A DNA stretch of 64,000 nucleotides from a virus (IMGVR_UViG_3300030376_003859:878-64877), one strand, 5' to 3'; numbered from the stretch's first letter, positions 1 through 64,000 are shown. Notes: generated by a model from the sequence alone, not told the origin. A program made the numbers and translations.

Positions 1-2486
1 AGTGCAACTATAAGACTAAATTTTGAATTAATATTACCAACAAAAGGATATTCAAAATTTGATAAGTTTTCTACTTCTCTTCCTAATGTTAAAGGCATAT
101 AAGGAGCAAGTTTAACTGTTTTACCATTCGTATTTTCTGTTACATCAAGTATTGTAAAATCAATTAAAGTATTTACCGTTGGAGCATCAAACCCGCTTAA
201 AAGTGTTTGAAAGGGCAAATCCTCTATTATTGATTCTACACCCTGTATATTAAAACCTAAAGCGTTAGCATCATCATGTTCCGAAAGTCCAACTAATTTT
301 GAACCTTCGGTGTATTGACCGGAATGACTACCGTTTAATCTATTACCTGTTTTAAAGTATAGACCTTTATTACTTGCTCCTGCTAAACTCGCAACAGAAT
401 TAGTATATCTGTTAGAAGCCAATGCTTTTCCGAGAACATAATTTCTATTAGTTTCTTTATAGATAAGTCTTGAATCATTATTTCCGGCAATTCCACTCTT
501 AAAGGAAGGGTCTTGAACAAGAACAAATGAGGTAGTAGTTCCCCCTGCTTGCACTTCACCGATATATCCTCCCCTATTCCATAAATGGTCGCCAGCGACT
601 AAAGTTTGAGCAGAATCAAATGTTATACTTGGCGAACTTTCAGTCCAAGACGCATAGCCGACTTCTGCTACATTATTGAATGGGCTTTCTGCTGATAAAA
701 TAATATCCGAAGAAAATGAAGTATTTTTATTAACAATAATATCAACCATTTTTGATAATGTATTCCTACCTTCAACTTCAAATGTGGTTTGGTTGTTTTC
801 TAATTTTTTACTTATTTCTTCAACAAATCCGAAAAATACTTGATAATTTAATAGTAGTTCTCCAAAAACATATCTAAAGGCAGTTTCATTATCTAATAAA
901 TTATTTTCAAAATTAATAGTTAAAAGTCCATAATCTTTATCTGCATTAGTAATGAAATTTCCCATTCTGCAATAAAAATTTTTATATTGATTAGAAAGAA
1001 TAATACCATTTAATTTATCTAATCTATCCGAAGGAATTTTAGCAGAAGTAAAGAAAGTGCTATCAACAGGATTTAATCTTCTTCTATATACTTTTGTTCC
1101 TTCTGTAAAAACTAAACCAAGACGGGTGGTAAAGTTTGATTGTGTTTCTAATCTTCCTATTGGGTGAGTTCCAAATATAGTGTTTAAAGTAATTCGGTTT
1201 GTAGAAGAGATGCTATTAACAATACATATCATATTTCCTATTAAGATTTCATTACCTGCACTAAAATACAAATTAGGTCTTTCTACTTCACCCCTTAATG
1301 TATAAAGTAATCCTACATTAGATTCAATTTCACCAACTTCAACCCAATCATTTAAATTTTCTTCGCTTAATTTTTGATTAACAAATAATCTATCATTATT
1401 AAATACTTTATTTGATAAATTTTTAGTGCTATCAATCATTTTAATTGAAGCATAACCTGTTTTTACATCAAAAGAATCAATAATATTTATTTCATATATA
1501 GAGGGCATTCTATTATTTTCTTCCGGTGAAAAATTATAATATACATATCTTTTTGGCCCTGTTAAATCTAAAGAAGAAGCATCATCATTAGCATCTCTTC
1601 TTGCATTAATAAAAGAATTATTGTAGGTAGTTGTTGTAGCGTATGTAGAAGATAACAAAGTGCTTTCATTACTTGTAGCAATATCAGGGTCGTCTAATAA
1701 TTTTAATTTATCTTCTAATTTTATATTATAAGTAAATTTGCTGTAATCTATTATTTTATATCTATGGTCTGCAACAGTTGTAAAAGCGTGGTTGATAGTA
1801 TTTACAACTATTGCACTACTTCCACTATAACTTGTTAAATCATTAGTTATATTTGATTTTAACATATATTTAGTATTGTGATTTAATTCTCCTTTTTTAT
1901 CTAACTTATCGTCATAAAAGTAAAAATATGGTTTTGCTATGTTTAACATAGTTGTATCTTTACTTATTCCAGCAGAAATAGCAACTATTTTATTTAAACT
2001 TGAAACAGGCGGCCCTTTAAAAATTTTAAATTTAACTCCTTTTGGTATTTCATCACCCATTCTTGGAGAAAAGGTAAAACCATCGCCCGCAACATCATTA
2101 GTTAATACTGAAGTTATCTTCGCAAAATGATACATTAACTCATTATCTGAATGTATTAAAACATAATACTCATAATTGCTTAAACTGTTTGTGCCTGTTG
2201 GGTTAAAATTGACCCCGTTCCCTGTATTGTTATCAAAGCATCTAAGAGCATAACCTTCAGTAATGTGCAAATTAGTAAATTCTGTTAAAATATTGCCTAA
2301 ACCTGTTCCTCTTTTAAATTCATCATTTGAGATAGTTCCATCTTCATAAATAATAGTGTATAATTTATCACCATTTGCATAACTATTTAATGTCATTTTA
2401 GGATTCGTGGGAACATCATAATAATCATTCCCTGCCGCAGTTGCATTATAGGAGGAAGCAACACCACTAATAGTTATTGTCGGCAT
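1..2486 (-). CDS. Large tail-tip/baseplate-hub-like protein, partial (>828 aa, runs off window edge)
   Basis: Not in the ORF track. Manual translation from ATG at 2486 (MPTITISGVASSYNATAAG..., TAATG overlap with the upstream gene) stays open to position 3. Asn/Thr/Ser-rich, beta-rich, downstream of the tape measure gene. Confidence 0.6.
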   Translation of the reverse strand, partial: MPTITISGVASSYNATAAGNDYYDVPTNPKMTLNSYANGDKLYTIIYEDGTISNDEFKRGTGLGNILTEFTNLHITEGYALRCFDNNTGNGVNFNPTGTNSLSNYEYYVLIHSDNELMYHFAKITSVLTNDVAGDGFTFSPRMGDEIPKGVKFKIFKGPPVSSLNKIVAISAGISKDTTMLNIAKPYFYFYDDKLDKKGELNHNTKYMLKSNITNDLTSYSGSSAIVVNTINHAFTTVADHRYKIIDYSKFTYNIKLEDKLKLLDDPDIATSNESTLLSSTYATTTTYNNSFINARRDANDDASSLDLTGPKRYVYYNFSPEENNRMPSIYEINIIDSFDVKTGYASIKMIDSTKNLSNKVFNNDRLFVNQKLSEENLNDWVEVGEIESNVGLLYTLRGEVERPNLYFSAGNEILIGNMICIVNSISSTNRITLNTIFGTHPIGRLETQSNFTTRLGLVFTEGTKVYRRRLNPVDSTFFTSAKIPSDRLDKLNGIILSNQYKNFYCRMGNFITNADKDYGLLTINFENNLLDNETAFRYVFGELLLNYQVFFGFVEEISKKLENNQTTFEVEGRNTLSKMVDIIVNKNTSFSSDIILSAESPFNNVAEVGYASWTESSPSITFDSAQTLVAGDHLWNRGGYIGEVQAGGTTTSFVLVQDPSFKSGIAGNNDSRLIYKETNRNYVLGKALASNRYTNSVASLAGASNKGLYFKTGNRLNGSHSGQYTEGSKLVGLSEHDDANALGFNIQGVESIIEDLPFQTLLSGFDAPTVNTLIDFTILDVTENTNGKTVKLAPYMPLTLGREVENLSNFEYPFVGNINSKFSLIVA

Positions 2487-3634
2487 TATTCATCAACCTC
2501 TTCAAATCTTAGATACATCAAAGTATCATCAAAAAACGGAAACAAAGAATTGGTATAAGTTATATTTTTTCTTGTTCCTCTTTCTAATGACATTTCATGA
2601 ATTTCTCCCATATATTGAGAAGCGACAGATGCCGTAGTTGCACCATTAGTAGTATTTCTTCCAATCAAGCAATCGCTTCTATGAAATTCAAATGTTCCTG
2701 CCGTGTTGTGTTTAGCAGAAAGAGCCAAGTTTCTATTGTAAAAAATATTTATTCTATTGTCAAATTCATTATAAACAACCGCTACATGGTGCATATTCTT
2801 AATATATTTTGGCTCTTTGAAAGGCTCAATATATATTTCACTTCCATTAGCAATATCAGCATTATAAGCAGGAATAGTTATTGTAATATCATTATTGTTA
2901 TTTACACTCCCTATTCCACCATTTGCTATTGCGCCTATTTCGGTAAAATTAAAACCATCTCTAACAAATAATTTTTGTCCTTCAAAGAAAGTTGATGCGG
3001 TTCTTGAGCCATTCAAGGTTATTACTAAACTTGTTCCTCCTGCATTAAAAGTGGCGTTTGTTATACCCACACTTTCATATTTTAATTTACCATCGGCATC
3101 AAATCCGGAAAAATTAAAATTATTATCTGCATCACCCTTTAACCAAGACTTATCCGATACTGCACTAATCACCGTTCCTGTTTCAAAAGACTGATTAACC
3201 CCGCCTATTTTCATATCCACCTTGATTTTATATTCGGCAGGTTGATTGTTGTTAGTAGTTGTAGTATTTTTTAAAGACACAGTTAGATTAGCATTATGAA
3301 AAAGAATCATACTATGTGTATATCTGTTCGCAGTTGTTAAGTATTCTTCACTTAACTTATTTGAACCGCCTTGAGGCATTACAAAATCGCTAACTTGTTG
3401 TGCGCTACGGCCTCTTAATCCCCCTGCACCCATTCCATTAATATCATAAGGAGTAAATATCGCTTGATAAATAAAAGACCCGCTATGACCCCATAGACCG
3501 TAAGGAACATCATCTGTTGTATCATTATTATTAGCGAAATCAACAATGTTATCTGCATAACTGATATTTATATGAGCATTACACATAATGGGAAACACTA
3601 TGCTTCTTTGTTTTCCTACATAAATATCATACAT
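2486..3634 (-). CDS. Tail protein with split LamG/concanavalin A-like domain
   Basis: C-terminal HHVAVVYNEFDNRINIFYN...CLIG...YMGEIHEM is a LamG-type pattern; tail module position. Confidence 0.65.
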   Translation of the reverse strand: MYDIYVGKQRSIVFPIMCNAHINISYADNIVDFANNNDTTDDVPYGLWGHSGSFIYQAIFTPYDINGMGAGGLRGRSAQQVSDFVMPQGGSNKLSEEYLTTANRYTHSMILFHNANLTVSLKNTTTTNNNQPAEYKIKVDMKIGGVNQSFETGTVISAVSDKSWLKGDADNNFNFSGFDADGKLKYESVGITNATFNAGGTSLVITLNGSRTASTFFEGQKLFVRDGFNFTEIGAIANGGIGSVNNNNDITITIPAYNADIANGSEIYIEPFKEPKYIKNMHHVAVVYNEFDNRINIFYNRNLALSAKHNTAGTFEFHRSDCLIGRNTTNGATTASVASQYMGEIHEMSLERGTRKNITYTNSLFPFFDDTLMYLRFEEVDE

Positions 3635-3644
3635 TTAAATCGCC

Positions 3645-4289
3645 TCATGGGAAAATAGTAGCCACTCTAAAACTCATGTTAAATCCGACTTCTAACGGTT
3701 GTTCCGCATCTAATGTAAAACCAAATTGTTCAATAAATCCGGTTAATCCTGTGGAAGTATCGTCTTCTGGAAAATTAGCAGGTAATGGAACTCTCGCATT
3801 ATCTTTTTCTAATGCTGCGCCTCTTGAAGCAAAAGTAAATGGTATTTTTACTACTCCGTTTTGTCTCTCAACATAATTTGCATCAATATTTGACTCAATT
3901 AAGAAAACTAACTCATTGAAATTTTGATAATGAGCCAAACCCGAAGAATCAACTCCCGATGCAATTAATTGAGCCAATTCCTGTGCGGTCATATCTATTG
4001 CAGTAAAATTTGGTTCTGTTCCTGTATGGCTTCTTCTAATTCTACCACTTGTAATTATTCCTTGAAGTGATATGCTTTTATTCGCCATTCCTAAATCAAC
4101 TGCAATTGTTTCCGATTGACCCCTTGCTATGCTTGAAAGAGGAACGGGTATTGCCGGAACTGTTCTGCTAACATCAACACCGATTGAAGTTACTTTAAGA
4201 GGAATAGTATCAATTTGATTACTGTCTCCTTGATGAGCATTTAATTTCAAGAAAACATTATGTGTTGTATCTGCTACATCTATTGGCAT
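3645..4289 (-). CDS. Putative distal tail/tail-tip protein
   Basis: 214 aa immediately after the tape measure gene; call rests on synteny. Confidence 0.45.
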   Translation of the reverse strand: MPIDVADTTHNVFLKLNAHQGDSNQIDTIPLKVTSIGVDVSRTVPAIPVPLSSIARGQSETIAVDLGMANKSISLQGIITSGRIRRSHTGTEPNFTAIDMTAQELAQLIASGVDSSGLAHYQNFNELVFLIESNIDANYVERQNGVVKIPFTFASRGAALEKDNARVPLPANFPEDDTSTGLTGFIEQFGFTLDAEQPLEVGFNMSFRVATIFP

Positions 4290-4293
4290 TTCA

Positions 4294-7200
4294 TCACCTT
4301 ATCCCTGACATTCCCGTATTTCTATTAATACTATTATTTACTAATCTTCCGACTTTTTCTGCTATTCTTCGCATTTCAGCATCGGAAGTATCTTTAGCGT
4401 TAATTGTAATATTTATGGTATTATTGTTATTAAGAGAATTACTTCTTGTCATTTGTTTTGTTCGTGTATTTGTATAAACTTTTGAACCTGCGGGTAATTT
4501 AATTAATTCCGGCCCATTTTCTCCAACAAGAGTTGTTTCACCAATTCCAACGATTCCTCCGGTGGCTCTACCCGTTACTTTATCTCTTATACCGCCAAAG
4601 AACTTTTTAACTCTCTTTTTAGGATTTAATTTTTCTATTCCATTTTTAATTGCTCTAATAATGCTTAATATGGGGTCAATAGCCATTGTTATCACCTTAA
4701 GTATTATTGCACCCACGACCACCGCCAAAGCAACAGGCCAGCCGAAAAATAAAGCGGCAATAATACCAACAATTGCTAATATAACTTTAAAATTTTTCAA
4801 AAAGCCTTTCCAACTTGAAAACATTTCTTTGAAAAATAAACCTACTCTTTTAATGGCGTGTCCTATTCCAGCCATAAGTAAAGTTCCAACTGCCGCTAAA
4901 GCCGCCAATGCTAATCCTAATAATGTTCCAAGAATACCTAAACCTATCTTAAGTAATCCATCAATAGCATCGGTCATCGTTCCATCACCAAAAAATGCAC
5001 CAAATACTTGTTTTACACCATCAAAGATTAAACCGATTGCGCCCATTGTAAATCCTATTATCGGAGCAAGAACTTTTATTATAGTTCCAATAGTATCTTT
5101 AATAATTGGCCCGAATATCTTTACTAAGGCTAAAATTCCCAATATTGCTATGCTTACATATATAAAGCCCATCATAAATACTTTTAGGGCTTGTCCAAGC
5201 ATAGGAAGAATTTGCTTAAACCCTTTTCTTAACTTATTAATTCCTTTAAAGAATGGATGCTTTTGTAACATTTTATCTAATGCGGCTTCTCTCATTTCTT
5301 TTAGAACATCTAATTGTTCCTCAAGTCCTTCTAATTTTAATTGGTCTTTATCAATTTCCACAATAGCCGCTTCTTGATTCTTTACTGCTTCATTTTTATC
5401 TTTTGTTGCGGCATCTATATTAACATCTTCTTTGGCTATTTCTTTTTGCATGTCTTTTGTTAATTTCAACTTTTCAGCCATATTTTCTGCTGAAGCAATT
5501 TGCGAGTTAAAGTCCTTTTGTATTTTCTTTTTTGCTTTCTCGGACTGTTTAATTCTTTTATTGCTTGCGCTGATTGTTTTTTCTGCGTCAGCAAGTGCTT
5601 TTTTACCTAACTTTATATTGTCTTTTTGCAGTTTAATTTCATCTTTAAGAGCAAGTTGTCCTTTACTCTTAAGTTTAAATCCTTCTATTTTTTTCACAGC
5701 ATTTTCTCTTTTTACAAGCAATTGATTTAATTCTTCTTCTCTTCCTTTAACTTTTTCAAGTGCGGCAAGTTCAGTTTTCATAAGTTCTAATTGTTTAGCG
5801 GTTGTGTCTATTTTATTTGTGTTTATATTAGGTTTATAATTTGCTATCTTTTCTTTGAGTTCTATTTCTCTTTTAGCCGCCTTTTCCGCAGTTTCTCCTA
5901 TTCTTTCCATTTCTTCTTCTATTTTTTTAACATCTATGCTATCAATAATCTTTTGAGTTCTACTTATGGCTTTGTCATATTTGACAGTTCCTACATCAAA
6001 TTCAGCATTATGTTTTTTATATGAATCCCCTAAATTTACTAATTTTTTTCTATACCCTTGTAATCCTTTAGTTCTTATTGAATTTATTTCTTTTTCGCTT
6101 TTCATTATTAGTTGTGCATTTTCTTGTTGCATTATTCCTCCAACATCAGCAAATTTAATTACCGCTTCTAAGTCTCTTGCATAATCATCTTTAGCCCCTT
6201 GTAGTTCTTTTTGCACCTTTGTTTCTTCTGTTAATAATTCATTTAGTTTTCTTTGTGCATCAACCTTTTTAAATCCAGCCGCAGGGTTTCCTCCCGCTAT
6301 TGATTTTTCAATTTTCTTTAGTTTTTGTTCTGCTTTAATTACTTCTTCACCCAATGAACTAAAAGAAGATTGTAAAGCAACAACATTGTCATCTTTAACT
6401 CCTTCTAATGCTCCTAATTCTTTTTGTTTTTGCTTTAAAGCACCTTGAGATACATTAGTAATATCAAACTTTCTCGCTGTCTTAACAGCCTCTTTTAATT
6501 GTTTTACTTGGAGTTTTTTAGTAGGAGTTAAATTTAATAAAAAATTCTTAGCAAAAGACTTTTTAATTTTTTTAAATGGAGATTTTAATTGTTTAAGTTC
6601 ATGTCTTGCTCTATGCTTTAATTGCCCTTTAGTAAAAAATATATTAGAAAAAGAATTTTTCTTTAGTATTTTTCTTGCATCTTTCATATCTACATCTATT
6701 CGGGTAACTAATGGCTTAGAAACAGTCTTTGTTAGTTTTTGGAAGCCCCTAAATGCTTTGACAAAAATGCTATCGGGAACTTCTAATTCTGCTAATCTTT
6801 CAATCAAACCATCAAGTTCTTCTCCTTCTTCTGCAACCTTTATTGCTTCTTTTAATAGTTCAACTTCTGCTCTTGCGGCTTTTCCGTCAGTAAAAAATCT
6901 TCTGTATTGGCTTCCTGCTAATTGTAGCATTGAAGAAAATTTATTTAGCGTTCTAAATGTTCCGGCTGGCATAAATCCATATAAAAATTTACGGGCTTTG
7001 GCTACTTCAATTCCAAAAACAGTAATTTCTTCTCTACCGCTTGATATAAATTCAGCCAAATACTCAAAGGCGTTTCCGCCCATTTTTGTATATGTTGAAA
7101 AAGATTTAAAACCCAAATTAAACTTATCATTGGTTTTATTTAGTTGCTTGATACTTTCACTTACAATAGTCGTTCTTTTATTGAAAGTAGTCATTTTTTT

Positions 7201-7449
7201 TCCGGCTTCGCCAAGTGCGTCTCCAAATCTATTTACTCTAAGACCTGTTTTTTTACTAAATAGTTCATCTTCTTTTTTAGCGTTTTCTCTATATGATAAT
7301 CCCAAAGCGTGTTGAGCCTTAGTTACTTCATTTACCTTTTTAGTAATAGCAGGAACTTTTGTTTCCATGTTGCCTAATGATTTCATAAAAAGGTCAATAC
7401 TGCCCGTTAATCCAAGTATTGACTTGTTTAATTGGCGTATTTCGGACAT
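4294..7449 (-). CDS. Tail tape measure protein
   Basis: About 1050 aa with long Lys/Glu coiled coil, hydrophobic Gly/Ala/Ile helical region and C-terminal RATGG...VGENGPEL motif typical of TMPs; follows the chaperone pair. ATG placed after GGTGA SD. Confidence 0.9.
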   Translation of the reverse strand: MSEIRQLNKSILGLTGSIDLFMKSLGNMETKVPAITKKVNEVTKAQHALGLSYRENAKKEDELFSKKTGLRVNRFGDALGEAGKKMTTFNKRTTIVSESIKQLNKTNDKFNLGFKSFSTYTKMGGNAFEYLAEFISSGREEITVFGIEVAKARKFLYGFMPAGTFRTLNKFSSMLQLAGSQYRRFFTDGKAARAEVELLKEAIKVAEEGEELDGLIERLAELEVPDSIFVKAFRGFQKLTKTVSKPLVTRIDVDMKDARKILKKNSFSNIFFTKGQLKHRARHELKQLKSPFKKIKKSFAKNFLLNLTPTKKLQVKQLKEAVKTARKFDITNVSQGALKQKQKELGALEGVKDDNVVALQSSFSSLGEEVIKAEQKLKKIEKSIAGGNPAAGFKKVDAQRKLNELLTEETKVQKELQGAKDDYARDLEAVIKFADVGGIMQQENAQLIMKSEKEINSIRTKGLQGYRKKLVNLGDSYKKHNAEFDVGTVKYDKAISRTQKIIDSIDVKKIEEEMERIGETAEKAAKREIELKEKIANYKPNINTNKIDTTAKQLELMKTELAALEKVKGREEELNQLLVKRENAVKKIEGFKLKSKGQLALKDEIKLQKDNIKLGKKALADAEKTISASNKRIKQSEKAKKKIQKDFNSQIASAENMAEKLKLTKDMQKEIAKEDVNIDAATKDKNEAVKNQEAAIVEIDKDQLKLEGLEEQLDVLKEMREAALDKMLQKHPFFKGINKLRKGFKQILPMLGQALKVFMMGFIYVSIAILGILALVKIFGPIIKDTIGTIIKVLAPIIGFTMGAIGLIFDGVKQVFGAFFGDGTMTDAIDGLLKIGLGILGTLLGLALAALAAVGTLLMAGIGHAIKRVGLFFKEMFSSWKGFLKNFKVILAIVGIIAALFFGWPVALAVVVGAIILKVITMAIDPILSIIRAIKNGIEKLNPKKRVKKFFGGIRDKVTGRATGGIVGIGETTLVGENGPELIKLPAGSKVYTNTRTKQMTRSNSLNNNNTINITINAKDTSDAEMRRIAEKVGRLVNNSINRNTGMSGIR

Positions 7450-7454
7450 ATTAA

Positions 7455-7661
7455 TCACTTATGTTTTTTCATTTGCTTATCCATTTCTTCGGATTCTATT
7501 TCTTTAACTGCGCTGTGAACGGCTAACAAGTCCATAACTAACCCTGCTGGCATTTTATATATTTCAAGGGGGCTTATAGATAATGCTTTCGCTAATGTAT
7601 ATACAACGATTAATGAAGCGTCTTTAGGTTCGGCTTTACCTCCCCTCATTACCCGCTTCAA
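7455..7661 (-). CDS. Tail assembly chaperone, C-terminal (gpT-like) part, expressed by -1 frameshift
   Basis: Lies in the -1 frame of the upstream chaperone, directly after an A AAA AAC slippery site; directly precedes the TMP. Confidence 0.8.
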   Translation of the reverse strand: MKRVMRGGKAEPKDASLIVVYTLAKALSISPLEIYKMPAGLVMDLLAVHSAVKEIESEEMDKQMKKHK

Positions 7662-8029
7662 TCTTCGTTTTTTTCTTCATCCCCCGACATTGAATCAAGA
7701 GGATTTGGTAATACTTCTTTTAATTGATTACCCACATAAGGAGTTAATCGGAGAATATCTACGACACTAAGATGTGGTTCGGTTTTTGCTACAAAGTTTT
7801 CGACCATATACCTAAACATAGCATTTAAATCAATATCCATGCTTTGTGTTTTAGGATTTATTTTCATAAGGCTATTTACTGCCTTATCTACTTCAAGCCA
7901 TGAGGGTTCTTTTACCCATACCTTGAGGTATTCATCACTTTCGGGTGCTACTTTAACATAATGTAGCGTAGGTTCTGTAAGTGTAAATAATACACTTTTA
8001 TCTTTTACAATTTTCTTATCGTCTAACAT
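7658..8029 (-). CDS. Tail assembly chaperone (gpG-like)
   Basis: Between tail tube and TMP; ends GAA AAA AAC GAA GAT TGA. Confidence 0.8.
   Translation of the reverse strand: MLDDKKIVKDKSVLFTLTEPTLHYVKVAPESDEYLKVWVKEPSWLEVDKAVNSLMKINPKTQSMDIDLNAMFRYMVENFVAKTEPHLSVVDILRLTPYVGNQLKEVLPNPLDSMSGDEEKNED
7667..7673 (-). other. Programmed -1 ribosomal frameshift heptamer A AAA AAC
   Basis: X XXY YYZ heptamer three codons before the gpG stop; the -1 frame reads KKRRLKRVMRGGKAEPK, continuous with ORF 7455-7661. Confidence 0.85.
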
Positions 8030-8078
8030 ATTCTCCACCTTTTATACCAACAAACAAACAAACGGTGTTGGTGGAATA

Positions 8079-8213
8079 TTATTCTGCTGATTCAGTATTA
8101 GTTTCTTCCATAGCCTTTGATTTCTTTGGTTTCTTCTTCTTTGCTGATTCAGCCTCTAATTTCTTTTTCAAAATTAATGCTCTTTTATCTTGCTTAGTAT
8201 AAATTTTAATCAC
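8079..8213 (-). CDS. Small basic protein (about 41-44 aa)
   Basis: Manual ORF (V)IKIYTKQDKRALILKKKLEAESAKKKKPKK...; GGTGA SD overlaps the tail tube stop. Confidence 0.55.
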   Translation of the reverse strand: MIKIYTKQDKRALILKKKLEAESAKKKKPKKSKAMEETNTESAE

Positions 8214-9844
8214 CCCAATAGAACATTATCTGTTACAACTGAACAAGCATGTAGATTTCTTGGCTTAATTGTTGAACTAAAAGAAATCGGCCCTTTATCG
8301 TCAGGGATAGTAATTTCAGTTGTGTCAAGGAAATAATCTTTAAAGTCTAATGTAATTCTTTCATTTGTATCGGGCTTTGTGAAAACAAAAACTACATGAT
8401 TTGCACCTGTGTTTTCTGTTTCATTTAGCATTTCTTTGAATAATGAATCATCAGTAACTACTGCTTCAAAAGTAATTTCATAAGAGCGTTGTGCAGGAAT
8501 ACCTTCTTTCATATCCCTGTGTCCACCCATATATCTTTTATCCATCAAGTTATTATTCATAGTAATACTTACTGAATTAACTTTCAAAAATTGTTGGCCA
8601 AATGCGCTAAATGTTCCTTGTGAAAAGAAGAAAGGTGCGCCATTAGCCAATCCTGCATTAAAGTTAAACAAATTAGCATTGTTTGTTTGACCTGCTCTTG
8701 AAACATAATCTGTTTGTAAAGAGGCAGAAGCATATAAATCACTAATACTATCAACTACTCTTGCATTAATATCCATATTCATTTTTAATTCTTCACCTTC
8801 TGCGGCTTCTATTGTTAATGAATTAATACGGCAACCTCTTGCGATTCTAACAAAGTTATTAGATTCATCAAGAGGGCTTGGACTTGCACCAATATTTGCG
8901 TTTGTAGTCAAACTTGCAGGGTCTTTAGCCATTGATTGTTCCATACTAAATGAAGGCAATTGGTCTGTATTCAATTCTCCAAAAGTATATGTAATTAAGT
9001 TGCTTGAACCATTTGTTCGGGCTAATGCTTGAACTGTTCCCGTAGCAACTAAACTGTGGTCTAATGGAGGAACAACAACATTACTTCCTTTTTGTGTTCT
9101 ATAAAATAATGGGCCGGATTGATTAATACCGCTTGCACTACCATTTGAACCTTCAATAAACACAACATCATTTTCTTCTTCTGCGGAATTAGCAGTTGTA
9201 GAAATTTCAACGGGTTCTTCATCTGCTAAACTTGCACCACCGACATTTTTTAAAGCAAAACCACCAAGAGCGTTTGCGGTATAAGTAATTGCTGAACAAG
9301 CACCTAATGTATAATATAGCCATACTCCGGTATTTGCGACTAAAGCAAGAGAACCATTATCAGCAGTTCTAATTCCTTTGTATTGGAAAGTAAAGTTTCT
9401 TGTTCCACCAAGACCAAGATTCATTTGTTTCAATTCTTGGCTTAAATTAGGAAATGTGACTGATTCCATCAATCCCAAGTAATTATCTCCTAATAGAGTC
9501 TGCCTACCGCCAACTTCGGGGTGTGGTGAAGGAGAACCATATGCTCTTAATAGTGCATAAGCAGGAGTTCCCGAACCAACATTACTTGATAGAGTAATAG
9601 TATCTACTGCGTTTGAAGCAACAGTATGGCTTGAAATGAGAGCGTTAGCGGCAGTATAAATATCAATATTACAACCAATGTAAATATTAGGAACAAATTT
9701 AAAAACCGCATCAAAAGCATTATCCGGTGTTACTGTTACTGTTGATACTCCGCCACCCGTTCCATTAAGAGGAATATAAATATCCTGTTCGGGTATCAAT
9801 GTTGTGCTTGCTCCACTTCCTAAAAAAATTTCGTTATTTACCAT
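8210..9844 (-). CDS. Major tail (tube) protein
   Basis: 544 aa; C-terminal tube-type pattern (KVNSVSITMNNNL...RSYEITFEAVV...ISFSSTIKP); upstream of chaperones and TMP; no sheath gene seen. Confidence 0.8.
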   Translation of the reverse strand: MVNNEIFLGSGASTTLIPEQDIYIPLNGTGGGVSTVTVTPDNAFDAVFKFVPNIYIGCNIDIYTAANALISSHTVASNAVDTITLSSNVGSGTPAYALLRAYGSPSPHPEVGGRQTLLGDNYLGLMESVTFPNLSQELKQMNLGLGGTRNFTFQYKGIRTADNGSLALVANTGVWLYYTLGACSAITYTANALGGFALKNVGGASLADEEPVEISTTANSAEEENDVVFIEGSNGSASGINQSGPLFYRTQKGSNVVVPPLDHSLVATGTVQALARTNGSSNLITYTFGELNTDQLPSFSMEQSMAKDPASLTTNANIGASPSPLDESNNFVRIARGCRINSLTIEAAEGEELKMNMDINARVVDSISDLYASASLQTDYVSRAGQTNNANLFNFNAGLANGAPFFFSQGTFSAFGQQFLKVNSVSITMNNNLMDKRYMGGHRDMKEGIPAQRSYEITFEAVVTDDSLFKEMLNETENTGANHVVFVFTKPDTNERITLDFKDYFLDTTEITIPDDKGPISFSSTIKPRNLHACSVVTDNVLLG

Positions 9845-9870
9845 ATTATCGCTCCCCTTTCCTTACTAAC

Positions 9871-10386
9871 TTACGAGGGAATGTTTAATGCATATCTTTT
9901 TGCTTCTAATGTAATCTTATATCCGAAAAGCCGTTTTGCTCGGTCATTACTTTCACTTCTTGCGCCTAAAAATAATTGTTGAAATTTAGAACCGTCGTTT
10001 GCAGTATAACCATGCCTCTTGCTTTCAATCACTCTACGCAATATCAAGTATATAGACATTAGCCTATCTTTTCCGTATGAAGAATCTAATCCCGCCCTTT
10101 CATCATGTAATACTCTTATGTGTAAAGTAAATGTATATGATTCATTTCTAACATCATAAGTTACAGTTGGATATTCAATATTTTGTGAATCTTCAAAAAT
10201 AACAATTGTTGCAGGGGTTCTGCTTAAATCAACTCTTACTCCCTTATTAGCAGTAGTTGTTCTAATATCAATAAAATCCGGAATAATTGCATGGGAAACA
10301 TCAATATCTCCCGAACTAACTAATGCAGTAGCATTAGACGACCATTGAGTTGATAATAGGTCTATAAGAAGAGAGACTTCATCAAT
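9871..10386 (-). CDS. Tail terminator/completion protein (171 aa, apparent ATT start)
   Basis: The frame of the 62-aa track ORF is open upstream to ATT GAT GAA at 10386, 6 nt after a GGAGGT SD; position between adaptor and tube. Confidence 0.65.
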   Translation of the reverse strand: MDEVSLLIDLLSTQWSSNATALVSSGDIDVSHAIIPDFIDIRTTTANKGVRVDLSRTPATIVIFEDSQNIEYPTVTYDVRNESYTFTLHIRVLHDERAGLDSSYGKDRLMSIYLILRRVIESKRHGYTANDGSKFQQLFLGARSESNDRAKRLFGYKITLEAKRYALNIPS

Positions 10387-10577
10387 GACAATACCTCCTG
10401 TTCTATTGTTTTGTTGATATATCTATTATATGATTGTAATGCATTCTCCATTACTTCCTTATCACTAAATGAAATATCATAGCCTAATTGTTCGGATAAT
10501 TCTTTCATAGCAAGTTGTCTTTCCTTTTCTATTTCATATAACTCATGGAGTTTTTTAACATTTATTTCAACTGCCAT
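10362..10577 (-). CDS. Hypothetical neck-region protein
   Basis: 71 aa helical protein with GGTGA-type spacing. Confidence 0.55.
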   Translation of the reverse strand: MAVEINVKKLHELYEIEKERQLAMKELSEQLGYDISFSDKEVMENALQSYNRYINKTIEQEVLSLMKSLFL

Positions 10578-10582
10578 GTTAA

Positions 10583-11887
10583 TCAATCCAAGAAATATAC
10601 AAGGTCGCCTTTACCCTTTAGAATATCCATTCCCTCTTTTCGGAGTATATCATATTTTTCTTTAGTAGAAATATTTGCTCCTGTTTCTGCAATTAATATG
10701 CTTTGGTCGTCGTGCCTTATTATTTCAGCCGAAACTAATTTTGTAGCGGCCTCATGTATAGCAGAAGGAACTCTACCATCACCTGCAACATAAGAAACTA
10801 TTACAGAATTATTAGCATGGAATGGATAATCATTGAAAAAGAATATTCGGCCTTCTTCACCAATTGTCCAAAAAGAACCAAGCCTATTCAAATCTTCTTT
10901 GTCTGTAAAATCAACAAGATTACAAACTGTTGGTATTGTATCTGTTGCAGTAAATGTAAGAGCATTTGTTCCACTTGCTGACGCTGGCGCACTTAATACA
11001 ACATTTGTTCCATCTGTAATTGAAGCAATAGTAATTGTTCCTGTGATGCCTGTTCCGCTAACAGTCATACCAACACCTAATTTAGATGAATCCGCAACAG
11101 TAAGAGCAGTTGATGAGTTAGCAGTAGTGCATGATTGTTTTATGGTTGCTTTTAATACACAATCTGCCCCATCATCACCGGAAAGTAGGGAGGAAATGAG
11201 AAGTTGCTTGCTATTATTCTTATCTTTTGAGGCATAGAAAAAGTCGGAAATGGATAGATTAGAAGAGGTTAGAGCCTTTGGAGCAGTTGCTCCTGTAAAA
11301 GAAGATGTAGCAGAAGGGAAGGATTCATTGATTAGTGCAGTAATCTCATCATTAGTGGTTTTTAATCCAAATGTATTACAAAATTCACTATTTGCTAAAT
11401 CAGTTATGTCATTCTCCGATAACAACTCAAAAGATACACCGCTATTTGGTAGTTGTAGTATTATTGAATTTAAATCTCTAAAATTATCAAGAAGATGTAT
11501 TTTTGCTTGTGCTGATGCTAACTCTTCATATGAACCGCCTTGCCAAACTAATAAGGAAACTATTTTTCTAACTTTCATTTGTTTTAGTTGAACAAATCCA
11601 ACATGGCCACCAAAGTATGTTTTATGTGGCCTTCTTGAAAACTCAAAGTTATGGTATTCGTCTTTAGTAATAATTGGTCTAAAGGAACGCTTGACTTTAT
11701 CATCAATAATTCCTTCAACTCTTTTTATTATATTTCCAACTTGAGCAACTGTTGGATAAGTGCTATTTGAAAAAGCAGGTATTTGTAATAGATTAGCGAC
11801 TTCTGTTGCATTAGTATAAAATCCCCTGCCTTGTGAATAGTCGGGATTTATTTCGGTAAAGTCGCTTGGCGATATGGTTGTTCCCAT
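10583..11887 (-). CDS. Head-tail adaptor (SPP1 gp15/HK97 gp6-like) with beta-rich insertion
   Basis: C-terminal VIVSYVAGDGRVPSAIHEAATKLVSAEII is typical of adaptors; N-terminal TEVANLL helix; Thr/Ser/Gly-rich insert. Confidence 0.75.
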   Translation of the reverse strand: MGTTISPSDFTEINPDYSQGRGFYTNATEVANLLQIPAFSNSTYPTVAQVGNIIKRVEGIIDDKVKRSFRPIITKDEYHNFEFSRRPHKTYFGGHVGFVQLKQMKVRKIVSLLVWQGGSYEELASAQAKIHLLDNFRDLNSIILQLPNSGVSFELLSENDITDLANSEFCNTFGLKTTNDEITALINESFPSATSSFTGATAPKALTSSNLSISDFFYASKDKNNSKQLLISSLLSGDDGADCVLKATIKQSCTTANSSTALTVADSSKLGVGMTVSGTGITGTITIASITDGTNVVLSAPASASGTNALTFTATDTIPTVCNLVDFTDKEDLNRLGSFWTIGEEGRIFFFNDYPFHANNSVIVSYVAGDGRVPSAIHEAATKLVSAEIIRHDDQSILIAETGANISTKEKYDILRKEGMDILKGKGDLVYFLD

Positions 11888-11892
11888 CGTTA

Positions 11893-13599
11893 TCACCCAA
11901 ATATTTTCTTTAATCTTCTAACATTTCTTTTTAGTTTGTTAATTTCTTTAGACAAAGCCCTATTACCTGCCCCTCTTCTAAATGGATTCAAATTATATTC
12001 ACCATGATTAACTACATATATTTTACATTCAACAAAAGCATTCGCAAATAGTTCTTCTGCATTAAAAGAATTAATTGAGTCATATTTGTATTCTTGGCCA
12101 CCGTAAGTTTCCATGCCTCTTATATTAGCCCCCGAAACTCCTTCCTGTGTTTCAAGAACTTGAAGATTAGTCTTGTAATTCTTTTTATCTTCATTAGGTA
12201 GTGCTTGATAGGTTAATTCGGAAATAGTTTCTCCGGTTTCTTTATGCTTAAATGCCTCTTCTGTTAATTCCATTATTTCTTCGTCTGTTAATGGTTTAGA
12301 AACTAATTTGTATTTTTTTCTTTCTTCAATAGGAAGGGCTTTGTATTTTTCCGGTGTTATTCTTTCTTCCGGATTTTTTTTATTTTCAGCATATCTTGTT
12401 TTTGAGTATTTTGCATCTTTTGTTTTTGTCGCTAGTGCGGTGGCTCTAAATGTATCTATATTCTTTCGTCTTGTTTTAATATTAGCCAGTATCTTTGCTG
12501 TAAATACTGTTGTTGGTTCATCAAGATACGGTTTTAATATTCTTAAGAATAAGTCTTGATTTTCTAATATAAATTCTTTTGATTCATCAAGTAAGTCTAA
12601 AACTATATTATTCATTGTTTCGCTTGGTTGCTTAAAATGATAATATTGTTCACCTAATATAATAATATCTTCATCTAACATTTCTTGAGTTCTTTTTAAA
12701 TCCTTCAATGCGACTAAGAAAGCCATTTCACTTTCTAAACCTTTACCTGTTATTTTGGTAGTAATTTGTTGTCCTTCATCTCTTTCAAATTTATCATCAA
12801 CTAATTTCATTGGTGTTAATACTGTTCCTTTAAACAAAGCCCCTATCTTTTTTAAGTCTTTATCGGACAAATCAAAAGCATGTTCTATAACTTCCGTTCC
12901 TACTTTTAATTGCGATGATTTCGGTTTAAAAGTAGCGGTCTGTCCTGTTGTTTCAAGAATATAATCGGCCTTTTCTGCCATTATTTTCCCTTCATCAATA
13001 GAAGGAAATAGTATCTGTATATGTGCATCTAATCTTGCATCTTGTTTTTTGTATGCTAAATTCCAACCATCGCCTTGTGAATTAACTCTTAATCTAACAT
13101 CATCGTCAATATATTTTTCTAAATCTCGACCATATCCAAGCGTAAATTCATCTTTAGGAAACTTCTCTTCAAAAGGGAATGGTGGTAAATTAACTTCGCC
13201 TTCTTTAGCAAATTCAAGCGCACCTGCGCCTTTTAATCTTGTTAATACTTTAGCATCAGTAAGGTTTTCAATTTTTTGGTCATCAATAAAATCTATATTG
13301 GCTTGATTAGTTTTTGTTTCTTTTTTACCTGACCTTATAGTTGAAAATTGTTTCCAGCCATCTTTATTTTCTAAAAGTGGTTTTAGAGGCTGTTGTAAAA
13401 CTTCCTCATAAATTTTTTTAAATTCACCCATAAACTCTTGTTCATTTAAACCGCTACCTTGAACACTTTCTTTTGCTCGCTTAATTTTAACCACAAAACT
13501 TCTATCCCCTGTGGAAAGAAAATCATTCATTTCCGTCTTAAGAAAGTTAGCGGAATTTGGTAAGGATAAGTTTTGATTACCCCATCTAAAAGCGACCAT
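11893..13599 (-). CDS. Hypothetical 568-aa charged protein
   Basis: Long ORF co-oriented with the structural block; no motif recognised. Confidence 0.6.
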   Translation of the reverse strand: MVAFRWGNQNLSLPNSANFLKTEMNDFLSTGDRSFVVKIKRAKESVQGSGLNEQEFMGEFKKIYEEVLQQPLKPLLENKDGWKQFSTIRSGKKETKTNQANIDFIDDQKIENLTDAKVLTRLKGAGALEFAKEGEVNLPPFPFEEKFPKDEFTLGYGRDLEKYIDDDVRLRVNSQGDGWNLAYKKQDARLDAHIQILFPSIDEGKIMAEKADYILETTGQTATFKPKSSQLKVGTEVIEHAFDLSDKDLKKIGALFKGTVLTPMKLVDDKFERDEGQQITTKITGKGLESEMAFLVALKDLKRTQEMLDEDIIILGEQYYHFKQPSETMNNIVLDLLDESKEFILENQDLFLRILKPYLDEPTTVFTAKILANIKTRRKNIDTFRATALATKTKDAKYSKTRYAENKKNPEERITPEKYKALPIEERKKYKLVSKPLTDEEIMELTEEAFKHKETGETISELTYQALPNEDKKNYKTNLQVLETQEGVSGANIRGMETYGGQEYKYDSINSFNAEELFANAFVECKIYVVNHGEYNLNPFRRGAGNRALSKEINKLKRNVRRLKKIFG

Positions 13600-13612
13600 A
13601 TTTATTTCCCCC

Positions 13613-14266
13613 TCACATTAGCCATTTAGCCCAAGCCGCACCTTTCTGTATTGCCGAACCTAATCCTAAACCGCTTTGTGGGGGTTCATAACTCATTTGT
13701 CCTTGAGCATCTATCCAATATGGCCTACCATATCCATCTGTTCCCGAAGGCGGAATAGGATAACCACTACCATTATTCATAGCATTATTCATTTGATTAA
13801 ATTGTTGAGTATTTCCGGTTACATTTGCTAATGCCATTCCTGCTGATGGTTGTTGCATATTTCCTCCACCGCTAAATCCTTGTGATTCAAGATACTGTTG
13901 TTTGGCTAATTTTCTTTGATTAACTACTTCTGTATTAATTGCAGAATTTAACAACTTTTGAATATCTAAATCAATATTTTCTTGAGTAATTTTCTCAAAT
14001 TCTCTCATAGCATCGGCATTAATTGTTATAGAAGAACCGTTAGATGTAAATGCTAATTTACTAAGCATTTGAGAAACAACTCGCTGAACTACATCTTCCA
14101 TTAGTTTTTCAAGAGCAGTTAAGAAATGCTCACCATGATATTGAAAGAACTCTTCAACATGGTTATCTTGTAAAGATAGTAAGTTATTTACATTCTTGAA
14201 TTGTTGGTCGCCTTGTGCTTGAACTGCGTTCATTACTGTTCCATTACTTGTTCCTAATAATCCCAT
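13613..14266 (-). CDS. Gln/Gly/Asn-rich protein with amphipathic C-terminal helix
   Basis: Ends GLGLGSAIQKGAAWAKWLM; lies in the GTPase gene cluster. Confidence 0.6.
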   Translation of the reverse strand: MGLLGTSNGTVMNAVQAQGDQQFKNVNNLLSLQDNHVEEFFQYHGEHFLTALEKLMEDVVQRVVSQMLSKLAFTSNGSSITINADAMREFEKITQENIDLDIQKLLNSAINTEVVNQRKLAKQQYLESQGFSGGGNMQQPSAGMALANVTGNTQQFNQMNNAMNNGSGYPIPPSGTDGYGRPYWIDAQGQMSYEPPQSGLGLGSAIQKGAAWAKWLM

Positions 14267-14268
14267 AA

Positions 14269-14931
14269 TTAATCCTCCTTATTTTCTATTGGTTCTTCGT
14301 TTGTTGCCTTAATATTGTGCTTTAGCATTAGATGATTCATTCTGTCTGTCATTATGTTTATTTCTGTAATTAATCGTATTACTTCATCGGTAGCCGTCTT
14401 GTTATCTGCTAAAGCGGGTGGGGTTATAAACCAACCTGCGTTAGTTAATGACAAAACATCTTCTCTTGTTAAACTTTTGATTGGGCCACTTTTTAGTATC
14501 TTTGGCATTTTAGGTTTAAACGCTTTAAAATCTAATCCATGTTTATCTGCAAGTATTTGTTGTTGTAGCATTTCTAACTGCATATAATGTGATGCGTGTT
14601 TAGGACAATATGTTCCTCTTAGTGGCCTTCCTTTAATTACTCCATCTAAAGGAATAGGTGGCCTCATGTAATCTCCTTGTTCCCAAATATGATGATACCC
14701 GCAAACTACGCACCTATCTTTTAAATTAAATTTTTTACCATATTTAATTCCTATAAATTTTTTAGGTTCTGCTTTTAACACATTAATAAGTTCCTTTTGT
14801 TGTTTCTTTGGTTTAAAAGTTATAAACTTATATTCTTGAACAACCCCACTTGCCCTTGCTTGTTGTAAGGGGTTTAATGTTGGGTTAAACTGTTGCGGTG
14901 CATTTTGTCCTATCAATTGGTTATTATACAT
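14269..14931 (-). CDS. Zn-binding hypothetical protein
   Basis: CVVCGYHH...CPKH motif, Gln-rich N-terminus, C-terminal helix; directly downstream of the GTPase. Confidence 0.6.
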   Translation of the reverse strand: MYNNQLIGQNAPQQFNPTLNPLQQARASGVVQEYKFITFKPKKQQKELINVLKAEPKKFIGIKYGKKFNLKDRCVVCGYHHIWEQGDYMRPPIPLDGVIKGRPLRGTYCPKHASHYMQLEMLQQQILADKHGLDFKAFKPKMPKILKSGPIKSLTREDVLSLTNAGWFITPPALADNKTATDEVIRLITEINIMTDRMNHLMLKHNIKATNEEPIENKED

Positions 14932-14941
14932 TTTCTATACC

Positions 14942-15610
14942 TCAATAATCTTTTATCATCGTCATTACGCCTCTATATACCATTTCGGGGTCGGATTTTG
15001 CCGATACTATATATTTGAAACAAGGTATTCCCTTGTCGTTCAACTGTCTCATTCCATACTTAAAAGGTTCAAATATTTTATGTTTATCTATGGTTTGGCC
15101 TTCTTCTAATGGATATTTTTCTCCCCATATGTCATATTTATTAGCCCATATCCCGATAGCCATTGGATAATCCGATTCTCTTTTTCTTCTACCTGTTGGC
15201 CACAAATCCGACACAATAGTATCAACTAAAAACTTCCATGCTACTTGATGGTCTAAGTTTGCTTCATTATCTAAATGCCTATGGTCTATCATAAAAATAA
15301 TATATTTAACCCTGCGCTTTTGCATATCTTTGACCCATTCTTTCCAATAAATCGCTTCACCGCCTATATCGGCACTTTTTATTGTATGAGAATCGCCATC
15401 AATTTTTACATTCTTTCTTGATGCTCTATGTAATCCTACTGTTCTTTGATTTATTTGAGGCACTTCGCCTCTTGTTCTTAATTGGTGGCTTAATGTTGTT
15501 TTACCAACCATAGTTGCTCCATAGACTCCAAAATTAATAGCGTGAACTTTCTTCCAAAAGCCGATAACTGCTTCACCAACTAATATAGCAAAGCCGGTCA
15601 TTAATGACAT
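14942..15610 (-). CDS. Small Ras-superfamily GTPase (Arf/Sar1-like features)
   Basis: G1 GATMVGKT, G2 QRTVG, G3 DIGG, G4 NKYD, G5 SAK in correct order and spacing; hydrophobic N-terminal helix. Confidence 0.9.
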   Translation of the reverse strand: MSLMTGFAILVGEAVIGFWKKVHAINFGVYGATMVGKTTLSHQLRTRGEVPQINQRTVGLHRASRKNVKIDGDSHTIKSADIGGEAIYWKEWVKDMQKRRVKYIIFMIDHRHLDNEANLDHQVAWKFLVDTIVSDLWPTGRRKRESDYPMAIGIWANKYDIWGEKYPLEEGQTIDKHKIFEPFKYGMRQLNDKGIPCFKYIVSAKSDPEMVYRGVMTMIKDY

Positions 15611-15614
15611 TTAA

Positions 15615-16166
15615 TCACCCGAAGTATTTATCTAACATATTTTTCATATGTTCTTTTGTTTCCATTACATCTTCATCTAATGATAGTTCCATTCCTGCTG
15701 CACTTCTAAAATATCCTGTAATTTCAGGATAGTCATATTCCGTTGCGTCATCTATTAAATTCATTAACTCCGTTGCTTTCTTTTTTACTATACTGTCGGG
15801 TAGATATTTGTATTCTATATCTTCATCATGAGAAATGCCTCTTGGCATCCCCATTTCCTTTTTGTTCCTTATGTTTCTATTAACGGTATATTCTTTATCG
15901 CCTTCTAGCCATTTTTCTTTATTTGTTTTCAAGGCTTGCTTTATCATAGGTTTTCCTTCATCTTTTATTGAATATATTTTAGACCCAAAAAAAGCATAAA
16001 TCAATGCTTCGTCTAAAGAAGGAGTCCAATATTCGGTATCTTCTTTTCCTTGTGTTCCTTGAAATAATTTACTGTAAGTATCAATGTAATCCTTTATTGG
16101 GGAATCATCTAAATCAAAAATAGTAGATTGTATTTTATAAGGTGATTTGAGAATGTTTTTCCACAT
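15615..16166 (-). CDS. WxxILK-tagged protein, possible ADP-ribosyltransferase-like fold
   Basis: Starts MWKNILKS; LFQGT...YWTPSLDEALIYA resembles the HGT...YxTxSxxxAxxYA pattern of HYE-clade ARTs. Confidence 0.4.
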   Translation of the reverse strand: MWKNILKSPYKIQSTIFDLDDSPIKDYIDTYSKLFQGTQGKEDTEYWTPSLDEALIYAFFGSKIYSIKDEGKPMIKQALKTNKEKWLEGDKEYTVNRNIRNKKEMGMPRGISHDEDIEYKYLPDSIVKKKATELMNLIDDATEYDYPEITGYFRSAAGMELSLDEDVMETKEHMKNMLDKYFG

Positions 16167-16167
16167 A

Positions 16168-16386
16168 TTAATGACCCCATAAATCCGATACCCTGTCTAT
16201 AATCCAACCCATTATATTAATATCGAATACGCCCATTATATTACCAATAAGAAAAGCGGATAAAGCACCGCAACTTCCCCAAAACCACGCTCTCATTTTC
16301 AAAAAGAAAACATCGGCAGAATGCGCTCTTGATTGGTTATAAGCATAATCCGAATCCGAGAACCCCATTAAATCCCCAAAGACCAT
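16168..16386 (-). CDS. Small membrane protein
   Basis: Hydrophobic segment AWFWGSCGALSAFLIGNIMGVF. Confidence 0.6.
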   Translation of the reverse strand: MVFGDLMGFSDSDYAYNQSRAHSADVFFLKMRAWFWGSCGALSAFLIGNIMGVFDINIMGWIIDRVSDLWGH

Positions 16387-16397
16387 TCTTTCACCGC

Positions 16398-16781
16398 CTA
16401 TTGTAGTGCGGCTAAGAACTCATTTCCGACAGTATTCTCTTCTTCTTCGGAAATACTTTGATAAAGATTAGTATTATACTGTCGTGCGCTTTCACGCATT
16501 TTCTGTCTTTGTTGTTCGTCTCTTGCTTTTCTTTCCCAAAAGGCCGCTATCTTTCTGTCAAGAAGCCACATTTCTATCTTGTCATTTAAGACTAAATCAA
16601 ATATGGCTTTCATAACCATGATTGCACCTATTGTTCCTAATCCAAACAAAACCGAATGGGCTAATGCTCCATAAGGAAATCCTGTTCCAAATTGAGCATA
16701 CGCCCAAACATTTGTTCCACTCAATGCTCCGACAAAAAGTATAGTCATAACTAAACGGGTATCTTGGCTTAACGCTGGCAT
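16398..16781 (-). CDS. Two-TM membrane protein with C-terminal coiled coil
   Basis: Two hydrophobic stretches followed by a charged helix (WERKARDEQQRQKMRE). Confidence 0.65.
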   Translation of the reverse strand: MPALSQDTRLVMTILFVGALSGTNVWAYAQFGTGFPYGALAHSVLFGLGTIGAIMVMKAIFDLVLNDKIEMWLLDRKIAAFWERKARDEQQRQKMRESARQYNTNLYQSISEEEENTVGNEFLAALQ

Positions 16782-16790
16782 AATAAAACC

Positions 16791-17069
16791 TCAAGCAAAT
16801 TCAATAGAAACTGCAACTTGACCTGCATCTTCTTCAAAGAATAATCCATTTGAACAGATTACTCCATGCATATCAAATTCAACTGTTTGATTAGCGGATA
16901 AAACAATTCTTGCTAATTCTTTACCACTTGCCGCACTTGCATTATCCCACACTTTTATAGTTGCGGATGAACCCCCAACTTCACAAGCATGAATAGAAAT
17001 CAATTTACACTTTCCGGAATAAACTACTGCGCTTCCGGTTAATACTCCACTACTTCTACAACTCGGCAT
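16791..17069 (-). CDS. Small beta-sandwich virion (head decoration/spike-like) protein
   Basis: 92 aa, all-beta pattern, downstream of the MCP. Confidence 0.5.
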   Translation of the reverse strand: MPSCRSSGVLTGSAVVYSGKCKLISIHACEVGGSSATIKVWDNASAASGKELARIVLSANQTVEFDMHGVICSNGLFFEEDAGQVAVSIEFA

Positions 17070-17127
17070 ATCTCTATCTCCTTCAAATCATGAACAGGGG
17101 CTTTCCCTATTAATGCTATGGGTCTAA

Positions 17128-17448
17128 TTATTCCTTTAAAGCAGACTTTTTAGGTTTAGCAGGGGCTTTCTTTGCTTTTGTTTTAACAGGTAATAACTCT
17201 TTGCACAATTCATCATGTGTAGTTATTTCTTTACCAAAAGCCTTAGTTAGCCTTGTAAGCATTTTAGGGTCAATTTGTTTCAAATCTTTCCTATCGCTTT
17301 CAGTAAAAGTAATATCTAAGTTAGAATCACCATATACTCTAAGAGCATCAATAGCCTCTACTTCAATAGAAGCGTCTCTATTTAGTATTTCACCAAACAT
17401 TAACAAAGTTTTAGACCTTGCTCCTTTGGCTAATTTAATTGTTGCCAA
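17128..17448 (-). CDS. Hypothetical head-module protein
   Basis: TTG start after GGGTGA; Lys-rich tail. Confidence 0.55.
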   Translation of the reverse strand: MATIKLAKGARSKTLLMFGEILNRDASIEVEAIDALRVYGDSNLDITFTESDRKDLKQIDPKMLTRLTKAFGKEITTHDELCKELLPVKTKAKKAPAKPKKSALKE

Positions 17449-17459
17449 CTAAATCACCC

Positions 17460-17795
17460 TCAAAGCAATCCATAAACTCTAACTCTAACTATTCCTTCAT
17501 CAGCCGTTCCCGATAATTGAGCCGACCCTGTTGAAAGAATAATTTTAGCACTACTAATGGATTCATATGCTCCTGTATTAGAAACAACGGCTCTTGCTGA
17601 TTGACCTATCTCTTCAACTCCCGTTACCATCAATTGAGTTATTTGACTCAATCCGACAGAAGCCGCAGTTAGAGTTATTCCACCTTGAACATAGTTAGTG
17701 ATATTTACAATGGCATCAACCATATATTCATCACCAACGGCTTTAGGCTTTGTAAAACCTTTATGGTCTGCTAACAAACTTACTGTATGTGCCAA
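17460..17795 (-). CDS. Putative capsid decoration/cement protein
   Basis: Immediately after the MCP; NYVQGGITL...VGLSQI...VRVRVYG pattern seen in decoration proteins. Confidence 0.55.
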   Translation of the reverse strand: MAHTVSLLADHKGFTKPKAVGDEYMVDAIVNITNYVQGGITLTAASVGLSQITQLMVTGVEEIGQSARAVVSNTGAYESISSAKIILSTGSAQLSGTADEGIVRVRVYGLL

Positions 17796-17805
17796 CTAAA
17801 TCGCC

Positions 17806-19158
17806 TCACAGAAGGTTTGTAATTTTGCCTTGACCCTTGAAGTATGAACAGCCCATTTCTCCCATTGTTCGGTAAAGAGCCTTGTTTCCAAGTGTTCCGA
17901 CACCGAATGGGTTTCCGTTTGAAATACCATCTTCAAAGTATTGAGTTGGCTTCATAACAGATAGCCACAAATGGTCTGTATCAAGGAAAAGCATATCACT
18001 AATCAAAGAAGAGTTTGTTCCTGTTGAAGTCATAGCGGCAACCGGAATCATTGGTATGTCGTAGTAAGTTGAAACTCTAAATCCTACTTCTTGACCCTTT
18101 ACGCCTCTTACTCCATTAACAGTTGGAACAATTTCTTTTCTGTCCATGAATCTTTCTTGTGCTTGTAGTAAGTCGGAAATAGTTTGTAGAGTATCATATC
18201 CTGTTAGAATAACCTTTGGAGAACCACCTGCAACTCTTAGTCTTCTAATCATATCGTTTAGAACAGTTAGAGTTAATTGTCGTGCTTCTGCTGAAAGGTA
18301 GCCATCACCGAAAGAAACTTCGGAATCAAGATATTCATTTCCTGCATCGCTTCTTTGCTTTCCGTAAAGATGGTCAATTGCTTGGTCAGTAGCACTATCA
18401 ACAAGGTTTCCACCGTTGTTATCTGCTAATTCGGCAATTTCATCCGAGTTAGAAATAATCTTCAATAGAGAAGTATATCCTCTATCAATGGCATTTGCAG
18501 TATTATATGCAGTTGTTGGAGAATAGTTTTCCAAAGGCATAACAAGCATTTGGTTTTGAACTTCTGCGTGATGCTTGCCCATATCCTCTCTTAATTGCGC
18601 TCTAATATCGCCAATTCCATCATCAATAGAAGCCATTTCCATAGCCAATTCGCTGAAAGAGAATTGATGTGCAATAATCTTAGGGCTTGTAAATAGTGTA
18701 TCATACTCCGGTGCAATAGAAATCAATCCATCAGTATTAGAATCTAATGAAGCGTTTTCAGGAACACCACCAATTCTGTCTGCTCTAAGTGCATCTTCAC
18801 CATATAGAGAATCAGCCAAAGCAGTATTTGAAGCGGCAGAAATATCCAATTTGTTTCCTGCTCCACCTGCGGGTCTTTTCTTCAAAATTCTCCAACCACT
18901 TGATGAATAAGGTCTTTTTGAAATAACCGATAGTGCGTTACATTCTCGGTTTAGCATAGACCATACTTTTTGGCCGTAAATCTTGTTGTAAAGATTTGCG
19001 TTAATGCCCGATGGTGCGCTTAACGAGCCATCGTGTGCAGTATGAATACCTGCTACTGTTCCTGCGGCCTTAAGCAATTGATTGCTAATATGGCCTGTTG
19101 CGCCTGTTCCATAGGTTTGTGCTTCTAAATCTGCTATTGTGTTAATATATCCTGACAT
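17806..19158 (-). CDS. Major capsid protein (HK97 fold)
   Basis: 450 aa after protease/scaffold; PKIIAHQFSFSELA...QLREDMGKHH, KVILTGYDT and YRTMGEMGC match the HK97-fold layout. Confidence 0.9.
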   Translation of the reverse strand: MSGYINTIADLEAQTYGTGATGHISNQLLKAAGTVAGIHTAHDGSLSAPSGINANLYNKIYGQKVWSMLNRECNALSVISKRPYSSSGWRILKKRPAGGAGNKLDISAASNTALADSLYGEDALRADRIGGVPENASLDSNTDGLISIAPEYDTLFTSPKIIAHQFSFSELAMEMASIDDGIGDIRAQLREDMGKHHAEVQNQMLVMPLENYSPTTAYNTANAIDRGYTSLLKIISNSDEIAELADNNGGNLVDSATDQAIDHLYGKQRSDAGNEYLDSEVSFGDGYLSAEARQLTLTVLNDMIRRLRVAGGSPKVILTGYDTLQTISDLLQAQERFMDRKEIVPTVNGVRGVKGQEVGFRVSTYYDIPMIPVAAMTSTGTNSSLISDMLFLDTDHLWLSVMKPTQYFEDGISNGNPFGVGTLGNKALYRTMGEMGCSYFKGQGKITNLL

Positions 19159-19159
19159 C

Positions 19160-20362
19160 TTAATAACCTCCTACCATTTTATGAATATCCGACCATTCCA
19201 TTTCGGCCAAATCATCCATACTTGGGAGTTCAATTGTTGCCTCTTCTTGTGCTTTTAGGATTGTTTCCTTTTCAGCAGTTAGAGACTTTCTTAGTGCGGT
19301 AAATTCATCCTTTAGAGATGCAATTTCACTTGCCGCATCATATTGAGACTTTGCCAAAATAGATTCTTTTGCAGAAACTTCTCGGTTAAATCTTGATTCA
19401 AATGACTTTTGAAGGTTGTCGTAAGCCAACTTTTCAAGTTGTTCTTGACGGTAAGCCTCATATGCTTTCTCAATGTTTCCAACTGACAAATCAAGAGTTT
19501 CTAATTCGCTGTTGTCAAATGCTTTAACAACGGGCAAATCGGATGCTTTTGGGTTGCCATTATCAATAACAACTCTATCGGCAGGTTCGCCAATTTCAAT
19601 TCCACCAGCATCAAGAGTGTTTAGAACGGCTTTATTAGAATCATCCATATATTCCTCTTTTTCTTCTTCAACTTCTTCTTTCATGTAATCGCCTTTTTCC
19701 GTCATTTCGTCTTCGGGCTTTTTCATGTCCATTTTGTCTTCTTCTTCTTCCTTGCGTAGAGTATTGACTTCTGCCATTAGCGCATCTAACTCTTCAAGTG
19801 CTTTTTCTATCTTGCTCATATTTTTCACTTCCTGTTTTGTGTTTTTTTCTTGTTTTAAAATATCAAATCTTGCTTCGGGGTTAATTCCTTTTTCACATAT
19901 TGTAACTTCATGTAATTCAAGTTTGCTAATTTCATTGTAATCTCCTAATTCTTGGTGGTTTTTCTTTACTTTTTCTAAAGCCTGTCCTCCAATACTAAAT
20001 GACCTCAATGAACCTTTTCTTATGCCTCTATTAATTTCTTTGGCTTTTTCTATATCGTCTCTTAACTTAATTACTACAAAGAATCCTACATCATCTACTT
20101 CGGTTTTCCATAGTCTCCCTGTTTTGTCTCTATATGATTTTACTACTTCTCCAACTTGAACATTAGAATGATTTGTCATTACATTTCTAAATTTTGGGTT
20201 CTCCATATATTTTTTAACTGCTTCGTTAAGTGCTTTGAGTGTGATTAAGTCATTTTGTTTATCAACGATTTCGATGCTTGCATATCCTCCAATCATTAAA
20301 TCGTCTTGTGCTTTAAGAATCCTGAAATCGTTTCTGCTTCTATTCATTACAGATGATACCAT
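19160..20362 (-). CDS. Prohead protease fused to scaffold domain
   Basis: GYASIEIVDKQND, SFSIGG and LHEVTICEKGINPEARF motifs of the HK97-type protease; acidic coiled-coil C-terminal half. Confidence 0.9.
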   Translation of the reverse strand: MVSSVMNRSRNDFRILKAQDDLMIGGYASIEIVDKQNDLITLKALNEAVKKYMENPKFRNVMTNHSNVQVGEVVKSYRDKTGRLWKTEVDDVGFFVVIKLRDDIEKAKEINRGIRKGSLRSFSIGGQALEKVKKNHQELGDYNEISKLELHEVTICEKGINPEARFDILKQEKNTKQEVKNMSKIEKALEELDALMAEVNTLRKEEEEDKMDMKKPEDEMTEKGDYMKEEVEEEKEEYMDDSNKAVLNTLDAGGIEIGEPADRVVIDNGNPKASDLPVVKAFDNSELETLDLSVGNIEKAYEAYRQEQLEKLAYDNLQKSFESRFNREVSAKESILAKSQYDAASEIASLKDEFTALRKSLTAEKETILKAQEEATIELPSMDDLAEMEWSDIHKMVGGY

Positions 20363-20390
20363 TCCTCTCAACCCTTTCTTATACTATCCA

Positions 20391-20400
20391 CTATATAAAG
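20391..20400 (-). promoter_or_regulatory. Archaeal-type TATA box for the protease/capsid operon
   Basis: CTTTATATAG on the minus strand about 30 nt upstream of the protease ATG. Confidence 0.55.
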
Positions 20401-20405
20401 AACAA

Positions 20406-22916
20406 CTAATTTTTAGCCGGAATTGGCAATTTACTGTATTTATCTTCATATATATTCCATAAACCTTTATCGCCTTCTGTATCAGCAGGTTCTTGTTTAT
20501 ACCCTGTCCATGCAAGCCACATTTCTTTTCCTTCAACCTTGATTACTCTAAAATGCATCTTAGTTTCAAATTTATTACCTTTCAAAAAGTATTCATGATA
20601 GCCTTCTTTTTGGACACCTAACTCAATATCCCCTGCATCAACTACCTTTCCTCTTTCAACATTTTTAGCCACTTCTGCCGGATATTTACCTGCCGCACCA
20701 AACAAATCAAACATTTCTTCTTGATTATCTAAGTCAATAGTCCAAAATAAACTTTCATCTTCAAGTTTAATACCTAATGTTATGTTGTTATCTTCTCTTG
20801 AATATATTTTAAACAAACCCTTTCTGTTTTCTTTTGGGGTTTTATACTCTTTTTTAATCTCTTCTTCTTGCATAATTTTATCATCATCAGCATGAAGTTT
20901 CTTATCTTTAATTGAAATACCGTCTCTATTTTCCGCCCAATCTTTCAATTTAGTCTTTTTAGATTCTAACACATCTTCATAAATATCTTTATGCTTATCC
21001 TTCAAGAAATCATGAACATCATTTACTGTCTTATCTCCCATTGTTTTTAGATGTTGAAAAATAGCAACTGTTAATTGACTTGATTTAGTTTTCATTATTT
21101 CTTCTGCTTGGGCTTTCCACATATCTAAATCTGCTAAAGCATTCTTAGACATTAGATTATCTTCTTCAAAACCATAGATTACAAAACCATTCATATCCGA
21201 TTTCATGATTACATTTGTTTCACCATGTATGTAATCAGTTAATTTGATTCCCTTTGTGAGTGCTTCCACCTTATAATTAAGTGATTTTTTAGTATCTTGT
21301 GATAGAAGTTCAAGAGTAATCAGTTTATCGGGGTGTTCAACTTCCGGTATCTCAATTACCTTTGCTGAAAATAAACTAAAGCCTTCTCCCTTTTTCTTAA
21401 CTTCATCAACTTTAACTCTAACAATATCCCCAACATCAACCGCTACTTTAGTATTCAATGCTTTACCTACACCAAGATATTTTTTACCATCAATTTCTTG
21501 TCCTTCCATGTCATCAGGAATTGGCCCAACGCCCACAGTATATGAATAAAGATTGCTTTTCGTCTTTTTCTTATCTAAAACTATTACATCTAAATCAACA
21601 AACTTCTTCCATTTAATCCATTTAGGGTTCTTTTTAGTTCCGATATAATATGTTGAAGTTGCATCTTTAATAACAACTCCTTCGGAAGTGGGAATATCCA
21701 TCATTTCTTTTGCATACTTCTCAACATCTTTTAGACTATCAGCCTGTCTTGTATCTTTTTTAGAAGGATAAGCAATTGCTTGATTAGACTTTGATGAATA
21801 GTTATTGAATAAAATAGTCATTCTATCTTCTAACTCTTCATCTGTCAATGTTTGGGATTCATGTCGTATAATATCAAACACATGACACTTTAATTTAGCA
21901 TCTTTGTATTTGTTTTTAAAAACATGAGCAATAGTATCTGCTCTATGTAGTGCATCATCACCGTCAAAAAGAATTAACTCCCCATCTAAAATACAATCCC
22001 CGTATTCCTTTTTCTTAAGTTCCTCAACTTGGTCTTTACACTTATCAGTAATGTCTTTTTCATTATAAGAATAGATTTTAACCGAGCCATCTATTTTATG
22101 CAACTGTATTCTCATACCATCATATTTTTCTTGGACATACCAATTACCACTAAAGCCCTTTAACTCATTAATGTCGTCTATTTCAAATATCCTATACATT
22201 GGTTTATTAGGAACAATAAATTGAGAAATGGACTTTTCTGTTAATTCTTTTTGTGATTTCTCTAATCCTTCTATTTCTTTTAAGTCTGTCCATTCTTTCT
22301 CTTCATGTTGAGAAAAGAAAATAAGTTCTAATAGTTCCATTCCTGCCTTTACTTTCGATTCAACTTTCTTTGAGTCTTTTCCATCACCGTAATGCTCTAT
22401 AATATAGAGGGCAATATCATCCGATTCAAGGTCAAGTCCAACAAGACCCTCCGTTATTGTGTCGGGTTGCATACCTTTAATGGCTAAAATGTCCGGAGAT
22501 AGTGCTTTATTGTCGTCTCTTAGTGCATAATGAATGAATTTCACCATAGTTTCGGGATTATCTAACAATTCTTCAAGGACACTACCTTTAAACATTTCAG
22601 CGAAAGGGTCAGCAACTATTTTAGAAGAGTATCTAATGAGTTTTATTTTTTCAAACAGTTGTTTCGCTTCTCTTGATATTGGGTTTTTAACTTCTTTATT
22701 TTCCATTTCATCTTCATCAATAAAATTTCTTAACTCTTTACCTGCGGCATCTAATTCTTCATATGATTCTATAATTAAATCAACCGCTTTTCTCCAACGG
22801 CTTCCATATTCATCGGGGTCATGAACGGCTGATAAATAAGCGACTCTTGTTTTTTCAAAGAGTCTTAGTATTTCTTGAGAAGGCTGTTTATCCTTCTCAA
22901 TAGAGCCGAGTTTCAT
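20406..22916 (-). CDS. lig: ATP-dependent DNA ligase with long N- and C-terminal extensions
   Basis: Motif I EKYDG, LDGEL, HVFDII, EGVVIK, KWIKWKK, then an OB domain (LDVIVL...GDIVRVK). Confidence 0.9.
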   Translation of the reverse strand: MKLGSIEKDKQPSQEILRLFEKTRVAYLSAVHDPDEYGSRWRKAVDLIIESYEELDAAGKELRNFIDEDEMENKEVKNPISREAKQLFEKIKLIRYSSKIVADPFAEMFKGSVLEELLDNPETMVKFIHYALRDDNKALSPDILAIKGMQPDTITEGLVGLDLESDDIALYIIEHYGDGKDSKKVESKVKAGMELLELIFFSQHEEKEWTDLKEIEGLEKSQKELTEKSISQFIVPNKPMYRIFEIDDINELKGFSGNWYVQEKYDGMRIQLHKIDGSVKIYSYNEKDITDKCKDQVEELKKKEYGDCILDGELILFDGDDALHRADTIAHVFKNKYKDAKLKCHVFDIIRHESQTLTDEELEDRMTILFNNYSSKSNQAIAYPSKKDTRQADSLKDVEKYAKEMMDIPTSEGVVIKDATSTYYIGTKKNPKWIKWKKFVDLDVIVLDKKKTKSNLYSYTVGVGPIPDDMEGQEIDGKKYLGVGKALNTKVAVDVGDIVRVKVDEVKKKGEGFSLFSAKVIEIPEVEHPDKLITLELLSQDTKKSLNYKVEALTKGIKLTDYIHGETNVIMKSDMNGFVIYGFEEDNLMSKNALADLDMWKAQAEEIMKTKSSQLTVAIFQHLKTMGDKTVNDVHDFLKDKHKDIYEDVLESKKTKLKDWAENRDGISIKDKKLHADDDKIMQEEEIKKEYKTPKENRKGLFKIYSREDNNITLGIKLEDESLFWTIDLDNQEEMFDLFGAAGKYPAEVAKNVERGKVVDAGDIELGVQKEGYHEYFLKGNKFETKMHFRVIKVEGKEMWLAWTGYKQEPADTEGDKGLWNIYEDKYSKLPIPAKN

Positions 22917-22930
22917 TTAAACCACGCTCT

Positions 22931-23458
22931 TTATCTATCTAAAAATGCTTCATAATCAGGGTCTAATGCTTCATCGGATTCTTCATCTCTTGGTTCGGGT
23001 AATCTTCTAAACTCTCTTTCAAGGTCAGTTACAAGACCGGATAAAGAAGTAATCATTCTGCTTATTTCACTTCTATTTGAAGGGTCGCCTTCTCTAAATT
23101 GTCTTGATAAAGCAGTTATTGTTCTGTCTAATTCGCCTATTCTTTCAGTAAGCATTTTTCTATCTTCTTCATCTAAAAAGGGATTAGTCATATAATCCGA
23201 TTCTTTGATATTTTTTAGAATAATAATTGCTTTAGAAATATCTCCTGCATAAGCATGTAATGTAGTTGGCCCATCATTTGATTTAAATTTAGTAGTATCT
23301 TTTTCAGCCTTTGGTCTTTTTAATTTAAATGCTTCGGACTCATCTTTGCTTGGATTTCTATTATTCTCTAAAGATAATGCAAGTTCTTCTTTTGCATTAC
23401 GAGCCTTTTCTATTGCTAAACTAATTGTTCTTTCTTCTCTTGTTACTCTTTCCGGCAT
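22931..23458 (-). CDS. Hypothetical head-module protein
   Basis: 175 aa; contains IEKA and ISKA sites. Confidence 0.6.
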   Translation of the reverse strand: MPERVTREERTISLAIEKARNAKEELALSLENNRNPSKDESEAFKLKRPKAEKDTTKFKSNDGPTTLHAYAGDISKAIIILKNIKESDYMTNPFLDEEDRKMLTERIGELDRTITALSRQFREGDPSNRSEISRMITSLSGLVTDLEREFRRLPEPRDEESDEALDPDYEAFLDR

Positions 23459-23713
23459 TTAGTTTCCCTCCACTTGTTCTACCATTTTGTGTATTTCCGA
23501 CCAATCCATGTTGCTAACATCTGTTGTTGGTAATGCACCAATTCCACCTATTGAATTATCAATAGCGGGTGTTGGGCTATTAGATACAACGAATCCGGCC
23601 TTTCTTAAAATACTATCCTTTGAATATACGGTTCTTTCTAATTCTTCAACTTTAGTTGTTAAAGCCTTAATTATTGTTAGCAGTTCTTCATTTATTGTTT
23701 TATTTTCTGTCAT
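23459..23713 (-). CDS. Small coiled-coil protein sharing the scaffold C-terminal motif
   Basis: Ends MDWSEIHKMV, versus scaffold MEWSDIHKMV. Confidence 0.65.
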   Translation of the reverse strand: MTENKTINEELLTIIKALTTKVEELERTVYSKDSILRKAGFVVSNSPTPAIDNSIGGIGALPTTDVSNMDWSEIHKMVEQVEGN

Positions 23714-24068
23714 TCTTCTTTCCTCCTGTTGGATAAACAATATCTCTCAACTGTCTATATAGAAGTTCATACTCTTTACGAAGTTTGGTAGCAGTAGCAA
23801 CAATATCAATGTTGCGCTCATTCATTGATTTCATTTTCTTATTTAGAACCTTATCGGACTTAGTTAAATCTAATTCTCTAAGAGTTGAAATTAAATCCCC
23901 TAACTTAGTAAAATCCTGTCCAAAAAATTCTGTTGGTTCTGCCGCTTGTAGTGTCTTTTTTAGTTTCTTTCTACCTTTAGCACCTAATGAATCAAGAACT
24001 TCTTTGGGCTTTTGTTTTTCAGCCTTTAGGATAAAATCTTCCCCTTCACCGTAAAAATCCCATGTCAT
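23700..24068 (-). CDS. Hypothetical head-module protein
   Basis: Starts MTWDFYGEGEDFILKAE. Confidence 0.6.
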   Translation of the reverse strand: MTWDFYGEGEDFILKAEKQKPKEVLDSLGAKGRKKLKKTLQAAEPTEFFGQDFTKLGDLISTLRELDLTKSDKVLNKKMKSMNERNIDIVATATKLRKEYELLYRQLRDIVYPTGGKKNDRK

Positions 24069-25693
24069 TCTTCTTCACCCTTTCCTTCTATCATGTAATT
24101 TAGTTGATTTACAATCTCTTGTAATTCATCAACTTTAGCATTAAATTTATCTTCAAACTCTCCCATTCTTCTAACTGCTTCTGCATCAACTGTTGGTAGG
24201 CCATCAAAATCTAATCCGTCTGCATCAAGAGTCAGTTTAACTTCGGGGTTATCTGTCAAATAGGCACTTATGCCCCCTTCAATTCCATCTTCTTGACGAG
24301 AAGCAAATACCTCTATTCCTTTTGCTTGATTGTATAGTTTAATAACAATATTTCCGGCTCTTGTTATTTTTGTTTTAAGAGCATCTATTGGGTCGTTTTC
24401 TTGGAACATACCAATTATTTTTCTAAAACCTTGAAGCGGTTCTTTGAGTCTATCAGCCGCACTTAAAGTAATCAAGTATTGTTTTAGTTTAACCTGTTCA
24501 GTTTCTAAATCTTCTTGGATTTCTCTTGTGGCTTCTTTGATATATTTTTCTTTATTGTTATCCATTTCTTTAATTCTATCCATTAATGTTTTAACATCAT
24601 CAGTCTTTGTTCCTGCGGAATTAATTAATGTCATGATTCCTGCTCGTAGTCTTTTAATTTTTAACTGAACTATTTTTTCAGGCTCTTGCATTATTTCTTC
24701 TATTTCTTGAATCTTTTCTTCAACAAAATCCTTTTTAACTCTTATTTCAGCAGTTTTACTACTAAGTCCTTTTATATCATCTTTGATTGCTTTATATTCT
24801 CTTGCGACTTTTTGGCTTTTTCCTTGAGCAAACATCATCATGCCTCTCATTTCTCTTGCTCTTTGGCCTCTATTCAGCATTGTTTTTGGCGTTTTACCAT
24901 ATTGTTGCTGATGCAACATTTTCATAATCTCAAGAATATCTTTACCTTCAATGTCTTGAGACAATAGCGCAACAAAATCATCTTGTAATTGCTTTACATC
25001 AATGTCTTTCTTTTCATTTAACTTGATTTCAAATTGCTTAGTTTCCTTGTCTCTTTTGAAATCTTTTCCTTTTAGAACACCATCAATCAATAAACGACCA
25101 TATTCTTTAAATAAATAATTATTATCTGATTTAATACTTCTTAAATCTTGTAGTGTTTTAACTGAATTATCTTCACTACCACCTACTTTACGGAAATTTT
25201 TCATTCCTCCAACAACAACATCTTTCTTTCTTTCCGCTTTTCTTGTCTTGAAAGTTTGTTCTTCAACTCTTGCATTTTGCATTATTTCTTGAAGAGGGTT
25301 GAGTTTAGTTGATAGTTCACTTAGATATTTATAGGCATCTTTTTCATCTTCCATCAATTGAATGTCGGATTCAATTTCTGCTGATTCTAAGTAAGCCCCT
25401 CTTTCTTCACTATTTAGATAATCTTCACTTGAAGTTCCTAATGAATCCTCTTCTCCGCTATCATCATCAGCGATTCCAATTTCTTTATCATCATCATCTT
25501 CTTCCTCTTCTTCTGCTTTCTTAATATATTTTCTATAAGAAATCATATTTTTAGGATTAATGTTTTTTATCAAAGACTCTTTAATCAAGGTAATATTTGA
25601 ATCACTTTCAACTAATTCTTTAGTTTCATTGTCTAAATCAGCCTTCAATAAAACATTTTTTAAAGACTTATCTTTAAGCAATTCAATAAACAT
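24065..25693 (-). CDS. Large coiled-coil putative internal/core protein
   Basis: 542 aa; N-terminal LLKA and IKKA sites followed by an acidic tract. Confidence 0.55.
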   Translation of the reverse strand: MFIELLKDKSLKNVLLKADLDNETKELVESDSNITLIKESLIKNINPKNMISYRKYIKKAEEEEEDDDDKEIGIADDDSGEEDSLGTSSEDYLNSEERGAYLESAEIESDIQLMEDEKDAYKYLSELSTKLNPLQEIMQNARVEEQTFKTRKAERKKDVVVGGMKNFRKVGGSEDNSVKTLQDLRSIKSDNNYLFKEYGRLLIDGVLKGKDFKRDKETKQFEIKLNEKKDIDVKQLQDDFVALLSQDIEGKDILEIMKMLHQQQYGKTPKTMLNRGQRAREMRGMMMFAQGKSQKVAREYKAIKDDIKGLSSKTAEIRVKKDFVEEKIQEIEEIMQEPEKIVQLKIKRLRAGIMTLINSAGTKTDDVKTLMDRIKEMDNNKEKYIKEATREIQEDLETEQVKLKQYLITLSAADRLKEPLQGFRKIIGMFQENDPIDALKTKITRAGNIVIKLYNQAKGIEVFASRQEDGIEGGISAYLTDNPEVKLTLDADGLDFDGLPTVDAEAVRRMGEFEDKFNAKVDELQEIVNQLNYMIEGKGEEE

Positions 25694-25702
25694 ATAATCA
25701 CC

Positions 25703-25927
25703 TTAAAACGGAATGTTTTCCGAACTCTTTCTTTTCTTGGAAGGCAACAAAATAACATCGGGATTGCCGTTTGACTCCGGTCTTGCTTTATGCGTAGTAT
25801 CTGTTGGTAATCCTACTGACATATCCCTATTCTTCTTTACTTTATTATTTTCTTGTGCCGTCAATGCTTTGACTTGTGCTAATTCTTTAGTTAGTCTTAC
25901 TTGCTTTTGTCTTAAATCTTCTGTCAT
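25703..25927 (-). CDS. Hypothetical protein
   Basis: 74 aa ORF tightly coupled to its neighbours. Confidence 0.55.
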   Translation of the reverse strand: MTEDLRQKQVRLTKELAQVKALTAQENNKVKKNRDMSVGLPTDTTHKARPESNGNPDVILLPSKKRKSSENIPF

Positions 25928-26316
25928 TATTTTTTCCTCCTGTCTGCAATACTAATTGATGTTAAACCTACTTCTCCTTGAGAAGTAATTAGAATATCAA
26001 TTAATTCATCTTCTGTTAAATCATCTAACATATCTTGAATCTTCTCCATTAAATCAAAACGAGTTGAATTTGCTAAATATTCTCTTGTATATTTATCTTC
26101 GCTGGTTTCATCAAGTGGTTCTTTTTCATCTAAATACCCACCTTCTCTTCCACCCGCTATTGCTTGAGTATGCCTACTTTTATTTGGTCGGGGGTCGCCA
26201 CCCGCCATAGGTGTTGGAGACTTTCTTCTTTGTTTTCCTTCTCTAACGCCTTCTTCTCTTAATTGTCTCAAATTCTTGAAACTTCTTTTATTTTTCAAAA
26301 TACTTAACCAATTCAT
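25927..26316 (-). CDS. WxxILK-tagged basic protein
   Basis: Starts MNWLSILKN; directly downstream of the portal. Confidence 0.6.
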   Translation of the reverse strand: MNWLSILKNKRSFKNLRQLREEGVREGKQRRKSPTPMAGGDPRPNKSRHTQAIAGGREGGYLDEKEPLDETSEDKYTREYLANSTRFDLMEKIQDMLDDLTEDELIDILITSQGEVGLTSISIADRRKK

Positions 26317-27956
26317 TAATTAATCCTCCTTTCAGTTCTTTTATCATTATTTTGATTTCCTGCTTCTAATGGTAATCCTGACATTCTTTTATCCGGCCCT
26401 TGATTCATAGATGGTTTATTTCTTTTTGTTGCTGGATTTGCTTGTGGCTTACTTCCGCCCTGTAATGCTTGCTCCTGCATTTGTCCTAATTGGGAGGCAT
26501 CTATATTAGTTCCGGCATAAGGGTCTGCTTCAACATTACTTTCCGAACCTTCTTCTTTGGGTTTTTCTTCCGGTTCAGGTTTAGTAAAGGTAAAGTTTCC
26601 ATCTTCATCCATATCAACTTCAAATCCTAAATTCTTTGTAGAAGCCGCAATATTAACTTCAATCTCTCTTTTTCTTAATACTGCTATTTCATCTTCTTCT
26701 TCGCTTGGTGGAAGTTTTAAATTCCAATCAGTAATACCAAATTGTTTTGTGAGGAATGGGAATACATAATTATTATAAACAGTTTGTGCTTTTTGAACGG
26801 CTCTATTGGTAACAAGTATTTGCATACCTTCATTATTTAATCCACCACTTGTAGTATTATCAGCCATGAAAACTTTACTTACTCCATAAAACGCTGATAT
26901 TCTATCTCTTAAATCATCTTTAACAGAAACATAATCCATTTCTTTTAGACTATCCATGAACTTAACCCATTCAACCGCACCTTTACCATTCTCGGCTTCA
27001 ATACCCATAACAGGAATAAAATGTGGGTCGGCTTCCATTTTTTCTTTTACTGCTCTCCAAAAAGATTTCATTGAATCCATATTTCTTGTTTGAACTGCAA
27101 GTAATCCTTTTGGCATTCTGCTCTTAGTATATGAAGAATTGACATAATTTTCCATAGCAATAAGAGTCATAATATTATTGAATAAAGTAATTACAGGAGA
27201 CATACCATAAAGTCTTGATGGACTATATTTGCTAAAATGCAACACTTCTCCTTTTAGGAAATGTTGGTCTGCTCCATTGACTCTATTTACATAATGAACT
27301 GGAAAGGTATTTGCTCCACAATGCTCGCAAGATTCATGCGGGTCTTTGTAAATCATTTCCCTATGATTGACACAAGTAAATCCCTTTGTTCCTCTTTGTC
27401 CTAATTCATCGGAATAAATAAACATAGTTACAGGGTCGCCACGATACAATTCTTTAATGCGATGCATTCTAATTTTACCATTACCATCTAAAAAATATTC
27501 CTTTACCAGCACAATATAAGCGTCATCCATTATATTCAAATCATCTTCTAATTCCTGTAATACATCAATAAAAAGTTGTTCCGATTTATTGACATATCCT
27601 TCTAAGAATTTTTCAGCATACTCTAATTGTTCTATATTAGGAACTGTTAGATTTTTGCTTTTGCATCTTGAGCATTCTTGAACAGGTCTTGTATGTTCCT
27701 TTTTACAATCCTCACATCGGGCTTCAAATGCTTTTTCCCAAATGTAGCCTCTACGAAAAACTTCTTGTTTTAGTTGAGTAATACAAGTTCTCGCAATAAC
27801 TGATTGATTAACAATATTGTAAATAATCGGGCCATTCATCATGTGATGAGTTTCCCTTTCTTGGATTCCCATATTAAATACGGTTCTATCCGCAGGTTTG
27901 GGAGTAGAACGCCTAAACAGGTTGGTTAGGCTAAATCTTCTTTTTTGCTCAACCAT
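26316..27956 (-). CDS. Portal protein with Zn-ribbon-like insertions
   Basis: HK97-type portal motifs (SPSRLYGMSPV, PKGLLAV, ISAFYGVSKVFM); CEDC/CSRC and CVNH/CEHC inserts. Confidence 0.85.
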   Translation of the reverse strand: MVEQKRRFSLTNLFRRSTPKPADRTVFNMGIQERETHHMMNGPIIYNIVNQSVIARTCITQLKQEVFRRGYIWEKAFEARCEDCKKEHTRPVQECSRCKSKNLTVPNIEQLEYAEKFLEGYVNKSEQLFIDVLQELEDDLNIMDDAYIVLVKEYFLDGNGKIRMHRIKELYRGDPVTMFIYSDELGQRGTKGFTCVNHREMIYKDPHESCEHCGANTFPVHYVNRVNGADQHFLKGEVLHFSKYSPSRLYGMSPVITLFNNIMTLIAMENYVNSSYTKSRMPKGLLAVQTRNMDSMKSFWRAVKEKMEADPHFIPVMGIEAENGKGAVEWVKFMDSLKEMDYVSVKDDLRDRISAFYGVSKVFMADNTTSGGLNNEGMQILVTNRAVQKAQTVYNNYVFPFLTKQFGITDWNLKLPPSEEEDEIAVLRKREIEVNIAASTKNLGFEVDMDEDGNFTFTKPEPEEKPKEEGSESNVEADPYAGTNIDASQLGQMQEQALQGGSKPQANPATKRNKPSMNQGPDKRMSGLPLEAGNQNNDKRTERRIN

Positions 27957-28010
27957 AATTATACCCCTTGAATTATTGCAGGTGTCCTATCAGTTATCAA
28001 GCCTTCGCTA

Positions 28011-28259
28011 TCACCGTTTAGAAGCATCTTCAATATCGTATCTTTCATTACTTGACCGAAGCATTTCATCTAAAATACCACGCAGAAACTTACTCCTACT
28101 TTCGGGCTTTTTAAAACCGGAGCGCAGATAATAGATAACCATTTTTTTATTAATAGAAGCAAGATTACTATACCTAACATATTTGCTTCTATCTTTAGGC
28201 AACTCATCATTGAGTATTCCTGTTTTTAATTGTTGCCAAGACATGCTTTTCATAATCAT
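28011..28259 (-). CDS. Hypothetical protein with motif variant MSWQQLK
   Basis: 82 aa ORF upstream of the portal. Confidence 0.55.
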   Translation of the reverse strand: MIMKSMSWQQLKTGILNDELPKDRSKYVRYSNLASINKKMVIYYLRSGFKKPESRSKFLRGILDEMLRSSNERYDIEDASKR

Positions 28260-28379
28260 AATTATTCCTCTATTACTTGCATGGCTTTAGGTTTTCCATA
28301 TTTAATCCAACACTTCTCACATAATCCAAACGGATAAACTTTTTCAGATGAGTAGCAAGTTCCGCAATACTTAAACATA

Positions 28380-28667
28380 TTACCACAATTTTTTACACGC
28401 TAAACATTTAGGTGTCGTAATTCTCCCCTTGCATTGGTCGCAATTATGTCTTGATTTAAAGTTAGCCCTGCGCTTTTTATTGGTATGTGTTCCACCGCCT
28501 CTATTCTTTCCTTTACCTTTAAAATTACCATAGCCTTTAGCACCTGCATGAATCTTTTTACCTTCATGGGTTAGCATCATAATTTTTTTGCCCTTTCTAT
28601 CGGAAGAATATACACGACCTACTCGCATATCTTTTTTGTCCTTTTTCATAACTTCTTGCCATTTCAT
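28380..28667 (-). CDS. WxxILK-tagged basic protein (resembles DUF5754-like viral proteins)
   Basis: Starts MKWQEVMKK; KKIHAGAKGYGNF...KKRRANFKSRH pattern recalled from small basic proteins of large DNA viruses. Confidence 0.5.
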   Translation of the reverse strand: MKWQEVMKKDKKDMRVGRVYSSDRKGKKIMMLTHEGKKIHAGAKGYGNFKGKGKNRGGGTHTNKKRRANFKSRHNCDQCKGRITTPKCLACKKLW

Positions 28668-28933
28668 TTTTTATCCCTCTTATCTTCCATTTCCGGATGA
28701 AATTTCATTGTAACTTTTTTTGCATCTTTCTTAATTGACTTACCATCAACTAAAACCTCAACAGGATAGGGCTTGTGTTCACCCGCCCAATAAGCCATAT
28801 CATACCCGCCATTTTCTAATAATTTAACAAGAAGCCCTCTATCATAGTCTTTATCTTCTGCCTTGAGAACCATTTGCTTGCCTCTTGGCAAATTCAAATC
28901 GGGTTTTTTCTTAAGTATATTTTCCCATGTCAT
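28664..28933 (-). CDS. WxxILK-tagged protein
   Basis: Starts MTWENILKK; internal VLKA. Confidence 0.65.
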   Translation of the reverse strand: MTWENILKKKPDLNLPRGKQMVLKAEDKDYDRGLLVKLLENGGYDMAYWAGEHKPYPVEVLVDGKSIKKDAKKVTMKFHPEMEDKRDKK

Positions 28934-28938
28934 AATAA

Positions 28939-29142
28939 TCACTTCGGTTTATGTGTGTAAATATCTCCATCCTTGTGCATAAAGATTTTACCTTCTTTTT
29001 CTAACTTAGATAAGACTCTTTTAATTTCTGATTCTTCTCCGAATTGTTTTAGGTTTTTCATTCCTAATGCTCCGCCTTCTTTTTTTATTTCAGCAAGAAT
29101 TTTTTCTTCCATATCTTCTTTTAATATGTTTTTCCAAGTCAT
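28939..29142 (-). CDS. WxxILK-tagged winged-helix-like protein
   Basis: Starts MTWKNILKE; EIKRVLSKLEKEGKIFMHKDG is a wHTH-like recognition helix and wing. Confidence 0.55.
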   Translation of the reverse strand: MTWKNILKEDMEEKILAEIKKEGGALGMKNLKQFGEESEIKRVLSKLEKEGKIFMHKDGDIYTHKPK

Positions 29143-29510
29143 TTTCCTTTCCTCCTTTTATAAGTTTTACAAGCACCACAAGTCGGCCTACATCTTTGTT
29201 TAGTTCCTTTAGAAGCATCTTGTCTTCCACAGGGTTTTGTTCCTTTTTTATCATCCTCGCACGATTGACAAGAAACCCAACCTTTCTGTCCATCTCCGCC
29301 TCTTCTTGAGAACCAACCGTGTAATCCCGATTCTTTTTCTCTTTTGAAATTATCTCCGGCCTTTTTTACAGAATTACCCCAATTCTTTGCACCAACTTTA
29401 CGGCATCTAACTAAAGCACCGCTAGCATAAGCCGAAGGCCATTTTTTATAGCGGCTTCTTACTTTATGATAACAAGCATCTTTTTCCTTTTTCAAAACTT
29501 CAAACCACAA
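29139..29510 (-). CDS. WxxILK-tagged two-domain basic protein (DUF5872-like N-domain)
   Basis: TTG start, WFEVLKK; KVRSRYKKWPSAYASGALVRCRK domain, then VKKA, then GLHGWF...PCGR...CRP domain. Confidence 0.55.
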   Translation of the reverse strand: MWFEVLKKEKDACYHKVRSRYKKWPSAYASGALVRCRKVGAKNWGNSVKKAGDNFKREKESGLHGWFSRRGGDGQKGWVSCQSCEDDKKGTKPCGRQDASKGTKQRCRPTCGACKTYKRRKGK

Positions 29511-30861
29511 GAATACCACCTACCGTTTCTAAACTATCCATGACTGACATTTTACAGTTATCTTTAAACTTTTGAATATCATCTAAATAAATTCCTTCTT
29601 TTAACCAATCAAAACCTACATGGTCTTTGTGATTCTCCCACTTCATTAACTTAAATATCTCATCACATCTTCCTTTATACCAATCCGCTTTTTTATATGA
29701 TTTCTTCATACGGATTAGTTCTAATAATAATTGAGCATTACCTTTCTTTAATCTAAAATGTGGTAGGCACTTAGTTAATAGTTCTCTAACATCTGCTTGA
29801 GAATAAAAATTAAGCCTGTTGATTGGCCTTGTATCTTGTGGTGATTTTTGGTCTAAGTGCATACGGCCAAAACCTATTGACTTGTGCATTTCTTTCATAA
29901 ACACCTTGCCTCTTTCACCTGTGGCAACTAAACCTACTCTTGGATTCATATTACGGTCTAATGTAATATATCCATCGGAGTCAATAAATGCCGCAGTATA
30001 AGCCCAAATATTCTTTTTAATCATAGATGGCATCTTATAGTAAGAGCCTTCATTTGAAGCAATATCTAATTTTTTAACTACTTTAGATATATTATTAGGA
30101 CTTGATATTTTAAACAGTTGAGACGGCATTTTTTCATGTATTCCTTTAGCAGAAATACCCGGATTTTCGCATACAGTTTTTAAAATAAACTCTTCTTGTC
30201 TTTGTTTTTTACTTTTAGAAATAGATTGATTAGTTATTTTATTTATTGCGTTTCTAAATTGTTTTTTTGCAGATTTCATTGTCTTAAATAAATCGCTATA
30301 TTCTTTACCATAAGCCATATCTTTTTGTTCTAATTCTGCTTCCCAGTATTTACAAAGAGCATCAATAGTTTCTCTTCTTAATTCACTACTCTTCATTTTA
30401 TTTAGTTTAACTAAATCTTTTTCATTATATCTCATTTTAGATAAAGGAACTGTATAATCATTTAACCATGTTATTGAACCAATGCACTTCTGCAAGTGGT
30501 CGGCATAAGCATCAATCATTGTATCAATTGCTTTTGACATTTTGATTCTTTGCTCACCTTTCAATGCCCTGCGAGCCTTTCTCATTTTTCTAACAATATC
30601 GGGGATAGAATGGTCTTGAACTAAATATTCATTAGGAAAGTTATCTAATTGTTTTCTTGCTTCTGTTGCATTTATGTTAAGATGGTCTGCAAGTTTTGTT
30701 ATTTCCTCATGCTCGGATAAAACATGAGTGTTTGTAAAAAGACTTTTTTGTTCGCCAAGCCTTCTTATTTCATCTTCTTTTTCTTTCTTTTCATCTTCAA
30801 GGTTGGCTAACTCTCCCATTTGCCTCATTGTTTCTCTAACTTTATCCCCTGCTTCCGACAT
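29500..30861 (-). CDS. LAGLIDADG endonuclease-domain protein with helical N-terminus and wHTH
   Basis: YTAAFIDSDGYITL motif followed by RVGLV and RLNFYSQADV; directly downstream of TerL. Confidence 0.8.
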   Translation of the reverse strand: MSEAGDKVRETMRQMGELANLEDEKKEKEDEIRRLGEQKSLFTNTHVLSEHEEITKLADHLNINATEARKQLDNFPNEYLVQDHSIPDIVRKMRKARRALKGEQRIKMSKAIDTMIDAYADHLQKCIGSITWLNDYTVPLSKMRYNEKDLVKLNKMKSSELRRETIDALCKYWEAELEQKDMAYGKEYSDLFKTMKSAKKQFRNAINKITNQSISKSKKQRQEEFILKTVCENPGISAKGIHEKMPSQLFKISSPNNISKVVKKLDIASNEGSYYKMPSMIKKNIWAYTAAFIDSDGYITLDRNMNPRVGLVATGERGKVFMKEMHKSIGFGRMHLDQKSPQDTRPINRLNFYSQADVRELLTKCLPHFRLKKGNAQLLLELIRMKKSYKKADWYKGRCDEIFKLMKWENHKDHVGFDWLKEGIYLDDIQKFKDNCKMSVMDSLETVGGILVV

Positions 30862-30870
30862 AATAAAACC

Positions 30871-32301
30871 TCAAAAATTTAATCCTATTGCATTTCTAAC
30901 AGGCTTTCTCCCATCATTAGGAGTTTCATTAAATAGTCCTAAATCATCTAATAGTATGAAGTTATCGTTGGCTTGGTATGTGGCGGCATTTGCTAATGCT
31001 AAACTCATAACCATATCGTCGTGCGCTCCTATTCCTTCAAACTTACCTCTTTCAGTAATAGCAAACATAGATAGTTCTTCAATTAACAATGATGAAACCT
31101 TACGACTCTCTTCATTACCATAAGGGAAACTTAGTTTTCCATTTTCAAGAGTCATTTGTAGATTAAGAATAACCTCTTGTTTCTTTCTTCTTGTTGTGTT
31201 AAAGTCATGGACATTTAAATCAGCCACTTGCCTCAACTCTTGAGTAAATGATTTAGCGAATGTATTTGTTTCAAATAAAATAACTTCGGGTCTAAATACT
31301 TGACCCAACAATTTTACTTTTTGTATATTTTCTCTAAACTGAACATTCTTTGCTCGGTCAATATATACTATGGATTTATTTTCATCACTATCCATTTCTA
31401 TAACAGTAATTACATTGTAGTCTCCATCAGTAGAAATAGCAGGGTCAATACCAATAAAATATTTGTAGCCTTCACGCTTTAGAGGCTTCAAAACTAAATC
31501 TTTATTCTTAGCATTCTCCATATGTTCGGGGCTAAACAAAGAAGTTCCCGTTGAAATAGGAACACACATATATTCTCTTGTGAACATCATAGAACCAACT
31601 TCCGCCTTACGAGCCATTAGAGCATCATAATTCCATCTTTCCGGCCATAGCGGTTCATTGAGAGCATTAAGACATGGATAGGTATTAACTGTATATGCAG
31701 GATTTTCCGCAAGTTGTTGGTAAATATCTGTATAACTAAACGGAGTTCCAATAACTCTTAGAGAAGCGGTGTGGTGAAGCGTTGGTATCATATCCCCATA
31801 AAACCAATCAGTAACTTTTTGAATACCTGTCATACTAAACTCTTTCAAAGGGTCGTCAATAACAATCTCTTGAGGGTGAAGTCCTCTAATCTGTGAACCG
31901 ACAGAACGCTCAAGAATTTGATTTCCGTTAGTTAAAGTAATATTACCAATAGCCCAACCTCTTGCGGGTTTAAACTTTTTTAACATAGGATGAGTGAACA
32001 TCTTATCAATGTCTCTCATATGAACTAAAGTCTGCTTTTGGTTAGAAGAGATGTATAACATTTGATATGGGGGTTCTTCAAAGATTAACTTCCAAACAAC
32101 CCAACTATGCATAAAAACAGATTTTCCGTGGTCTCTTGAACAAATAATTACAGTTCTTTGTGTAGAGTTCATTAATTGATGCCATTCTTGTATGTATGAA
32201 GGAAAATCAAAACCTAATACATTTTGAAAAAAATATGGAAAAGAGTTTTTAGATAATTTCATATCCATTTCATGTTCAAAATTAAATGCTTCTAATTCCA
32301 T
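30871..32301 (-). CDS. terL: Terminase large subunit
   Basis: Walker A CSRDHGKS, Walker B IVIDD, coupling motif IGTP, nuclease GIDPA...HDDMVMS. Confidence 0.95.
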   Translation of the reverse strand: MELEAFNFEHEMDMKLSKNSFPYFFQNVLGFDFPSYIQEWHQLMNSTQRTVIICSRDHGKSVFMHSWVVWKLIFEEPPYQMLYISSNQKQTLVHMRDIDKMFTHPMLKKFKPARGWAIGNITLTNGNQILERSVGSQIRGLHPQEIVIDDPLKEFSMTGIQKVTDWFYGDMIPTLHHTASLRVIGTPFSYTDIYQQLAENPAYTVNTYPCLNALNEPLWPERWNYDALMARKAEVGSMMFTREYMCVPISTGTSLFSPEHMENAKNKDLVLKPLKREGYKYFIGIDPAISTDGDYNVITVIEMDSDENKSIVYIDRAKNVQFRENIQKVKLLGQVFRPEVILFETNTFAKSFTQELRQVADLNVHDFNTTRRKKQEVILNLQMTLENGKLSFPYGNEESRKVSSLLIEELSMFAITERGKFEGIGAHDDMVMSLALANAATYQANDNFILLDDLGLFNETPNDGRKPVRNAIGLNF

Positions 32302-32303
32302 AA

Positions 32304-33686
32304 TTATCGCCTGTTTCTATTTTTTCTATTTCTATTTTTATTTTTATTTTTCTTTTTTGGAGTGTAAGGTTTAAGCGTGAATCCTTTTGGTTTTTCTTTT
32401 TCTTGTGGTTTTTCTTTTGGTTCTTTCTTTTCTGGTTCTTTTTCAAGAATAGCCTGTCCTTTAGGATGATTAGGTTTAATACCTTGATAAAAACAATCTA
32501 CTTTTTTTCTTCCTGTGTATTCTCTTTGTAATTGAGACAAAGTAAGTGAATCAAAATAATTTGTAAAAACAATTATTTTTGTTATTAATTCTCCGGTTTC
32601 GGGGTTTCTCATATTACGATTAAATTCTTTTTTTGTTCCTGCTATTTTTCTTCCTTTTGTAGTATAAATATCTACTAAAATAATTTCATAATTATTTACA
32701 TCTTCTTTTCTATAAAACCAATAGTTTCCTTGAGCGAGGTCTTTGACGCAATCAACCCATTTTTCAATTTCATCAGTATTTTTATTAGAAGTTCCATGAT
32801 TTCCATGAACTCCTTTTAAATAATGACCCCTTACGATAACTCTAACTGTTCCATAATCATATGCCTTTGGCGGATAAGGAATATGAGAACCATCATTTTC
32901 TACGGCTGACGCATAATCAAAATAATGGCTTGGAGGCAAAACCTTAACAATATTTTCTAAATTATTTTTTTTCAATTGATTAAACCAATTACCCCTAATA
33001 GATTTACGAGGTTTTGTAGTGAACCTGCTTACATCCTTTCCTTCCTGTAATTCTGTAATAAAAGTCTTTGCTTGTGAACGGCTAAGTCCTTTGTAATTCA
33101 AAACTTTACCCGAAGCATCAAGAACATTATATCCTGCTGAACCCATTTCCATTCTATATGACTTGAGAATACTAAACCACTTTTTCATAGATAGTCCTTT
33201 GACTCCCCAAGATGCCCCCTTTGGGTGATTATCATAATAGTCTTTGAATGCTTTAATTGTTGGATTATTCGCATACTCTCCTAACTCTTCATCAGTCGGT
33301 TTGATAGACCAACCGTTATCTTTTGCTGTTTGATTCCATTCTGCTGAACTAATATTAGATGAAGAAAAACCTGCAATATAAGGAGTTGGGATTATTCTAT
33401 CCGCTTCCTGTGATACTTTTTTATAAACTCCTTCGCCCCTTTCTTCGGGTATGGTAAATGCTCCGCCTCTAAGACTAAAACCATCTCTTGTAGAATAGCC
33501 AAGTCCGGAAATTGGTTTGCCTTCTTTCATAAAAACTATAAATTTATCAATCGGATAAAAAGAATCTAAAGGGGAATTTTCCGACCTGTTCATAGGAAAT
33601 GGCTTATCGCCCATAGTTTCACTCCATAGTTGTTGGAGTTCTTCTTTAGACATTTCTTTGAACAAATCAAGACCTCTCGTATTCAA
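32304..33686 (-). CDS. Multidomain protein with GNAT-like N-domain and internal WxxILK motifs
   Basis: AFTIPEERGEGVYKKV resembles the GNAT acetyl-CoA motif A; internal MKKWFSILKS and NWFNQLKK. Confidence 0.5.
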   Translation of the reverse strand: MNTRGLDLFKEMSKEELQQLWSETMGDKPFPMNRSENSPLDSFYPIDKFIVFMKEGKPISGLGYSTRDGFSLRGGAFTIPEERGEGVYKKVSQEADRIIPTPYIAGFSSSNISSAEWNQTAKDNGWSIKPTDEELGEYANNPTIKAFKDYYDNHPKGASWGVKGLSMKKWFSILKSYRMEMGSAGYNVLDASGKVLNYKGLSRSQAKTFITELQEGKDVSRFTTKPRKSIRGNWFNQLKKNNLENIVKVLPPSHYFDYASAVENDGSHIPYPPKAYDYGTVRVIVRGHYLKGVHGNHGTSNKNTDEIEKWVDCVKDLAQGNYWFYRKEDVNNYEIILVDIYTTKGRKIAGTKKEFNRNMRNPETGELITKIIVFTNYFDSLTLSQLQREYTGRKKVDCFYQGIKPNHPKGQAILEKEPEKKEPKEKPQEKEKPKGFTLKPYTPKKKNKNKNRNRKNRNRR

Positions 33687-33930
33687 CTATCAAGTCTTTA
33701 ATTTCTCCCGCCACTTTTCTTAGAGTTTCAGCAACTTGCATATATCTACTGGCTCTTGCCTTATCCTTTAAGGCGTATTCTTCTATCATAGGAACAAAAT
33801 TAGTAATCGCTTTGTGTAATGAAGGGGCTTTGCTAAAATCTTGTCGTAGTTGTTGTGCTATTAATTGAGGATTAGTTTGCATAGCACCGTCATAATAACG
33901 GGCTTTCAAAAAATCCTCCCAACTTGACAT
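33667..33930 (-). CDS. WxxILK-tagged protein
   Basis: ATG after GGTGA; MSSWEDFLKAR. Confidence 0.65.
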   Translation of the reverse strand: MSSWEDFLKARYYDGAMQTNPQLIAQQLRQDFSKAPSLHKAITNFVPMIEEYALKDKARASRYMQVAETLRKVAGEIKDLIVEYERS

Positions 33931-33934
33931 AACA

Positions 33935-34438
33935 TCACCTGTATAATCTATCGGACTTAAGGCGTTTAATAGTATTCTCAACCATCATATCAACTAATTC
34001 TTTTTGAGTTGTAGCGAGTCTTTTACCATCTTTATTTAAATTCAGCAAAACTGTCATAACTAACTCATGGTCTATTCCTTCAAATGCCTCTTTTAATTGT
34101 TGAGTAAGTTTTTCAATTGCTTCTTTTGCTTCATCGGGCAAATTACTCTTTGATTTCTTCATTCTATTTTCATCATCAAATTGAGGAATAAGAGGTTGCT
34201 CTCTTGAAGGTAGTCCTTGCCTAACTCTTTCTCTTGCTCTCTTTACATCTTCCGGTAAATCTTCTTCCTTCATAAATGATTGAACTAAATTACTATATTC
34301 TTCTCTATATTTTGGAATTGTAGCGAAATCCATCGCAACTCCCGCCATTCCATCGGGGTTATATCTTTCCATCATTATTTTAGTGGCTTTATTTGAAGCC
34401 TCATCAAATGTCATTTTTAGTATATCTTTCCATGTCAT
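33935..34438 (-). CDS. WxxILK-tagged protein
   Basis: Starts MTWKDILKM. Confidence 0.65.
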   Translation of the reverse strand: MTWKDILKMTFDEASNKATKIMMERYNPDGMAGVAMDFATIPKYREEYSNLVQSFMKEEDLPEDVKRARERVRQGLPSREQPLIPQFDDENRMKKSKSNLPDEAKEAIEKLTQQLKEAFEGIDHELVMTVLLNLNKDGKRLATTQKELVDMMVENTIKRLKSDRLYR

Positions 34439-34442
34439 ATTA

Positions 34443-36926
34443 TCACCTAAAATTTGCTTTAATCAAATAAACTTGCTCTTTACTAATTCCGTATTCTGTT
34501 GAAATATTGCTATGTGAATCAACCGCCTTTACAATTTGCTCCACTTCAAACATTGTCAAGTCAATGTTTTCATCAACTTGCATCTTATTAATGACTCTTT
34601 CGATTCCATATTCATTTAGTGGAACATAACCATAAACAAGAGGCTTCCCTAATTGTTCTCTTACTGCGTCATGTGCTTTCAATAGTTTATGCAATAGAAC
34701 AGGTAGGTCAGTTTGTGCGCTTTCAAAGATAGTTTTGAGTCTGTTGTATTCTGTTTTCATAGCAGGACTTTTCTTTGTTAGAATACCTTGATTCATGTCA
34801 AGCCAATGAGGAAGTGCAAATACAGGGAATGGTTTTCTCGCCATATATTGCTTATCAAACAAATCGGCTCTTTCTTTGATAGTCTTTCCATCAAAATCAT
34901 TTTCTGCCCTGCTTAAATCCCCTATATCTTCCATAAAATGATGAATTAAAGCCGCACAATAATTGTTATTTGCTTCCTCTTTTCCAAAAATTTCAGTTAA
35001 TGCTTCTGCCGCAAACTCTCCTTCTGTAATAATATCAGCATCAATTTTAACGCTCGGCATAAATATATTATCTAAGAAATCAGCAATTGCTCTTAAGTCT
35101 CCTTCATCTACTTCTTCTACTGAACCTTCAAACAGGGTATCATATGAAGCCGACATAACAGTTTCTAATCCTAAATCTAAACTTAAAGTCTGCATAACTT
35201 TTGACCCAATACTTGAACCAAAACGAGGAATTTCTAATGGTAGTAATCCACTATACAACGGGTCAAAGAAATAATCAATTGCTGAATCCATCATCTTTTG
35301 TAGTTCGCTTTGGAATTTAGCAAACTCTCCCCTAAATTCTCCTTTTTGATTTAATGACATTGGAACTTTTGCACTTCCTGTTAATCCTTCCAAATCCGTT
35401 CCTCTTGCTTCTCTATAATCTTGAACAGAACCTCTCCTTCTTCCTTTTGTAGTTCTTGCTTCAACTTCTGCTCTAAAATCTTCACTACTCAAAAGATTGT
35501 ATAAATCACCAAAGAAATATTTAATTTTATCAAGATTATCTAAACCTATATCTTTGTTATTTGCTATTGATTTAAATTTGTTCTCATCATATAGTTTAGC
35601 GAAAGTGGTATTACTCAAAACAGAAATTGGTAATGCCATTGTTTTAACATCGCCATCATCAAGAGTCGTAGTATCATCTATCTCATCAAACCAATTTTCA
35701 ATATCTGTTGATGTGTCTAATGAAACACCCTTCCCCTCATCAATTGCATCTTCAACTTTTCTTAAAAGTTCTAATAAAACTCTTTCCATTTCATCATTAA
35801 TAGCAATCAGTCTTTCTCCTTTTTGATATTCATAAATCAATAGAGGGTCTGCCGCACCAAATATGCTTTCATAATCTTCTTCCCATTTTGGCTCATCAAA
35901 CAATTCATCTCTATAATTTTCTATATCTATTGTATCGCCTTCTGTGCTACTTGAACCTGCTATTCCCGATTCCAACTCTTCTCTTAATTTTTGGTTAATA
36001 TCAGCATATTGTTGGTCTTTGGGGGTTTCTCCTTCTTCACCAAAATTTGATTCGGCATCTTCTCTTCTTGTTAAACCTTCTAACATCATTCTATATGCAA
36101 CCAAATTAAAAAATCTGTGCTTTGGGGCTAAAAATTCTTCTTCAACATCTGTAAATTCTGCGATATATTCTAAGTTAATATCATTTACATCGTTGTATAA
36201 TTTTTCAAATAATTTTTCTACTGATGCATTTTCCCATTCAATATTTTTAACTGCAACAAAAAATGCCGCTAAATCATTTTCAAAATCATCATATTTTTTG
36301 CCTATATCCGCCCAATAATCATAAACTTGCATTCTATTTTGTTTTTTAGAAACATTGATTGCGCCTAAAAATTTGTTGCGTGGAAATTTGCTTTTAAGTT
36401 GAACATACTCTCTAACATTGGCAATATCTCCAAGAGTTTGTAGAATTTTTTGGACATTTTTCCTAAATGCTTCCGTCATTCCTTCGGCAGTTAGCATTCT
36501 TTCAACATCGGGTCTATCTAATAGTTCCGGCTTGGGATTTCTTATGTCTATTTTTCCTTTTATTTCTTCATTCATAAGATAGTTTTCATTAATCAATTGG
36601 CCGTCTGCATACAGATTCATTTGTGTTAATGGTTTTAATAACATATTAAAAGAGGATTGAGTAGCCCTTGCTCCCCTACCCTCTTCGTTAATACGATTTT
36701 TAATATGTTCTCTAACTTCTTTTCCTTTTTCTTCTAAGGAGTTAAGCATAGCCTGTCTTTCTTCTGTATCGTCAATTGTCCTTGCTTCGTCTTTTAGTTT
36801 ATCTTTAAATTGATTAACTAATTTAGAAATCAATTGTCTTCGTGTTAATGGATTAGAAGTTGCTAATTCATTTACTTTTTCGGCAGACAAATTCAGCATT
36901 TTTATTTCTTCTTCGCTTAGTGCCAT
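34443..36926 (-). CDS. Large acidic helical protein (putative internal/ejection protein)
   Basis: About 827 aa, no catalytic motif recognised, inside the tagged-gene block. Confidence 0.55.
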   Translation of the reverse strand: MALSEEEIKMLNLSAEKVNELATSNPLTRRQLISKLVNQFKDKLKDEARTIDDTEERQAMLNSLEEKGKEVREHIKNRINEEGRGARATQSSFNMLLKPLTQMNLYADGQLINENYLMNEEIKGKIDIRNPKPELLDRPDVERMLTAEGMTEAFRKNVQKILQTLGDIANVREYVQLKSKFPRNKFLGAINVSKKQNRMQVYDYWADIGKKYDDFENDLAAFFVAVKNIEWENASVEKLFEKLYNDVNDINLEYIAEFTDVEEEFLAPKHRFFNLVAYRMMLEGLTRREDAESNFGEEGETPKDQQYADINQKLREELESGIAGSSSTEGDTIDIENYRDELFDEPKWEEDYESIFGAADPLLIYEYQKGERLIAINDEMERVLLELLRKVEDAIDEGKGVSLDTSTDIENWFDEIDDTTTLDDGDVKTMALPISVLSNTTFAKLYDENKFKSIANNKDIGLDNLDKIKYFFGDLYNLLSSEDFRAEVEARTTKGRRRGSVQDYREARGTDLEGLTGSAKVPMSLNQKGEFRGEFAKFQSELQKMMDSAIDYFFDPLYSGLLPLEIPRFGSSIGSKVMQTLSLDLGLETVMSASYDTLFEGSVEEVDEGDLRAIADFLDNIFMPSVKIDADIITEGEFAAEALTEIFGKEEANNNYCAALIHHFMEDIGDLSRAENDFDGKTIKERADLFDKQYMARKPFPVFALPHWLDMNQGILTKKSPAMKTEYNRLKTIFESAQTDLPVLLHKLLKAHDAVREQLGKPLVYGYVPLNEYGIERVINKMQVDENIDLTMFEVEQIVKAVDSHSNISTEYGISKEQVYLIKANFR

Positions 36927-36930
36927 AATA

Positions 36931-39273
36931 TCATTCCTCTTCTGTTCCGTCTGCATATCTTATTAGATTTTCATTGATAAATTGTTTCTTTGCATTTATT
37001 ACTTGATTGTCGGGAAAAGTCGCTGGTTTATCAACAAATTCTTGTAGTTTATTCTTAAAAGCCCCTATTAATTCTTCCTGCATTGTTTTTAGTATATTAG
37101 GCATTTGCTCATTTAACTTCTGTGCTTCGGCTTTCGCTATTTCTGCGTTAGAATCAATTTTAATAAAGGCTTCTCTTATTTCATTGTTATTAGTATGTTC
37201 AGCCATTTGTGCAAGGAAACTTAAACTTCTTTCCGGAGTTATCTTATCTAAAGCACTTGCTGACCTATCAATAGTATTAACAAACGCTTCTAATCCCCCT
37301 TTATCCTTTAGTTTTCTTGACATAGAAACAACATAATCTGCAAAATCATCGGTTGTTAAAAGTTCATCTCTTAATTTTGCGGTTTGTTCGCCAAAGTCTG
37401 TTAATGTTTTGCCGGAGGTCTTTCTATCTTTAGTTTGTTTTAGCCTCATTTCATAACGGGCAATATTTCTTTTTGTTGCTTCTTGTAGTTCTTGTAGTTG
37501 AAGAGGTTTCATAGTTGGCTCGCCTTCATCATCTTTAGGCAAATTTTCTGCACTAAATTTAGAATATTTACCTAACTTTTCCTTAGCCTTGCGTATTTTT
37601 TCTTCTAAGTCCTTGATTAAATCATCAATTTTTCCTTTAGCAGATTCCGGAGCATCACGGCTCGTTGCTTTCATTCCTATTTTATAAGCATCTCTTGGAT
37701 TAATTTTTTCTCCGGCTAAAGATACCGAAGCATGGTTAGCATAAGTTCTAATATTTAGTTTTTCAAAAATAATATTACCTTCATTATCTCTTTTTGGAAC
37801 ACCATCTTCTAAAATAGGTTGAGGTTCTTCGGAGTCTAACGCTCTACCGTTTCTAAAGTATTTAATTTCTAAATCATCCATTGGAAAATCTTCGGGGTCG
37901 CTTTCGCTTAGAGTTTTGTAGAATTTTTCAAAATTATTTGCTTCTTGAATAGTAAAGTCCTCGCCCAAGTATTGCAGTTGCTCGGATTGTAGATTTAGTT
38001 TAGCATCTTCTACTTGGTTTCCTAAAATCCTGCTTGAATTTATAAAATTTCTAATTTCTTTTTTTACAGCCTTCTTGGTTTTAGTTTTTGCACCTTGAAT
38101 GCCGTTTTCTCCAATAAGACTCCCAACATATAGATTACTAATTGTTCTTTCTTCATCTGCTATAACTGCTTGATAGATTTCTTCAACAATTATCTGTTCA
38201 GCCTCTTTTATACTTAACATTTCATTACTTCTTAGTGTATCAAAGAATTGTTTTTGCCATGTTGCGCTATTTGAAAAGTCATTTGTTATAACTAAAGAAG
38301 AATATGGATTCAAATTCATACTATTTGAACTTGATTTTTCTAAAAATAGAACAGAAGGCAGACTTCTTCTATTTGGAAGGGTTGTTGGCCTAAATGCTCT
38401 TACACTACCTTTAGTTTTATCAACTGCTCTAACATATTTTATTACAGAAGCACCTGTAAATGGCTCAATTAATTCTAATTTTTTATTTGAAGCGACAAAT
38501 ATCTTTTTTTGTCTAACTAAGTCGTCAATTTCAATATTGTTATCGCCAATATTGAGTTTCATACCCAAATTTCTCTCTTCTCCTTGCATTTTGTTGTAAA
38601 TTATTTTAATTTGTTCTTTTCTTTTAACAACTTCCGGAGAATCTAAAACTTTATCTCGCTTTTTGTTCATTTTTATTGACATTAAGGCAACAATTTCACT
38701 TTCCGACTTAAAATTAACTAAAATCCCATCACCCTTTACTGTTCCATTGATTAATTTAGCAAATTCTTTGATTAAACTTTTGTTTTTTGGAGGATTATCA
38801 AAAATTATAGTCGATTTATTGCCTTTCATTCTCAATAAATCTAATTTATCTCTTAAGTCTCTATTTCTTTTAAGAGTAGAGACGGACAAATCAGCATTTT
38901 GGTCTATATTTTCTAAAATTTCATCAACTCTTTGGTGATTATTATTTCTTTTTGCTTCGGTTGCTTCATTTACTAACTCTTTGACTTCATCGGTTGTCAA
39001 AAATCGTGCCGCTTCCTTTATTTTTTGAACATTTTCTTTCATTTGTTCTAAAGTTTGGTCGCCATGTGGAGGCTGACCGTATAAATCTTTTAAATTCTGT
39101 AAATCTAACTGTTTATTTTCAACACTTCTTAATAATTCTTTAAGTGCTTTAGGAGTCTTTGATAGATTTTCTATTTCTTTTATTGCCTTTTCAGTTTCTT
39201 TGGCGTTAGTTATAACATAACCTAAAGTAAAGTTATCTAACGGAATCATTTTTAATAATTCAAACCAAGACAT
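36931..39273 (-). CDS. Large WxxILK-tagged protein (putative internal/ejection protein)
   Basis: Starts MSWFELLKM; about 780 aa, coiled-coil rich. Confidence 0.6.
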   Translation of the reverse strand: MSWFELLKMIPLDNFTLGYVITNAKETEKAIKEIENLSKTPKALKELLRSVENKQLDLQNLKDLYGQPPHGDQTLEQMKENVQKIKEAARFLTTDEVKELVNEATEAKRNNNHQRVDEILENIDQNADLSVSTLKRNRDLRDKLDLLRMKGNKSTIIFDNPPKNKSLIKEFAKLINGTVKGDGILVNFKSESEIVALMSIKMNKKRDKVLDSPEVVKRKEQIKIIYNKMQGEERNLGMKLNIGDNNIEIDDLVRQKKIFVASNKKLELIEPFTGASVIKYVRAVDKTKGSVRAFRPTTLPNRRSLPSVLFLEKSSSNSMNLNPYSSLVITNDFSNSATWQKQFFDTLRSNEMLSIKEAEQIIVEEIYQAVIADEERTISNLYVGSLIGENGIQGAKTKTKKAVKKEIRNFINSSRILGNQVEDAKLNLQSEQLQYLGEDFTIQEANNFEKFYKTLSESDPEDFPMDDLEIKYFRNGRALDSEEPQPILEDGVPKRDNEGNIIFEKLNIRTYANHASVSLAGEKINPRDAYKIGMKATSRDAPESAKGKIDDLIKDLEEKIRKAKEKLGKYSKFSAENLPKDDEGEPTMKPLQLQELQEATKRNIARYEMRLKQTKDRKTSGKTLTDFGEQTAKLRDELLTTDDFADYVVSMSRKLKDKGGLEAFVNTIDRSASALDKITPERSLSFLAQMAEHTNNNEIREAFIKIDSNAEIAKAEAQKLNEQMPNILKTMQEELIGAFKNKLQEFVDKPATFPDNQVINAKKQFINENLIRYADGTEEE

Positions 39274-39277
39274 TGAA

Positions 39278-39547
39278 TCACTTTCCATTAACTGCTCGCA
39301 GAATAACTTTAATTAAATCAAAAACCTGTTGTTTGTTATTATTACTTTGGCCTTTGGCAGATTCAAAAAGAATTTTAATATCGCTTTTAGCATCGGGTGG
39401 CGAGGTATTATACAATGCTTGTAGTTCTTTTAATTCATTGGGGATTGGTTTGTCTTTCCATTTTTCATAGTCATATTCTCCTGTAAGAACATCGCCTAAA
39501 TCTTCCCATTCTTTTTCGTCTTTTTTAATTATTCTTTCCCAAACCAT
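39278..39547 (-). CDS. WxxILK-tagged protein
   Basis: Starts MVWERIIKK. Confidence 0.65.
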   Translation of the reverse strand: MVWERIIKKDEKEWEDLGDVLTGEYDYEKWKDKPIPNELKELQALYNTSPPDAKSDIKILFESAKGQSNNNKQQVFDLIKVILRAVNGK

Positions 39548-39548
39548 A

Positions 39549-39713
39549 TTACCACCTATAACCTCTTAAATTTTCTAATGCGTCATAAAATATATCTTCT
39601 AATTTTTGGATTCTACCGTCTTTGTATTCTTGTTTCAAATCTTCAATTATTCGTAGAGCCTTCTTAATCTCATTAACCATATCATATTTTTTGATTTGAT
39701 TTTTCCAAGACAT
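39549..39713 (-). CDS. WxxILK-tagged 54-aa protein (missed by ORF track)
   Basis: Manual translation MSWKNQIKKYDMVNEIKKALRII...GYRW*. Confidence 0.65.
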   Translation of the reverse strand: MSWKNQIKKYDMVNEIKKALRIIEDLKQEYKDGRIQKLEDIFYDALENLRGYRW

Positions 39714-39714
39714 A

Positions 39715-40842
39715 TTAATCCCACTTAATTATATCAAACCAAGCCTTCTTGAAACCTCTTCTTGGTTTTACCCTTTCCATTCTTTCACGATATGCTCTTT
39801 TTCTTTCCTTTTTTTCTTTTTTCCTTTTTTCAGCCGCCAATTCTTCTTCTTTTTTTCGTTCTTTTAGCGAAGGATTTCTTTTTCCTTTTTCTCTTGCGAA
39901 ACGATTTCTGCCATAATCATTATTTTTTCTTGCCCTTTCAGCCGCTTGGGTTTTCCTGTACTCTTGTAGTTTTCTTTGTTCTTCTTTGTATTTATCTGAA
40001 TTTAAATAATCTGTTTCTTCTTTTATTTTCATTCTTAGAACAGGTATAAAAATATTTTGATTTACCCAACGCCTGTTTATTGGCAGTTGTTGTCTTAAAT
40101 ACAAATCATGTTTGTTTTTTCCAAATGCTCCCCTTAAGGCTCTATTAGCCGAATCAACAACATCATCTGCATCTATTCTATTTTGAACTAAACGGGAAGA
40201 ATTTTCAAGTTCCAATAGGTGTTGTTTGTTGAATTTTTTAAACATAGGGTCTTTTTCTAAAACATCTATTATAAATTTAGCAAAGCCTTGAACTTTATCT
40301 AAACCATATTTACTTTTAGTTTCATTCCATGCTTCAATATCTTCTGTCTTTCTTGACCTGTCCGGCCTCTTGAAATCTCTTTCGGGATATTTCTTTCTTT
40401 GTTTATCTGCTACTTCTTTACTTACACCAATAGCATAATACTTGGCAGTATCGGGGATAACCAAATTACCTAATTTATTTTGATAATTTGCTCTAATCCA
40501 ATCAGCATTTTTATCCCATACTTTGTAGCCTTCATCTCTTAATTTTTGATATAGCCCGCTTTGTTCATCAATCGGTCTATCTGTAATGAACCTAACTCTT
40601 TCGGAAACAAACTTCTGTGAACCCGACCTTGAAAATCTAATTGGGTTTTTTTCAGGATTATTCGCATCAAACATTCTTTCTGCGGGGTCGGGTTTTGAAA
40701 TTTCAATATGTATAACAGTCGCAGGGTTTTGTTTATCCCAATCTTCAATTATTTGCTTTAGCCTGTCGGGGTCATATTCAAAATTAATATCATAATCTGG
40801 AATAGATATTTTTGGCATTTTTAATATTGTTATCCAACTCAT
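39715..40842 (-). CDS. Protein tagged at both ends with the WxxILK motif
   Basis: Starts MSWITILKM; ends KKAWFDIIKWD. Confidence 0.65.
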   Translation of the reverse strand: MSWITILKMPKISIPDYDINFEYDPDRLKQIIEDWDKQNPATVIHIEISKPDPAERMFDANNPEKNPIRFSRSGSQKFVSERVRFITDRPIDEQSGLYQKLRDEGYKVWDKNADWIRANYQNKLGNLVIPDTAKYYAIGVSKEVADKQRKKYPERDFKRPDRSRKTEDIEAWNETKSKYGLDKVQGFAKFIIDVLEKDPMFKKFNKQHLLELENSSRLVQNRIDADDVVDSANRALRGAFGKNKHDLYLRQQLPINRRWVNQNIFIPVLRMKIKEETDYLNSDKYKEEQRKLQEYRKTQAAERARKNNDYGRNRFAREKGKRNPSLKERKKEEELAAEKRKKEKKERKRAYRERMERVKPRRGFKKAWFDIIKWD

Positions 40843-41504
40843 TGTAATTTCTCCTGCATTTTCTTCTTAATGTCTAACCAAATCTCCGGATTGTTTTGGG
40901 CTAAGACTTCTTGGACTATTTGCATTTGGGCGATAACAATTGTATCTTGTCTCTTGTGAACCAATTTACCTTTGAACTCCATAAGATATTTTAGCGACTC
41001 TCTAATTTCTCTTGCGAGTTTTGTTAAAGCGTCAATCATCTTTGGGTCTAAGTCATTTCCTAACTCATTGAATACTTGTTCTAATCGTGTATCTAATTTA
41101 GCAACATTGTTAGAAAGTAAATCAACTTCATTTACTTCTCTTTTTGCTATCATCATAGCGGCTGATTCTTGAACAATAGGCATCAAATGATGTTTCATAT
41201 GTCTTTGAATTTGAGCCTGTGTTGTATTTAGTGCGGTGGCAACTGCTTCTGTTGAAATGCTACCTTCATTAATTGCTTGTTCATAGTGCTTTCTCATTGG
41301 GTCTATGCAAAGGGCGCACTTTGGATTAGACGACATTTTATAATCGCCCATATGATTTCTTTGATGTTGAGCCGCAGTTCCACTTCTCCAATTATATTTT
41401 GTATCTAATTCATCGCAGGTGGTTTCGCCTGTTTCAAGCATACGCTCTAATTCTTCTCTATCTTCATGCTGACAAAGACCACACCTTTTACGAACAACTG
41501 ACAT
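40839..41504 (-). CDS. Candidate terminase small subunit (duplicated Zn-HTH plus oligomerisation helices)
   Basis: Two CxxC...HxxxH repeats flanking HTH-like helices, then coiled helices; upstream of TerL. Confidence 0.5.
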   Translation of the reverse strand: MSVVRKRCGLCQHEDREELERMLETGETTCDELDTKYNWRSGTAAQHQRNHMGDYKMSSNPKCALCIDPMRKHYEQAINEGSISTEAVATALNTTQAQIQRHMKHHLMPIVQESAAMMIAKREVNEVDLLSNNVAKLDTRLEQVFNELGNDLDPKMIDALTKLAREIRESLKYLMEFKGKLVHKRQDTIVIAQMQIVQEVLAQNNPEIWLDIKKKMQEKLQ

Positions 41505-41514
41505 AATAATCACC

Positions 41515-41847
41515 TTAAGAATTGGTTTCGGGTTGGGCTTCCTTGAGTTCTAATAGTTCTATTAGATAATCAAGGTCGGGTAAATCAAATTGATTAACCA
41601 TTTTCTTAACACCCTTAACGCCTCTAAGAGTCTTTCGATAATCAAATTGATTTAAAAATCTTCCAGTCTTATGTATGAGCATATCAAATTTTTCTTTTCT
41701 ATCTTCATCAAAATGTGGATAATATTTTTTCCTAATTCCGACCATGACATAATCAAATTCACTACCTATCACATCATTAAAATCATAATCATCAAGTCTT
41801 TCCACAGTCTGCCTTGCATCTCTTATTTTAATTACATCTTGCCACAT
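41515..41847 (-). CDS. WxxILK-tagged protein
   Basis: Starts MWQDVIKI. Confidence 0.65.
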   Translation of the reverse strand: MWQDVIKIRDARQTVERLDDYDFNDVIGSEFDYVMVGIRKKYYPHFDEDRKEKFDMLIHKTGRFLNQFDYRKTLRGVKGVKKMVNQFDLPDLDYLIELLELKEAQPETNS

Positions 41848-41848
41848 G

Positions 41849-42997
41849 TTAATTCCTCCATAAAAGTTGTTGCCACATCTTAGAAATTATTTTTGCATCG
41901 GGGCTATATTTTCCTGTATCTTCACCGAACTTTTCTCTTGCAGTTTTTCTATAATCGAATCCACCCTTTCTTGCATTCTGCCATGCTCTAAATCCGTTTG
42001 GTGCTTTATTGGTATTGGCTCTCTTTAATGCTCTATCAACTAAACCAATAATAGGTAATGCCGTAGCAGTTAATTTGAAACTAATCACATTACCAACAAG
42101 TGCATCTCTTTCTTCCTTTCTTCCAAGATTTGCTATTTCCCTAATTGGGTTTTGCTCATTAGGTTTAACTTTAAACTCCGTAGCCTGTAATTCCGACCTC
42201 AATTTATTAACAAGAAGTTTTCCACCTGCGTTCCAAAAAGCAGTATTCTTAATTACACCATTAAAGAAATCCTCAACAGACTTAATTTCATCAATATCAA
42301 CTTCATCAACTCCGCTTGGTATCGTATCAACTTCTACCTCTAAATCAGTTTCTTTTTCCATGTTTTCTGCGTCTTTCATAATATACAGAAGACCTTTTGG
42401 TTTAGCATATTTTGTTGCAGTTTCGGAAAATAATGCTTGGTGTGGAGGATTATTTCCTGCAAGCCATTCTTTAGGAACTGCGCTAACACCTTCATTTCTT
42501 TCAGCATACCATTCAGTCGCATAATGTCCTTGAACTTCTCTTACTGCGAGTGTTTCTCCGGTTGCGCTTTTTGGCTTTTCAGTAAATAAAATAAATGCAG
42601 GGTCATAAGCCGGAGTGTCGCCTCCTATGTCTTTTCCTGTATCTTTCATTTTTTCTAAAGTATTAGCCATTCTTGCTATTAGTTGTGCTTGTTGAACAGT
42701 AAATAAATTATCGGGATTATCTACAAATCCTTCTATAACATTCAAAAATTGAACTGCTCCTTCACCATCTCTTCCATCATTACGACTACCGCCTCTAATG
42801 TATGGGTCTTTCAAATGATTCTTTAGCATATTGTAAAGATTAGGTATATTCTTTACTTGAAGGTCGCCACCACTAATTTGCTGACAATTAGTTCGCCACT
42901 TGTTAAAATTTTCAATAAATGGAAAATCTTGAGTTTGCTTCACTTTGTTTCCCTTGTGATTTTGAAACTCCTTCTTTTTCTTAGTTTCTTTTACCAT
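41849..42997 (-). CDS. Hypothetical protein with C-terminal motif variant
   Basis: About 382 aa; ends ISKMWQQLLWRN. Confidence 0.6.
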   Translation of the reverse strand: MVKETKKKKEFQNHKGNKVKQTQDFPFIENFNKWRTNCQQISGGDLQVKNIPNLYNMLKNHLKDPYIRGGSRNDGRDGEGAVQFLNVIEGFVDNPDNLFTVQQAQLIARMANTLEKMKDTGKDIGGDTPAYDPAFILFTEKPKSATGETLAVREVQGHYATEWYAERNEGVSAVPKEWLAGNNPPHQALFSETATKYAKPKGLLYIMKDAENMEKETDLEVEVDTIPSGVDEVDIDEIKSVEDFFNGVIKNTAFWNAGGKLLVNKLRSELQATEFKVKPNEQNPIREIANLGRKEERDALVGNVISFKLTATALPIIGLVDRALKRANTNKAPNGFRAWQNARKGGFDYRKTAREKFGEDTGKYSPDAKIISKMWQQLLWRN

Positions 42998-43841
42998 CTT
43001 CTTCTTCCTCCTTTTTCTTACCATATCTCGGTCTGCTTTCAAATCCGGCAGTTGTGGACATTACAGTTGTTGCCTGTTTTTCAAAGTCTTTAGCCCTTTC
43101 CCGACTAAAATCTACATCTTTAGCATCATAGTGAAGAATACTTCTAAACATTTCCATAATAACATCTTCAAACTTTTCACCATATCTATCCATTAAAACT
43201 GTAATATCTTGAACATCAACATCTCTAATATGTGGCTTTCCGGCCTTTCTTGCTAAAACTTCTAATCTTGTTAAAAGTTCCCTTGCCTCTTCTCTTTTTC
43301 CCTTATTTTTAATTTTATCAGTCAAAGAATCAACAAATGTCATTACTTCTCTTAGAACCCTTGTAGAGTTCTTTTGGTAAGCCCCCATATCATCAAGACC
43401 AATCATCATCGCACCCAATGGATTTATTATTTGTTCTCTTGTTGCAGGGTGTTGTAAATATTGTTTTATTCTTAGATATGTGCTATCAGGGAATTGACCT
43501 GTAAATGCTCCATATTCTGTTTGTTGGTCGGCCATTTCAAACTGTTCTTCTGCCATACCGCCATGAGTTGCTTCGTGCATAATGGTTCTTTTTACCCATT
43601 CCATTATTTGCTTATCTGTTGGTTCTTTACCTAATCTTTCTTTTAGATAGGAATAGATTTTAGACGGATTAATTCTAATTTTCTTTTCTAAAAAATCCAA
43701 TACTGTCGGGTTTGGCTTTTCTAATATTTCCTCAAACTTATCCGAACTAACAGGTTCAAATTTAAAATACCCAAAACCTCTTGCTTCGGGGTCTAAATCA
43801 AAATCAATATCTTCAACTTTTATAATTTCAAACCAATCCAA
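42981..43841 (-). CDS. WxxILK-tagged HExxH zinc-metallopeptidase-like protein
   Basis: TTG start after GGAGG gives MDWFEIIKV; IMHEATHGG plus a downstream Glu (QQTEYGA). Confidence 0.55.
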   Translation of the reverse strand: MDWFEIIKVEDIDFDLDPEARGFGYFKFEPVSSDKFEEILEKPNPTVLDFLEKKIRINPSKIYSYLKERLGKEPTDKQIMEWVKRTIMHEATHGGMAEEQFEMADQQTEYGAFTGQFPDSTYLRIKQYLQHPATREQIINPLGAMMIGLDDMGAYQKNSTRVLREVMTFVDSLTDKIKNKGKREEARELLTRLEVLARKAGKPHIRDVDVQDITVLMDRYGEKFEDVIMEMFRSILHYDAKDVDFSRERAKDFEKQATTVMSTTAGFESRPRYGKKKEEEEDGKRN

Positions 43842-43843
43842 AA

Positions 43844-44020
43844 TTATTCCTCCTTCATTGGACAAGATGGCTTTATTCCTGCTTTTGGTGAAGGTAGGCT
43901 TAAATTGCATCTTTGATATTTAGTTACCATTTCTTGACATCTGCGACAATATCCTGTTTTTTGAACTCTATGCTCAACATCTTTTTCAGTGTATTTAGCC
44001 ACGACATCTTGCCAAATCAT
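43844..44020 (-). CDS. WxxILK-tagged small Cys protein
   Basis: Starts MIWQDVVAK; CRRC...C...C. Confidence 0.6.
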   Translation of the reverse strand: MIWQDVVAKYTEKDVEHRVQKTGYCRRCQEMVTKYQRCNLSLPSPKAGIKPSCPMKEE

Positions 44021-44025
44021 GTTAA

Positions 44026-44316
44026 TCACTCTTGGTCTGTAAATGCGCCTCTTGGCTTTGATTTAGAATGATAGCCTTTATTCTTACAATGCTCACAACC
44101 CTTTCCTTTACATTTAGGGCATTCCATTTTGGCCTTTTTAGTCTCATTTAACATAGCAAAATCTTCGCCTGTTATTTTACCATCTTTGTTAGCATCAATT
44201 TTCTTTTGATTACCAATAAGTTTCTTTTCCAATTCTTGTTTTTCACATGAAGCACAACCACAGTTGCCTTTCTCCATTCCACAATGACCTTTTCTTACTA
44301 TGTCTCTCCAACTCAT
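44026..44316 (-). CDS. WxxILK-tagged mosaic of micro-domains (Cys cluster, EF-hand-like loop, DnaJ-type Zn finger)
   Basis: MSWRDIVRK; CGCASC; KLIGNQKKIDANKDGKITGEDF; CPKCKGKGCEHCKNKG. Confidence 0.6.
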   Translation of the reverse strand: MSWRDIVRKGHCGMEKGNCGCASCEKQELEKKLIGNQKKIDANKDGKITGEDFAMLNETKKAKMECPKCKGKGCEHCKNKGYHSKSKPRGAFTDQE

Positions 44317-44328
44317 TTTTTCACTTCC

Positions 44329-44784
44329 TTAAAATTTATTTTCTTGTCCTCTAAATTTATACGGTGTGTAAGTGGCAGGTCTTACAGAAGGCGGTTCACC
44401 TGCTTTACTTCCCCTTGTGTCTTCTTGTTCTGCCATTCTTTCATCATATTCTTCCTTAAATCTACCAAGACCGTATGTTTTCATATAATGACGCACCATT
44501 ATTCCAAACTTTTTTTGAGTCATTTTATGGTCGAAAGGAGGTTTTCCACTTTCTATATCTTCTAAAAATTGAACAATTGCCTCTTTGGGTTCTTTTCCAC
44601 CCCTTAGCAAATTATCTCTTTTTAACGACTCCCATTTACTACCTATATTTCCTCTCATATTTTGTTGATATATTTGATAATCATTTTCATCTTTATTAGA
44701 CCACTCTTCAAGAGTCATAGGTTTTCCATCTTCATCAAAAGTAAAGGTGTCTTTATCCTCTTTTAGAATACTACGCCAATTCAT
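44329..44784 (-). CDS. WxxILK-tagged protein
   Basis: Starts MNWRSILKE. Confidence 0.65.
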   Translation of the reverse strand: MNWRSILKEDKDTFTFDEDGKPMTLEEWSNKDENDYQIYQQNMRGNIGSKWESLKRDNLLRGGKEPKEAIVQFLEDIESGKPPFDHKMTQKKFGIMVRHYMKTYGLGRFKEEYDERMAEQEDTRGSKAGEPPSVRPATYTPYKFRGQENKF

Positions 44785-44888
44785 TTCTTATCACCTGTGA
44801 TTAAGTCTTTTTTGGCTTTAGATTCTGCTTCATCTAACTCTTTTGACTTAGAATCAAACCATGAATCAAGGTAATTACATCTTGTCAT
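44781..44888 (-). CDS. 35-aa first gene of the morphogenesis block
   Basis: ATG after GGGTGA; MTRCNYLDSWFDSKSKE... Confidence 0.45.
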   Translation of the reverse strand: MTRCNYLDSWFDSKSKELDEAESKAKKDLITGDKK

Positions 44889-45562
44889 TAAATCACCCTT
44901 TTTAATTCGCACTAAGTTTAATCGTTTATACCTTTCTATTTCCCCAAAAAAATGGCCGGAATTTTTTTTCGGCATAACCCTTAAATTTCTCAAAAAATAT
45001 GGCGGAATTTATTTGGCACTAGCGTTTTCATTTTTTTCTATAGATTTATATAAACAGAATAAAATGATATAATTTAAATATAAACGGCTGGCTGTTTGAA
45101 TTAAATGCTAATTGTTTCACGATTAAGATTAAATGTTTAATATATTATTGTTTATCAGTATTATCCTCAGTATCTCTTATTATGGTTAAAGTAGTGGCCA
45201 AACTGCTATAAAGTTTAAATTTAATGGTTCAAAATAGGTGGTTTAGAACGATTTCATTTAAACTTGTATAAATAAAAAATTTTGATACAAAGCCATATGG
45301 TTGTATAACAGGATATGCAAAATGCATAAAGGGCTATTATTCCGAAGTTTGTAGAATGATTGTTTATAGCGGTTAATAGATGAATAAAAAAGGCATTACG
45401 CAACTGTTCAATGTTTAATTCTAAAGGCTATATCCTTCGTCATTAATGCCTCTATTCAATGTTTCGTGATTATGCACTATGAATAGTCTCGCTGATGTTC
45501 TCATAAGCCTCATAACAACCATATGGTAATGCTTTGCACTTACCGCACCAAAGCGGGGAGAT

Positions 45563-45820
45563 TTAACTCCAAAGGCTTGATATTGATATTTTACCTTTAA
45601 CTTTCTTACCTTTCATTTTCTTCACTCTAGCCTTAATTTGTTTAGGAGTTTTATATCCCTTGAATGTAACTTGAGCATAAGCATTACTTCTAAAATTAGT
45701 TGGGTCTTGCCACTGTGCTAAGTATTTCTTTCTACTTTCATGTTTAATCTGTTTACGGATTTGTTGAATATCCGAATTATGCTTAACCTTTCTTAGTCCG
45801 TTCTTTTGTGCTTTTCTCAT
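45563..45820 (-). CDS. Highly basic small protein
   Basis: Lys/Arg-rich 85 aa; GGTGA SD. Confidence 0.55.
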   Translation of the reverse strand: MRKAQKNGLRKVKHNSDIQQIRKQIKHESRKKYLAQWQDPTNFRSNAYAQVTFKGYKTPKQIKARVKKMKGKKVKGKISISSLWS

Positions 45821-45954
45821 TTTAATCACCTTGAATTGAAGAAACTCCGCCTACTCCATACATATCCGATTAACTGCATTTTTTCTTGTTTCCGTCTCTA
45901 ATTCGGCTAGCCTCCTTAGATTTGTTTCCCATTCTATGTCTTACTACGCTGTGT

Positions 45955-46262
45955 TTCGGCTTTGTTTCCATTAGTGTTTATGGCCACTAATAAACCAATG
46001 GAATGTAAGGGTGGAGTTGGGATTTAATTGAATACCCAAATGAGTGTGTTGGTCGTAAAAGAATCAATCTTTTGGATTTTGCACACTCAACACCATATAG
46101 TCAGCGATTGCTAATCTACGACCTTAATCACCGTAATTAACCAAGTCAGCGACTAAACCGCTTGATTAACCCTAAATGCGGGAAGCACCCCGATATGGCT
46201 ACCTTAAAACTCTTTTACAAATTCTTATTCAGTCATCTCCGTGTCCGATTGCCACCGAACAG
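45955..46262 (-). ncRNA. Candidate structured non-coding RNA with pseudoknot topology
   Basis: No ORF; interleaved helices 46042-48/46082-88 and 46051-57/46117-23, several more hairpins; promoter-like motif at 46275-46290. Confidence 0.4.
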
Positions 46263-46384
46263 TAATTGGGCTTAGGGGGCGTATAGGGTTTAGTTATGTG
46301 CAAAGCAATAACAACCATATGGTTCGGCAACTTTGTTCCGTCTCGACGAGCGAACCCTATTAATGGTTATAATCGCTATATACC

Positions 46385-46627
46385 ATGAGAGCAGTATTAA
46401 CGCAAGATTTGTTTAATGATAGAGCCGATAAGTTGATTATTACTACCTGTGCAGACGGTTTATTCTGTATTCCGAAAATTACAGAATTTATTCATCAGCA
46501 TGATTTACCCGCTAAACTTACCAGCGATTTTACAGGAATGAGAATTACGATTAGAGGTGGCGACAGATTGACAAATGCTCTCCCAGAAATCCGTCGATTT
46601 ATCAGTAATCAACACTACAAACGCTGA
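46385..46627 (+). CDS. Hypothetical protein (probably leaderless)
   Basis: 80 aa; AACCCTATTAAT element about 24 nt upstream and palindrome further upstream. Confidence 0.5.
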   Translation: MRAVLTQDLFNDRADKLIITTCADGLFCIPKITEFIHQHDLPAKLTSDFTGMRITIRGGDRLTNALPEIRRFISNQHYKR

Positions 46628-46719
46628 TAAACACCGCTTGAGCCGCTTTTGCGGTTCTCGCTTAACACAAAGTTTACTCAACCATATGGTAGGACTTTGG
46701 ATATACCCCGAAGGGGGCT

Positions 46720-46860
46720 TTAAAAGCCACATCTCTCATTGACTAAACGCCAGTATTCATCCTGTTCATCTTTTGAGAGCATTTCAATGATTCTTTGCCA
46801 TTCTATTTGATTTAAATATAGTTTCGTTGCTTTATCTTCTAATTCTCTTACTCTATTCAT
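46720..46860 (-). CDS. 46-aa hypothetical protein
   Basis: Manual ORF MNRVRELEDKATKLYL...; GGTGA SD; followed by a CCCC-GAA-GGGG hairpin. Confidence 0.55.
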   Translation of the reverse strand: MNRVRELEDKATKLYLNQIEWQRIIEMLSKDEQDEYWRLVNERCGF

Positions 46861-46870
46861 TTTATCACCT

Positions 46871-47158
46871 TCATACTAATGTCCAATCGCCTGTCCACGC
46901 TTCACCGTTCAAATACCATTGAAAATTTCTTTGATAAACAAAAACATTAGGCAAACCGTTTAAGCGTTCCTTTGTTGTGTTTGATTGCCAGCCACCATCA
47001 TTTATGTATAATCCACCGTCAGCCGTATATTCAGCAATCATATTACCATGAAGAAATAATCCGACCGAATTATCAAATACCTTAACTTGAGTATTTCCTC
47101 GCTTGAATGGTTGTTTAGTCCTAAAGGCTCTTACTGCATCGCTTGTTATCTTTCGCAT
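46871..47158 (-). CDS. Conserved-looking phage/archaeal virus hypothetical protein
   Basis: LHGNMIA...GGWQSNTTKERLNGL pattern recalled from uncharacterised viral proteins. Confidence 0.6.
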   Translation of the reverse strand: MRKITSDAVRAFRTKQPFKRGNTQVKVFDNSVGLFLHGNMIAEYTADGGLYINDGGWQSNTTKERLNGLPNVFVYQRNFQWYLNGEAWTGDWTLV

Positions 47159-47276
47159 GACCTAATCAAAATAATTCATACATAGGGTTATGCAACAAAG
47201 CCGTCATAACCATATGGTTGTGCTTTGCCAATGTAATGAAACCCCAACTTTTGGGGCTTCAGGGGCTAAAAGAGCA

Positions 47277-47783
47277 TCATTCCTCTTCTTCGCCTCCTTC
47301 TTTGGTTTTAACCGGAGGTGGGGTTAATGATGGGATTTCACCATTCATCGAACCATCCCAACGACCTTCCTTATGGCCTTTTACAAGGTTATCATAAGCA
47401 GTTTTCGCCATTTTCTCCGCATATTCTTGTATTGAAGAATATGCTCCACCTGTTCTGCCGTGTGGTAGTATTACAGTCATTAGTAATTCAGCATTAGTAA
47501 TATCCGCAAAGGCAGTATAAACCGCATTCTTCACAGAAACCGCATGTGCTTCCATTTCTTCCGGTAATGCTGATTCTCGGCCTCTTCTCGCTTTTGGGAA
47601 GTCTTCAAATAAACTCCCTATGCTTCTAATTGCTGTCCAATATGTTGAACGCAAATCATCATTTCCACATGCATTACCTAATGTAATAGATAATCCAATC
47701 GCTTGTCCTGCATCGCCTCTATCTTCACGATTCAGCCATACCTCTACTTCTCCTATATTCTTATTCCAATTTTCTATTTTCAT
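47277..47783 (-). CDS. Paralogue family member A
   Basis: Shares LRSTYWTAIRSIG, PHGRTGG and KxGRxDG with 48778-49296. Confidence 0.75.
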   Translation of the reverse strand: MKIENWNKNIGEVEVWLNREDRGDAGQAIGLSITLGNACGNDDLRSTYWTAIRSIGSLFEDFPKARRGRESALPEEMEAHAVSVKNAVYTAFADITNAELLMTVILPHGRTGGAYSSIQEYAEKMAKTAYDNLVKGHKEGRWDGSMNGEIPSLTPPPVKTKEGGEEEE

Positions 47784-47928
47784 GTTTTTTCACCTCAAAT
47801 AAAGTAAATCCGCACTTTTAGCCCCTGTGCCGACTAATGGGCTTGAGGGGCGGATAAGGTTGTAATTAAACAAGGGCAAAGCCATTACAACCATATGGTC
47901 GTGCTTTGTCTTTTCGGCCCGAAGGCAC

Positions 47929-48198
47929 TCAAATTGGCATATTGTCTCTCCAACATTCCAATTCTTCCATCAACCAAGCATGGTTCATTGATTTTTCATG
48001 CATATCTGCCAATAGTGCCTTCATCTTATCAGGTGTATTAGTCCATGTTTCTTCGTCAATTCCATAATCTTCTTTGAGAGCAATTTCAAACCTCTCTATT
48101 TTTAGTGCTTCCTGATATGCTTCAAAATCAGCAAAAAATTGCTCATGTTGTGTTGTCATGTCATAATCTTCTACTCTCGGTCTTTTCAACTCGTTCAT
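47929..48198 (-). CDS. Hypothetical acidic protein
   Basis: 89 aa with its own upstream palindrome. Confidence 0.6.
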   Translation of the reverse strand: MNELKRPRVEDYDMTTQHEQFFADFEAYQEALKIERFEIALKEDYGIDEETWTNTPDKMKALLADMHEKSMNHAWLMEELECWRDNMPI

Positions 48199-48310
48199 GG
48201 TAATAGGAATATATCACCATTTATCTTGGCTATTCACAAAGTTACTACCATATGGTCTTACTTTGCTAAGACCCTCACGATTTTTTAAAATCGGTCATAG
48301 GGGAACTTAT

Positions 48311-48646
48311 TCACCAATAATAAGTTCTTTCGCCATCATCAGCAAAATTATGATAGCCGGACTCCATCGCCCTCATTCGCATTTCTGCTTTGTGTTCTTT
48401 GATGTATTCGTCAATGTCTTTTTGAGAAACAGAAAAGGGTTTAGCAGTTTTAGACCATTCTTTAAAGACAGGGTGCAAAACCTCAAAATTATCTTCTTCA
48501 AATTCCTCAACAGTTATTGAACCCGATTCAACAAAGTTTTCGGATATAACATCAGGACATAAGAAATACCTAATTCCATAATCCTCTTTAATCCAGTTAT
48601 TTTCATCATCTACTCTATTATCTAACCATTTGTAAAAACTTCTCAT
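48311..48646 (-). CDS. Hypothetical acidic protein
   Basis: 111 aa; CTTATAAA element upstream and its own palindrome. Confidence 0.6.
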   Translation of the reverse strand: MRSFYKWLDNRVDDENNWIKEDYGIRYFLCPDVISENFVESGSITVEEFEEDNFEVLHPVFKEWSKTAKPFSVSQKDIDEYIKEHKAEMRMRAMESGYHNFADDGERTYYW

Positions 48647-48777
48647 TTTAAAACCTCTTAAGCGACTAATAGCCTTTATAAGCGGCTATGGTAGTAATTC
48701 CAAAGTTATTTCCTACCATATGGTCGTGCTTTGCATCTACCCCCACATGGGGGCTACGAGGGCTGAATCCCGTAGTC

Positions 48778-49296
48778 TCACTCTTCTTCCGAAACCTCCA
48801 TATCAGCCTTAGTAGGTCTTGGGGTTATTTGAGGAATACCGGCCTTATTAACCGCTACACCATCAAATCTTCCGTCTTTGATTGATTGCATCATATAGTT
48901 ATGAGCAGATTTCTTGTAGTAAGCAACCAATTCATCGTAGTTAGCATATACTCCGCCCGTTCTTCCATGTGGAACGATGACAGAAAGTAGTAATTCATGG
49001 TAGTCAGTAGGGATTTCCGCAAAAGCATCTATAATTTTTTGCTCCACAGTCGCCAAAACAATTTCCTGTTCTTCTGTCAATGTTGATTCTCGGCCACGAC
49101 GGGCTGACGGAAAACCATCCATTGTTGAACCTATTGAACGAATTGCTGTCCAATAGGTACTTCTTAATTCATCAGTATTTGCAGAATCTCCAAGAGTTAG
49201 AGATAGCATTACTGCTTGTAGGTTATCACTTGGGGGTTGATTTTCCGCCCAAACTCGCACTTTATTTGTATTCAATTTCCAATTTGCTTGTTTCAT
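48778..49296 (-). CDS. Paralogue family member B
   Basis: ATG after GGTGA; aligned motifs with 47277-47783. Confidence 0.75.
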   Translation of the reverse strand: MKQANWKLNTNKVRVWAENQPPSDNLQAVMLSLTLGDSANTDELRSTYWTAIRSIGSTMDGFPSARRGRESTLTEEQEIVLATVEQKIIDAFAEIPTDYHELLLSVIVPHGRTGGVYANYDELVAYYKKSAHNYMMQSIKDGRFDGVAVNKAGIPQITPRPTKADMEVSEEE

Positions 49297-49559
49297 ATTA
49301 TTCACCTTTTCGTTTGTTGGTAAAGCCACAGTTTCAGCCCTTGTAGCAATATACAGGGTTAAGGGGCGTATATGGTTGCCTTCGTGCAAAGCAGAATGAA
49401 CCATATGGTTGTATTATATCGTTAAGCGCATGTTTGGCCTAATTAGGAATATATATTCAAACAACAACAGGTTCAATTAATTGGGTGAGAAAAAAGTTCA
49501 TATGAAAAGTGGTGTGTTTCAATTGGCCTTATATTAATTCATATTCTTATTCATATACC

Positions 49560-50000
49560 TATATTATAGTAATCTAATCAATGTGTCTCATCGAATCTCA
49601 CAATGAGACGAGACGAATAGGGGCAGATTCTTGAGAGTTATAGTGTATAACTATAAAGAATATTAATACTTCTCATAATCTCATATATCTCATATCTATC
49701 TATCTATCTTCTTCTCTCTCTTGGGAGAGGATAAGAGGCATATTTAGAGAGAAATATATATGGGATTTTCATGAGACGAGATGAGACGAATTATTTTACC
49801 CACTTCTCCAAAGATTCTTAGGGGTTATGGGTCATAACTCATTATTCTCATGATGAGACAAATGCGAGACTTGTCTCAATCAACTACGGAGCAAAGTTGT
49901 TTCATTGGCGAATCATTATAGTTAAATAATTTTAATTCATGTTATTAGATTTAATTTAGAATATTTAATTTAATTTAGAAAAATGTGAAATAAGCCGCAT
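49560..50000. other. Candidate replication origin (TCTCAT/ATGAGA iterons plus AT-rich tract) at the strand switch
   Basis: About nine TCTCAT/ATGAGA hexamers in both orientations, ATGAGACGAG repeated at 49603 and 49771, then a very AT-rich tract at 49920-49990; no ORF. Confidence 0.5.
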
Positions 50001-50065
50001 TATTCAGGAGGCCCGCATTTTATTCTAATGAAAAACTTGTAAAAACCCTCATTGGCCTTCAATGC

Positions 50066-50081
50066 TGAACTCCTTTATATA
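50066..50081 (+). promoter_or_regulatory. BRE/TATA-like promoter TGAACTCCTTTATATA
   Basis: Near-identical copy at 58147-58162; both precede rightward genes. Confidence 0.65.
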
Positions 50082-50130
50082 TGGTAATCAATTGTCTAAA
50101 ATAGCCCACAAGGGCAAGGAGTAAGATAAT

Positions 50131-50598
50131 ATGGATAACACACAATGGGATAGCCTCGTAATAGAGGTTAGAGAATACCTTGAAGCAGACACAGGTTTAG
50201 ATGCAGGACTTAAACAAGTCATTGAACTAAACCTTCAAATCGGAACAAATAACGCCAACGAAAGAGTAGCGGCTAAAGGCGCACTAAAGGCTCTTTTGAA
50301 GGGAAGAGACGGAACACCTTTCAAGAGAGGTCAAAAGTCAGCAGTTCCGGCAAGCGTTAGAGTATCAATTGACAAAATATGCGGAGTAGTAGAAGAAGCG
50401 GCTATGAATTATTATAACCACGATGCTATTATTGGTGCAATCACCATGAAACACATTAAGAGTGGTGGCGGTCAATATGATGATGCAAGCGATTATGCTT
50501 CGGCAGTTGTTAAGAGAACCCGTAATAACCTAAGTAAAATGTATAAAGATGGCACTTGGGATGGAACGGTTGAATCTCTATTAGGAACAACCGAATAA
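50131..50598 (+). CDS. Paralogue family member C (divergent)
   Basis: KRGQKSAVP, KSGGGQYDD and MYKDGTWDGT align with RRGRESAL, GRTGGAYSS and HKEGRWDGS of members A and B. Confidence 0.6.
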   Translation: MDNTQWDSLVIEVREYLEADTGLDAGLKQVIELNLQIGTNNANERVAAKGALKALLKGRDGTPFKRGQKSAVPASVRVSIDKICGVVEEAAMNYYNHDAIIGAITMKHIKSGGGQYDDASDYASAVVKRTRNNLSKMYKDGTWDGTVESLLGTTE

Positions 50599-50681
50599 GC
50601 AAAGTTTGTCTTTGTTCATTAGCACATCTTTACTGCGTTAAAGATATATAGGCTAACCTTGCGTTAGCGGAATGAAACATT

Positions 50682-50706
50682 GGGAGGTTCGCCTCCCTTT
50701 GTTTTC
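50682..50706 (+). terminator. GC hairpin plus T-rich tract
   Basis: GGGAGG-TTCG-CCTCCC followed by TTTGTTTT. Confidence 0.6.
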
Positions 50707-50726
50707 AATTTAAGTGATGTGATAAA

Positions 50727-50975
50727 ATGAGACTTGTTGAAGAAGTATATGTAAAAGCCGAGAAGGATTTGATATGCCAAAGTTGCGGGTGTGATATACC
50801 CGAAGGTTCTAATCACCTATTGGAATCTTATGTTCATAAAGGAAAAATATCAACAAGTCATTATTGCTTGAAGAAGAAATGTAATCCCCCAAACAATGTC
50901 CGACTAAGACTATTTTGGGGCAGTATTGTCGTTGGCCTTGCATCATGGGTCATTTACCTTTCTTTCTTCAATTGA
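50727..50975 (+). CDS. Zn-finger protein with C-terminal TM helix
   Basis: CQSCGCDI...HYCLKKKC; hydrophobic C-terminus. Confidence 0.55.
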   Translation: MRLVEEVYVKAEKDLICQSCGCDIPEGSNHLLESYVHKGKISTSHYCLKKKCNPPNNVRLRLFWGSIVVGLASWVIYLSFFN

Positions 50976-51055
50976 AAATTTTTAGGGGTTAGTCAAAACT
51001 CAAAGGGGGGTGAGCCGACCCCTTATACGCCCCGACATGCACAGGTTGATTCAAA

Positions 51056-51210
51056 CAGTTGGAAAGCGGATTCATTTCACTTTTTCAACTTAATTATGTC
51101 ATGAATTAATTTAGTTCATGGTATTGAGAATCATTCTTGAGAGAGGGTTGAGTCAAGGGGGCTACTAATGTAAATGCGAATTGATTTTCGCTGACTCCCC
51201 TCTCTCTTCA
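51056..51210 (+). ncRNA. Candidate structured RNA or leader upstream of the helicase
   Basis: GAGAGAGGG-TT-GAGTCA (51139-55) pairs with TGACTC-CCCTCTCTC (51192-206); further hairpins; promoter-like motif at 51019-51033. Confidence 0.4.
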
Positions 51211-51343
51211 TATTCACGAAAGTTTTCAGGATAAAAATGAAAACTTTGCACACTATTTTCACCTTTTCATTAAGGTGCATTAGTCGTATTTCTTTTCATT
51301 ATAAAGAAATAAATCATATTCCCTTTGAAGGGAGGTAATAAAA

Positions 51344-52777
51344 ATGGAACATACAAAACAGCAAAAAGCAATCTTTGATTGTATAGAGAACACAGACCAC
51401 CACATTATAATTAATGCAGGTGCAGGAACAGGTAAAACTACAACTATTGTAGAAGCCGCTAATAAAATCGGTAATAATAAGGCCGCTTTTTTAGCATTCA
51501 ATAAATCAATAGCAACAGAACTTGCAGAAAGACTACCCGAAGGCGTAGAAGCAAAAACATTTCACGCATTCGGCTTTGCTGCTATTAGAAATGCAGGTGT
51601 TAAAACAAGAGTCAATAACTTCAAACTTAACAATATCATTAAGGATTTCTTGGGAAAGGATTTCAATATTGCTCCGGTTAAAAAGTTGGTATCTTTAATC
51701 AAAGGTTCTCTAATTGACCCTTCTAATAAAAGAGAAGTCAATAGACTGATTGATGAATATAATATCCAATTCCATTCCGAGCGTGAAGAGGAAATAGCAA
51801 TTGCTCATCTAACTACATTACTCAAGGCTTGTGCAAATAAGACAAGCGAAGTTGATTTTGATGATATGATTTGGCTACCTTTAGTAAATAACTATCCTTT
51901 TCCTAAGTATGATGTTTTGTTTGTAGATGAAGCACAGGATTTCAATGAAAGCCAAAGAGAAATGATTAGTAAATGCGTGAATGGTGGCCGATGTATTATT
52001 GTCGGAGACAAAAATCAGGCTATTTATGGATTTAGGGGAGCAGATTCTAATAGTATTGGGCTATTTAGAGAGAGACTTCTAAAAGGTTCAAGAGAAATAA
52101 GCGAATTTCCTCTCAGCATTTCTTGGAGATGCCCTTTATCGGTTGTTAAGGAAGCCAATAGATATGTAAAAGATTTTCAAGCGGCTGAAAATGCAATTGA
52201 AGGTAATGTAATAGTTAATGCTGAATTTACTCCACAAGAGAAAGATATGGTTTTATGTAGATACAATGCACCATTAGTCGGTGCTTTCTATGATTTAATT
52301 AGTCAAGGTAAATCTGCATATATTCTTGGTCGTGATATGACTAAAGGATTAGTTAATTCAGTTCAAAAGATTTCTAAGAATAATCATATGGGAACAGAAG
52401 AGTTTTGGCAATTATATATGCAAGACTTTGATTACAACTATAACAAATTATTGAATGATAATAAAAAGAATCAAGCGATGGCTCTTGAAGATAAAAGAGA
52501 CTGTATCAGTATCTTTGTAAATAAAGCATCAACTGTTGGTGGAATTATTGAAGAAATCAAGAGAGTATTTGACGGTAATGATAACGGAGAAATTATGCTT
52601 TCTACCGTTCACAAGGCTAAAGGATTAGAAGCAAACAATGTGTATTTGTTAGCAACTGATAGAATGCCACACCCGTTAGGTGGATTAGAAGAAAATAACA
52701 TTTGCTATGTAGCGATTACAAGAGCCAAGAAAAACCTCTTTTTAGTAGGACAAAGAACCGGAATTGTTGGGGAGTAA
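51344..52777 (+). CDS. UvrD/Rep-family SF1 helicase
   Basis: AGAGTGKTTT, VDEAQD, GDKNQAIYGFRGA, SWRCP, STVHKAKGLEA, YVAITRAK. Confidence 0.95.
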   Translation: MEHTKQQKAIFDCIENTDHHIIINAGAGTGKTTTIVEAANKIGNNKAAFLAFNKSIATELAERLPEGVEAKTFHAFGFAAIRNAGVKTRVNNFKLNNIIKDFLGKDFNIAPVKKLVSLIKGSLIDPSNKREVNRLIDEYNIQFHSEREEEIAIAHLTTLLKACANKTSEVDFDDMIWLPLVNNYPFPKYDVLFVDEAQDFNESQREMISKCVNGGRCIIVGDKNQAIYGFRGADSNSIGLFRERLLKGSREISEFPLSISWRCPLSVVKEANRYVKDFQAAENAIEGNVIVNAEFTPQEKDMVLCRYNAPLVGAFYDLISQGKSAYILGRDMTKGLVNSVQKISKNNHMGTEEFWQLYMQDFDYNYNKLLNDNKKNQAMALEDKRDCISIFVNKASTVGGIIEEIKRVFDGNDNGEIMLSTVHKAKGLEANNVYLLATDRMPHPLGGLEENNICYVAITRAKKNLFLVGQRTGIVGE

Positions 52778-52780
52778 ATT

Positions 52781-52862
52781 GACAGACAGATTAACTGTTG
52801 AGTTTTATTATATGTTGCCTTTAATTAACGCAGCATTGTTTGGACTCTTCAGTTTGTTTGTC
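52781..52862 (+). terminator. Long G-U-rich stem-loop after the helicase (terminator or small RNA)
   Basis: GACAGACA/TGTTTGTC, AACTG/CAGTT, GAGT/ACTC and ATGTTGC/GCAGCAT nested helices. Confidence 0.45.
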
Positions 52863-52899
52863 ATATCTTTAATAAAAATATATAATTGGTGGAATAAAA

Positions 52900-53112
52900 A
52901 TGACAGAATGTGAATATTTTAACGCATATTGTGAACTAATCAAAAAAGGCGAAGAAGATTGGAAAACACTATCTACATCTAACCAAGTATGGTTTGATGA
53001 AATGTATGAAGTGCATAATCACAAAGATGAGGGCTGGCCTTATAATAATAAATATTATTGGGTGGGAATGATATTAGGTATGAACGAAAACTACAATTGT
53101 AAGGAGGAATAA
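52900..53112 (+). CDS. Hypothetical protein
   Basis: 70 aa with GGTGGA SD. Confidence 0.55.
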   Translation: MTECEYFNAYCELIKKGEEDWKTLSTSNQVWFDEMYEVHNHKDEGWPYNNKYYWVGMILGMNENYNCKEE

Positions 53113-53114
53113 AA

Positions 53115-54410
53115 ATGGAAAATATAGTAGCAAAAAGACGACTTGGTGAGGGTCGTTGGGATAGAGCGTTAAAGCGTAAAATGACTGAATTATCAGTAGC
53201 AGATAATTATGATGATGCTAAACATGAATGGTTAGCAACAGGTAATGTTTGGTGGAGTGGTAATGATGTTATGCCGGATTGGGTTAGAGATTCTCAAATG
53301 GGCGTTGGCAAATGTCTATGTGGCCATATAGTTGTTTATCACTTTGAAATAAGAAATACAGAAAACGGAATTGTTGAATGCGTTGGTAGCGACCACATTA
53401 ACTCATATCTAATTATGCGAGCAATTGCAGAAGATGAAGGAGTTAATATTGATACTATTACTGATGAACAAATTCAACAATGGATTAATGTTAGAACTAA
53501 ATCTATGAAAGCAGAAGCGTGGTGGAAATCAAATGGTGAATCCTTTACTTTAATGTTTGATTCAGTAAAAGAATTAGATTTGCACTTTAACATTCACAAA
53601 AGAGATTGGTATTATGACCATGCGACACAACAAAACCATAGAAGAAGAGTTTTGAGAAAGAGAGGTGAAGGAAGTTATGGTTCTCCTAACTACAAAATGG
53701 CTTCTCTTGTATGGCGTTGGAATCACCCCGATAATCCTAAAGCACAAATCAATACAACAGGTTTTCCTAATGATAATCTAATGAAAGACTTGGCTTTGTT
53801 TTACATAAAGCGTGAACAGTATCAAAATCAATTGGATAAATACAATCAAACAAGAGCAAATAGAATAGAGTCTCTTAGAATTGCTCAAGCAGAAAGACGA
53901 CGACAACAAGAAGAAAGACAAAGAATACGAAGAGAGCAAGAAGCGGAAAGACTAAGAATTTACAATCTACCGGAAAATGTAGAAGCAAGAAGAATAGAAG
54001 CAGAAGAAAGAGAAGAAAGAAACAGGCTTTGGAGAGAAAAGCAAGAAGCAGATAGACTCGCAAGAGAAATAGCACAAAGACAAAAACAAGAAGAAATCTT
54101 AACTAAAGATTTTGGTGGAGAAACTTTCTTACAAGTATGCGACTATTATGGTGTTCCTGAATTTGATGAATCATTTGCTGGTAATGAATGGGAGCGTTCT
54201 TTCCTTGCAGATATTAAAGAACAAATGATGGGTAGTAAAGAATTATCTCAACGCCAACTGCATACTCTAAAAAGAATATTCGATGTAGATTTAGCAACGC
54301 CTAAACAACTTGGATTCTTAGAAAACTTAGGTTATAATGGAACAGTTTCCGCTTTAACTAAAAGAGAAGCAAGCAACATTATTTCTCAACTCTTAGAGGA
54401 AAGAAATTAG
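53115..54410 (+). CDS. Zn-binding/coiled-coil hypothetical protein
   Basis: CLCGH...VGSDH motif, Arg/Glu/Gln coiled coil, C-terminal ATPKQ helix pair. Confidence 0.65.
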   Translation: MENIVAKRRLGEGRWDRALKRKMTELSVADNYDDAKHEWLATGNVWWSGNDVMPDWVRDSQMGVGKCLCGHIVVYHFEIRNTENGIVECVGSDHINSYLIMRAIAEDEGVNIDTITDEQIQQWINVRTKSMKAEAWWKSNGESFTLMFDSVKELDLHFNIHKRDWYYDHATQQNHRRRVLRKRGEGSYGSPNYKMASLVWRWNHPDNPKAQINTTGFPNDNLMKDLALFYIKREQYQNQLDKYNQTRANRIESLRIAQAERRRQQEERQRIRREQEAERLRIYNLPENVEARRIEAEEREERNRLWREKQEADRLAREIAQRQKQEEILTKDFGGETFLQVCDYYGVPEFDESFAGNEWERSFLADIKEQMMGSKELSQRQLHTLKRIFDVDLATPKQLGFLENLGYNGTVSALTKREASNIISQLLEERN

Positions 54411-54672
54411 ATTCAATAGTAGGTTAAAGCCTCATTGGAATCGCAGGTTTAAAAGTAAAAATATACAATTGTCAAATTATGAATCATCATCTCCCCCGTA
54501 AGGGCTTAGAGAAGTTCATAGGCGTAAGTATGTTTTCCTGCATAGAGGGTTTTCATAGTAATACGGATAAAAAAATTATACTTAGCGAATTATGTATGTG
54601 TTCACTAATTTTTCATATGAATAGTGGTTCTAATCAACACGAAGTCCGTTCCCTCGCCTAAAGGTGATTTAC

Positions 54673-54918
54673 ATGATAGATTGGATAAAAAAATTCTTTG
54701 TTAGTAAAAACAAAGAAAAGACACCAAAATGTGATATATGCGCTTTAGGTGCTAAATATCATATGTTAATTGAATTTCAAACAATGGAATTAACAGAATT
54801 AGAAAATAAAATATTAATTAAAATATGTGATGGTTGTTATGAAGAAGTATATGAAAGATATAATCCCGATAGAAAACCACCGCCAATACAAGCCGGAGTT
54901 TTTGAATCGAAGATGTGA
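54673..54918 (+). CDS. Small Zn-ribbon protein
   Basis: CDIC...CDGC; GGTGA SD. Confidence 0.55.
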   Translation: MIDWIKKFFVSKNKEKTPKCDICALGAKYHMLIEFQTMELTELENKILIKICDGCYEEVYERYNPDRKPPPIQAGVFESKM

Positions 54919-55014
54919 ACATGAAGAAACAAGAAAAAGAATTTGTAAAGAATTAGTGGGTTTAGGTATGCCCCACTACAATGCATACCAAATATCAATA
55001 AGGAGAATGAAAGA

Positions 55015-55257
55015 ATGAAAATAACAAAGAAATACGGAAATATAATTTATGGTGATAATACCATATCTAAAACAATAACTTATCATTTTGATAAGATAAG
55101 AGAACTAAACACCTTTTGGCAGGATAATTTAGATGCTGGCATGAAGGGTAATTGGCAAGCACACTTAGATAGAATGACTATTGAACATAGCGAGTTTGTT
55201 GATGCAAGAGAATATCTAAATGATTTTACAGAATTTTGTGAAGGTGAAGAAGAATGA
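55015..55257 (+). CDS. Hypothetical protein
   Basis: 80 aa, ATGA-coupled. Confidence 0.55.
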   Translation: MKITKKYGNIIYGDNTISKTITYHFDKIRELNTFWQDNLDAGMKGNWQAHLDRMTIEHSEFVDAREYLNDFTEFCEGEEE

Positions 55258-55430
55258 CACTACATGACTTAATTAGTAATTTAAGCAGAATAGAATACTT
55301 GGAGTTTTGCGCTGAATTTGACATTAGCGGAGATAGCGCACAAGAAATGTCTTTTTTTGTAGCACAGTATCAAGATGACTTTGAATTTGTTATACGATGG
55401 ATAAACAAGTTTAGAGGTGAAGAAGAATGA
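55254..55430 (+). CDS. 58-aa hypothetical protein (missed by ORF track)
   Basis: Manual ORF MTLHDLISNLSRIEYLEFCAEF...; ATGA overlaps on both sides. Confidence 0.6.
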   Translation: MTLHDLISNLSRIEYLEFCAEFDISGDSAQEMSFFVAQYQDDFEFVIRWINKFRGEEE

Positions 55431-55663
55431 ATATAGCAAAAGAAATAGAACTATGGATAGATAACTTTGAACAAACAAGTCAAGATGTTGGCGACCTTGA
55501 ACAACAGTATGAGGATTTGCTTAGAGAAAAAACAAAACAAATGATTCTTGAAAGCGAGGGTCTTGATTGGAAGTCTATTGCATACATGACGGCAAGGTTG
55601 AATGTTGAGATGGGTTATACTTGTGCAAATACAATTGAAGGATATGGAGATGATGAAGAATGA
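55427..55663 (+). CDS. Hypothetical protein
   Basis: 78 aa, coupled. Confidence 0.55.
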   Translation: MNIAKEIELWIDNFEQTSQDVGDLEQQYEDLLREKTKQMILESEGLDWKSIAYMTARLNVEMGYTCANTIEGYGDDEE

Positions 55664-55776
55664 TTAAAGGATTATTGAAAGGAATTGCTTTTACAGCCGG
55701 TTATATTATTGTTGGTGGAGTTGGTTTAGCAATATTGGCTGAACTCGCTACAAATAAAGGCGGGGAAGAAATATGA
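55660..55776 (+). CDS. 38-aa membrane peptide
   Basis: MIKGLLKGIAFTAGYIIVGGVGLAILAELA...; ATGA overlaps. Confidence 0.55.
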   Translation: MIKGLLKGIAFTAGYIIVGGVGLAILAELATNKGGEEI

Positions 55777-56408
55777 ATATATTTGCACTATCAAAAGACC
55801 CGATAGAATCAGCACAACAAATGCTCAATAAGCATGTAGTTAAAATGCCAACAGAAACCTGTCAAATGCTACATACTAATGCTTTGTTTATGGAATATAC
55901 AGATAGACACGGACAAGAACCCACGCTACGACAACTCAAAGAATATCATGCACTTATAGATTCTAATTTAATGAAACCTGCTATGTTAAATCACCCTTCA
56001 ACTATATGGGCGAGACAAAACATTCACAATACATTATGGTTGTATAATCATGGTATTGCTTTATGTGGAGAATATACAGAAAGATATGATAAACAACATG
56101 GAGCGTATGAAAGAATGCTACAAACTCCTGTTGAATATGATGCTGATACTACATTAGCAACTCCCGTATCAATTGCTATGTTTGATACTTACAGAATACC
56201 AAATGAATACGGAGAGCATTGTTGGGAATATGTAATTGATTCTTACCGCCATTATTACTTAGAAGGCAAATGGAAATTTGCAGAATGGCCGGAAGGTAAA
56301 ATGCCGGATTGGTGGCCAAAGAATCACTACGCAGTAAAATATAACAAAGGAGTTAGAGCGTATAATGCAACTAAACCTAAATATCCTATGTTATTATTGG
56401 AGGAATAA
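55773..56408 (+). CDS. Pyrimidine-dimer DNA glycosylase (DenV-like) family protein
   Basis: MNIF...KHVVKMPTETCQML...NHPSTIWAR...LCGEYTERY...YRHYY pattern. Confidence 0.75.
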   Translation: MNIFALSKDPIESAQQMLNKHVVKMPTETCQMLHTNALFMEYTDRHGQEPTLRQLKEYHALIDSNLMKPAMLNHPSTIWARQNIHNTLWLYNHGIALCGEYTERYDKQHGAYERMLQTPVEYDADTTLATPVSIAMFDTYRIPNEYGEHCWEYVIDSYRHYYLEGKWKFAEWPEGKMPDWWPKNHYAVKYNKGVRAYNATKPKYPMLLLEE

Positions 56409-56410
56409 AA

Positions 56411-56524
56411 ATGAAAGAAATATATAGATGTATAAATTGTAATGTAAGAATAAGTAAAGACAGACATTATTGCTACGGTTGTTTTACCGAAGCAGAAAAG
56501 AAAGCGGGTGAAACAAATGAGTAA
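56411..56524 (+). CDS. 37-aa Zn-finger peptide
   Basis: CINC...YCYGC. Confidence 0.55.
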   Translation: MKEIYRCINCNVRISKDRHYCYGCFTEAEKKAGETNE

Positions 56525-56672
56525 TTATCCCGACAATATGTGTTGGGCGGCATTAGATGACCATTTAGACCCTAAATTAGAATGTGGTTGTTATGCAAGT
56601 ATGGATTGTGAATGTTATTTAGAATGTGGTTGTTTTGTTGATGCAGACTGTAAATGTGAGGAAGAAGAATGA
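56517..56672 (+). CDS. Metallothionein-like Cys-rich 51-aa peptide
   Basis: LECGCYASMDCEC-Y-LECGCFVDADCKC tandem repeat; 9 Cys; GGTGA SD. Confidence 0.6.
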   Translation: MSNYPDNMCWAALDDHLDPKLECGCYASMDCECYLECGCFVDADCKCEEEE

Positions 56673-56782
56673 GGTGTAAAATTTGCCAAGACCCTCACCA
56701 CGATACTTGTCCTATGGTAGAAGATTGTTTGTGTTGTGAGAATACAAAAACAAATTTAATGGAGAATGATTTAAATGAATAA
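56669..56782 (+). CDS. 37-aa Cys/His-rich peptide
   Basis: MRCKICQDPHHDTCPMVEDCLCCE... Confidence 0.55.
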   Translation: MRCKICQDPHHDTCPMVEDCLCCENTKTNLMENDLNE

Positions 56783-57086
56783 AGATTGTAATATTTGTGA
56801 AGGCAAGGGTTGGTATGAAGTTGCTAATTATAGATTAGAACAAATGGAATGGGTTGAATGTATGGATTGTTTATTACAAGAACAATACAAAGAACACATA
56901 ACAGAACAGTTAGCAGATTTATTAACAAAGTCAAGCAAGCACCAATTGGCACTTATTGTTTCAACTTTTACAATAAACCAAATGGATAAAAATGACAATG
57001 ATGATATAGCGAGACTTGAAGGAATGATTCAAACTAAGAATTACCTTAACGCTATTCATGTAGCAAAAGCATACGCAGGTGAATAA
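56775..57086 (+). CDS. Protein with DnaJ-like Zn finger
   Basis: CNICEGKG...CMDC. Confidence 0.55.
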   Translation: MNKDCNICEGKGWYEVANYRLEQMEWVECMDCLLQEQYKEHITEQLADLLTKSSKHQLALIVSTFTINQMDKNDNDDIARLEGMIQTKNYLNAIHVAKAYAGE

Positions 57087-57087
57087 T

Positions 57088-57453
57088 ATGATTTATATGT
57101 TTAGAGAATTAACAGAAATAACATTTCTAAATTATGTTATGAGTTGGCATCAAAACCAATCAATGAGCGTATTGTTTCACACGGCTTTTGAATTAGAAAA
57201 AGCAGGAATAGAGATAGATGAAAACACAATCAAGAGTTGTGCAGTTTCATTACAACGCCAATTTAAGAAGTTAGGTGTGCGGTTGTTTCAAAACCCTAAT
57301 GCCGATATAACAAAAGATAATTATATTCTTACGGAAGAAGCATGGGATTTTATTGTGGCTAATTTACACGATACAATCTATGATGAAAACGGAGAAAAAG
57401 AAGGTGAGTATTTCCTTCACCCAAATAAACTAACAGGAGAGATGATAATATGA
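57088..57453 (+). CDS. Hypothetical protein
   Basis: ATG after GGTGA. Confidence 0.55.
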   Translation: MIYMFRELTEITFLNYVMSWHQNQSMSVLFHTAFELEKAGIEIDENTIKSCAVSLQRQFKKLGVRLFQNPNADITKDNYILTEEAWDFIVANLHDTIYDENGEKEGEYFLHPNKLTGEMII

Positions 57454-57692
57454 ATACAAATGTAGAATTTAGAATAGTAGATAGCCCCGATTTACCACCT
57501 TTGGTAATATCGCAGAATGAAGATGACGAACCAAAAGTGGTAATTAATACTCATCATAGACTATGGATTAGTCTAAATCGTAGAGTAATTGCAGGAATTG
57601 TTGATAACCTTCAAGAGAAAATGGATATGATTCTAACAAGTTATTTAGAAGAAAGTTATGCTTTTGAAAAACAAGATAGGGAGTTTGTTTGA
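57450..57692 (+). CDS. Hypothetical protein
   Basis: 80 aa, coupled. Confidence 0.55.
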   Translation: MNTNVEFRIVDSPDLPPLVISQNEDDEPKVVINTHHRLWISLNRRVIAGIVDNLQEKMDMILTSYLEESYAFEKQDREFV

Positions 57693-57693
57693 A

Positions 57694-58110
57694 ATGACAG
57701 TTCAAAAAGAATGTCAAATGTGCAAAGCACTTTTTGTAACAAGAACTGCTAAATCAGCAAGATGGGAAAAACATTGTCTTGATTGTTATTTAAAAGTTAA
57801 AAATAACAAATCTTTTCAACTTAAAAGGTATGAAGAGGTAGAAGATAATAAACTTAAATCAATTAGAGTTGATATTGCTAAATTACAACAAGAAGTTGAT
57901 TCAATACCAAGTATAATCAAAGGAGAGTTAAATGACTCATTAAATACATTAATAGATGCAGACTTTCTTAAAATAGTAAAGGAAGAGATGCATACTCAAC
58001 TTTTTTCTTTATGGTTAGAAAAACAAGAAGAAGATAAACAATTCAAAGAGAAGATGCAAAGGCAACTTCTTACACTCAACAACAAGATTTTGGAGTTGAT
58101 GAAAAAATAA
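57694..58110 (+). CDS. Zn-ribbon plus coiled-coil protein
   Basis: CQMC...CLDC then heptad helices. Confidence 0.55.
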   Translation: MTVQKECQMCKALFVTRTAKSARWEKHCLDCYLKVKNNKSFQLKRYEEVEDNKLKSIRVDIAKLQQEVDSIPSIIKGELNDSLNTLIDADFLKIVKEEMHTQLFSLWLEKQEEDKQFKEKMQRQLLTLNNKILELMKK

Positions 58111-58146
58111 AGTCAAGGCTTAAAGGAGGCCGACAAAACTTATTTG

Positions 58147-58162
58147 TGAACTCCTTTAAATA
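58147..58162 (+). promoter_or_regulatory. BRE/TATA-like promoter TGAACTCCTTTAAATA
   Basis: Matches 50066-50081; upstream of the ubiquitin-like gene. Confidence 0.65.
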
Positions 58163-58197
58163 GTTAAGAGGAATAGCAAGAACGGAGAGGATTAATT

Positions 58198-58407
58198 ATG
58201 TCAATTAGATTAAGAATTATGAATGAAACAGGCCACACAGAAGTGTTGATGGCTTCAAGTGAGATTATAGAACAGATAGATACCCACCCTACCCATTGGG
58301 CGATAGTGGATGGAGATATTGTATCGAGAGAAGAAATTAGAGGTATCAATTGGGAAGAAGTATCTTCCGTTGATTTGATTCCGGCAATTGTCGGAGGACA
58401 GGAATAA
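58198..58407 (+). CDS. Ubiquitin-like beta-grasp protein (ThiS/MoaD/SAMP-like)
   Basis: 69 aa; N-terminal beta strands, AIVDG, and a C-terminal VDLIPAIVGG+QE diglycine. Confidence 0.7.
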   Translation: MSIRLRIMNETGHTEVLMASSEIIEQIDTHPTHWAIVDGDIVSREEIRGINWEEVSSVDLIPAIVGGQE

Positions 58408-58442
58408 GCGAAGTTTGCTAATTCCCTCTAACTACCTTTCTT

Positions 58443-58491
58443 GGGGTAGCATATAGTTTAGTTCCATTTACTATATGCTATCCCTTTTTTT
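58443..58491 (+). terminator. 15-bp hairpin plus T7 tract
   Basis: GGGGTAGCATATAGT / ACTATATGCTATCCC (one G-U pair) followed by TTTTTTT. Confidence 0.75.
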
Positions 58492-58582
58492 AATAAACAA
58501 AAATGGACTTTTAATTCCTTATTTAAAGATAAGGGATATATTTATGACGGCTTCTTAAGTCGGAAAAATGCAGGTGAAAAAT

Positions 58583-60445
58583 ATGGAACAAGCCCCCAAT
58601 AAGAAAATTTTATCAGATATAACAGTGCATATGAAATATGCCAAATTTAAACCCGAACTTCTAAGAAGAGAAACATGGGAAGAGATTTGTGAAAGAAATA
58701 TGAATATGCATATTAAGAAATATCCAATGTTAGAACAAGACATTAGAGATGTTTATGCACATTTTGTATTACCAAAGTTGGTATTACCATCAATGCGCTC
58801 AATGCAATTTGCAGGAAAGCCAATTGATATATCACCAAATAGAGTATATAATTGTGCATATATGCCAATAGATTCACATTTAGCCTTTAGTGAGGCTATG
58901 TTTTTATTACTTGGTGGAACAGGAGTTGGATATTCTGTTCAAAGACACCATGTAGAACAATTACCCGAATTAGTAATGCCAAATCCGGATAGACAAAGAA
59001 GATATTTAATTGCCGATTCAATTGAAGGTTGGGCTGATGCAGTTAAAATTCTTTTAGAGTGTTATATGGGAATTAGGAAATCAACTCCTATTTTTGATTA
59101 TTCCGACATAAGAGAGAAAGGAGCATTATTAATTACTTCTGGTGGTAAAGCGCCCGGTTCTCAACCATTAAGAGAATGTTTAGTTAAAATAGAAGGAATC
59201 TTACAAAGATGCGGTAATTATCAACTTAATCCTATATATTGCCATGATATTATGTGTCATATTGCTGATGCAGTATTAAGTGGTGGAATTAGGAGAGCCG
59301 CTATGATTAGTTTGTTTTCTGCTGATGATATGGGAATGATTGCCGCTAAATCCGGTAAATGGTGGGAAAATAACCCACAAAGGGGCAGGGCAAACAATTC
59401 AGCCGTTTTACTTAGACATAGAATAACTAAAGATTATTTCTTAGATTTGTGGAATAGAATTAAAGCGTCAGGAAGCGGAGAACCCGGAATTTATTTCAAT
59501 AATGATAAAGATTGGGGAACTAATCCTTGTTGTGAGATTGCTTTACGACCATATCAGTTTTGTAATTTAACAGAAGTTAATGCTTCTAATGTAAAAGACC
59601 AAGCGGATTTAGAAGCAAGAGTTAGTGCGGGAGCATTCTTAGGAACTTTACAAGCAGGATATACTGATTTTCATTATTTAAGAGAAATATGGAGAAAGAA
59701 TACAGAAAAAGATGCACTATTAGGAGTATCTATGACAGGTATTGCCGCTAATAAAGTAGCGGAATTAGATTTACATATGGCCGCAATTGAGGTAGTTAAT
59801 GAAAATAAGAGAGTAGCAGAAATAATAGGGATAAAACCTGCGGCAAGAACAACTTGCATAAAACCTGCCGGAACGACTTCTCTTGTTTTAGGAACAAGTA
59901 GTGGTATTCATGCTTATCACGATGAGTATTATATTAGGAGACTAAGAGTTGGTAAAAATGAAGCGATTTATGACTACCTCGCCAAAGAGCATCCATCGTT
60001 AATTGAAGATGAGTATTTTAAGCCACACGAACAAGCGGTTATTTCAGTTCCTCAACAAGCACCATTAAATGCTATTACTCGTAATGAATCAGTATTTGAT
60101 TTATTAGAAAGAATTAAGGAATTTAGTATTAGTTGGGTTAGAGCAGGACATAAAGATGGGCTAAATACTCATAATGTTTCAGCGACAGTTTCTATTAAAG
60201 AAGATGAATGGGAATCTGTCGGAGATTGGTTTTGGCTTAACCGACATTATTATAATGGGCTTTCAGTCCTTCCTTTTGATGGGGGAACATATACTCAAGC
60301 ACCGTTTGAAACTTGCGATAAAGACAAGTTTGAAGAATTAAGCGGAGCATTGACAAATGTTGATTTAACGAAAGTTATTGAAACTCAAGACAATACTGAC
60401 TTGTCGGGTGAATTAGCCTGTGCAGGTGGGTCTTGCGAAATATAA
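58583..60445 (+). CDS. nrdJ: Class II (B12-dependent, monomeric-type) ribonucleotide reductase
   Basis: PSMRSMQ, YNCA, TNPCCEI, FCNLTEV, TCIKPAGTTS and C-terminal ACAGGSCEI. Confidence 0.9.
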   Translation: MEQAPNKKILSDITVHMKYAKFKPELLRRETWEEICERNMNMHIKKYPMLEQDIRDVYAHFVLPKLVLPSMRSMQFAGKPIDISPNRVYNCAYMPIDSHLAFSEAMFLLLGGTGVGYSVQRHHVEQLPELVMPNPDRQRRYLIADSIEGWADAVKILLECYMGIRKSTPIFDYSDIREKGALLITSGGKAPGSQPLRECLVKIEGILQRCGNYQLNPIYCHDIMCHIADAVLSGGIRRAAMISLFSADDMGMIAAKSGKWWENNPQRGRANNSAVLLRHRITKDYFLDLWNRIKASGSGEPGIYFNNDKDWGTNPCCEIALRPYQFCNLTEVNASNVKDQADLEARVSAGAFLGTLQAGYTDFHYLREIWRKNTEKDALLGVSMTGIAANKVAELDLHMAAIEVVNENKRVAEIIGIKPAARTTCIKPAGTTSLVLGTSSGIHAYHDEYYIRRLRVGKNEAIYDYLAKEHPSLIEDEYFKPHEQAVISVPQQAPLNAITRNESVFDLLERIKEFSISWVRAGHKDGLNTHNVSATVSIKEDEWESVGDWFWLNRHYYNGLSVLPFDGGTYTQAPFETCDKDKFEELSGALTNVDLTKVIETQDNTDLSGELACAGGSCEI

Positions 60446-60455
60446 GGTGAAAACT

Positions 60456-60830
60456 ATGAAGAAACTCTTTGCTACATACAAGGAGTATCTTTCAGCAGTA
60501 ATAATAATGATTAGGGATTATTCGCCAGCGAATATCCATAGAGTAAAAATGGCAATAAATGTCTGTGAATCTTTGATAGATGATAGAGACAAAATATATA
60601 GAATGAATGATACTCTTATGCTTTGTTTTTGGGATATTAGAGAAGCGATTGAAATGGGTTTCCCTCAATATCTAAAGAAGGAATTAAAACTCTCTAAAGA
60701 AATAGTTGAGTATCATAAATATAATTGTGATGGTGAACCGGATTGTAAGGTTTGCCAAGTTCAAATAAAAATCAAAGAACAATTGAGGAATAACAATGAA
60801 AGAAAAAAACCCGAACTATACCCTGTCTAA
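60456..60830 (+). CDS. Hypothetical protein
   Basis: ATG after GGTGA; CDGEPDCKVC. Confidence 0.55.
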   Translation: MKKLFATYKEYLSAVIIMIRDYSPANIHRVKMAINVCESLIDDRDKIYRMNDTLMLCFWDIREAIEMGFPQYLKKELKLSKEIVEYHKYNCDGEPDCKVCQVQIKIKEQLRNNNERKKPELYPV

Positions 60831-60957
60831 TAGGACAAAGAAAAGAATAGCCACACGATGCCGTGTGTGCGGAGGGCAGTTATTAAACGCCCAAGAAATT
60901 AAAAATGAAATTCACGCAGAATGCGATAAAGATAATAAAAATATTTATTTGATGTGA
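60796..60957 (+). CDS. 53-aa Zn-finger peptide
   Basis: Manual ORF MKEKNPNY...RCRVCGGQLL...HAEC; GAGG SD. Confidence 0.5.
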   Translation: MKEKNPNYTLSNRTKKRIATRCRVCGGQLLNAQEIKNEIHAECDKDNKNIYLM

Positions 60958-60961
60958 TAAT

Positions 60962-62224
60962 ATGACAGAATACCAAAATGGAAGAATAAAAATGCCGGAA
61001 TGCACAGTAAGAATAGCAAGACCCGATGATTCAAGAATAATGGATGAAACAACTATAAGATGTGATACACATAGTTTTGGAACTACAAGGTCTATTAGTA
61101 TTCAAAGAGGAAAAAAAGACCCTGTTCATGCAGGATTAGAAGATTTTTGGAGAGGAATTATTTCTCCAAGAAATAGATACAGTAGAGGATTTGGCTATAA
61201 ATTTAATCATGTTGTTATGATTAAAACCTGTCCTGTTGTATTAAGCCGAGAAGGTATTAGGTATCAACTAAATGGTAAATCATATAGCCTTGCTACCATA
61301 TGTTCAGCATTAGCAAGGCTAACTTTCAAATCTTGTTTTGAAGATAATCCGGAAGTATTGTTGAGTAGTTTATATTCAACATTATCACTACCGGAAAATG
61401 TTAGATATTGTTTAGAGAATCGTGCGCCATATCATTTTATTCATGACTTTGAAAAAATAGAAGTTAGACTAAATGTTGTGCAAATAGATGATAATATGCT
61501 CGCTATGGAAATAAGCGATGGTGTTTGGGGAGAAATAACCCCAAGACAATTAGATACTTTTTGTAATTTTTATCATCTTGGTAAAGCAAGAGGTTCATGG
61601 AAAAAACTTGGCCCAAAATATTTATTCAAGAAACTAATTGGCCGAGAACCAACAACTGCTGAAAAGAAAGTTATGAGAGCATTTCTAATGCAGAACAGAA
61701 CTCAAGATATGGTTGAAGAAAGAGCATTACAATTAGTAAAGGATTTATGCAAACAACATGATGGTCGTATTCATGCAGTTTATGATGAACTCGGAGTATT
61801 AACTACAATGTATGTTAGAGGTAGAGGCTACGATTGGAAACTAACTAATAACAGATATAAGACAGGAATACAAATGGTATCAACTTATATTTGGCAACCA
61901 AAGAAAGATGTTGTTGCTGAATTTGCAGAACAGAATTGGATGCTTGGAAACATTAGTGAAGTTGAAGGAACAAAGTATTTCAATATCACTGAAGATAATA
62001 AAGAAGATTTCAAGTTTTGGAGTGGGCCGATTTGTATAGACAATGTAGCGAATAATTCACCATTAGGCGACCAATTCGCAGGTAGAGCATTAGCACTTCT
62101 AAATGATTTAATAACAGTAAAAATGGTATCAACTATCAGGGGATATATGACACACGATGCGAATAAATATAGGATTGAGGGGAATGAAATTAATTTGCGA
62201 AGAATGCAGAAGCCAAAACAATGA
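60962..62224 (+). CDS. Hypothetical 420-aa protein
   Basis: Long ORF, no motif recognised. Confidence 0.7.
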   Translation: MTEYQNGRIKMPECTVRIARPDDSRIMDETTIRCDTHSFGTTRSISIQRGKKDPVHAGLEDFWRGIISPRNRYSRGFGYKFNHVVMIKTCPVVLSREGIRYQLNGKSYSLATICSALARLTFKSCFEDNPEVLLSSLYSTLSLPENVRYCLENRAPYHFIHDFEKIEVRLNVVQIDDNMLAMEISDGVWGEITPRQLDTFCNFYHLGKARGSWKKLGPKYLFKKLIGREPTTAEKKVMRAFLMQNRTQDMVEERALQLVKDLCKQHDGRIHAVYDELGVLTTMYVRGRGYDWKLTNNRYKTGIQMVSTYIWQPKKDVVAEFAEQNWMLGNISEVEGTKYFNITEDNKEDFKFWSGPICIDNVANNSPLGDQFAGRALALLNDLITVKMVSTIRGYMTHDANKYRIEGNEINLRRMQKPKQ

Positions 62225-63032
62225 GTTTAATGAACGGCTTGGCGAAACAGTTTGTAAAGACTGTGGACTTGTTTTGATAACAGAAATGTTTGAAGAGACA
62301 GTTCATATTCTTGATTCAACAGGAGAATTGGTTCATTCACCGGACAGAAATAAATTAGGTTCTGTAATAACAGGAAAGGGTTCTTTCAAGTATAATAAGT
62401 ATGGAATGAATAGTGTTTTACCTAAGCATATCCAAAATGGAATTAGATTTTGTAATATGGTATTGGCGAATGTAGCACCGAATAGTTCTCTTCAACCAAG
62501 AATTGAAAAATTATACATTGATTGTCTAAATAGAAATATATTTGGTAGAAGTCAATACGAAGCAAGAGCAACCGCAGTTGTTTATTATGCTCTAAAAGAG
62601 AATGGAACACCGCACACTATCAAAGATGTATGCGCTGAATTTAACCCTAATGTTAAATCAGTTAAAAGATTAGTAAGGAAGATTAATCAGTTTCATAGAA
62701 ATAGCATTAATTACAAACCGATTAATCCGCAGTATGCTTTGATACAGACATTAACAAAAATAACAGATGACATGATATTTAGAAATCAATGTATTCGGGT
62801 ATTAGAGTATTTTGAAACAGTAGTCGTAAACTCAACCTTCAATAAAGGTAGGTCATACTACGCTTCTATTATTTGGATAGCGGCTAATGTATATGTTAAG
62901 GATAATATTACTAAAGAGAGAATATGTGAGAAAACAGGATTCTCAAGATGGATTGTTTGGAAACAAACAAAAGCAATACTGAATTTAATCGGTGTTGAAT
63001 TAGTTGAAGAACTAAAAGGAAAGGAATTATAA
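62184..63032 (+). CDS. tfb: Transcription initiation factor B (TFB/TFIIB) homologue
   Basis: Zn ribbon CEEC...GETVCKDCGLV, then two cyclin-like repeats (RSQYEARATAVVYYA; GRSYYASIIWIAA). Confidence 0.85.
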   Translation: MKLICEECRSQNNEFNERLGETVCKDCGLVLITEMFEETVHILDSTGELVHSPDRNKLGSVITGKGSFKYNKYGMNSVLPKHIQNGIRFCNMVLANVAPNSSLQPRIEKLYIDCLNRNIFGRSQYEARATAVVYYALKENGTPHTIKDVCAEFNPNVKSVKRLVRKINQFHRNSINYKPINPQYALIQTLTKITDDMIFRNQCIRVLEYFETVVVNSTFNKGRSYYASIIWIAANVYVKDNITKERICEKTGFSRWIVWKQTKAILNLIGVELVEELKGKEL

Positions 63033-63295
63033 TGTTGAATAATAAAAATGGAAAATTGTATGTAGGAGATAAAGAAGTAATCAAAGGCTACGAATCGTTT
63101 AGCGGTTGGTATTGGTTTGCTACTGAAATAGAACAAGAAGATTATGGAGGACACCCTCTATATTTTGGCTATGTTCAAGGCTTTGAAAATGAATGGGGTT
63201 CTTTTTGGTATGGCGAACTTGAACCACTGATTAAACAGGGCAGAATTTGGGAAATTAAAGAAATTGATTTACCCCATGCAGGAAGGAGAGATTAA
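63032..63295 (+). CDS. DUF2958-like protein
   Basis: GWYWFATE...YFGYVQGFENEWGSF...EL pattern. Confidence 0.6.
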   Translation: MLNNKNGKLYVGDKEVIKGYESFSGWYWFATEIEQEDYGGHPLYFGYVQGFENEWGSFWYGELEPLIKQGRIWEIKEIDLPHAGRRD

Positions 63296-63296
63296 A

Positions 63297-63527
63297 ATGT
63301 GGAAAGGAACAGAAGAAGAATTAGAAAAAATAAGAGTATCAAGACACAATACGGAAATGATGTATTTAGAAAGAAAAGAAGACATTGTTAAAGATATAGA
63401 TAGATTGTATAATGCTGATTTAGAAAACAATATGACACTACTCAAAAAAGACGATTGGATTTTAAATTTCTTTATGGAAATGTATATCGCAGTTAATATG
63501 CTTAGTAGCATGGAGGAATCAAAATGA
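63297..63527 (+). CDS. Hypothetical protein
   Basis: ATG after GGAGAG; 76 aa. Confidence 0.55.
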   Translation: MWKGTEEELEKIRVSRHNTEMMYLERKEDIVKDIDRLYNADLENNMTLLKKDDWILNFFMEMYIAVNMLSSMEESK

Positions 63528-63955
63528 TTTATTCATTAGTAGGATTAGGAACAGGATTAGTCTTAGGTTATTACTTAGGCTCAAGAAATAATTTAGATAT
63601 TGATTTGTATAATGCCATTAAAGAAGAAATGAAAACAGAAAAAAAGCAAAGTATTTCAAATGCGACTAAAAAGGGAATGGCTAACTGTAAGAAAAGCCTT
63701 ACAAGATTTACAAATAACATCTATGGGTGGAATGCTACCGATAGCGGGGATTTGATTCCCAATTGGGATGAACAAGCCCTTATTGATAGAATGAGAGTTG
63801 AAAGAAAAAGCCATTTATCTTATTCGCTTATAGCAAAAAGACTGAATGTAGAAGGATATAAAGGAAAGAAAGGCGGTAAATTTCAAGGAATAACAATTAA
63901 AAGAATATTAGAAAATGATATTCATTATAGAAGAGAAGAATTTAGGGAGGAATAA
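63524..63955 (+). CDS. Membrane-anchored protein with recombinase-type HTH
   Basis: N-terminal TM helix; SYSLIAKRLNVEGYKGKKGGKFQGITIKRIL resembles the serine-recombinase DNA-binding motif; no catalytic domain. Confidence 0.55.
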   Translation: MIYSLVGLGTGLVLGYYLGSRNNLDIDLYNAIKEEMKTEKKQSISNATKKGMANCKKSLTRFTNNIYGWNATDSGDLIPNWDEQALIDRMRVERKSHLSYSLIAKRLNVEGYKGKKGGKFQGITIKRILENDIHYRREEFREE

Positions 63956-63957
63956 AA

Positions 63958-64000
63958 ATGAAAAGAAAAGTATTAGTAATTGGAGCAGGTGGTATTGGGA
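63958..64000 (+). CDS. Probable ThiF/MoeB/E1-like enzyme, N-terminal fragment
   Basis: MKRKVLVIGAGGIG is a Rossmann GxGxxG start; truncated by the window edge. Confidence 0.5.
   Translation, partial: MKRKVLVIGAGGIG

Follow-up and report, generated by a model that had tools for sequence, protein, structure and literature searches.

A conserved five-gene cassette around a divergent Arf-like GTPase in magroviruses is a candidate for a role in virion exit

Introduction

The players in the egress of archaeal head-tailed viruses have been described as "completely uncharacterized" (PMC10791045). The window analysed here, a stretch of 64,000 nucleotides, comes from a magrovirus, one of the tailed viruses assigned to Marine Group II (Poseidoniales) archaea. 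Marine Group II archaea are abundant in the ocean, and as host order of the window virus they are presumed. Among the virion genes of this virus lies a gene for a small GTPase, accompanied by genes for membrane proteins, raising the question of what a tailed virus would do with such a switch. A reading made from the DNA alone (the sequence-only reading) had proposed an Arf/Sar1-like five-gene module that may perform lysis or exit in a cell lacking peptidoglycan. In the searchable literature we found no paper describing a unit of a GTPase, two membrane proteins and two orphan soluble proteins. Here we examine the cassette, its conservation and the roles that it may play.

Results

A five-gene cassette on the minus strand

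The features of the cassette, in order of its genes, are as follows.

16398-16781, minus strand: gene 1, 127-aa membrane protein (hydropathy)
16698-16754, minus strand: gene 1, weak hydrophobic segment, residues 10-28 (hydropathy)
16602-16670, minus strand: gene 1, strong transmembrane (TM) segment, residues 38-60 (hydropathy)
16467-16601, minus strand: gene 1, Lys/Arg/Glu/Gln-rich helical (coiled-coil) tail, residues 61-105, predicted to be cytoplasmic
16168-16386, minus strand: gene 2, 72-aa single-pass membrane protein, TM at about residues 34-60 (16207-16287)
15615-16166, minus strand: accessory acidic ORF, 183 aa, inserted between gene 2 and the GTPase gene
14942-15610, minus strand: gene 3, putative Arf-family-like small GTPase, 222 aa, G1-G5 complete
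15545-15610, minus strand: GTPase N-terminal hydrophobic/amphipathic helix, residues 1-22
15497-15520, minus strand: G1, GATMVGKT, residues 31-38
15434-15448, minus strand: G2-like, QRTVG, residues 55-59
15356-15370, minus strand: G3, DIGGE, residues 81-85
15335-15337, minus strand: Trp92 of the GTPase, eleven residues after the G3 Asp (D+11)
15131-15142, minus strand: G4, NKYD, residues 157-160
14996-15004, minus strand: G5, SAK, residues 203-205
14269-14931, minus strand: gene 4, 220-aa orphan Cys-motif protein, possible Cys3His site
14701-14712, minus strand: gene 4, CVVC
14596-14631, minus strand: gene 4, GRPLRGTYCPKH
13613-14266, minus strand: gene 5, 217-aa Gln/Gly/Asn-rich protein (10.6% Gln, 10.1% Gly, 9.2% Asn)
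13970-13990, minus strand: gene 5, ITQENID, within the conserved central helical part (alignment A6)
13616-13657, minus strand: gene 5, amphipathic C-terminus

Gaps between the cassette genes measure 1-13 nt, and from 11500 to 19500 the coding strand shows no terminator-like site. The sequence-only reading had spoken of five genes; five are indeed co-conserved, but the range also holds a sixth, the accessory ORF, which lies outside the conserved cassette. Homologues of this ORF occur in only 4/80 close relatives, and the same slot in another lineage is taken by a different acidic ORF of 256-260 aa. The accessory ORF begins with an MWKNILK-type N-terminal tag common to four other ORFs of the window and matches no Pfam, PHROG or PADLOC family; PADLOC defence families were absent, save for a chance-level DrmB match.

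The GTPase appears nearest to the Arf family

The sequence-only reading had named all five G motifs of the GTPase, and each was found in its place on the minus strand. The hydrophobic N-terminal helix was likewise recovered: residues 1-22 have a Kyte-Doolittle value of 1.63, and the helix spans residues 3-22 in the AlphaFold model. All 16 aligned family members share a small/hydrophobic/aromatic N-terminal helix with a terminal Lys/Arg, and the hydrophobic moment of these N-termini (0.24-0.53) is comparable to that computed for the Arf1 and Sar1 N-termini. G1 and NKxD are kept in 164/164 relatives of the GTPase, as are DxGG and a Trp at D+11 (also 164/164), which aligns with the Trp of Arl3 in the HMMER alignment. 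The catalytic Gln position varies between lineages: Glu occupies it in the window lineage, group 3 has His there, and group 2 has Gln, Glu or Asp, so the chemistry of hydrolysis is uncertain.

The best PDB matches of the family profile are Arl3 (E 1.6e-8) and the Asgard GerdArfR 8oun (2.2e-8), and in fold the protein resembles Arf-family structures more than it does Ras, Rab, Ran or translation-type GTPases. Among Pfam families Arf is the strongest, matching 7/16 members (57 bits for P0170) and passing the threshold over its full length in three of the 16 (P0170, P0181 and P0169). The window GTPase lies below the curated Arf threshold, with no Pfam Arf match at E <= 0.1; its best Pfam scores, MMR_HSR1 (19 bits) and Roc (17 bits), are both below cut-off, and NCBIfam assigns it the generic small_GTP domain only. 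By profile, fold and motifs, the GTPase is nearest to the Arf family. The Arf/Sar-like assignment of the earlier reading thus holds, in that the PDB profile matches (Arl3, ArfR), the fold and the DxGG plus Trp motif agree. The window protein itself is not a canonical Arf, since it fails Pfam Arf and carries Glu in place of the catalytic Gln.

Compared with eukaryotic Arf1, Arf6, Arl1, Arl3 and Arl8 and with Asgard ArfR proteins (e.g. GerdArfR1, PDB 8OUN/8OUM), the viral GTPase has 15-19% identity and lacks a Trp ahead of the G3 Asp. Its chain exceeds theirs by ~40 residues, has insertions behind switch II and ahead of G4, and comes from a tailed virus of prokaryotes. A long hydrophobic/amphipathic N-terminal helix without modification is common to Sar1 and the viral GTPase; unlike in the Arf setting, myristoylation is not expected in archaea. 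The G3 motif of Sar1 is DLGGH, and the GTPase of the third lineage, with DIGGH, has the same His.

Small GTPases of the Ras superfamily had been called unusual in tailed viruses, and our searches bear this out. A tblastn search with two family members against 50,697 GenBank phage records, a set from which close records may be missing, returned no match, and in a viral structure library the best 50 matches listed to the GTPase all came from giant eukaryotic viruses. The GTPases of giant viruses (e.g. mimivirus Rab, PDB 5XC5) are of Rab/Ras/Ran types from eukaryotic hosts, whereas the one described here is Arf-like and viral in a tailed virus of archaea, and the search of the presumed host order turned up no relative. 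Family members P0169, P0181 and P0146 were looked for in IMG/VR and P0180 in JGI metagenomes, and none was found there; P0170 is a singleton. The existence of the GTPase and of the cassette is far beyond chance, given 401 homologues in a set of 5.8 billion proteins, 263 related stretches in IMG/VR and low dN/dS.

Membrane proteins and soluble partners

Genes 1 and 2 encode two small membrane proteins of 127 and 72 aa, much as the sequence-only reading described them, with TM segments seen by hydropathy. Each is present in 79/80 close relatives. The gene 1 slot of three other lineages holds a protein of the same build, with two TM segments and a charged coiled coil, and these proteins are mutually homologous where tested (97.9% probability); the gene 2 slot holds a one-TM ORF of 69-99 aa. 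Comparison of the membrane proteins of the window lineage with those of the other lineages by jackhmmer and hhalign detected no homology (<=15% probability), so our claim for genes 1 and 2 is limited to matching position and architecture. The only other membrane segments predicted on the coding strands of the window are in a tape-measure-like ORF and one 82-aa ORF; in one complete relative, two or three further small TM ORFs, potential pore formers, lie outside the cassette.

The protein of gene 4 carries a C-x2-C-x31-C-x2-H pattern and may bind Zn in the window lineage. It is homologous across lineages (jackhmmer, 75/80/4 loci; hhalign 94% probability, E 1e-7), and its only invariant residues in alignments A3 and A5 are C74, G78, G101, Y108, P110 and L119. 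The earlier description of a Zn protein is therefore borne out for the Cys/His motif but not for its generality, as the fourth lineage has lost the putative site, with Cys109, His112 and Arg102 all replaced. An ArfGAP-like arginine finger in gene 4 was considered and rejected on the same grounds: the Zn site and Arg102 are lost in the fourth lineage, making the protein unlike a classic ArfGAP arginine-finger regulator, and Pfam ArfGap gave no match, with no conserved Cys4 finger and invariant Arg. At E <= 0.1 Pfam gave gene 4 nothing beyond one chance-level HEPN match, its profile found no relative in PDB or the ESM Atlas, and the AlphaFold model is poor (pLDDT 54). A complex prediction of the GTPase, the Cys-motif protein, GTP and Mg scored 0.00 and is counted neither way.

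The Gln/Gly-rich protein of gene 5 has homologues in three lineages (jackhmmer, 73/48/4 loci), and its ITQENID motif is common to the third lineage. The composition and the amphipathic Trp-containing end (SAIQKGAAWAKWLM) noted in the sequence-only reading are both present, but the Trp-rich end is specific to the window virus group. The gene 5 profile gave chance-level matches only against PDB.

Gene order and selection across magrovirus lineages

We examined synteny across related viruses, a check that the sequence-only reading had named. Four deeply diverged lineages, whose GTPases are about 33-40% identical, have one and the same gene order: first the 2-TM coiled-coil protein, second the 1-TM protein, then the GTPase, followed by the Cys-motif protein and last the Gln/Gly-rich protein. 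The five genes are co-conserved. For the products of genes 4 and 5, homology across lineages is established. The GTPase has a median dN/dS of 0.05, gene 1 of 0.08, gene 2 of 0.095 and genes 4 and 5 each of 0.14, compared with 0.18 for the capsid gene; purifying selection on all five cassette genes is at least as strong as that on capsid. Gene order is fixed in at least four magrovirus lineages, and purifying selection on the cassette is strong.

The surroundings of the cassette differ between lineages, which speaks for the five genes being a functional unit. In the window lineage its neighbours are capsid and neck genes, and it lies between capsid and head-tail adaptor-like genes; in group 2 they are an ORF of 2200-2690 aa and terminase, with the large terminase ~8 kb away; in group 3 the neighbour is a thermosome gene. 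As neighbours change between lineages, adjacency to any single morphogenesis gene is not conserved. That the cassettes of other lineages adjoin a thermosome gene or a giant ORF, and not capsid or neck genes, is a point against late timing, which gene position suggests in the window lineage only.

Host genomes and lysis genes

The GTPase family profile matched 0/151 Poseidoniales genomes, and a search of the same 151 genomes for OapB/ArvB found none. Recent capture of the GTPase from the host is ruled out for the genomes searched. Pfam Arf likewise matched 0/151, but its control matched 11/14 genomes including E. coli; the model thus cross-hits other GTPases, and this zero carries little weight.

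Pfam named no holin or endolysin among the 20 ORFs of the window that were scanned, and Amidase_2 and Phage_lysozyme were absent from five complete relatives. The presumed host order has no peptidoglycan-type target for lysis, which agrees with the earlier suggestion of a host without peptidoglycan. The statement that the window has no holin or endolysin holds in part, within this scope, with the reservation that the 127-aa protein is generically holin-like in build.

Comparison with known membrane systems

In COPII, Sec12 is a membrane GEF, Sec23 is a zinc-finger-containing GAP and Sec31 has a low-complexity region. With its membrane proteins, its Cys-motif protein and its low-complexity partner, the cassette has a similar cast, a loose analogy only; neither by sequence nor by profile do its partners resemble Sec12, Sec23/24 or Sec13/31. 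Class II holins have two TM domains and a charged C-terminal tail, and the 127-aa protein has the same overall build and, we infer, a place in a late operon. It differs from holins in having no family match and no endolysin partner, and in sitting in a five-gene unit with a GTPase.

A further comparison is ArvA-ArvB-ArvC (OapABC), a GTPase operon for vesiculation found in Haloferax as well as in other Euryarchaeota and in DPANN (PMC10927574). Both systems combine a small GTPase bearing an amphipathic N-terminal helix with small partners, one of them a Cys-motif protein; the cassette includes two integral membrane proteins, whereas the published ArvABC operon includes none. OapB lies directly downstream in a true ArvABC example, Methanococcoides L246 (E 4e-47). 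The whole virus record gave no match to ArvB/OapB (PF09846), with a control that matched in Haloferax and Methanosarcina, and gene 4 gave none to the ArvC Zn-ribbon (DUF2072). Aligned by hhalign with one ArvA, that of Methanococcoides, the viral family reached 97% probability (E 4e-11), but the G3 motif is DTPG in this ArvA and DxGG plus Trp in the viral family, and the best Pfam families differ, being EF-Tu/MMR_HSR1 and Arf, respectively.

Discussion

The cassette is the virus's own, and at its centre stands a GTP switch that is Arf-family-like but very divergent. We tentatively prefer to see it as a GTPase-driven device acting on the host membrane, with virion release as the favoured role, although we put this reading at somewhat below an even chance. 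A role in lysis or exit is plausible for this candidate device. We infer the GTP switch, the membrane targeting and the timing alike. In its GTP form the GTPase would free its N-terminal amphipathic helix and insert it in the host cytoplasmic membrane, like Arf1 and Sar1. The two small integral membrane proteins would supply its site or receptor, the 127-aa protein offering a cytoplasmic coiled-coil tail, and the Cys-motif and Gln/Gly-rich proteins may serve as soluble regulator and effector. In the window virus group, judging from gene position there, the cassette would be transcribed with head and neck genes and so build up late. Late in infection it would bend, vesiculate or open the membrane of the murein-less host and let virions out. 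In favour of this reading are the ArvA precedent from Haloferax (taken up below), the scarcity of other predicted membrane segments in the window, the operon-like spacing and the lack of Amidase_2 and Phage_lysozyme in five complete relatives. Against it speak the variable residue at the catalytic Gln position, the lack of detectable homology between the membrane proteins of the window lineage and those elsewhere, the loss of the gene 4 Zn site and Arg in the fourth lineage, and the further small TM ORFs of one complete relative, which could be the true pore formers. Of the sequence-only reading, the Arf/Sar-like GTPase, the co-conserved five genes and the rarity in tailed viruses carry over into this proposal, and the Zn site does so for part of the family.

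Other roles have to be weighed against this one. The cassette may be a membrane-anchored platform on which capsids are assembled, proteins fold with chaperonin help or DNA is packaged; it would then be a simple virus factory and play no part in exit. Arf-family switches typically recruit effectors to membranes, the Gln/Gly-rich low-complexity partner could be a scaffold, and the cassette sits amid morphogenesis genes (capsid/head-tail adaptor-like genes in the window lineage, thermosome in group 3, terminase ~8 kb away in group 2). These neighbours, however, differ between lineages, nothing detectable links the cassette to any capsid, portal or terminase protein, and we know of no membrane-bound assembly in tailed viruses; we regard such a platform as unlikely. 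A vesiculation device unrelated to exit, releasing decoy vesicles with receptors, blocking superinfection or altering division or the envelope, can draw on a precedent from archaea: in Haloferax the GTPase ArvA, which is Arf-like and has an amphipathic helix at its N-terminus, drives budding of extracellular vesicles together with a Zn-ribbon protein (PMC10927574). The hhalign match to ArvA is in its favour, and so are the 151 genomes of the presumed host order with neither OapB/ArvB nor a relative of the viral GTPase, since the virus would then supply a function that the host may lack. But without OapB in its record or a DUF2072 match in gene 4 the cassette is not a member of the ArvABC group, the G3 motifs and best Pfam families disagree, and co-transcription with structural genes would suit a role late in infection better than early protection. 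We consider this reading unlikely.

The 127-aa protein could itself be a holin-like pore former, with the GTPase merely a timer or inhibitor analogous to an antiholin. Its high conservation, seen in its dN/dS, would fit, and a GTP switch could set the timing; yet the protein matches no holin family of Pfam or PHROGs, only two PHROGs of unknown function (E 0.001-0.008), no lytic enzyme is adjacent, and five co-conserved genes exceed the needs of a holin-antiholin pair, making this quite unlikely. A soluble regulatory GTPase whose target is, for example, the ribosome, translation or something else in the host, its N-terminus a packing element and its neighbours unrelated, would agree with the sub-threshold MMR_HSR1 and Roc scores of the window protein and with its generic NCBIfam assignment. 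Profile, fold and motifs favour Arf over Era- and Obg-type GTPases, all lineages keep the N-terminal helix, and the association with membrane proteins is kept in four; we therefore find a role away from membranes very improbable.

Taken to its fullest extent, the preferred reading of a GTPase-driven membrane device would describe a minimal, self-contained Arf/Sar-like membrane-remodelling machine, composed of a switch, two receptors, a regulator and a low-complexity effector, as the sought exit device of archaeal head-tailed viruses, and the first Arf-type membrane system known beyond eukaryotes and Asgard archaea in a virus of prokaryotes. This fuller claim is possible but doubtful. For the exit of archaeal head-tailed viruses, the cassette offers a candidate that is concrete, clearly bounded and strongly conserved. 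Should its function prove unrelated to membranes, it would still represent a new virus-specific branch of small GTPases with four orphan partners. Elsewhere, Arf-like membrane switches belong to eukaryotes and Asgard archaea, with ArvA of Euryarchaeota as a functional counterpart; the cassette would extend them to tailed prokaryotic viruses, with a bearing on the spread and evolution of GTPase-driven membrane remodelling.

The GTPase is encoded by a head-tailed magrovirus

The window has a G+C content of ~33%, and from position 1 to ~49,400 every gene lies on the minus strand. Pfam searches identified the following genes, the last of them further along the direction of transcription:

26316-27956 (-), portal protein
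20406-22916 (-), ATP-dependent DNA ligase
19160-20371 (-), prohead protease
17806-19158 (-), SU10-type major capsid protein
8210-9844 (-), tail tube protein

Homologues of the GTPase (401) occur on marine contigs of up to ~96 kb, and gp088 of Poseidoniales virus YSH_150918 is 75% identical to it. Together with the Pfam genes, these marine homologues identify the window as a magrovirus, one of the head-tailed viruses that infect Marine Group II archaea. The source record is 64.9 kb long, with a completeness of 68% (CheckV).

The DNA ligase gene sits within the morphogenesis block, flanked by portal-side genes and the prohead protease. Its 836-aa product carries the ligase core at residues 252-437, with ~250 residues before the core and ~400 after it to which no domain is assigned. 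The 1054-aa ORF at 4294-7458 (-) has no Pfam family, harbors 4-5 strongly hydrophobic stretches within residues 750-937, and is probably the tape measure protein. Five otherwise unrelated ORFs (15615-16166, 28939-29142, 33935-34438, 44026-44316 and 44329-44784, all -) begin with a common motif, M(T/S/N)W(K/R)x(I)(L/V)(K/R), which could tag their products for targeting or processing.

The GTPase carries an Arf-like switch

The sequence-only reading had described a complete G1-G5 GTPase resembling Arf/Sar1, with a hydrophobic N-terminal helix. All five motifs are in place: GATMVGKT (residues 31-38), QRTVG (55-59), DIGGE (81-85), NKYD (157-160) and SAK (203-205). The hydrophobic N-terminus is likewise present, and forms a helix at residues 3-22 of a confident AlphaFold model (pLDDT 88). 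By itself the protein gives sub-threshold matches only against Pfam, falls in no PHROG and has no PDB match by sequence search. In an exhaustive search, 1.84 billion cluster representatives yielded only 65 relatives at E <= 0.001, none of them named in any source; the family is narrow.

We aligned 16 members, down to 23% identity. G31, G36, K37, T39, D81, G84 and D109 are invariant, W92 is nearly so, and NKxD, SA and the N-terminal hydrophobic stretch are kept throughout. The profile of this alignment, searched against the PDB, ranks Arl3 (E 1.6e-8), the Asgard protein GerdArfR (8oun, 2.2e-8), Arl5 and Arl8 above Ras (~1e-6). Pfam Arf, matched by 7 of the 16 members, is the strongest family seen, with a full-length match of 57 bits in one relative (P0170), and the nearest named clusters in the ESM Atlas are all annotated Arf. 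DxGG followed by Trp at D+11, the switch II signature of Arf, Sar and G-alpha proteins, is found in 164/164 GTPase relatives. The profile ranking, the Pfam matches and this signature bear out the Arf-like assignment. In a viral structure library, the best 50 matches listed were all small GTPases of giant eukaryotic viruses.

At the position of the canonical Arf catalytic Gln, the viral family has Glu in the window's own lineage (lineage 1), mostly Gln in lineage 2 and His in lineage 3; Sar1 also has His there. Unlike canonical Arf, the viral protein lacks the Trp before the G3 Asp and carries insertions. We therefore call it Arf-family-like, not canonical Arf.

Five genes are conserved together in four lineages

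The neighbors of the GTPase are as previously described, and the cassette, in order of transcription, comprises:

16398-16781 (-), 127-aa membrane protein with two hydrophobic segments (one strong, one weaker) ahead of a charged tail
16168-16386 (-), 72-aa single-pass membrane protein
14942-15610 (-), GTPase, 222 aa
14269-14931 (-), 220-aa Cys-motif protein with CVVC ... GTYCPKH
13613-14266 (-), 217-aa Gln/Gly/Asn-rich protein whose end is amphipathic and contains Trp

Intergenic gaps within the cassette are 1-13 nt, and no terminator-like site was found on the coding strand across its genes. Through distant GTPase relatives, we collected three more lineages, whose GTPases are ~33-40% identical to that of the window: lineage 2 (P0133-like, 80 loci, contigs up to 118 kb), lineage 3 (P0191-like, 4 loci) and lineage 4 (P0132-like, 11 metagenome loci), each named after one GTPase relative. 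All three share one gene order, which matches the window cassette.

Gene order in lineages 2-4
Slot 1: two-TM protein carrying a charged coiled coil
Slot 2: 69-99-aa one-TM protein
Slot 3: GTPase
Slot 4: 243-347-aa relative of the Cys-motif protein
Slot 5: 190-272-aa Gln/Gly-rich protein
Slot 6, often: extra small two-TM protein

Homology across lineages is solid for the Cys-motif protein (jackhmmer, 75/80/4 loci; hhalign 94%, E 1e-7) and supported for the Gln/Gly-rich protein (73/48/4 loci, with the motif ITQENID in common). The two-TM coiled-coil proteins of lineages 2 and 3 are homologous to each other (97.9%). Both membrane proteins of the window lineage agree with their counterparts in slot and build alone, sequence similarity being undetectable. 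The order is constant but the flanks vary: capsid and neck genes in the window lineage; in lineage 2, an ORF of 2200-2690 aa on the upstream side, with genes for an HTH protein and the large terminase downstream; and in lineage 3, a thermosome gene preceding the cassette. Thus the five genes travel together as a unit, and the synteny comparison that the sequence-only reading had proposed shows them co-conserved in order in four lineages.

In many lineage 2 members the giant ORF directly precedes the cassette (e.g. L111:37-8109 and L118:1497-8108). The lineage 3 thermosome is a full-length group II chaperonin (L165:5820-7481, L164:6250-7785; Cpn60_TCP1, E 1e-133 to 1e-140). Additional small membrane proteins surround the lineage 4 cassette at loci L249 and L258: upstream, a TM protein of 196-204 aa whose tail is extremely basic (L249:5904-6518, L258:5927-6517), and downstream, three ORFs of 96-139 aa that contain hydrophobic segments (10221-11274 in both).

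The Cys-motif protein had been called a Zn protein. Its Cys ... Cys ... Cys-Pro-x-His pattern holds in three lineages; in lineage 4 the motif is SSY(A/S)PD, and a conserved Gly-Arg is replaced by Gly-Trp or Gly-Tyr. Neither a Zn site nor an arginine finger is therefore a defining feature of the protein, and on the same grounds we dropped an ArfGAP-like reading. It has no relatives in Pfam, the PDB or the Atlas, and its structure model is unreliable.

Selection on the cassette and variable ORFs beside it

Median dN/dS against 41-74 close relatives (dS is near saturation, hence values are rough)
GTPase: 0.05
127-aa membrane protein: 0.08
72-aa membrane protein: 0.095
Gln/Gly-rich protein: 0.136
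Cys-motif protein: 0.140
Capsid protein: 0.18
Adjacent 92-aa ORF: 0.31

Mean amino acid identity agrees with this picture: 90.5% for the GTPase (inflated, as loci were picked by GTPase similarity), 80-85% for its cassette partners, 85% for the capsid protein and 57-62% for small flanking ORFs. At 39%, a highly charged 568-aa ORF (11893-13599, -) located between the cassette and a head-tail adaptor-like 437-aa gene varies far more than any other gene in this region. Its counterparts span 346-861 aa in close relatives whose neighboring genes are 80-90% identical; the position is a diversifying slot. The 183-aa ORF 15615-16166 was rejected as a cassette member, being found in 4/80 close relatives. 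In lineage 4 the equivalent slot is filled by an unrelated acidic ORF, and the junction is therefore an insertion hot spot.

Comparison with the host order and with ArvA

The thermosome genes of lineage 3 have their best cellular matches in Poseidoniales genomes (41-44% identity). Neither the viral GTPase profile nor OapB (ArvB) found a match in 151 Poseidoniales genomes, so that, for the genomes searched, we reject a recent host copy as the source of the GTPase. The Pfam Arf model (E <= 0.001) was positive in 0/151 genomes of the order and in 11/14 controls, including E. coli; this zero may reflect first-pass filtering instead of a biological absence.

The nearest functional precedent for the cassette in archaea is the vesiculating GTPase operon ArvABC (PMC10927574). 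Methanococcoides encodes an authentic ArvA-OapB pair (L246), in which ArvA has DTPG at G3 and its top-scoring families are EF-Tu and MMR_HSR1. Against the viral profile this ArvA aligns with 97% probability, a level generic for G domains. The viral protein, whose virus record has no OapB match, is placed outside the ArvABC system.

A possible role in late membrane remodelling or exit

Amidase_2 and Phage_lysozyme are absent from five complete relatives (92.8-96.9 kb, CheckV 100%). The only other predicted membrane segments on the window's coding strands belong to the tape-measure-like ORF and one 82-aa ORF. The other gene block of one complete relative holds two or three further small TM ORFs, and such ORFs outside the cassette may therefore be alternative pore formers. 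The magrovirus papers searched make no mention of a GTPase. A 2024 review describes the egress players of archaeal head-tailed viruses as completely uncharacterized, and speculates that enveloped viruses could exploit the host small GTPase OapA (PMC10791045).

Among the functions weighed, we tentatively favor a late membrane-remodelling or exit device, at somewhat below even odds. A membrane assembly platform is rather unlikely, and the ArvABC precedent recalls vesicle or surface manipulation unrelated to exit, which is unlikely. A holin with a GTPase timer is slightly less likely still. Least probable, given a hydrophobic N-terminus kept across the alignment, is a regulatory GTPase that acts away from membranes. 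The earlier interpretation is partly supported: an Arf-like switch within a co-conserved, membrane-directed five-gene unit is shown, and that this cassette would serve in lysis or exit is a reasonable hypothesis.

Follow-up and report, generated by a model that had tools for sequence, protein, structure and literature searches.

A portable W-x-x-[ILV]-[ILM]-K peptide on unrelated head-proximal genes of a magrovirus: a candidate capsid-loading label

In phage T4, the polymorphic internal proteins IPII and IPIII, as well as IPI and Alt, begin with a capsid-targeting sequence (CTS) that is processed by the prohead protease gp21 (PMC9026906, PMC9958956, PMC3012670). The T4 CTS is about 10 residues long, with targeting specified by residues 4 and 7, and processing by residues 8 and 10 (PMC9026906). 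Near its N-terminus gp21 carries a cleavage-type motif of its own, and the CTS has been shown to package GFP and nucleases (PMC9026906, PMC9958956, PMC3012670). In encapsulins, cargo-loading peptides, which for Family 1 have the consensus SDGSLGIGSLKRS, are usually C-terminal and sometimes N-terminal or between domains (PMC8346489). In the giant phages phiKZ and SPN3US, many head-internal proteins are cut at one protease consensus and later ejected; their propeptides are long, the consensus ends in Glu, and the genomes exceed 200 kb (PMC5694885, PMC7411985, PMC10052503). In the Dar system, a signal within the N-terminal 30 residues is enough for a heterologous protein to be loaded into the head. 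The cargo there consists of anti-restriction proteins that are delivered along with the DNA; these have no consensus N-terminus, and loading proceeds stepwise via DarA/Hdf.

Magroviruses, the viruses of Poseidoniales (Marine Group II), rank with the most abundant viruses of archaea in surface ocean waters. The DNA analysed here (the window) is a 64,000-nt stretch of a magrovirus contig. The preliminary description of this DNA had called it an archaeal virus; it is an archaeal tailed virus, the nearest isolate by MCP is Haloarcula virus HCTV-1, and complete relatives have genomes of 92–97 kb. The window encodes portal, TerL, protease and tail proteins together with an MCP of the HK97/SU10 type, and the tagged genes described below are arranged around the MCP gene. 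The protease was matched to Peptidase_S78 in Pfam and to head-maturation protease families in PHROG; it is fused to the scaffold. A DNA ligase domain lies inside an 836-aa protein encoded between portal and protease, and a magrovirus DNA ligase gene within the structural module has been described (Philosof et al. 2017). Other head features that bear on the argument are:

19069–19077, minus strand: L-L-K at residues 28–30 of the MCP (gene 17806–19158), putative maturation cleavage site NQLLK/A
19163–19201, minus strand: C-terminal tail of the scaffold, MEWSDIHKMVGGY, related to the tag but of a different motif class, and conserved from clade to clade
20312–20326, minus strand: F-R-I-L-K at residues 13–17 of the S78 protease-scaffold (gene 19160–20371), putative autocleavage or propeptide site
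23483–23512, minus strand: tail motif MDWSEIHKMV close to the C-terminal end of another protein, of 84 aa (gene 23459–23713)
26316–27956, minus strand: portal protein, untagged, anchor of the head module, sharing 82% identity with that of Poseidoniales virus YSH_150918
30871–32301, minus strand: terminase large subunit (TerL), untagged

A pattern of the form M-x(0-2)-W-x-x-[ILV]-[ILM]-K stands at the starts of 16–20 leftward genes between 15.6 and 45 kb. The genes with tags, tag variants or internal copies are:

15615–16166, minus strand: tagged, 183 aa, MWKNILK; isolated from other tagged genes, just downstream of the head genes; 17/17 homologues tagged
24065–25693, minus strand: core head-module gene, 542 aa, Phe tag variant MFIELLK, with a second LLK at residue 17
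25927–26316, minus strand: tagged, 129 aa, MNWLSILK; directly after the portal gene, a position conserved in relatives; strict pattern in 40/52 members of its family (family 17)
28380–28667, minus strand: tagged, 95 aa, MKWQEVMK; body weakly DUF5754-like
28664–28933, minus strand: tagged, 89 aa, MTWENILK
28939–29142, minus strand: tagged, 67 aa, MTWKNILK; winged-helix-like body; 42/44 members of family 19 tagged
29139–29510, minus strand: tagged, 123 aa, (TTG)MWFEVLK; DUF5872-like body (KDACYHKV...WPSAYASGALV)
32304–33686, minus strand: internal copy MKKWFSILK at 33162–33188; just upstream of TerL
33667–33930, minus strand: tagged, 87 aa, MSSWEDFLK
33935–34438, minus strand: tagged, 167 aa, MTWKDILK
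36931–39273, minus strand: tagged, 780 aa, MSWFELLK; the largest of the tagged proteins; family 26, conserved in relatives
39278–39547, minus strand: tagged, 89 aa, MVWERIIK
39549–39713, minus strand: degenerate tag, 54 aa, MSWKNQIK
39715–40842, minus strand: doubly tagged, 375 aa, N-terminal MSWITILK and C-terminal AWFDIIK followed by WD-stop (39724–39741)
41515–41847, minus strand: tagged, 110 aa, MWQDVIK
42981–43841, minus strand: tagged, 286 aa, (TTG)MDWFEIIK; conserved in relatives (family 49)
43844–44020, minus strand: tagged, 58 aa, MIWQDVVAK, with one extra residue before Lys
44026–44316, minus strand: tagged, 96 aa, MSWRDIVRK; Cys-rich
44329–44784, minus strand: tagged, 151 aa, MNWRSILK; first tagged gene of the leftward block

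All 17 N-termini given in the preliminary description lie on the minus strand where it had placed them, and a Shine-Dalgarno-like GGAGG or GGTGAT is found 5–10 nt upstream of nearly all of these starts. Its claim that about 20 unrelated genes have a peptide in common also holds: with the first 10 residues removed, 20 tagged bodies gave no BLASTP pair at E <= 0.01. Together the tagged proteins of the window amount to ~3,700 residues. Degenerate extra copies are MFIELLK at 25693, MSWQQLK at 28244 and MTWDF...DFILK at 24068. The internal and C-terminal copies that had been reported were located as well, as MKKWFSILK (W at 33179) and KKAWFDIIKWD-stop of the 375-aa protein (W at 39741). The former divides the variable N-terminal part of its protein from the conserved C-terminal part, and in some relatives this protein ends 1–3 residues past the tag copy.

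The occurrence of the tag is real and far beyond chance. Among ORFs of at least 40 aa, W-x-x-[ILVF]-[ILM]-K was found 18 times, all on the minus strand and never on the plus strand. When genes were scored with a PSSM derived from related viruses, 16 of the 39 genes in the leftward 15.6–45 kb block were tagged, as compared with 0/51 elsewhere in the window (14 tail-block genes, 8 beyond 45 kb and 29 rightward; Fisher p = 1.8e-7), which bears out the earlier statement that rightward early genes do not have such N-termini. Shuffled proteomes gave a mean of 0.025 tagged genes and a maximum of 1, and the DNA pattern for M-x-W-x-x-I-[LF]-K had 6 matches versus 0.04 expected. The consensus is M-[STN]-W-x-[DNE]-[IV]-[LI]-K, with Ser, Thr or Asn before an invariant Trp, and Asp, Asn or Glu at W+2. 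The tag is mostly strictly N-terminal, two to four residues from Met, and it ends sharply at Lys: information content is ~3 bits at W+3 to W+5 and at most 0.4 bits past the Lys, where the next residue may be K, A, E, R or N. In an AF2 model of the 183-aa protein, the tag (residues 1–8) has pLDDT <50 and the fold begins at residue 10.

A motif count in relatives, suggested in the preliminary description, again placed the tags in the head-proximal block. Across 160 related loci, 644 of 2928 same-strand genes (22%) were tagged versus 16/318 on the opposite strand. Tagged members occurred in 228 body families at these loci, and none in the MCP, portal, protease, TerL, tail or replication families. 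In two complete relatives (95–96 kb), the stretch from the control region to the head genes contains every tagged gene (7 and 16 by PSSM, ~11 and 20 with variants), and the replication and tail modules contain none. Families 25 and 41 include homologous bodies both with and without the tag. The tag is thus a portable peptide-level module, carried only by genes of the head module or upstream of it. Relatives also have internal and C-terminal copies, the latter followed by only 1–3 residues, and a divergent clade uses another tag (A-W-[VL]-[VM]-L-K, Y-S-I-L-K) that keeps the L-K ending. The magrovirus literature that was searched makes no mention of the tag. The tagged bodies do not exceed the untagged in basicity, and hence are not generic DNA-condensing proteins.

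Further evidence came from the N-termini of two head proteins, whose putative cleavage sites have the same ending as the tag. [ILVM][ILVM]K occurs at MCP residues 26–34 (at 48 in two cases) in 81/82 distinct variants from three clades. The protease site, 6–9 residues before a conserved GYAS core, was found in 82/87 distinct protease N-termini. The three clades with these conserved [IL]-L-K sites have portals only 44–62% identical. Against this evidence, the motif is one of low information in an AT-rich and Lys-rich proteome, with 0.77 loose [IL]-L-K sites per 100 aa. A second resemblance concerns the scaffold. HK97-like phages have C-terminal docking tails on scaffold or protease, such as the HK97 gp4 tail and the P22 scaffold helix-turn-helix; similarly, the magrovirus protease-scaffold and the 84-aa protein end in a common W-containing motif. 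The scaffold version, MDWSDIHKMV, is similar to the tag's first half (M-x-W-x-[DE]-I). The tails of clades B and C are MSWDEINELV and MSWDEVHNLA, without Lys at W+5, and this form is kept while the tag changes. The tag is therefore not simply a copy of the scaffold tail, which forms a separate motif class, and the lack of co-variation does not support a receptor common to scaffold and tag.

Because the last three residues of the tag match the conserved MCP and protease sites, the tag is probably a capsid-loading label that is then clipped. The fuller proposal, a Lys-cleaved analogue of the T4 CTS built independently around an HK97-type (S78) prohead protease, is one that we favour tentatively, at slightly less than even confidence. 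Tagged proteins would be made late in infection along with the head proteins. The Trp, together with the Ile/Leu at W+3 and W+4, could form one hydrophobic face that docks onto a component of the prohead interior, with the scaffold, the inner capsid surface or the protease itself as candidate partners. After the shell closes, the protease would cut behind [IL]-L-K, the motif it may also cut near the MCP N-terminus and its own, and a cut at Lys would free N-terminally tagged cargo inside the head. This cargo, fast-turning-over and mostly small soluble proteins, would stay with the DNA and probably reach the next host. Docking, cleavage, packaging and delivery are steps that we infer, and three observations weigh against a simple version of them. 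The residue after the tag Lys is unlike that after the putative MCP and protease sites, which is almost always A, S, G, Q or T (with one Asn variant). Cutting C-terminal copies would remove 1–3 residues without releasing cargo. The scaffold tail, a separate motif class, does not co-vary with the tag. A further point against the proposal is that ~3,700 residues would make a sizeable and diverse load for a virus with complete relatives of ~95 kb. The Lys-cleaved CTS counterpart put forward in the preliminary description is therefore upheld in part: the portable head-proximal module, the ending common to MCP and protease sites, and the T4-like layout fit it, while the mismatch after Lys, the C-terminal copies and the scaffold tail that does not co-vary do not.

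There are clear parallels between the tag and the T4 CTS. Both are short N-terminal peptides (8 versus ~10 residues) on unrelated, polymorphic proteins encoded close to the head genes. In each, a pair of hydrophobic or aromatic positions, the second three residues after the first, directly precedes a protease consensus (putative in the magrovirus), and in both systems the protease has a consensus-like site near its own N-terminus while the peptide sits on differing bodies. The differences are also marked. The sequences are unrelated, the P1 residue is Glu in T4 and putatively Lys in the magrovirus, the scale is far larger (16–20 genes per genome, >200 body families), and C-terminal and internal copies occur; the host is archaeal, and the packaging role of the magrovirus peptide is a proposed one. 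Membership in the T4 machinery by homology (gp21-type protease, gp22 core, MKTYQEFIAE-like CTS) was rejected, since the HK97-type protease is of the Peptidase_S78 family and fused to the scaffold, there is no gp22-type core protein, and the tag is unrelated; the magrovirus system can be an analogue only. The likeness to encapsulin cargo peptides lies in a short terminal peptide on diverse cargo for the interior of an HK97-fold shell, with tag–MCP binding putative in the magrovirus. The encapsulin consensus ends in hydrophobic-Leu-Lys plus 2–3 residues, as do the C-terminal magrovirus copies. Encapsulins, unlike the magrovirus, have no genome, portal or maturation protease, their peptide is not removed, and no sequence homology was shown. 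Encapsulin membership was rejected because the magrovirus has genes for portal, TerL, protease and tail, whereas an encapsulin shell is a DNA-free compartment lacking portal, terminase and tail. A common eight-residue tag is found neither in the Dar system nor in the giant phages.

Conservation could instead act on the nucleic acid, as a translation-initiation enhancer or a recombination linker for cassette shuffling, with the peptide as a by-product. The motif does stand at gene starts right after the ribosome-binding site, the region is a cassette-like hypervariable block, and the Ser codon preceding Trp is strongly skewed to AGT (165 versus 26 TCT). However, as the preliminary description had noted, synonymous codons differ: Leu is encoded by all six of its codons, Ile by three and Lys by both, at frequencies close to those of the whole genome, and codon identity between families is 0.51, the value predicted from synonymous usage. 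This free variation indicates that selection acts on the peptide, and together with the invariance of the single-codon Trp and the copies at C-termini and within proteins it largely refutes the nucleic-acid explanation, which we regard as extremely improbable. The tag could also be a degron or anti-degron at the N-terminus that sets the lifetime of late accessory proteins and so governs stability or timing; such a signal would suit a mostly strict location near Met on many unrelated small proteins. It accounts for neither the C-terminal and internal copies nor the match to conserved head-protein sites, has no link to a known archaeal degron, and is very unlikely.

Two other explanations were given somewhat more weight. 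The tag might be a processing site only, a propeptide cut by the S78 or another Lys-specific protease to activate or mature proteins acting in assembly or the cytoplasm. Consistent with this idea, conservation stops at Lys, the [IL]-L-K ending recurs in the MCP and protease N-termini, and internal copies lie at module junctions in a polyprotein-like manner. But upstream of I-L-K the tags show much stronger conservation than do the MCP and protease sites, which points to selection on more than a cleavage site; trimming eight residues off 20 unrelated proteins would have no evident purpose unless the peptide had a prior function; C-terminal copies would lose just 1–3 residues; and prohead proteases of the S78 class are generally active inside proheads. 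Processing without addressing is thus quite unlikely. Slightly less so, but still unlikely, is a docking peptide for a non-capsid hub that steers the localisation, folding or stability of cytoplasmic accessory proteins. Candidate hubs are the host chaperonin, a proteasome-activating ATPase or a ubiquitin-like or replication hub, and on the viral side terminase, portal or the 836-aa ligase-domain protein. The tag acts like a short linear motif at N-termini, at C-termini and between modules, its W-x-x-[ILV] core belongs to a type often seen among hydrophobic docking motifs, the tagged genes make up a hypervariable cluster of accessory genes, as is typical of genes for host takeover or anti-defence, and the residue after Lys differs from that at the putative protease sites. 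A non-capsid hub fits poorly with the restriction of the tag to the strand and block of the head genes, and with an ending that matches MCP and protease sites conserved in three clades. The tag also differs among clades whose members are all relatives of Poseidoniales viruses, a pattern more in keeping with a viral partner that co-evolves than with an unchanging host partner. Also at odds with the hub reading, in 61 archaeal genomes, from the order of a Thermoplasmatales-labelled MAG, the tag-coding DNA pattern was ~190 times rarer per Mb than in the window (56 matches in ~110 Mb, control 27).

If the capsid-loading reading is extended, the tag may be a programmable address: any protein gaining the peptide would be loaded into an HK97-type prohead, released by a Lys-specific S78 protease and delivered with the genome. 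We consider this extension possible but rather doubtful. If true, each virus would have a rapidly exchangeable arsenal of 10–20 injected effectors drawn from >200 families, and address tags would be a general, exchangeable currency of tailed-virus evolution. As to what such cargo might be, family and structure searches with the 780-aa protein returned no match. The 183-aa protein had no Pfam or PDB sequence match, and its AF2 model (pLDDT 66) gave no Foldseek match; Atlas gave leads (0.87) to ART-PolyVal and Arr, as weak leads to the ART fold, and the best VIA match was Arr (9iaf_A; Z 3.2, rmsd 5.8 over 97 residues). Under the address idea, DUF5872-like and other bodies would move between archaeal and bacterial viruses by swapping a lineage-specific tag, W-x-x-I-L-K for a T4-like M-K-x-F-x-E-[WF]-L-x-x-E. 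In the window (29139–29510) the DUF5872-like body carries the tag, and in other marine viruses a T4-CTS-like start, MKFSEWLELRE. In cyanomyophages, a DUF5872-like domain lies inside a large protein annotated ‘virion protein’, adjoining TerL.

The window covers nearly all of a 64.9-kb viral contig. The claim that it comes from an archaeal virus is borne out by its major capsid protein (MCP), whose closest isolates are tailed viruses of archaea (Haloarcula HCTV-1 and methanogen viruses), by the 82% identity of its portal to that of "Poseidoniales virus YSH_150918", and by a ligase placed inside the structural module, a hallmark that Philosof et al. (2017, PMC5434244) described for magroviruses. 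IMG/VR holds hundreds of relatives with genomes of 92-97 kb. Given the size of these relatives, the relatedness of portal and MCP, and the ligase position, the contig is, on sequence grounds, an incomplete magrovirus genome. Its tailed-virus late block occupies about 2.4 to 45 kb of the minus strand and includes genes that begin with the peptide M-x(0-2)-W-x-x-[ILV]-[ILM]-K (the tag), each followed by the rest of the protein (the body).

Features of the late block
2.4-15.6 kb, minus strand: tail genes (Pfam/PHROG)
15615-16166, minus strand: tagged 183-aa protein, inserted between head-proximal small genes and a GTPase-like gene
17806-19158, minus strand: MCP, SU10/HK97-type
19160-20371, minus strand: Peptidase_S78 prohead protease fused to scaffold
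20406-22916, minus strand: 836-aa protein with an ATP-dependent DNA ligase domain (residues 252-437), between portal-side genes and the protease
26316-27956, minus strand: portal
30871-32301, minus strand: terminase large subunit (TerL)
32304-33686, minus strand: gene upstream of TerL (family 20), in which an internal tag copy joins variable N-terminal and conserved C-terminal parts

Every N-terminus listed in the preliminary description was recovered at its position, in nearly all cases behind a ribosome-binding site. The strict pattern occurs 18 times in the window, on the minus strand only. When tags were called with a position matrix trained on relatives, 16 of 39 genes within 15.6-45 kb were tagged, compared with 0 of the 51 other genes in the window (Fisher p 1.8e-7); shuffled proteins gave 0.025 tagged genes per proteome. 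At the DNA level, a pattern for M-x-W-x-x-I-[LF]-K matched 6 times in the window, versus 0.04 expected. Looser variants (MSWKNQIK, MSWQQLK, MFIELLK, MTW...DFILK) bring the count to about 20 genes, whose products of 54 to 780 aa sum to about 3,700 residues. After removal of the first ten residues, no pair among the 20 bodies matched at BLASTP E <= 0.01, which led us to reject paralogy and upholds the earlier statement that the bodies are unrelated.

The restriction of the tag to one part of the genome extends to relatives. Across 160 related loci (2.3 Mb), 644 of 2928 head-strand genes were tagged, versus 16 of 318 on the other strand. Clustering of the bodies from these loci gave 228 families with tagged members, and in 24 families with at least five members, at least half of the members were tagged; none of the MCP, portal, protease-scaffold, TerL, ligase or tail families had a tagged member. 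In two complete genomes, all tagged genes fall in the interval bounded by the divergent control region on one side and the head genes on the other, and no tag was found among roughly 65 replication genes or the tail genes; the proposed comparison of head-module with other genes thus places the tag on the head-gene side. Complete genomes differ in their number of tagged genes (about 11 versus about 20), and the majority of tagged families are rare, so the tagged genes are, judged by gene content, a fast-turnover accessory set. Families 25 and 41 contain bodies that have the tag, bodies that lack it, or bodies in which another small module precedes it, and the tag is therefore modular. The suggestion that the tagged proteins are basic DNA-condensing proteins was rejected, as their net charge is the same as that of untagged proteins. 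Per Mb, 61 archaeal genomes contain the tag-encoding DNA pattern about 190 times less often than the window does, a comparison of limited weight as a test for a host signal.

Evidence that selection acts on the peptide came from 519 non-redundant tags taken from the window and the 160 related loci. All six Leu codons, three Ile codons and two Lys codons are used, in about their genome-wide proportions, and tags of different families agree in the codon for the same residue in 51% of cases, as synonymous usage predicts. These statistics reject a nucleotide-level explanation and confirm the earlier observation that synonymous codons differ under a constraint on the peptide. As the one exception to ordinary codon use, Ser codons before the tag Trp are strongly biased toward AGT (165, versus 26 TCT; genome-wide, AGT accounts for only 22% of Ser codons), which may be a start-context effect.

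The tag consensus is M-[STN]-W-[KEQF]-[DNE]-I-L-K, with Trp at residue 3 in 77% of tags and otherwise at residue 2 or 4. Positions W+3, W+4 and W+5 each carry about 3 bits of information and every later position at most 0.4 bits, so the Lys is the exact end of the functional unit. With a spacing of i, i+3, i+4, the residues Trp, Ile and Leu would share one helix face. AF2 modelling of the tagged 183-aa protein from a 17-sequence alignment (pTM 0.67) put no N-terminal stretch other than residues 1-8 below pLDDT 50, with the first strand beginning at residue 10, such that the tag looks like a free appendage in the prediction.

The last three residues of the tag are the same as those of conserved sites in the MCP and the protease. 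These sites were compared across three clades, the divergent ones (B and C) having been found via portal representatives of 62% and 44% identity. In 81 of 82 distinct MCP N-termini, N-x-L-L-K occurs at residues 26-34 with A, Q, G, S or T after it; examples are NQLLK|A (window), NSLLK|G (clade B) and SDILK|A or SELLK|A (clade C). Of 87 protease N-termini, 82 have [FL]-x-I-L-K, with S, A or G as the usual next residue, 6-9 residues before the conserved GYAS core and behind a stretch that varies in length and sequence. Prohead proteases typically trim MCPs, and their own chains, at such N-terminal positions. A third site, F-D-I-L-K|Q, lies at the protease-scaffold junction; the Pfam domain match covers it, and it may serve a structural role. 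The 836-aa ligase-domain protein also has several hydrophobic-Lys sites. T4 gp21 has a similar consensus-like site near its own N-terminus (PMC9026906). We found no N-terminal sequencing data for the HCTV-1 MCP in the literature, and no S78 specificity data in a CBASS-protease preprint.

A different relationship was considered for the first half of the tag, which the scaffold tail MDWSDIHKMV resembles. The protease-scaffold (19163-19201, minus strand) and a separate 84-aa protein (23483-23512, minus strand) share a C-terminal M[DE]WS[DE]IHKMV. This tail is conserved as MSWDEINELV in clade B and MSWDEVHNLA in clade C, without Lys at the tag position (W+5). Clade B tags are still W-x-x-I-L-K; those of clade C, with genomes of about 110 kb, read M-x-x-x-E-x-A-W-[VL]-[VM]-L-K or ...Y-S-I-L-K, and the C-terminal copies ...S-I-E-S-I-L-K-G-W. 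What all tags have in common is therefore an aromatic residue plus hydrophobic-Leu-Lys, rather than the scaffold tail. With the tail constant while the tag changes, and lacking that Lys in clades B and C, the idea that the tag copies the tail or mimics the coat-binding helix of the scaffold is weakened and finds no support here. Candidate receptors would be a scaffold domain, the MCP interior, or the substrate groove of the protease itself.

High-scoring copies of the tag also occur inside proteins and at C-termini. A 375-aa protein of the window has a tag at both ends; its single-sequence AF2 model (pLDDT 47) was too poor for use. In some relatives, the family 20 reading frame stops 1-3 residues past the internal copy, which suggests products that are split, fused or nested. 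K-S or K-K usually comes before copies away from the N-terminus. All 18 distinct C-terminal copies have 1-3 more residues between the basic residue (Lys, or Arg where one residue trails) and the stop. An untagged 837-aa protein (34443-36956, minus strand) ends in Y-x-I-K-A-x-F-R-stop, conserved across relatives, an end that may represent the hydrophobic-Lys motif in a variant, C-terminal form.

The preliminary description interpreted the peptide as a Lys-cleaved packaging tag akin to the capsid-targeting sequence (CTS) of phage T4. The T4 CTS is a ten-residue N-terminal peptide by which polymorphic internal proteins enter the scaffolding core and which gp21 then removes; its residues 4 and 7 serve targeting, and residues 8 and 10 processing (PMC9026906, PMC3012670, PMC9958956). 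By analogy, W3 and I6 of the tag would match the targeting pair, and L7-K8 the processing pair. Peptide-level selection, modularity, restriction to the head module, the sharp end at Lys, and the ending held in common with MCP and protease sites are shown and lend this interpretation partial support; docking, cleavage, packaging and delivery we infer. The full model, in which the tag docks, is cleaved at Lys, and has its cargo packaged and delivered, is the best supported of the readings and may be correct, at a little under an even chance. The I-L-K ending carries little information in a proteome rich in Lys, where loose sites number 0.77 per 100 aa, the P1' residues (those after the putative cut) differ between tags and head-protein sites, cleavage would not release the cargo of C-terminal copies, and the total cargo is large. 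That the tag instead docks proteins to a hub other than the capsid is unlikely, and that it is purely a processing site is somewhat less likely again. We consider a role as a stability signal improbable, and a nucleic-acid artefact is scarcely credible given the near genome-wide codon use across the 519 tags.

Under the packaging model, the tag would work like the T4 CTS, but the magrovirus protease is S78/HK97-type rather than gp21-type, the putative P1 residue (before the cut) is Lys rather than Glu, and the peptides are unrelated; as far as the sequences tell, the system is an analogue of the T4 CTS and not a member. There are also parallels with encapsulin cargo-loading peptides, which are terminal or inter-domain and bind the interior of an HK97-fold shell (Family 1 consensus SDGSLGIGSLKRS; PMC8346489). 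The tag is likewise short and terminal or inter-domain, in a virus with an HK97-type shell to which its binding is putative. The N-terminal signal of phage P1 DarB (PMC9024508) is a further parallel. The magrovirus papers searched, Philosof 2017 and a 2025 Poseidoniales-virus paper, do not mention a shared N-terminus or tag. If the packaging model is true, sequence alone could mark one gene in five of a globally abundant archaeal virus group as encoding virion cargo, and what are now "hypothetical proteins" would become a list of candidate effectors of host takeover and anti-defence for the uncultured host, Poseidoniales. The T4 capsid-targeting principle would have been invented independently on an HK97-type protease with Lys specificity, phage cargo loading would be linked to encapsulin cargo loading, and proteins could be loaded into HK97-fold shells with a compact tag of eight residues that a protease can remove. 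New N-termini following I-L-K offer a practical handle in existing marine viral metaproteomes, without culturing.

Searches of the tagged bodies against Pfam and PHROGs gave nothing beyond weak DUF5754, DUF5872 and winged-helix matches. PDB sequence searches with the 780-aa and 183-aa proteins found no match, and ESM Atlas was uninformative for the former. The 183-aa gene is missing at the corresponding position in one complete relative. Weak leads to an ADP-ribosyltransferase (ART) fold for its product (Atlas 0.87 to ART-PolyVal/Arr; VIA Z 3.2 to Arr 9iaf_A) were joined by no Foldseek match, and the fold was not confirmed.

The 123-aa tagged protein (29139-29510, minus strand) has a DUF5872-like body with 3,879 homologues. 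Close homologues carry W-x-x-[IV]-L-K variants directly before a conserved KDACYHKV, and distant homologues from other viruses have MKFSEWLELRE in place of the tag. Marine viral contigs encoding the MKFSEWLELRE versions have a second recurrent start, M-x(0-4)-F-x-[EQDNKS]-[WF]-[LIV] with Glu a few residues on (MKFSEWLELRE, MKTFKEFLEQ, MKFKEWLNEQ, MKSFKQFLSES), on 3-5 unrelated ORFs per contig in L271-L275 and on 1-3 in contigs L298-L330; one contig with this start encodes a phrog_138 major head protein. The second start looks like the T4 CTS, with an apparent gp21-type [LI]-x-E ending. T4-like cyanophages have the DUF5872-like domain within a protein of 500-620 aa whose gene lies just upstream of that for TerL, as in Synechococcus phage Bellamy gp123 (after TerS and a tail-fibre gene) and S-SCSM1 gp29, the latter annotated "virion protein". 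These comparisons lend indirect support to a virion-associated DUF5872-like body on which lineage-specific N-terminal labels have been exchanged.
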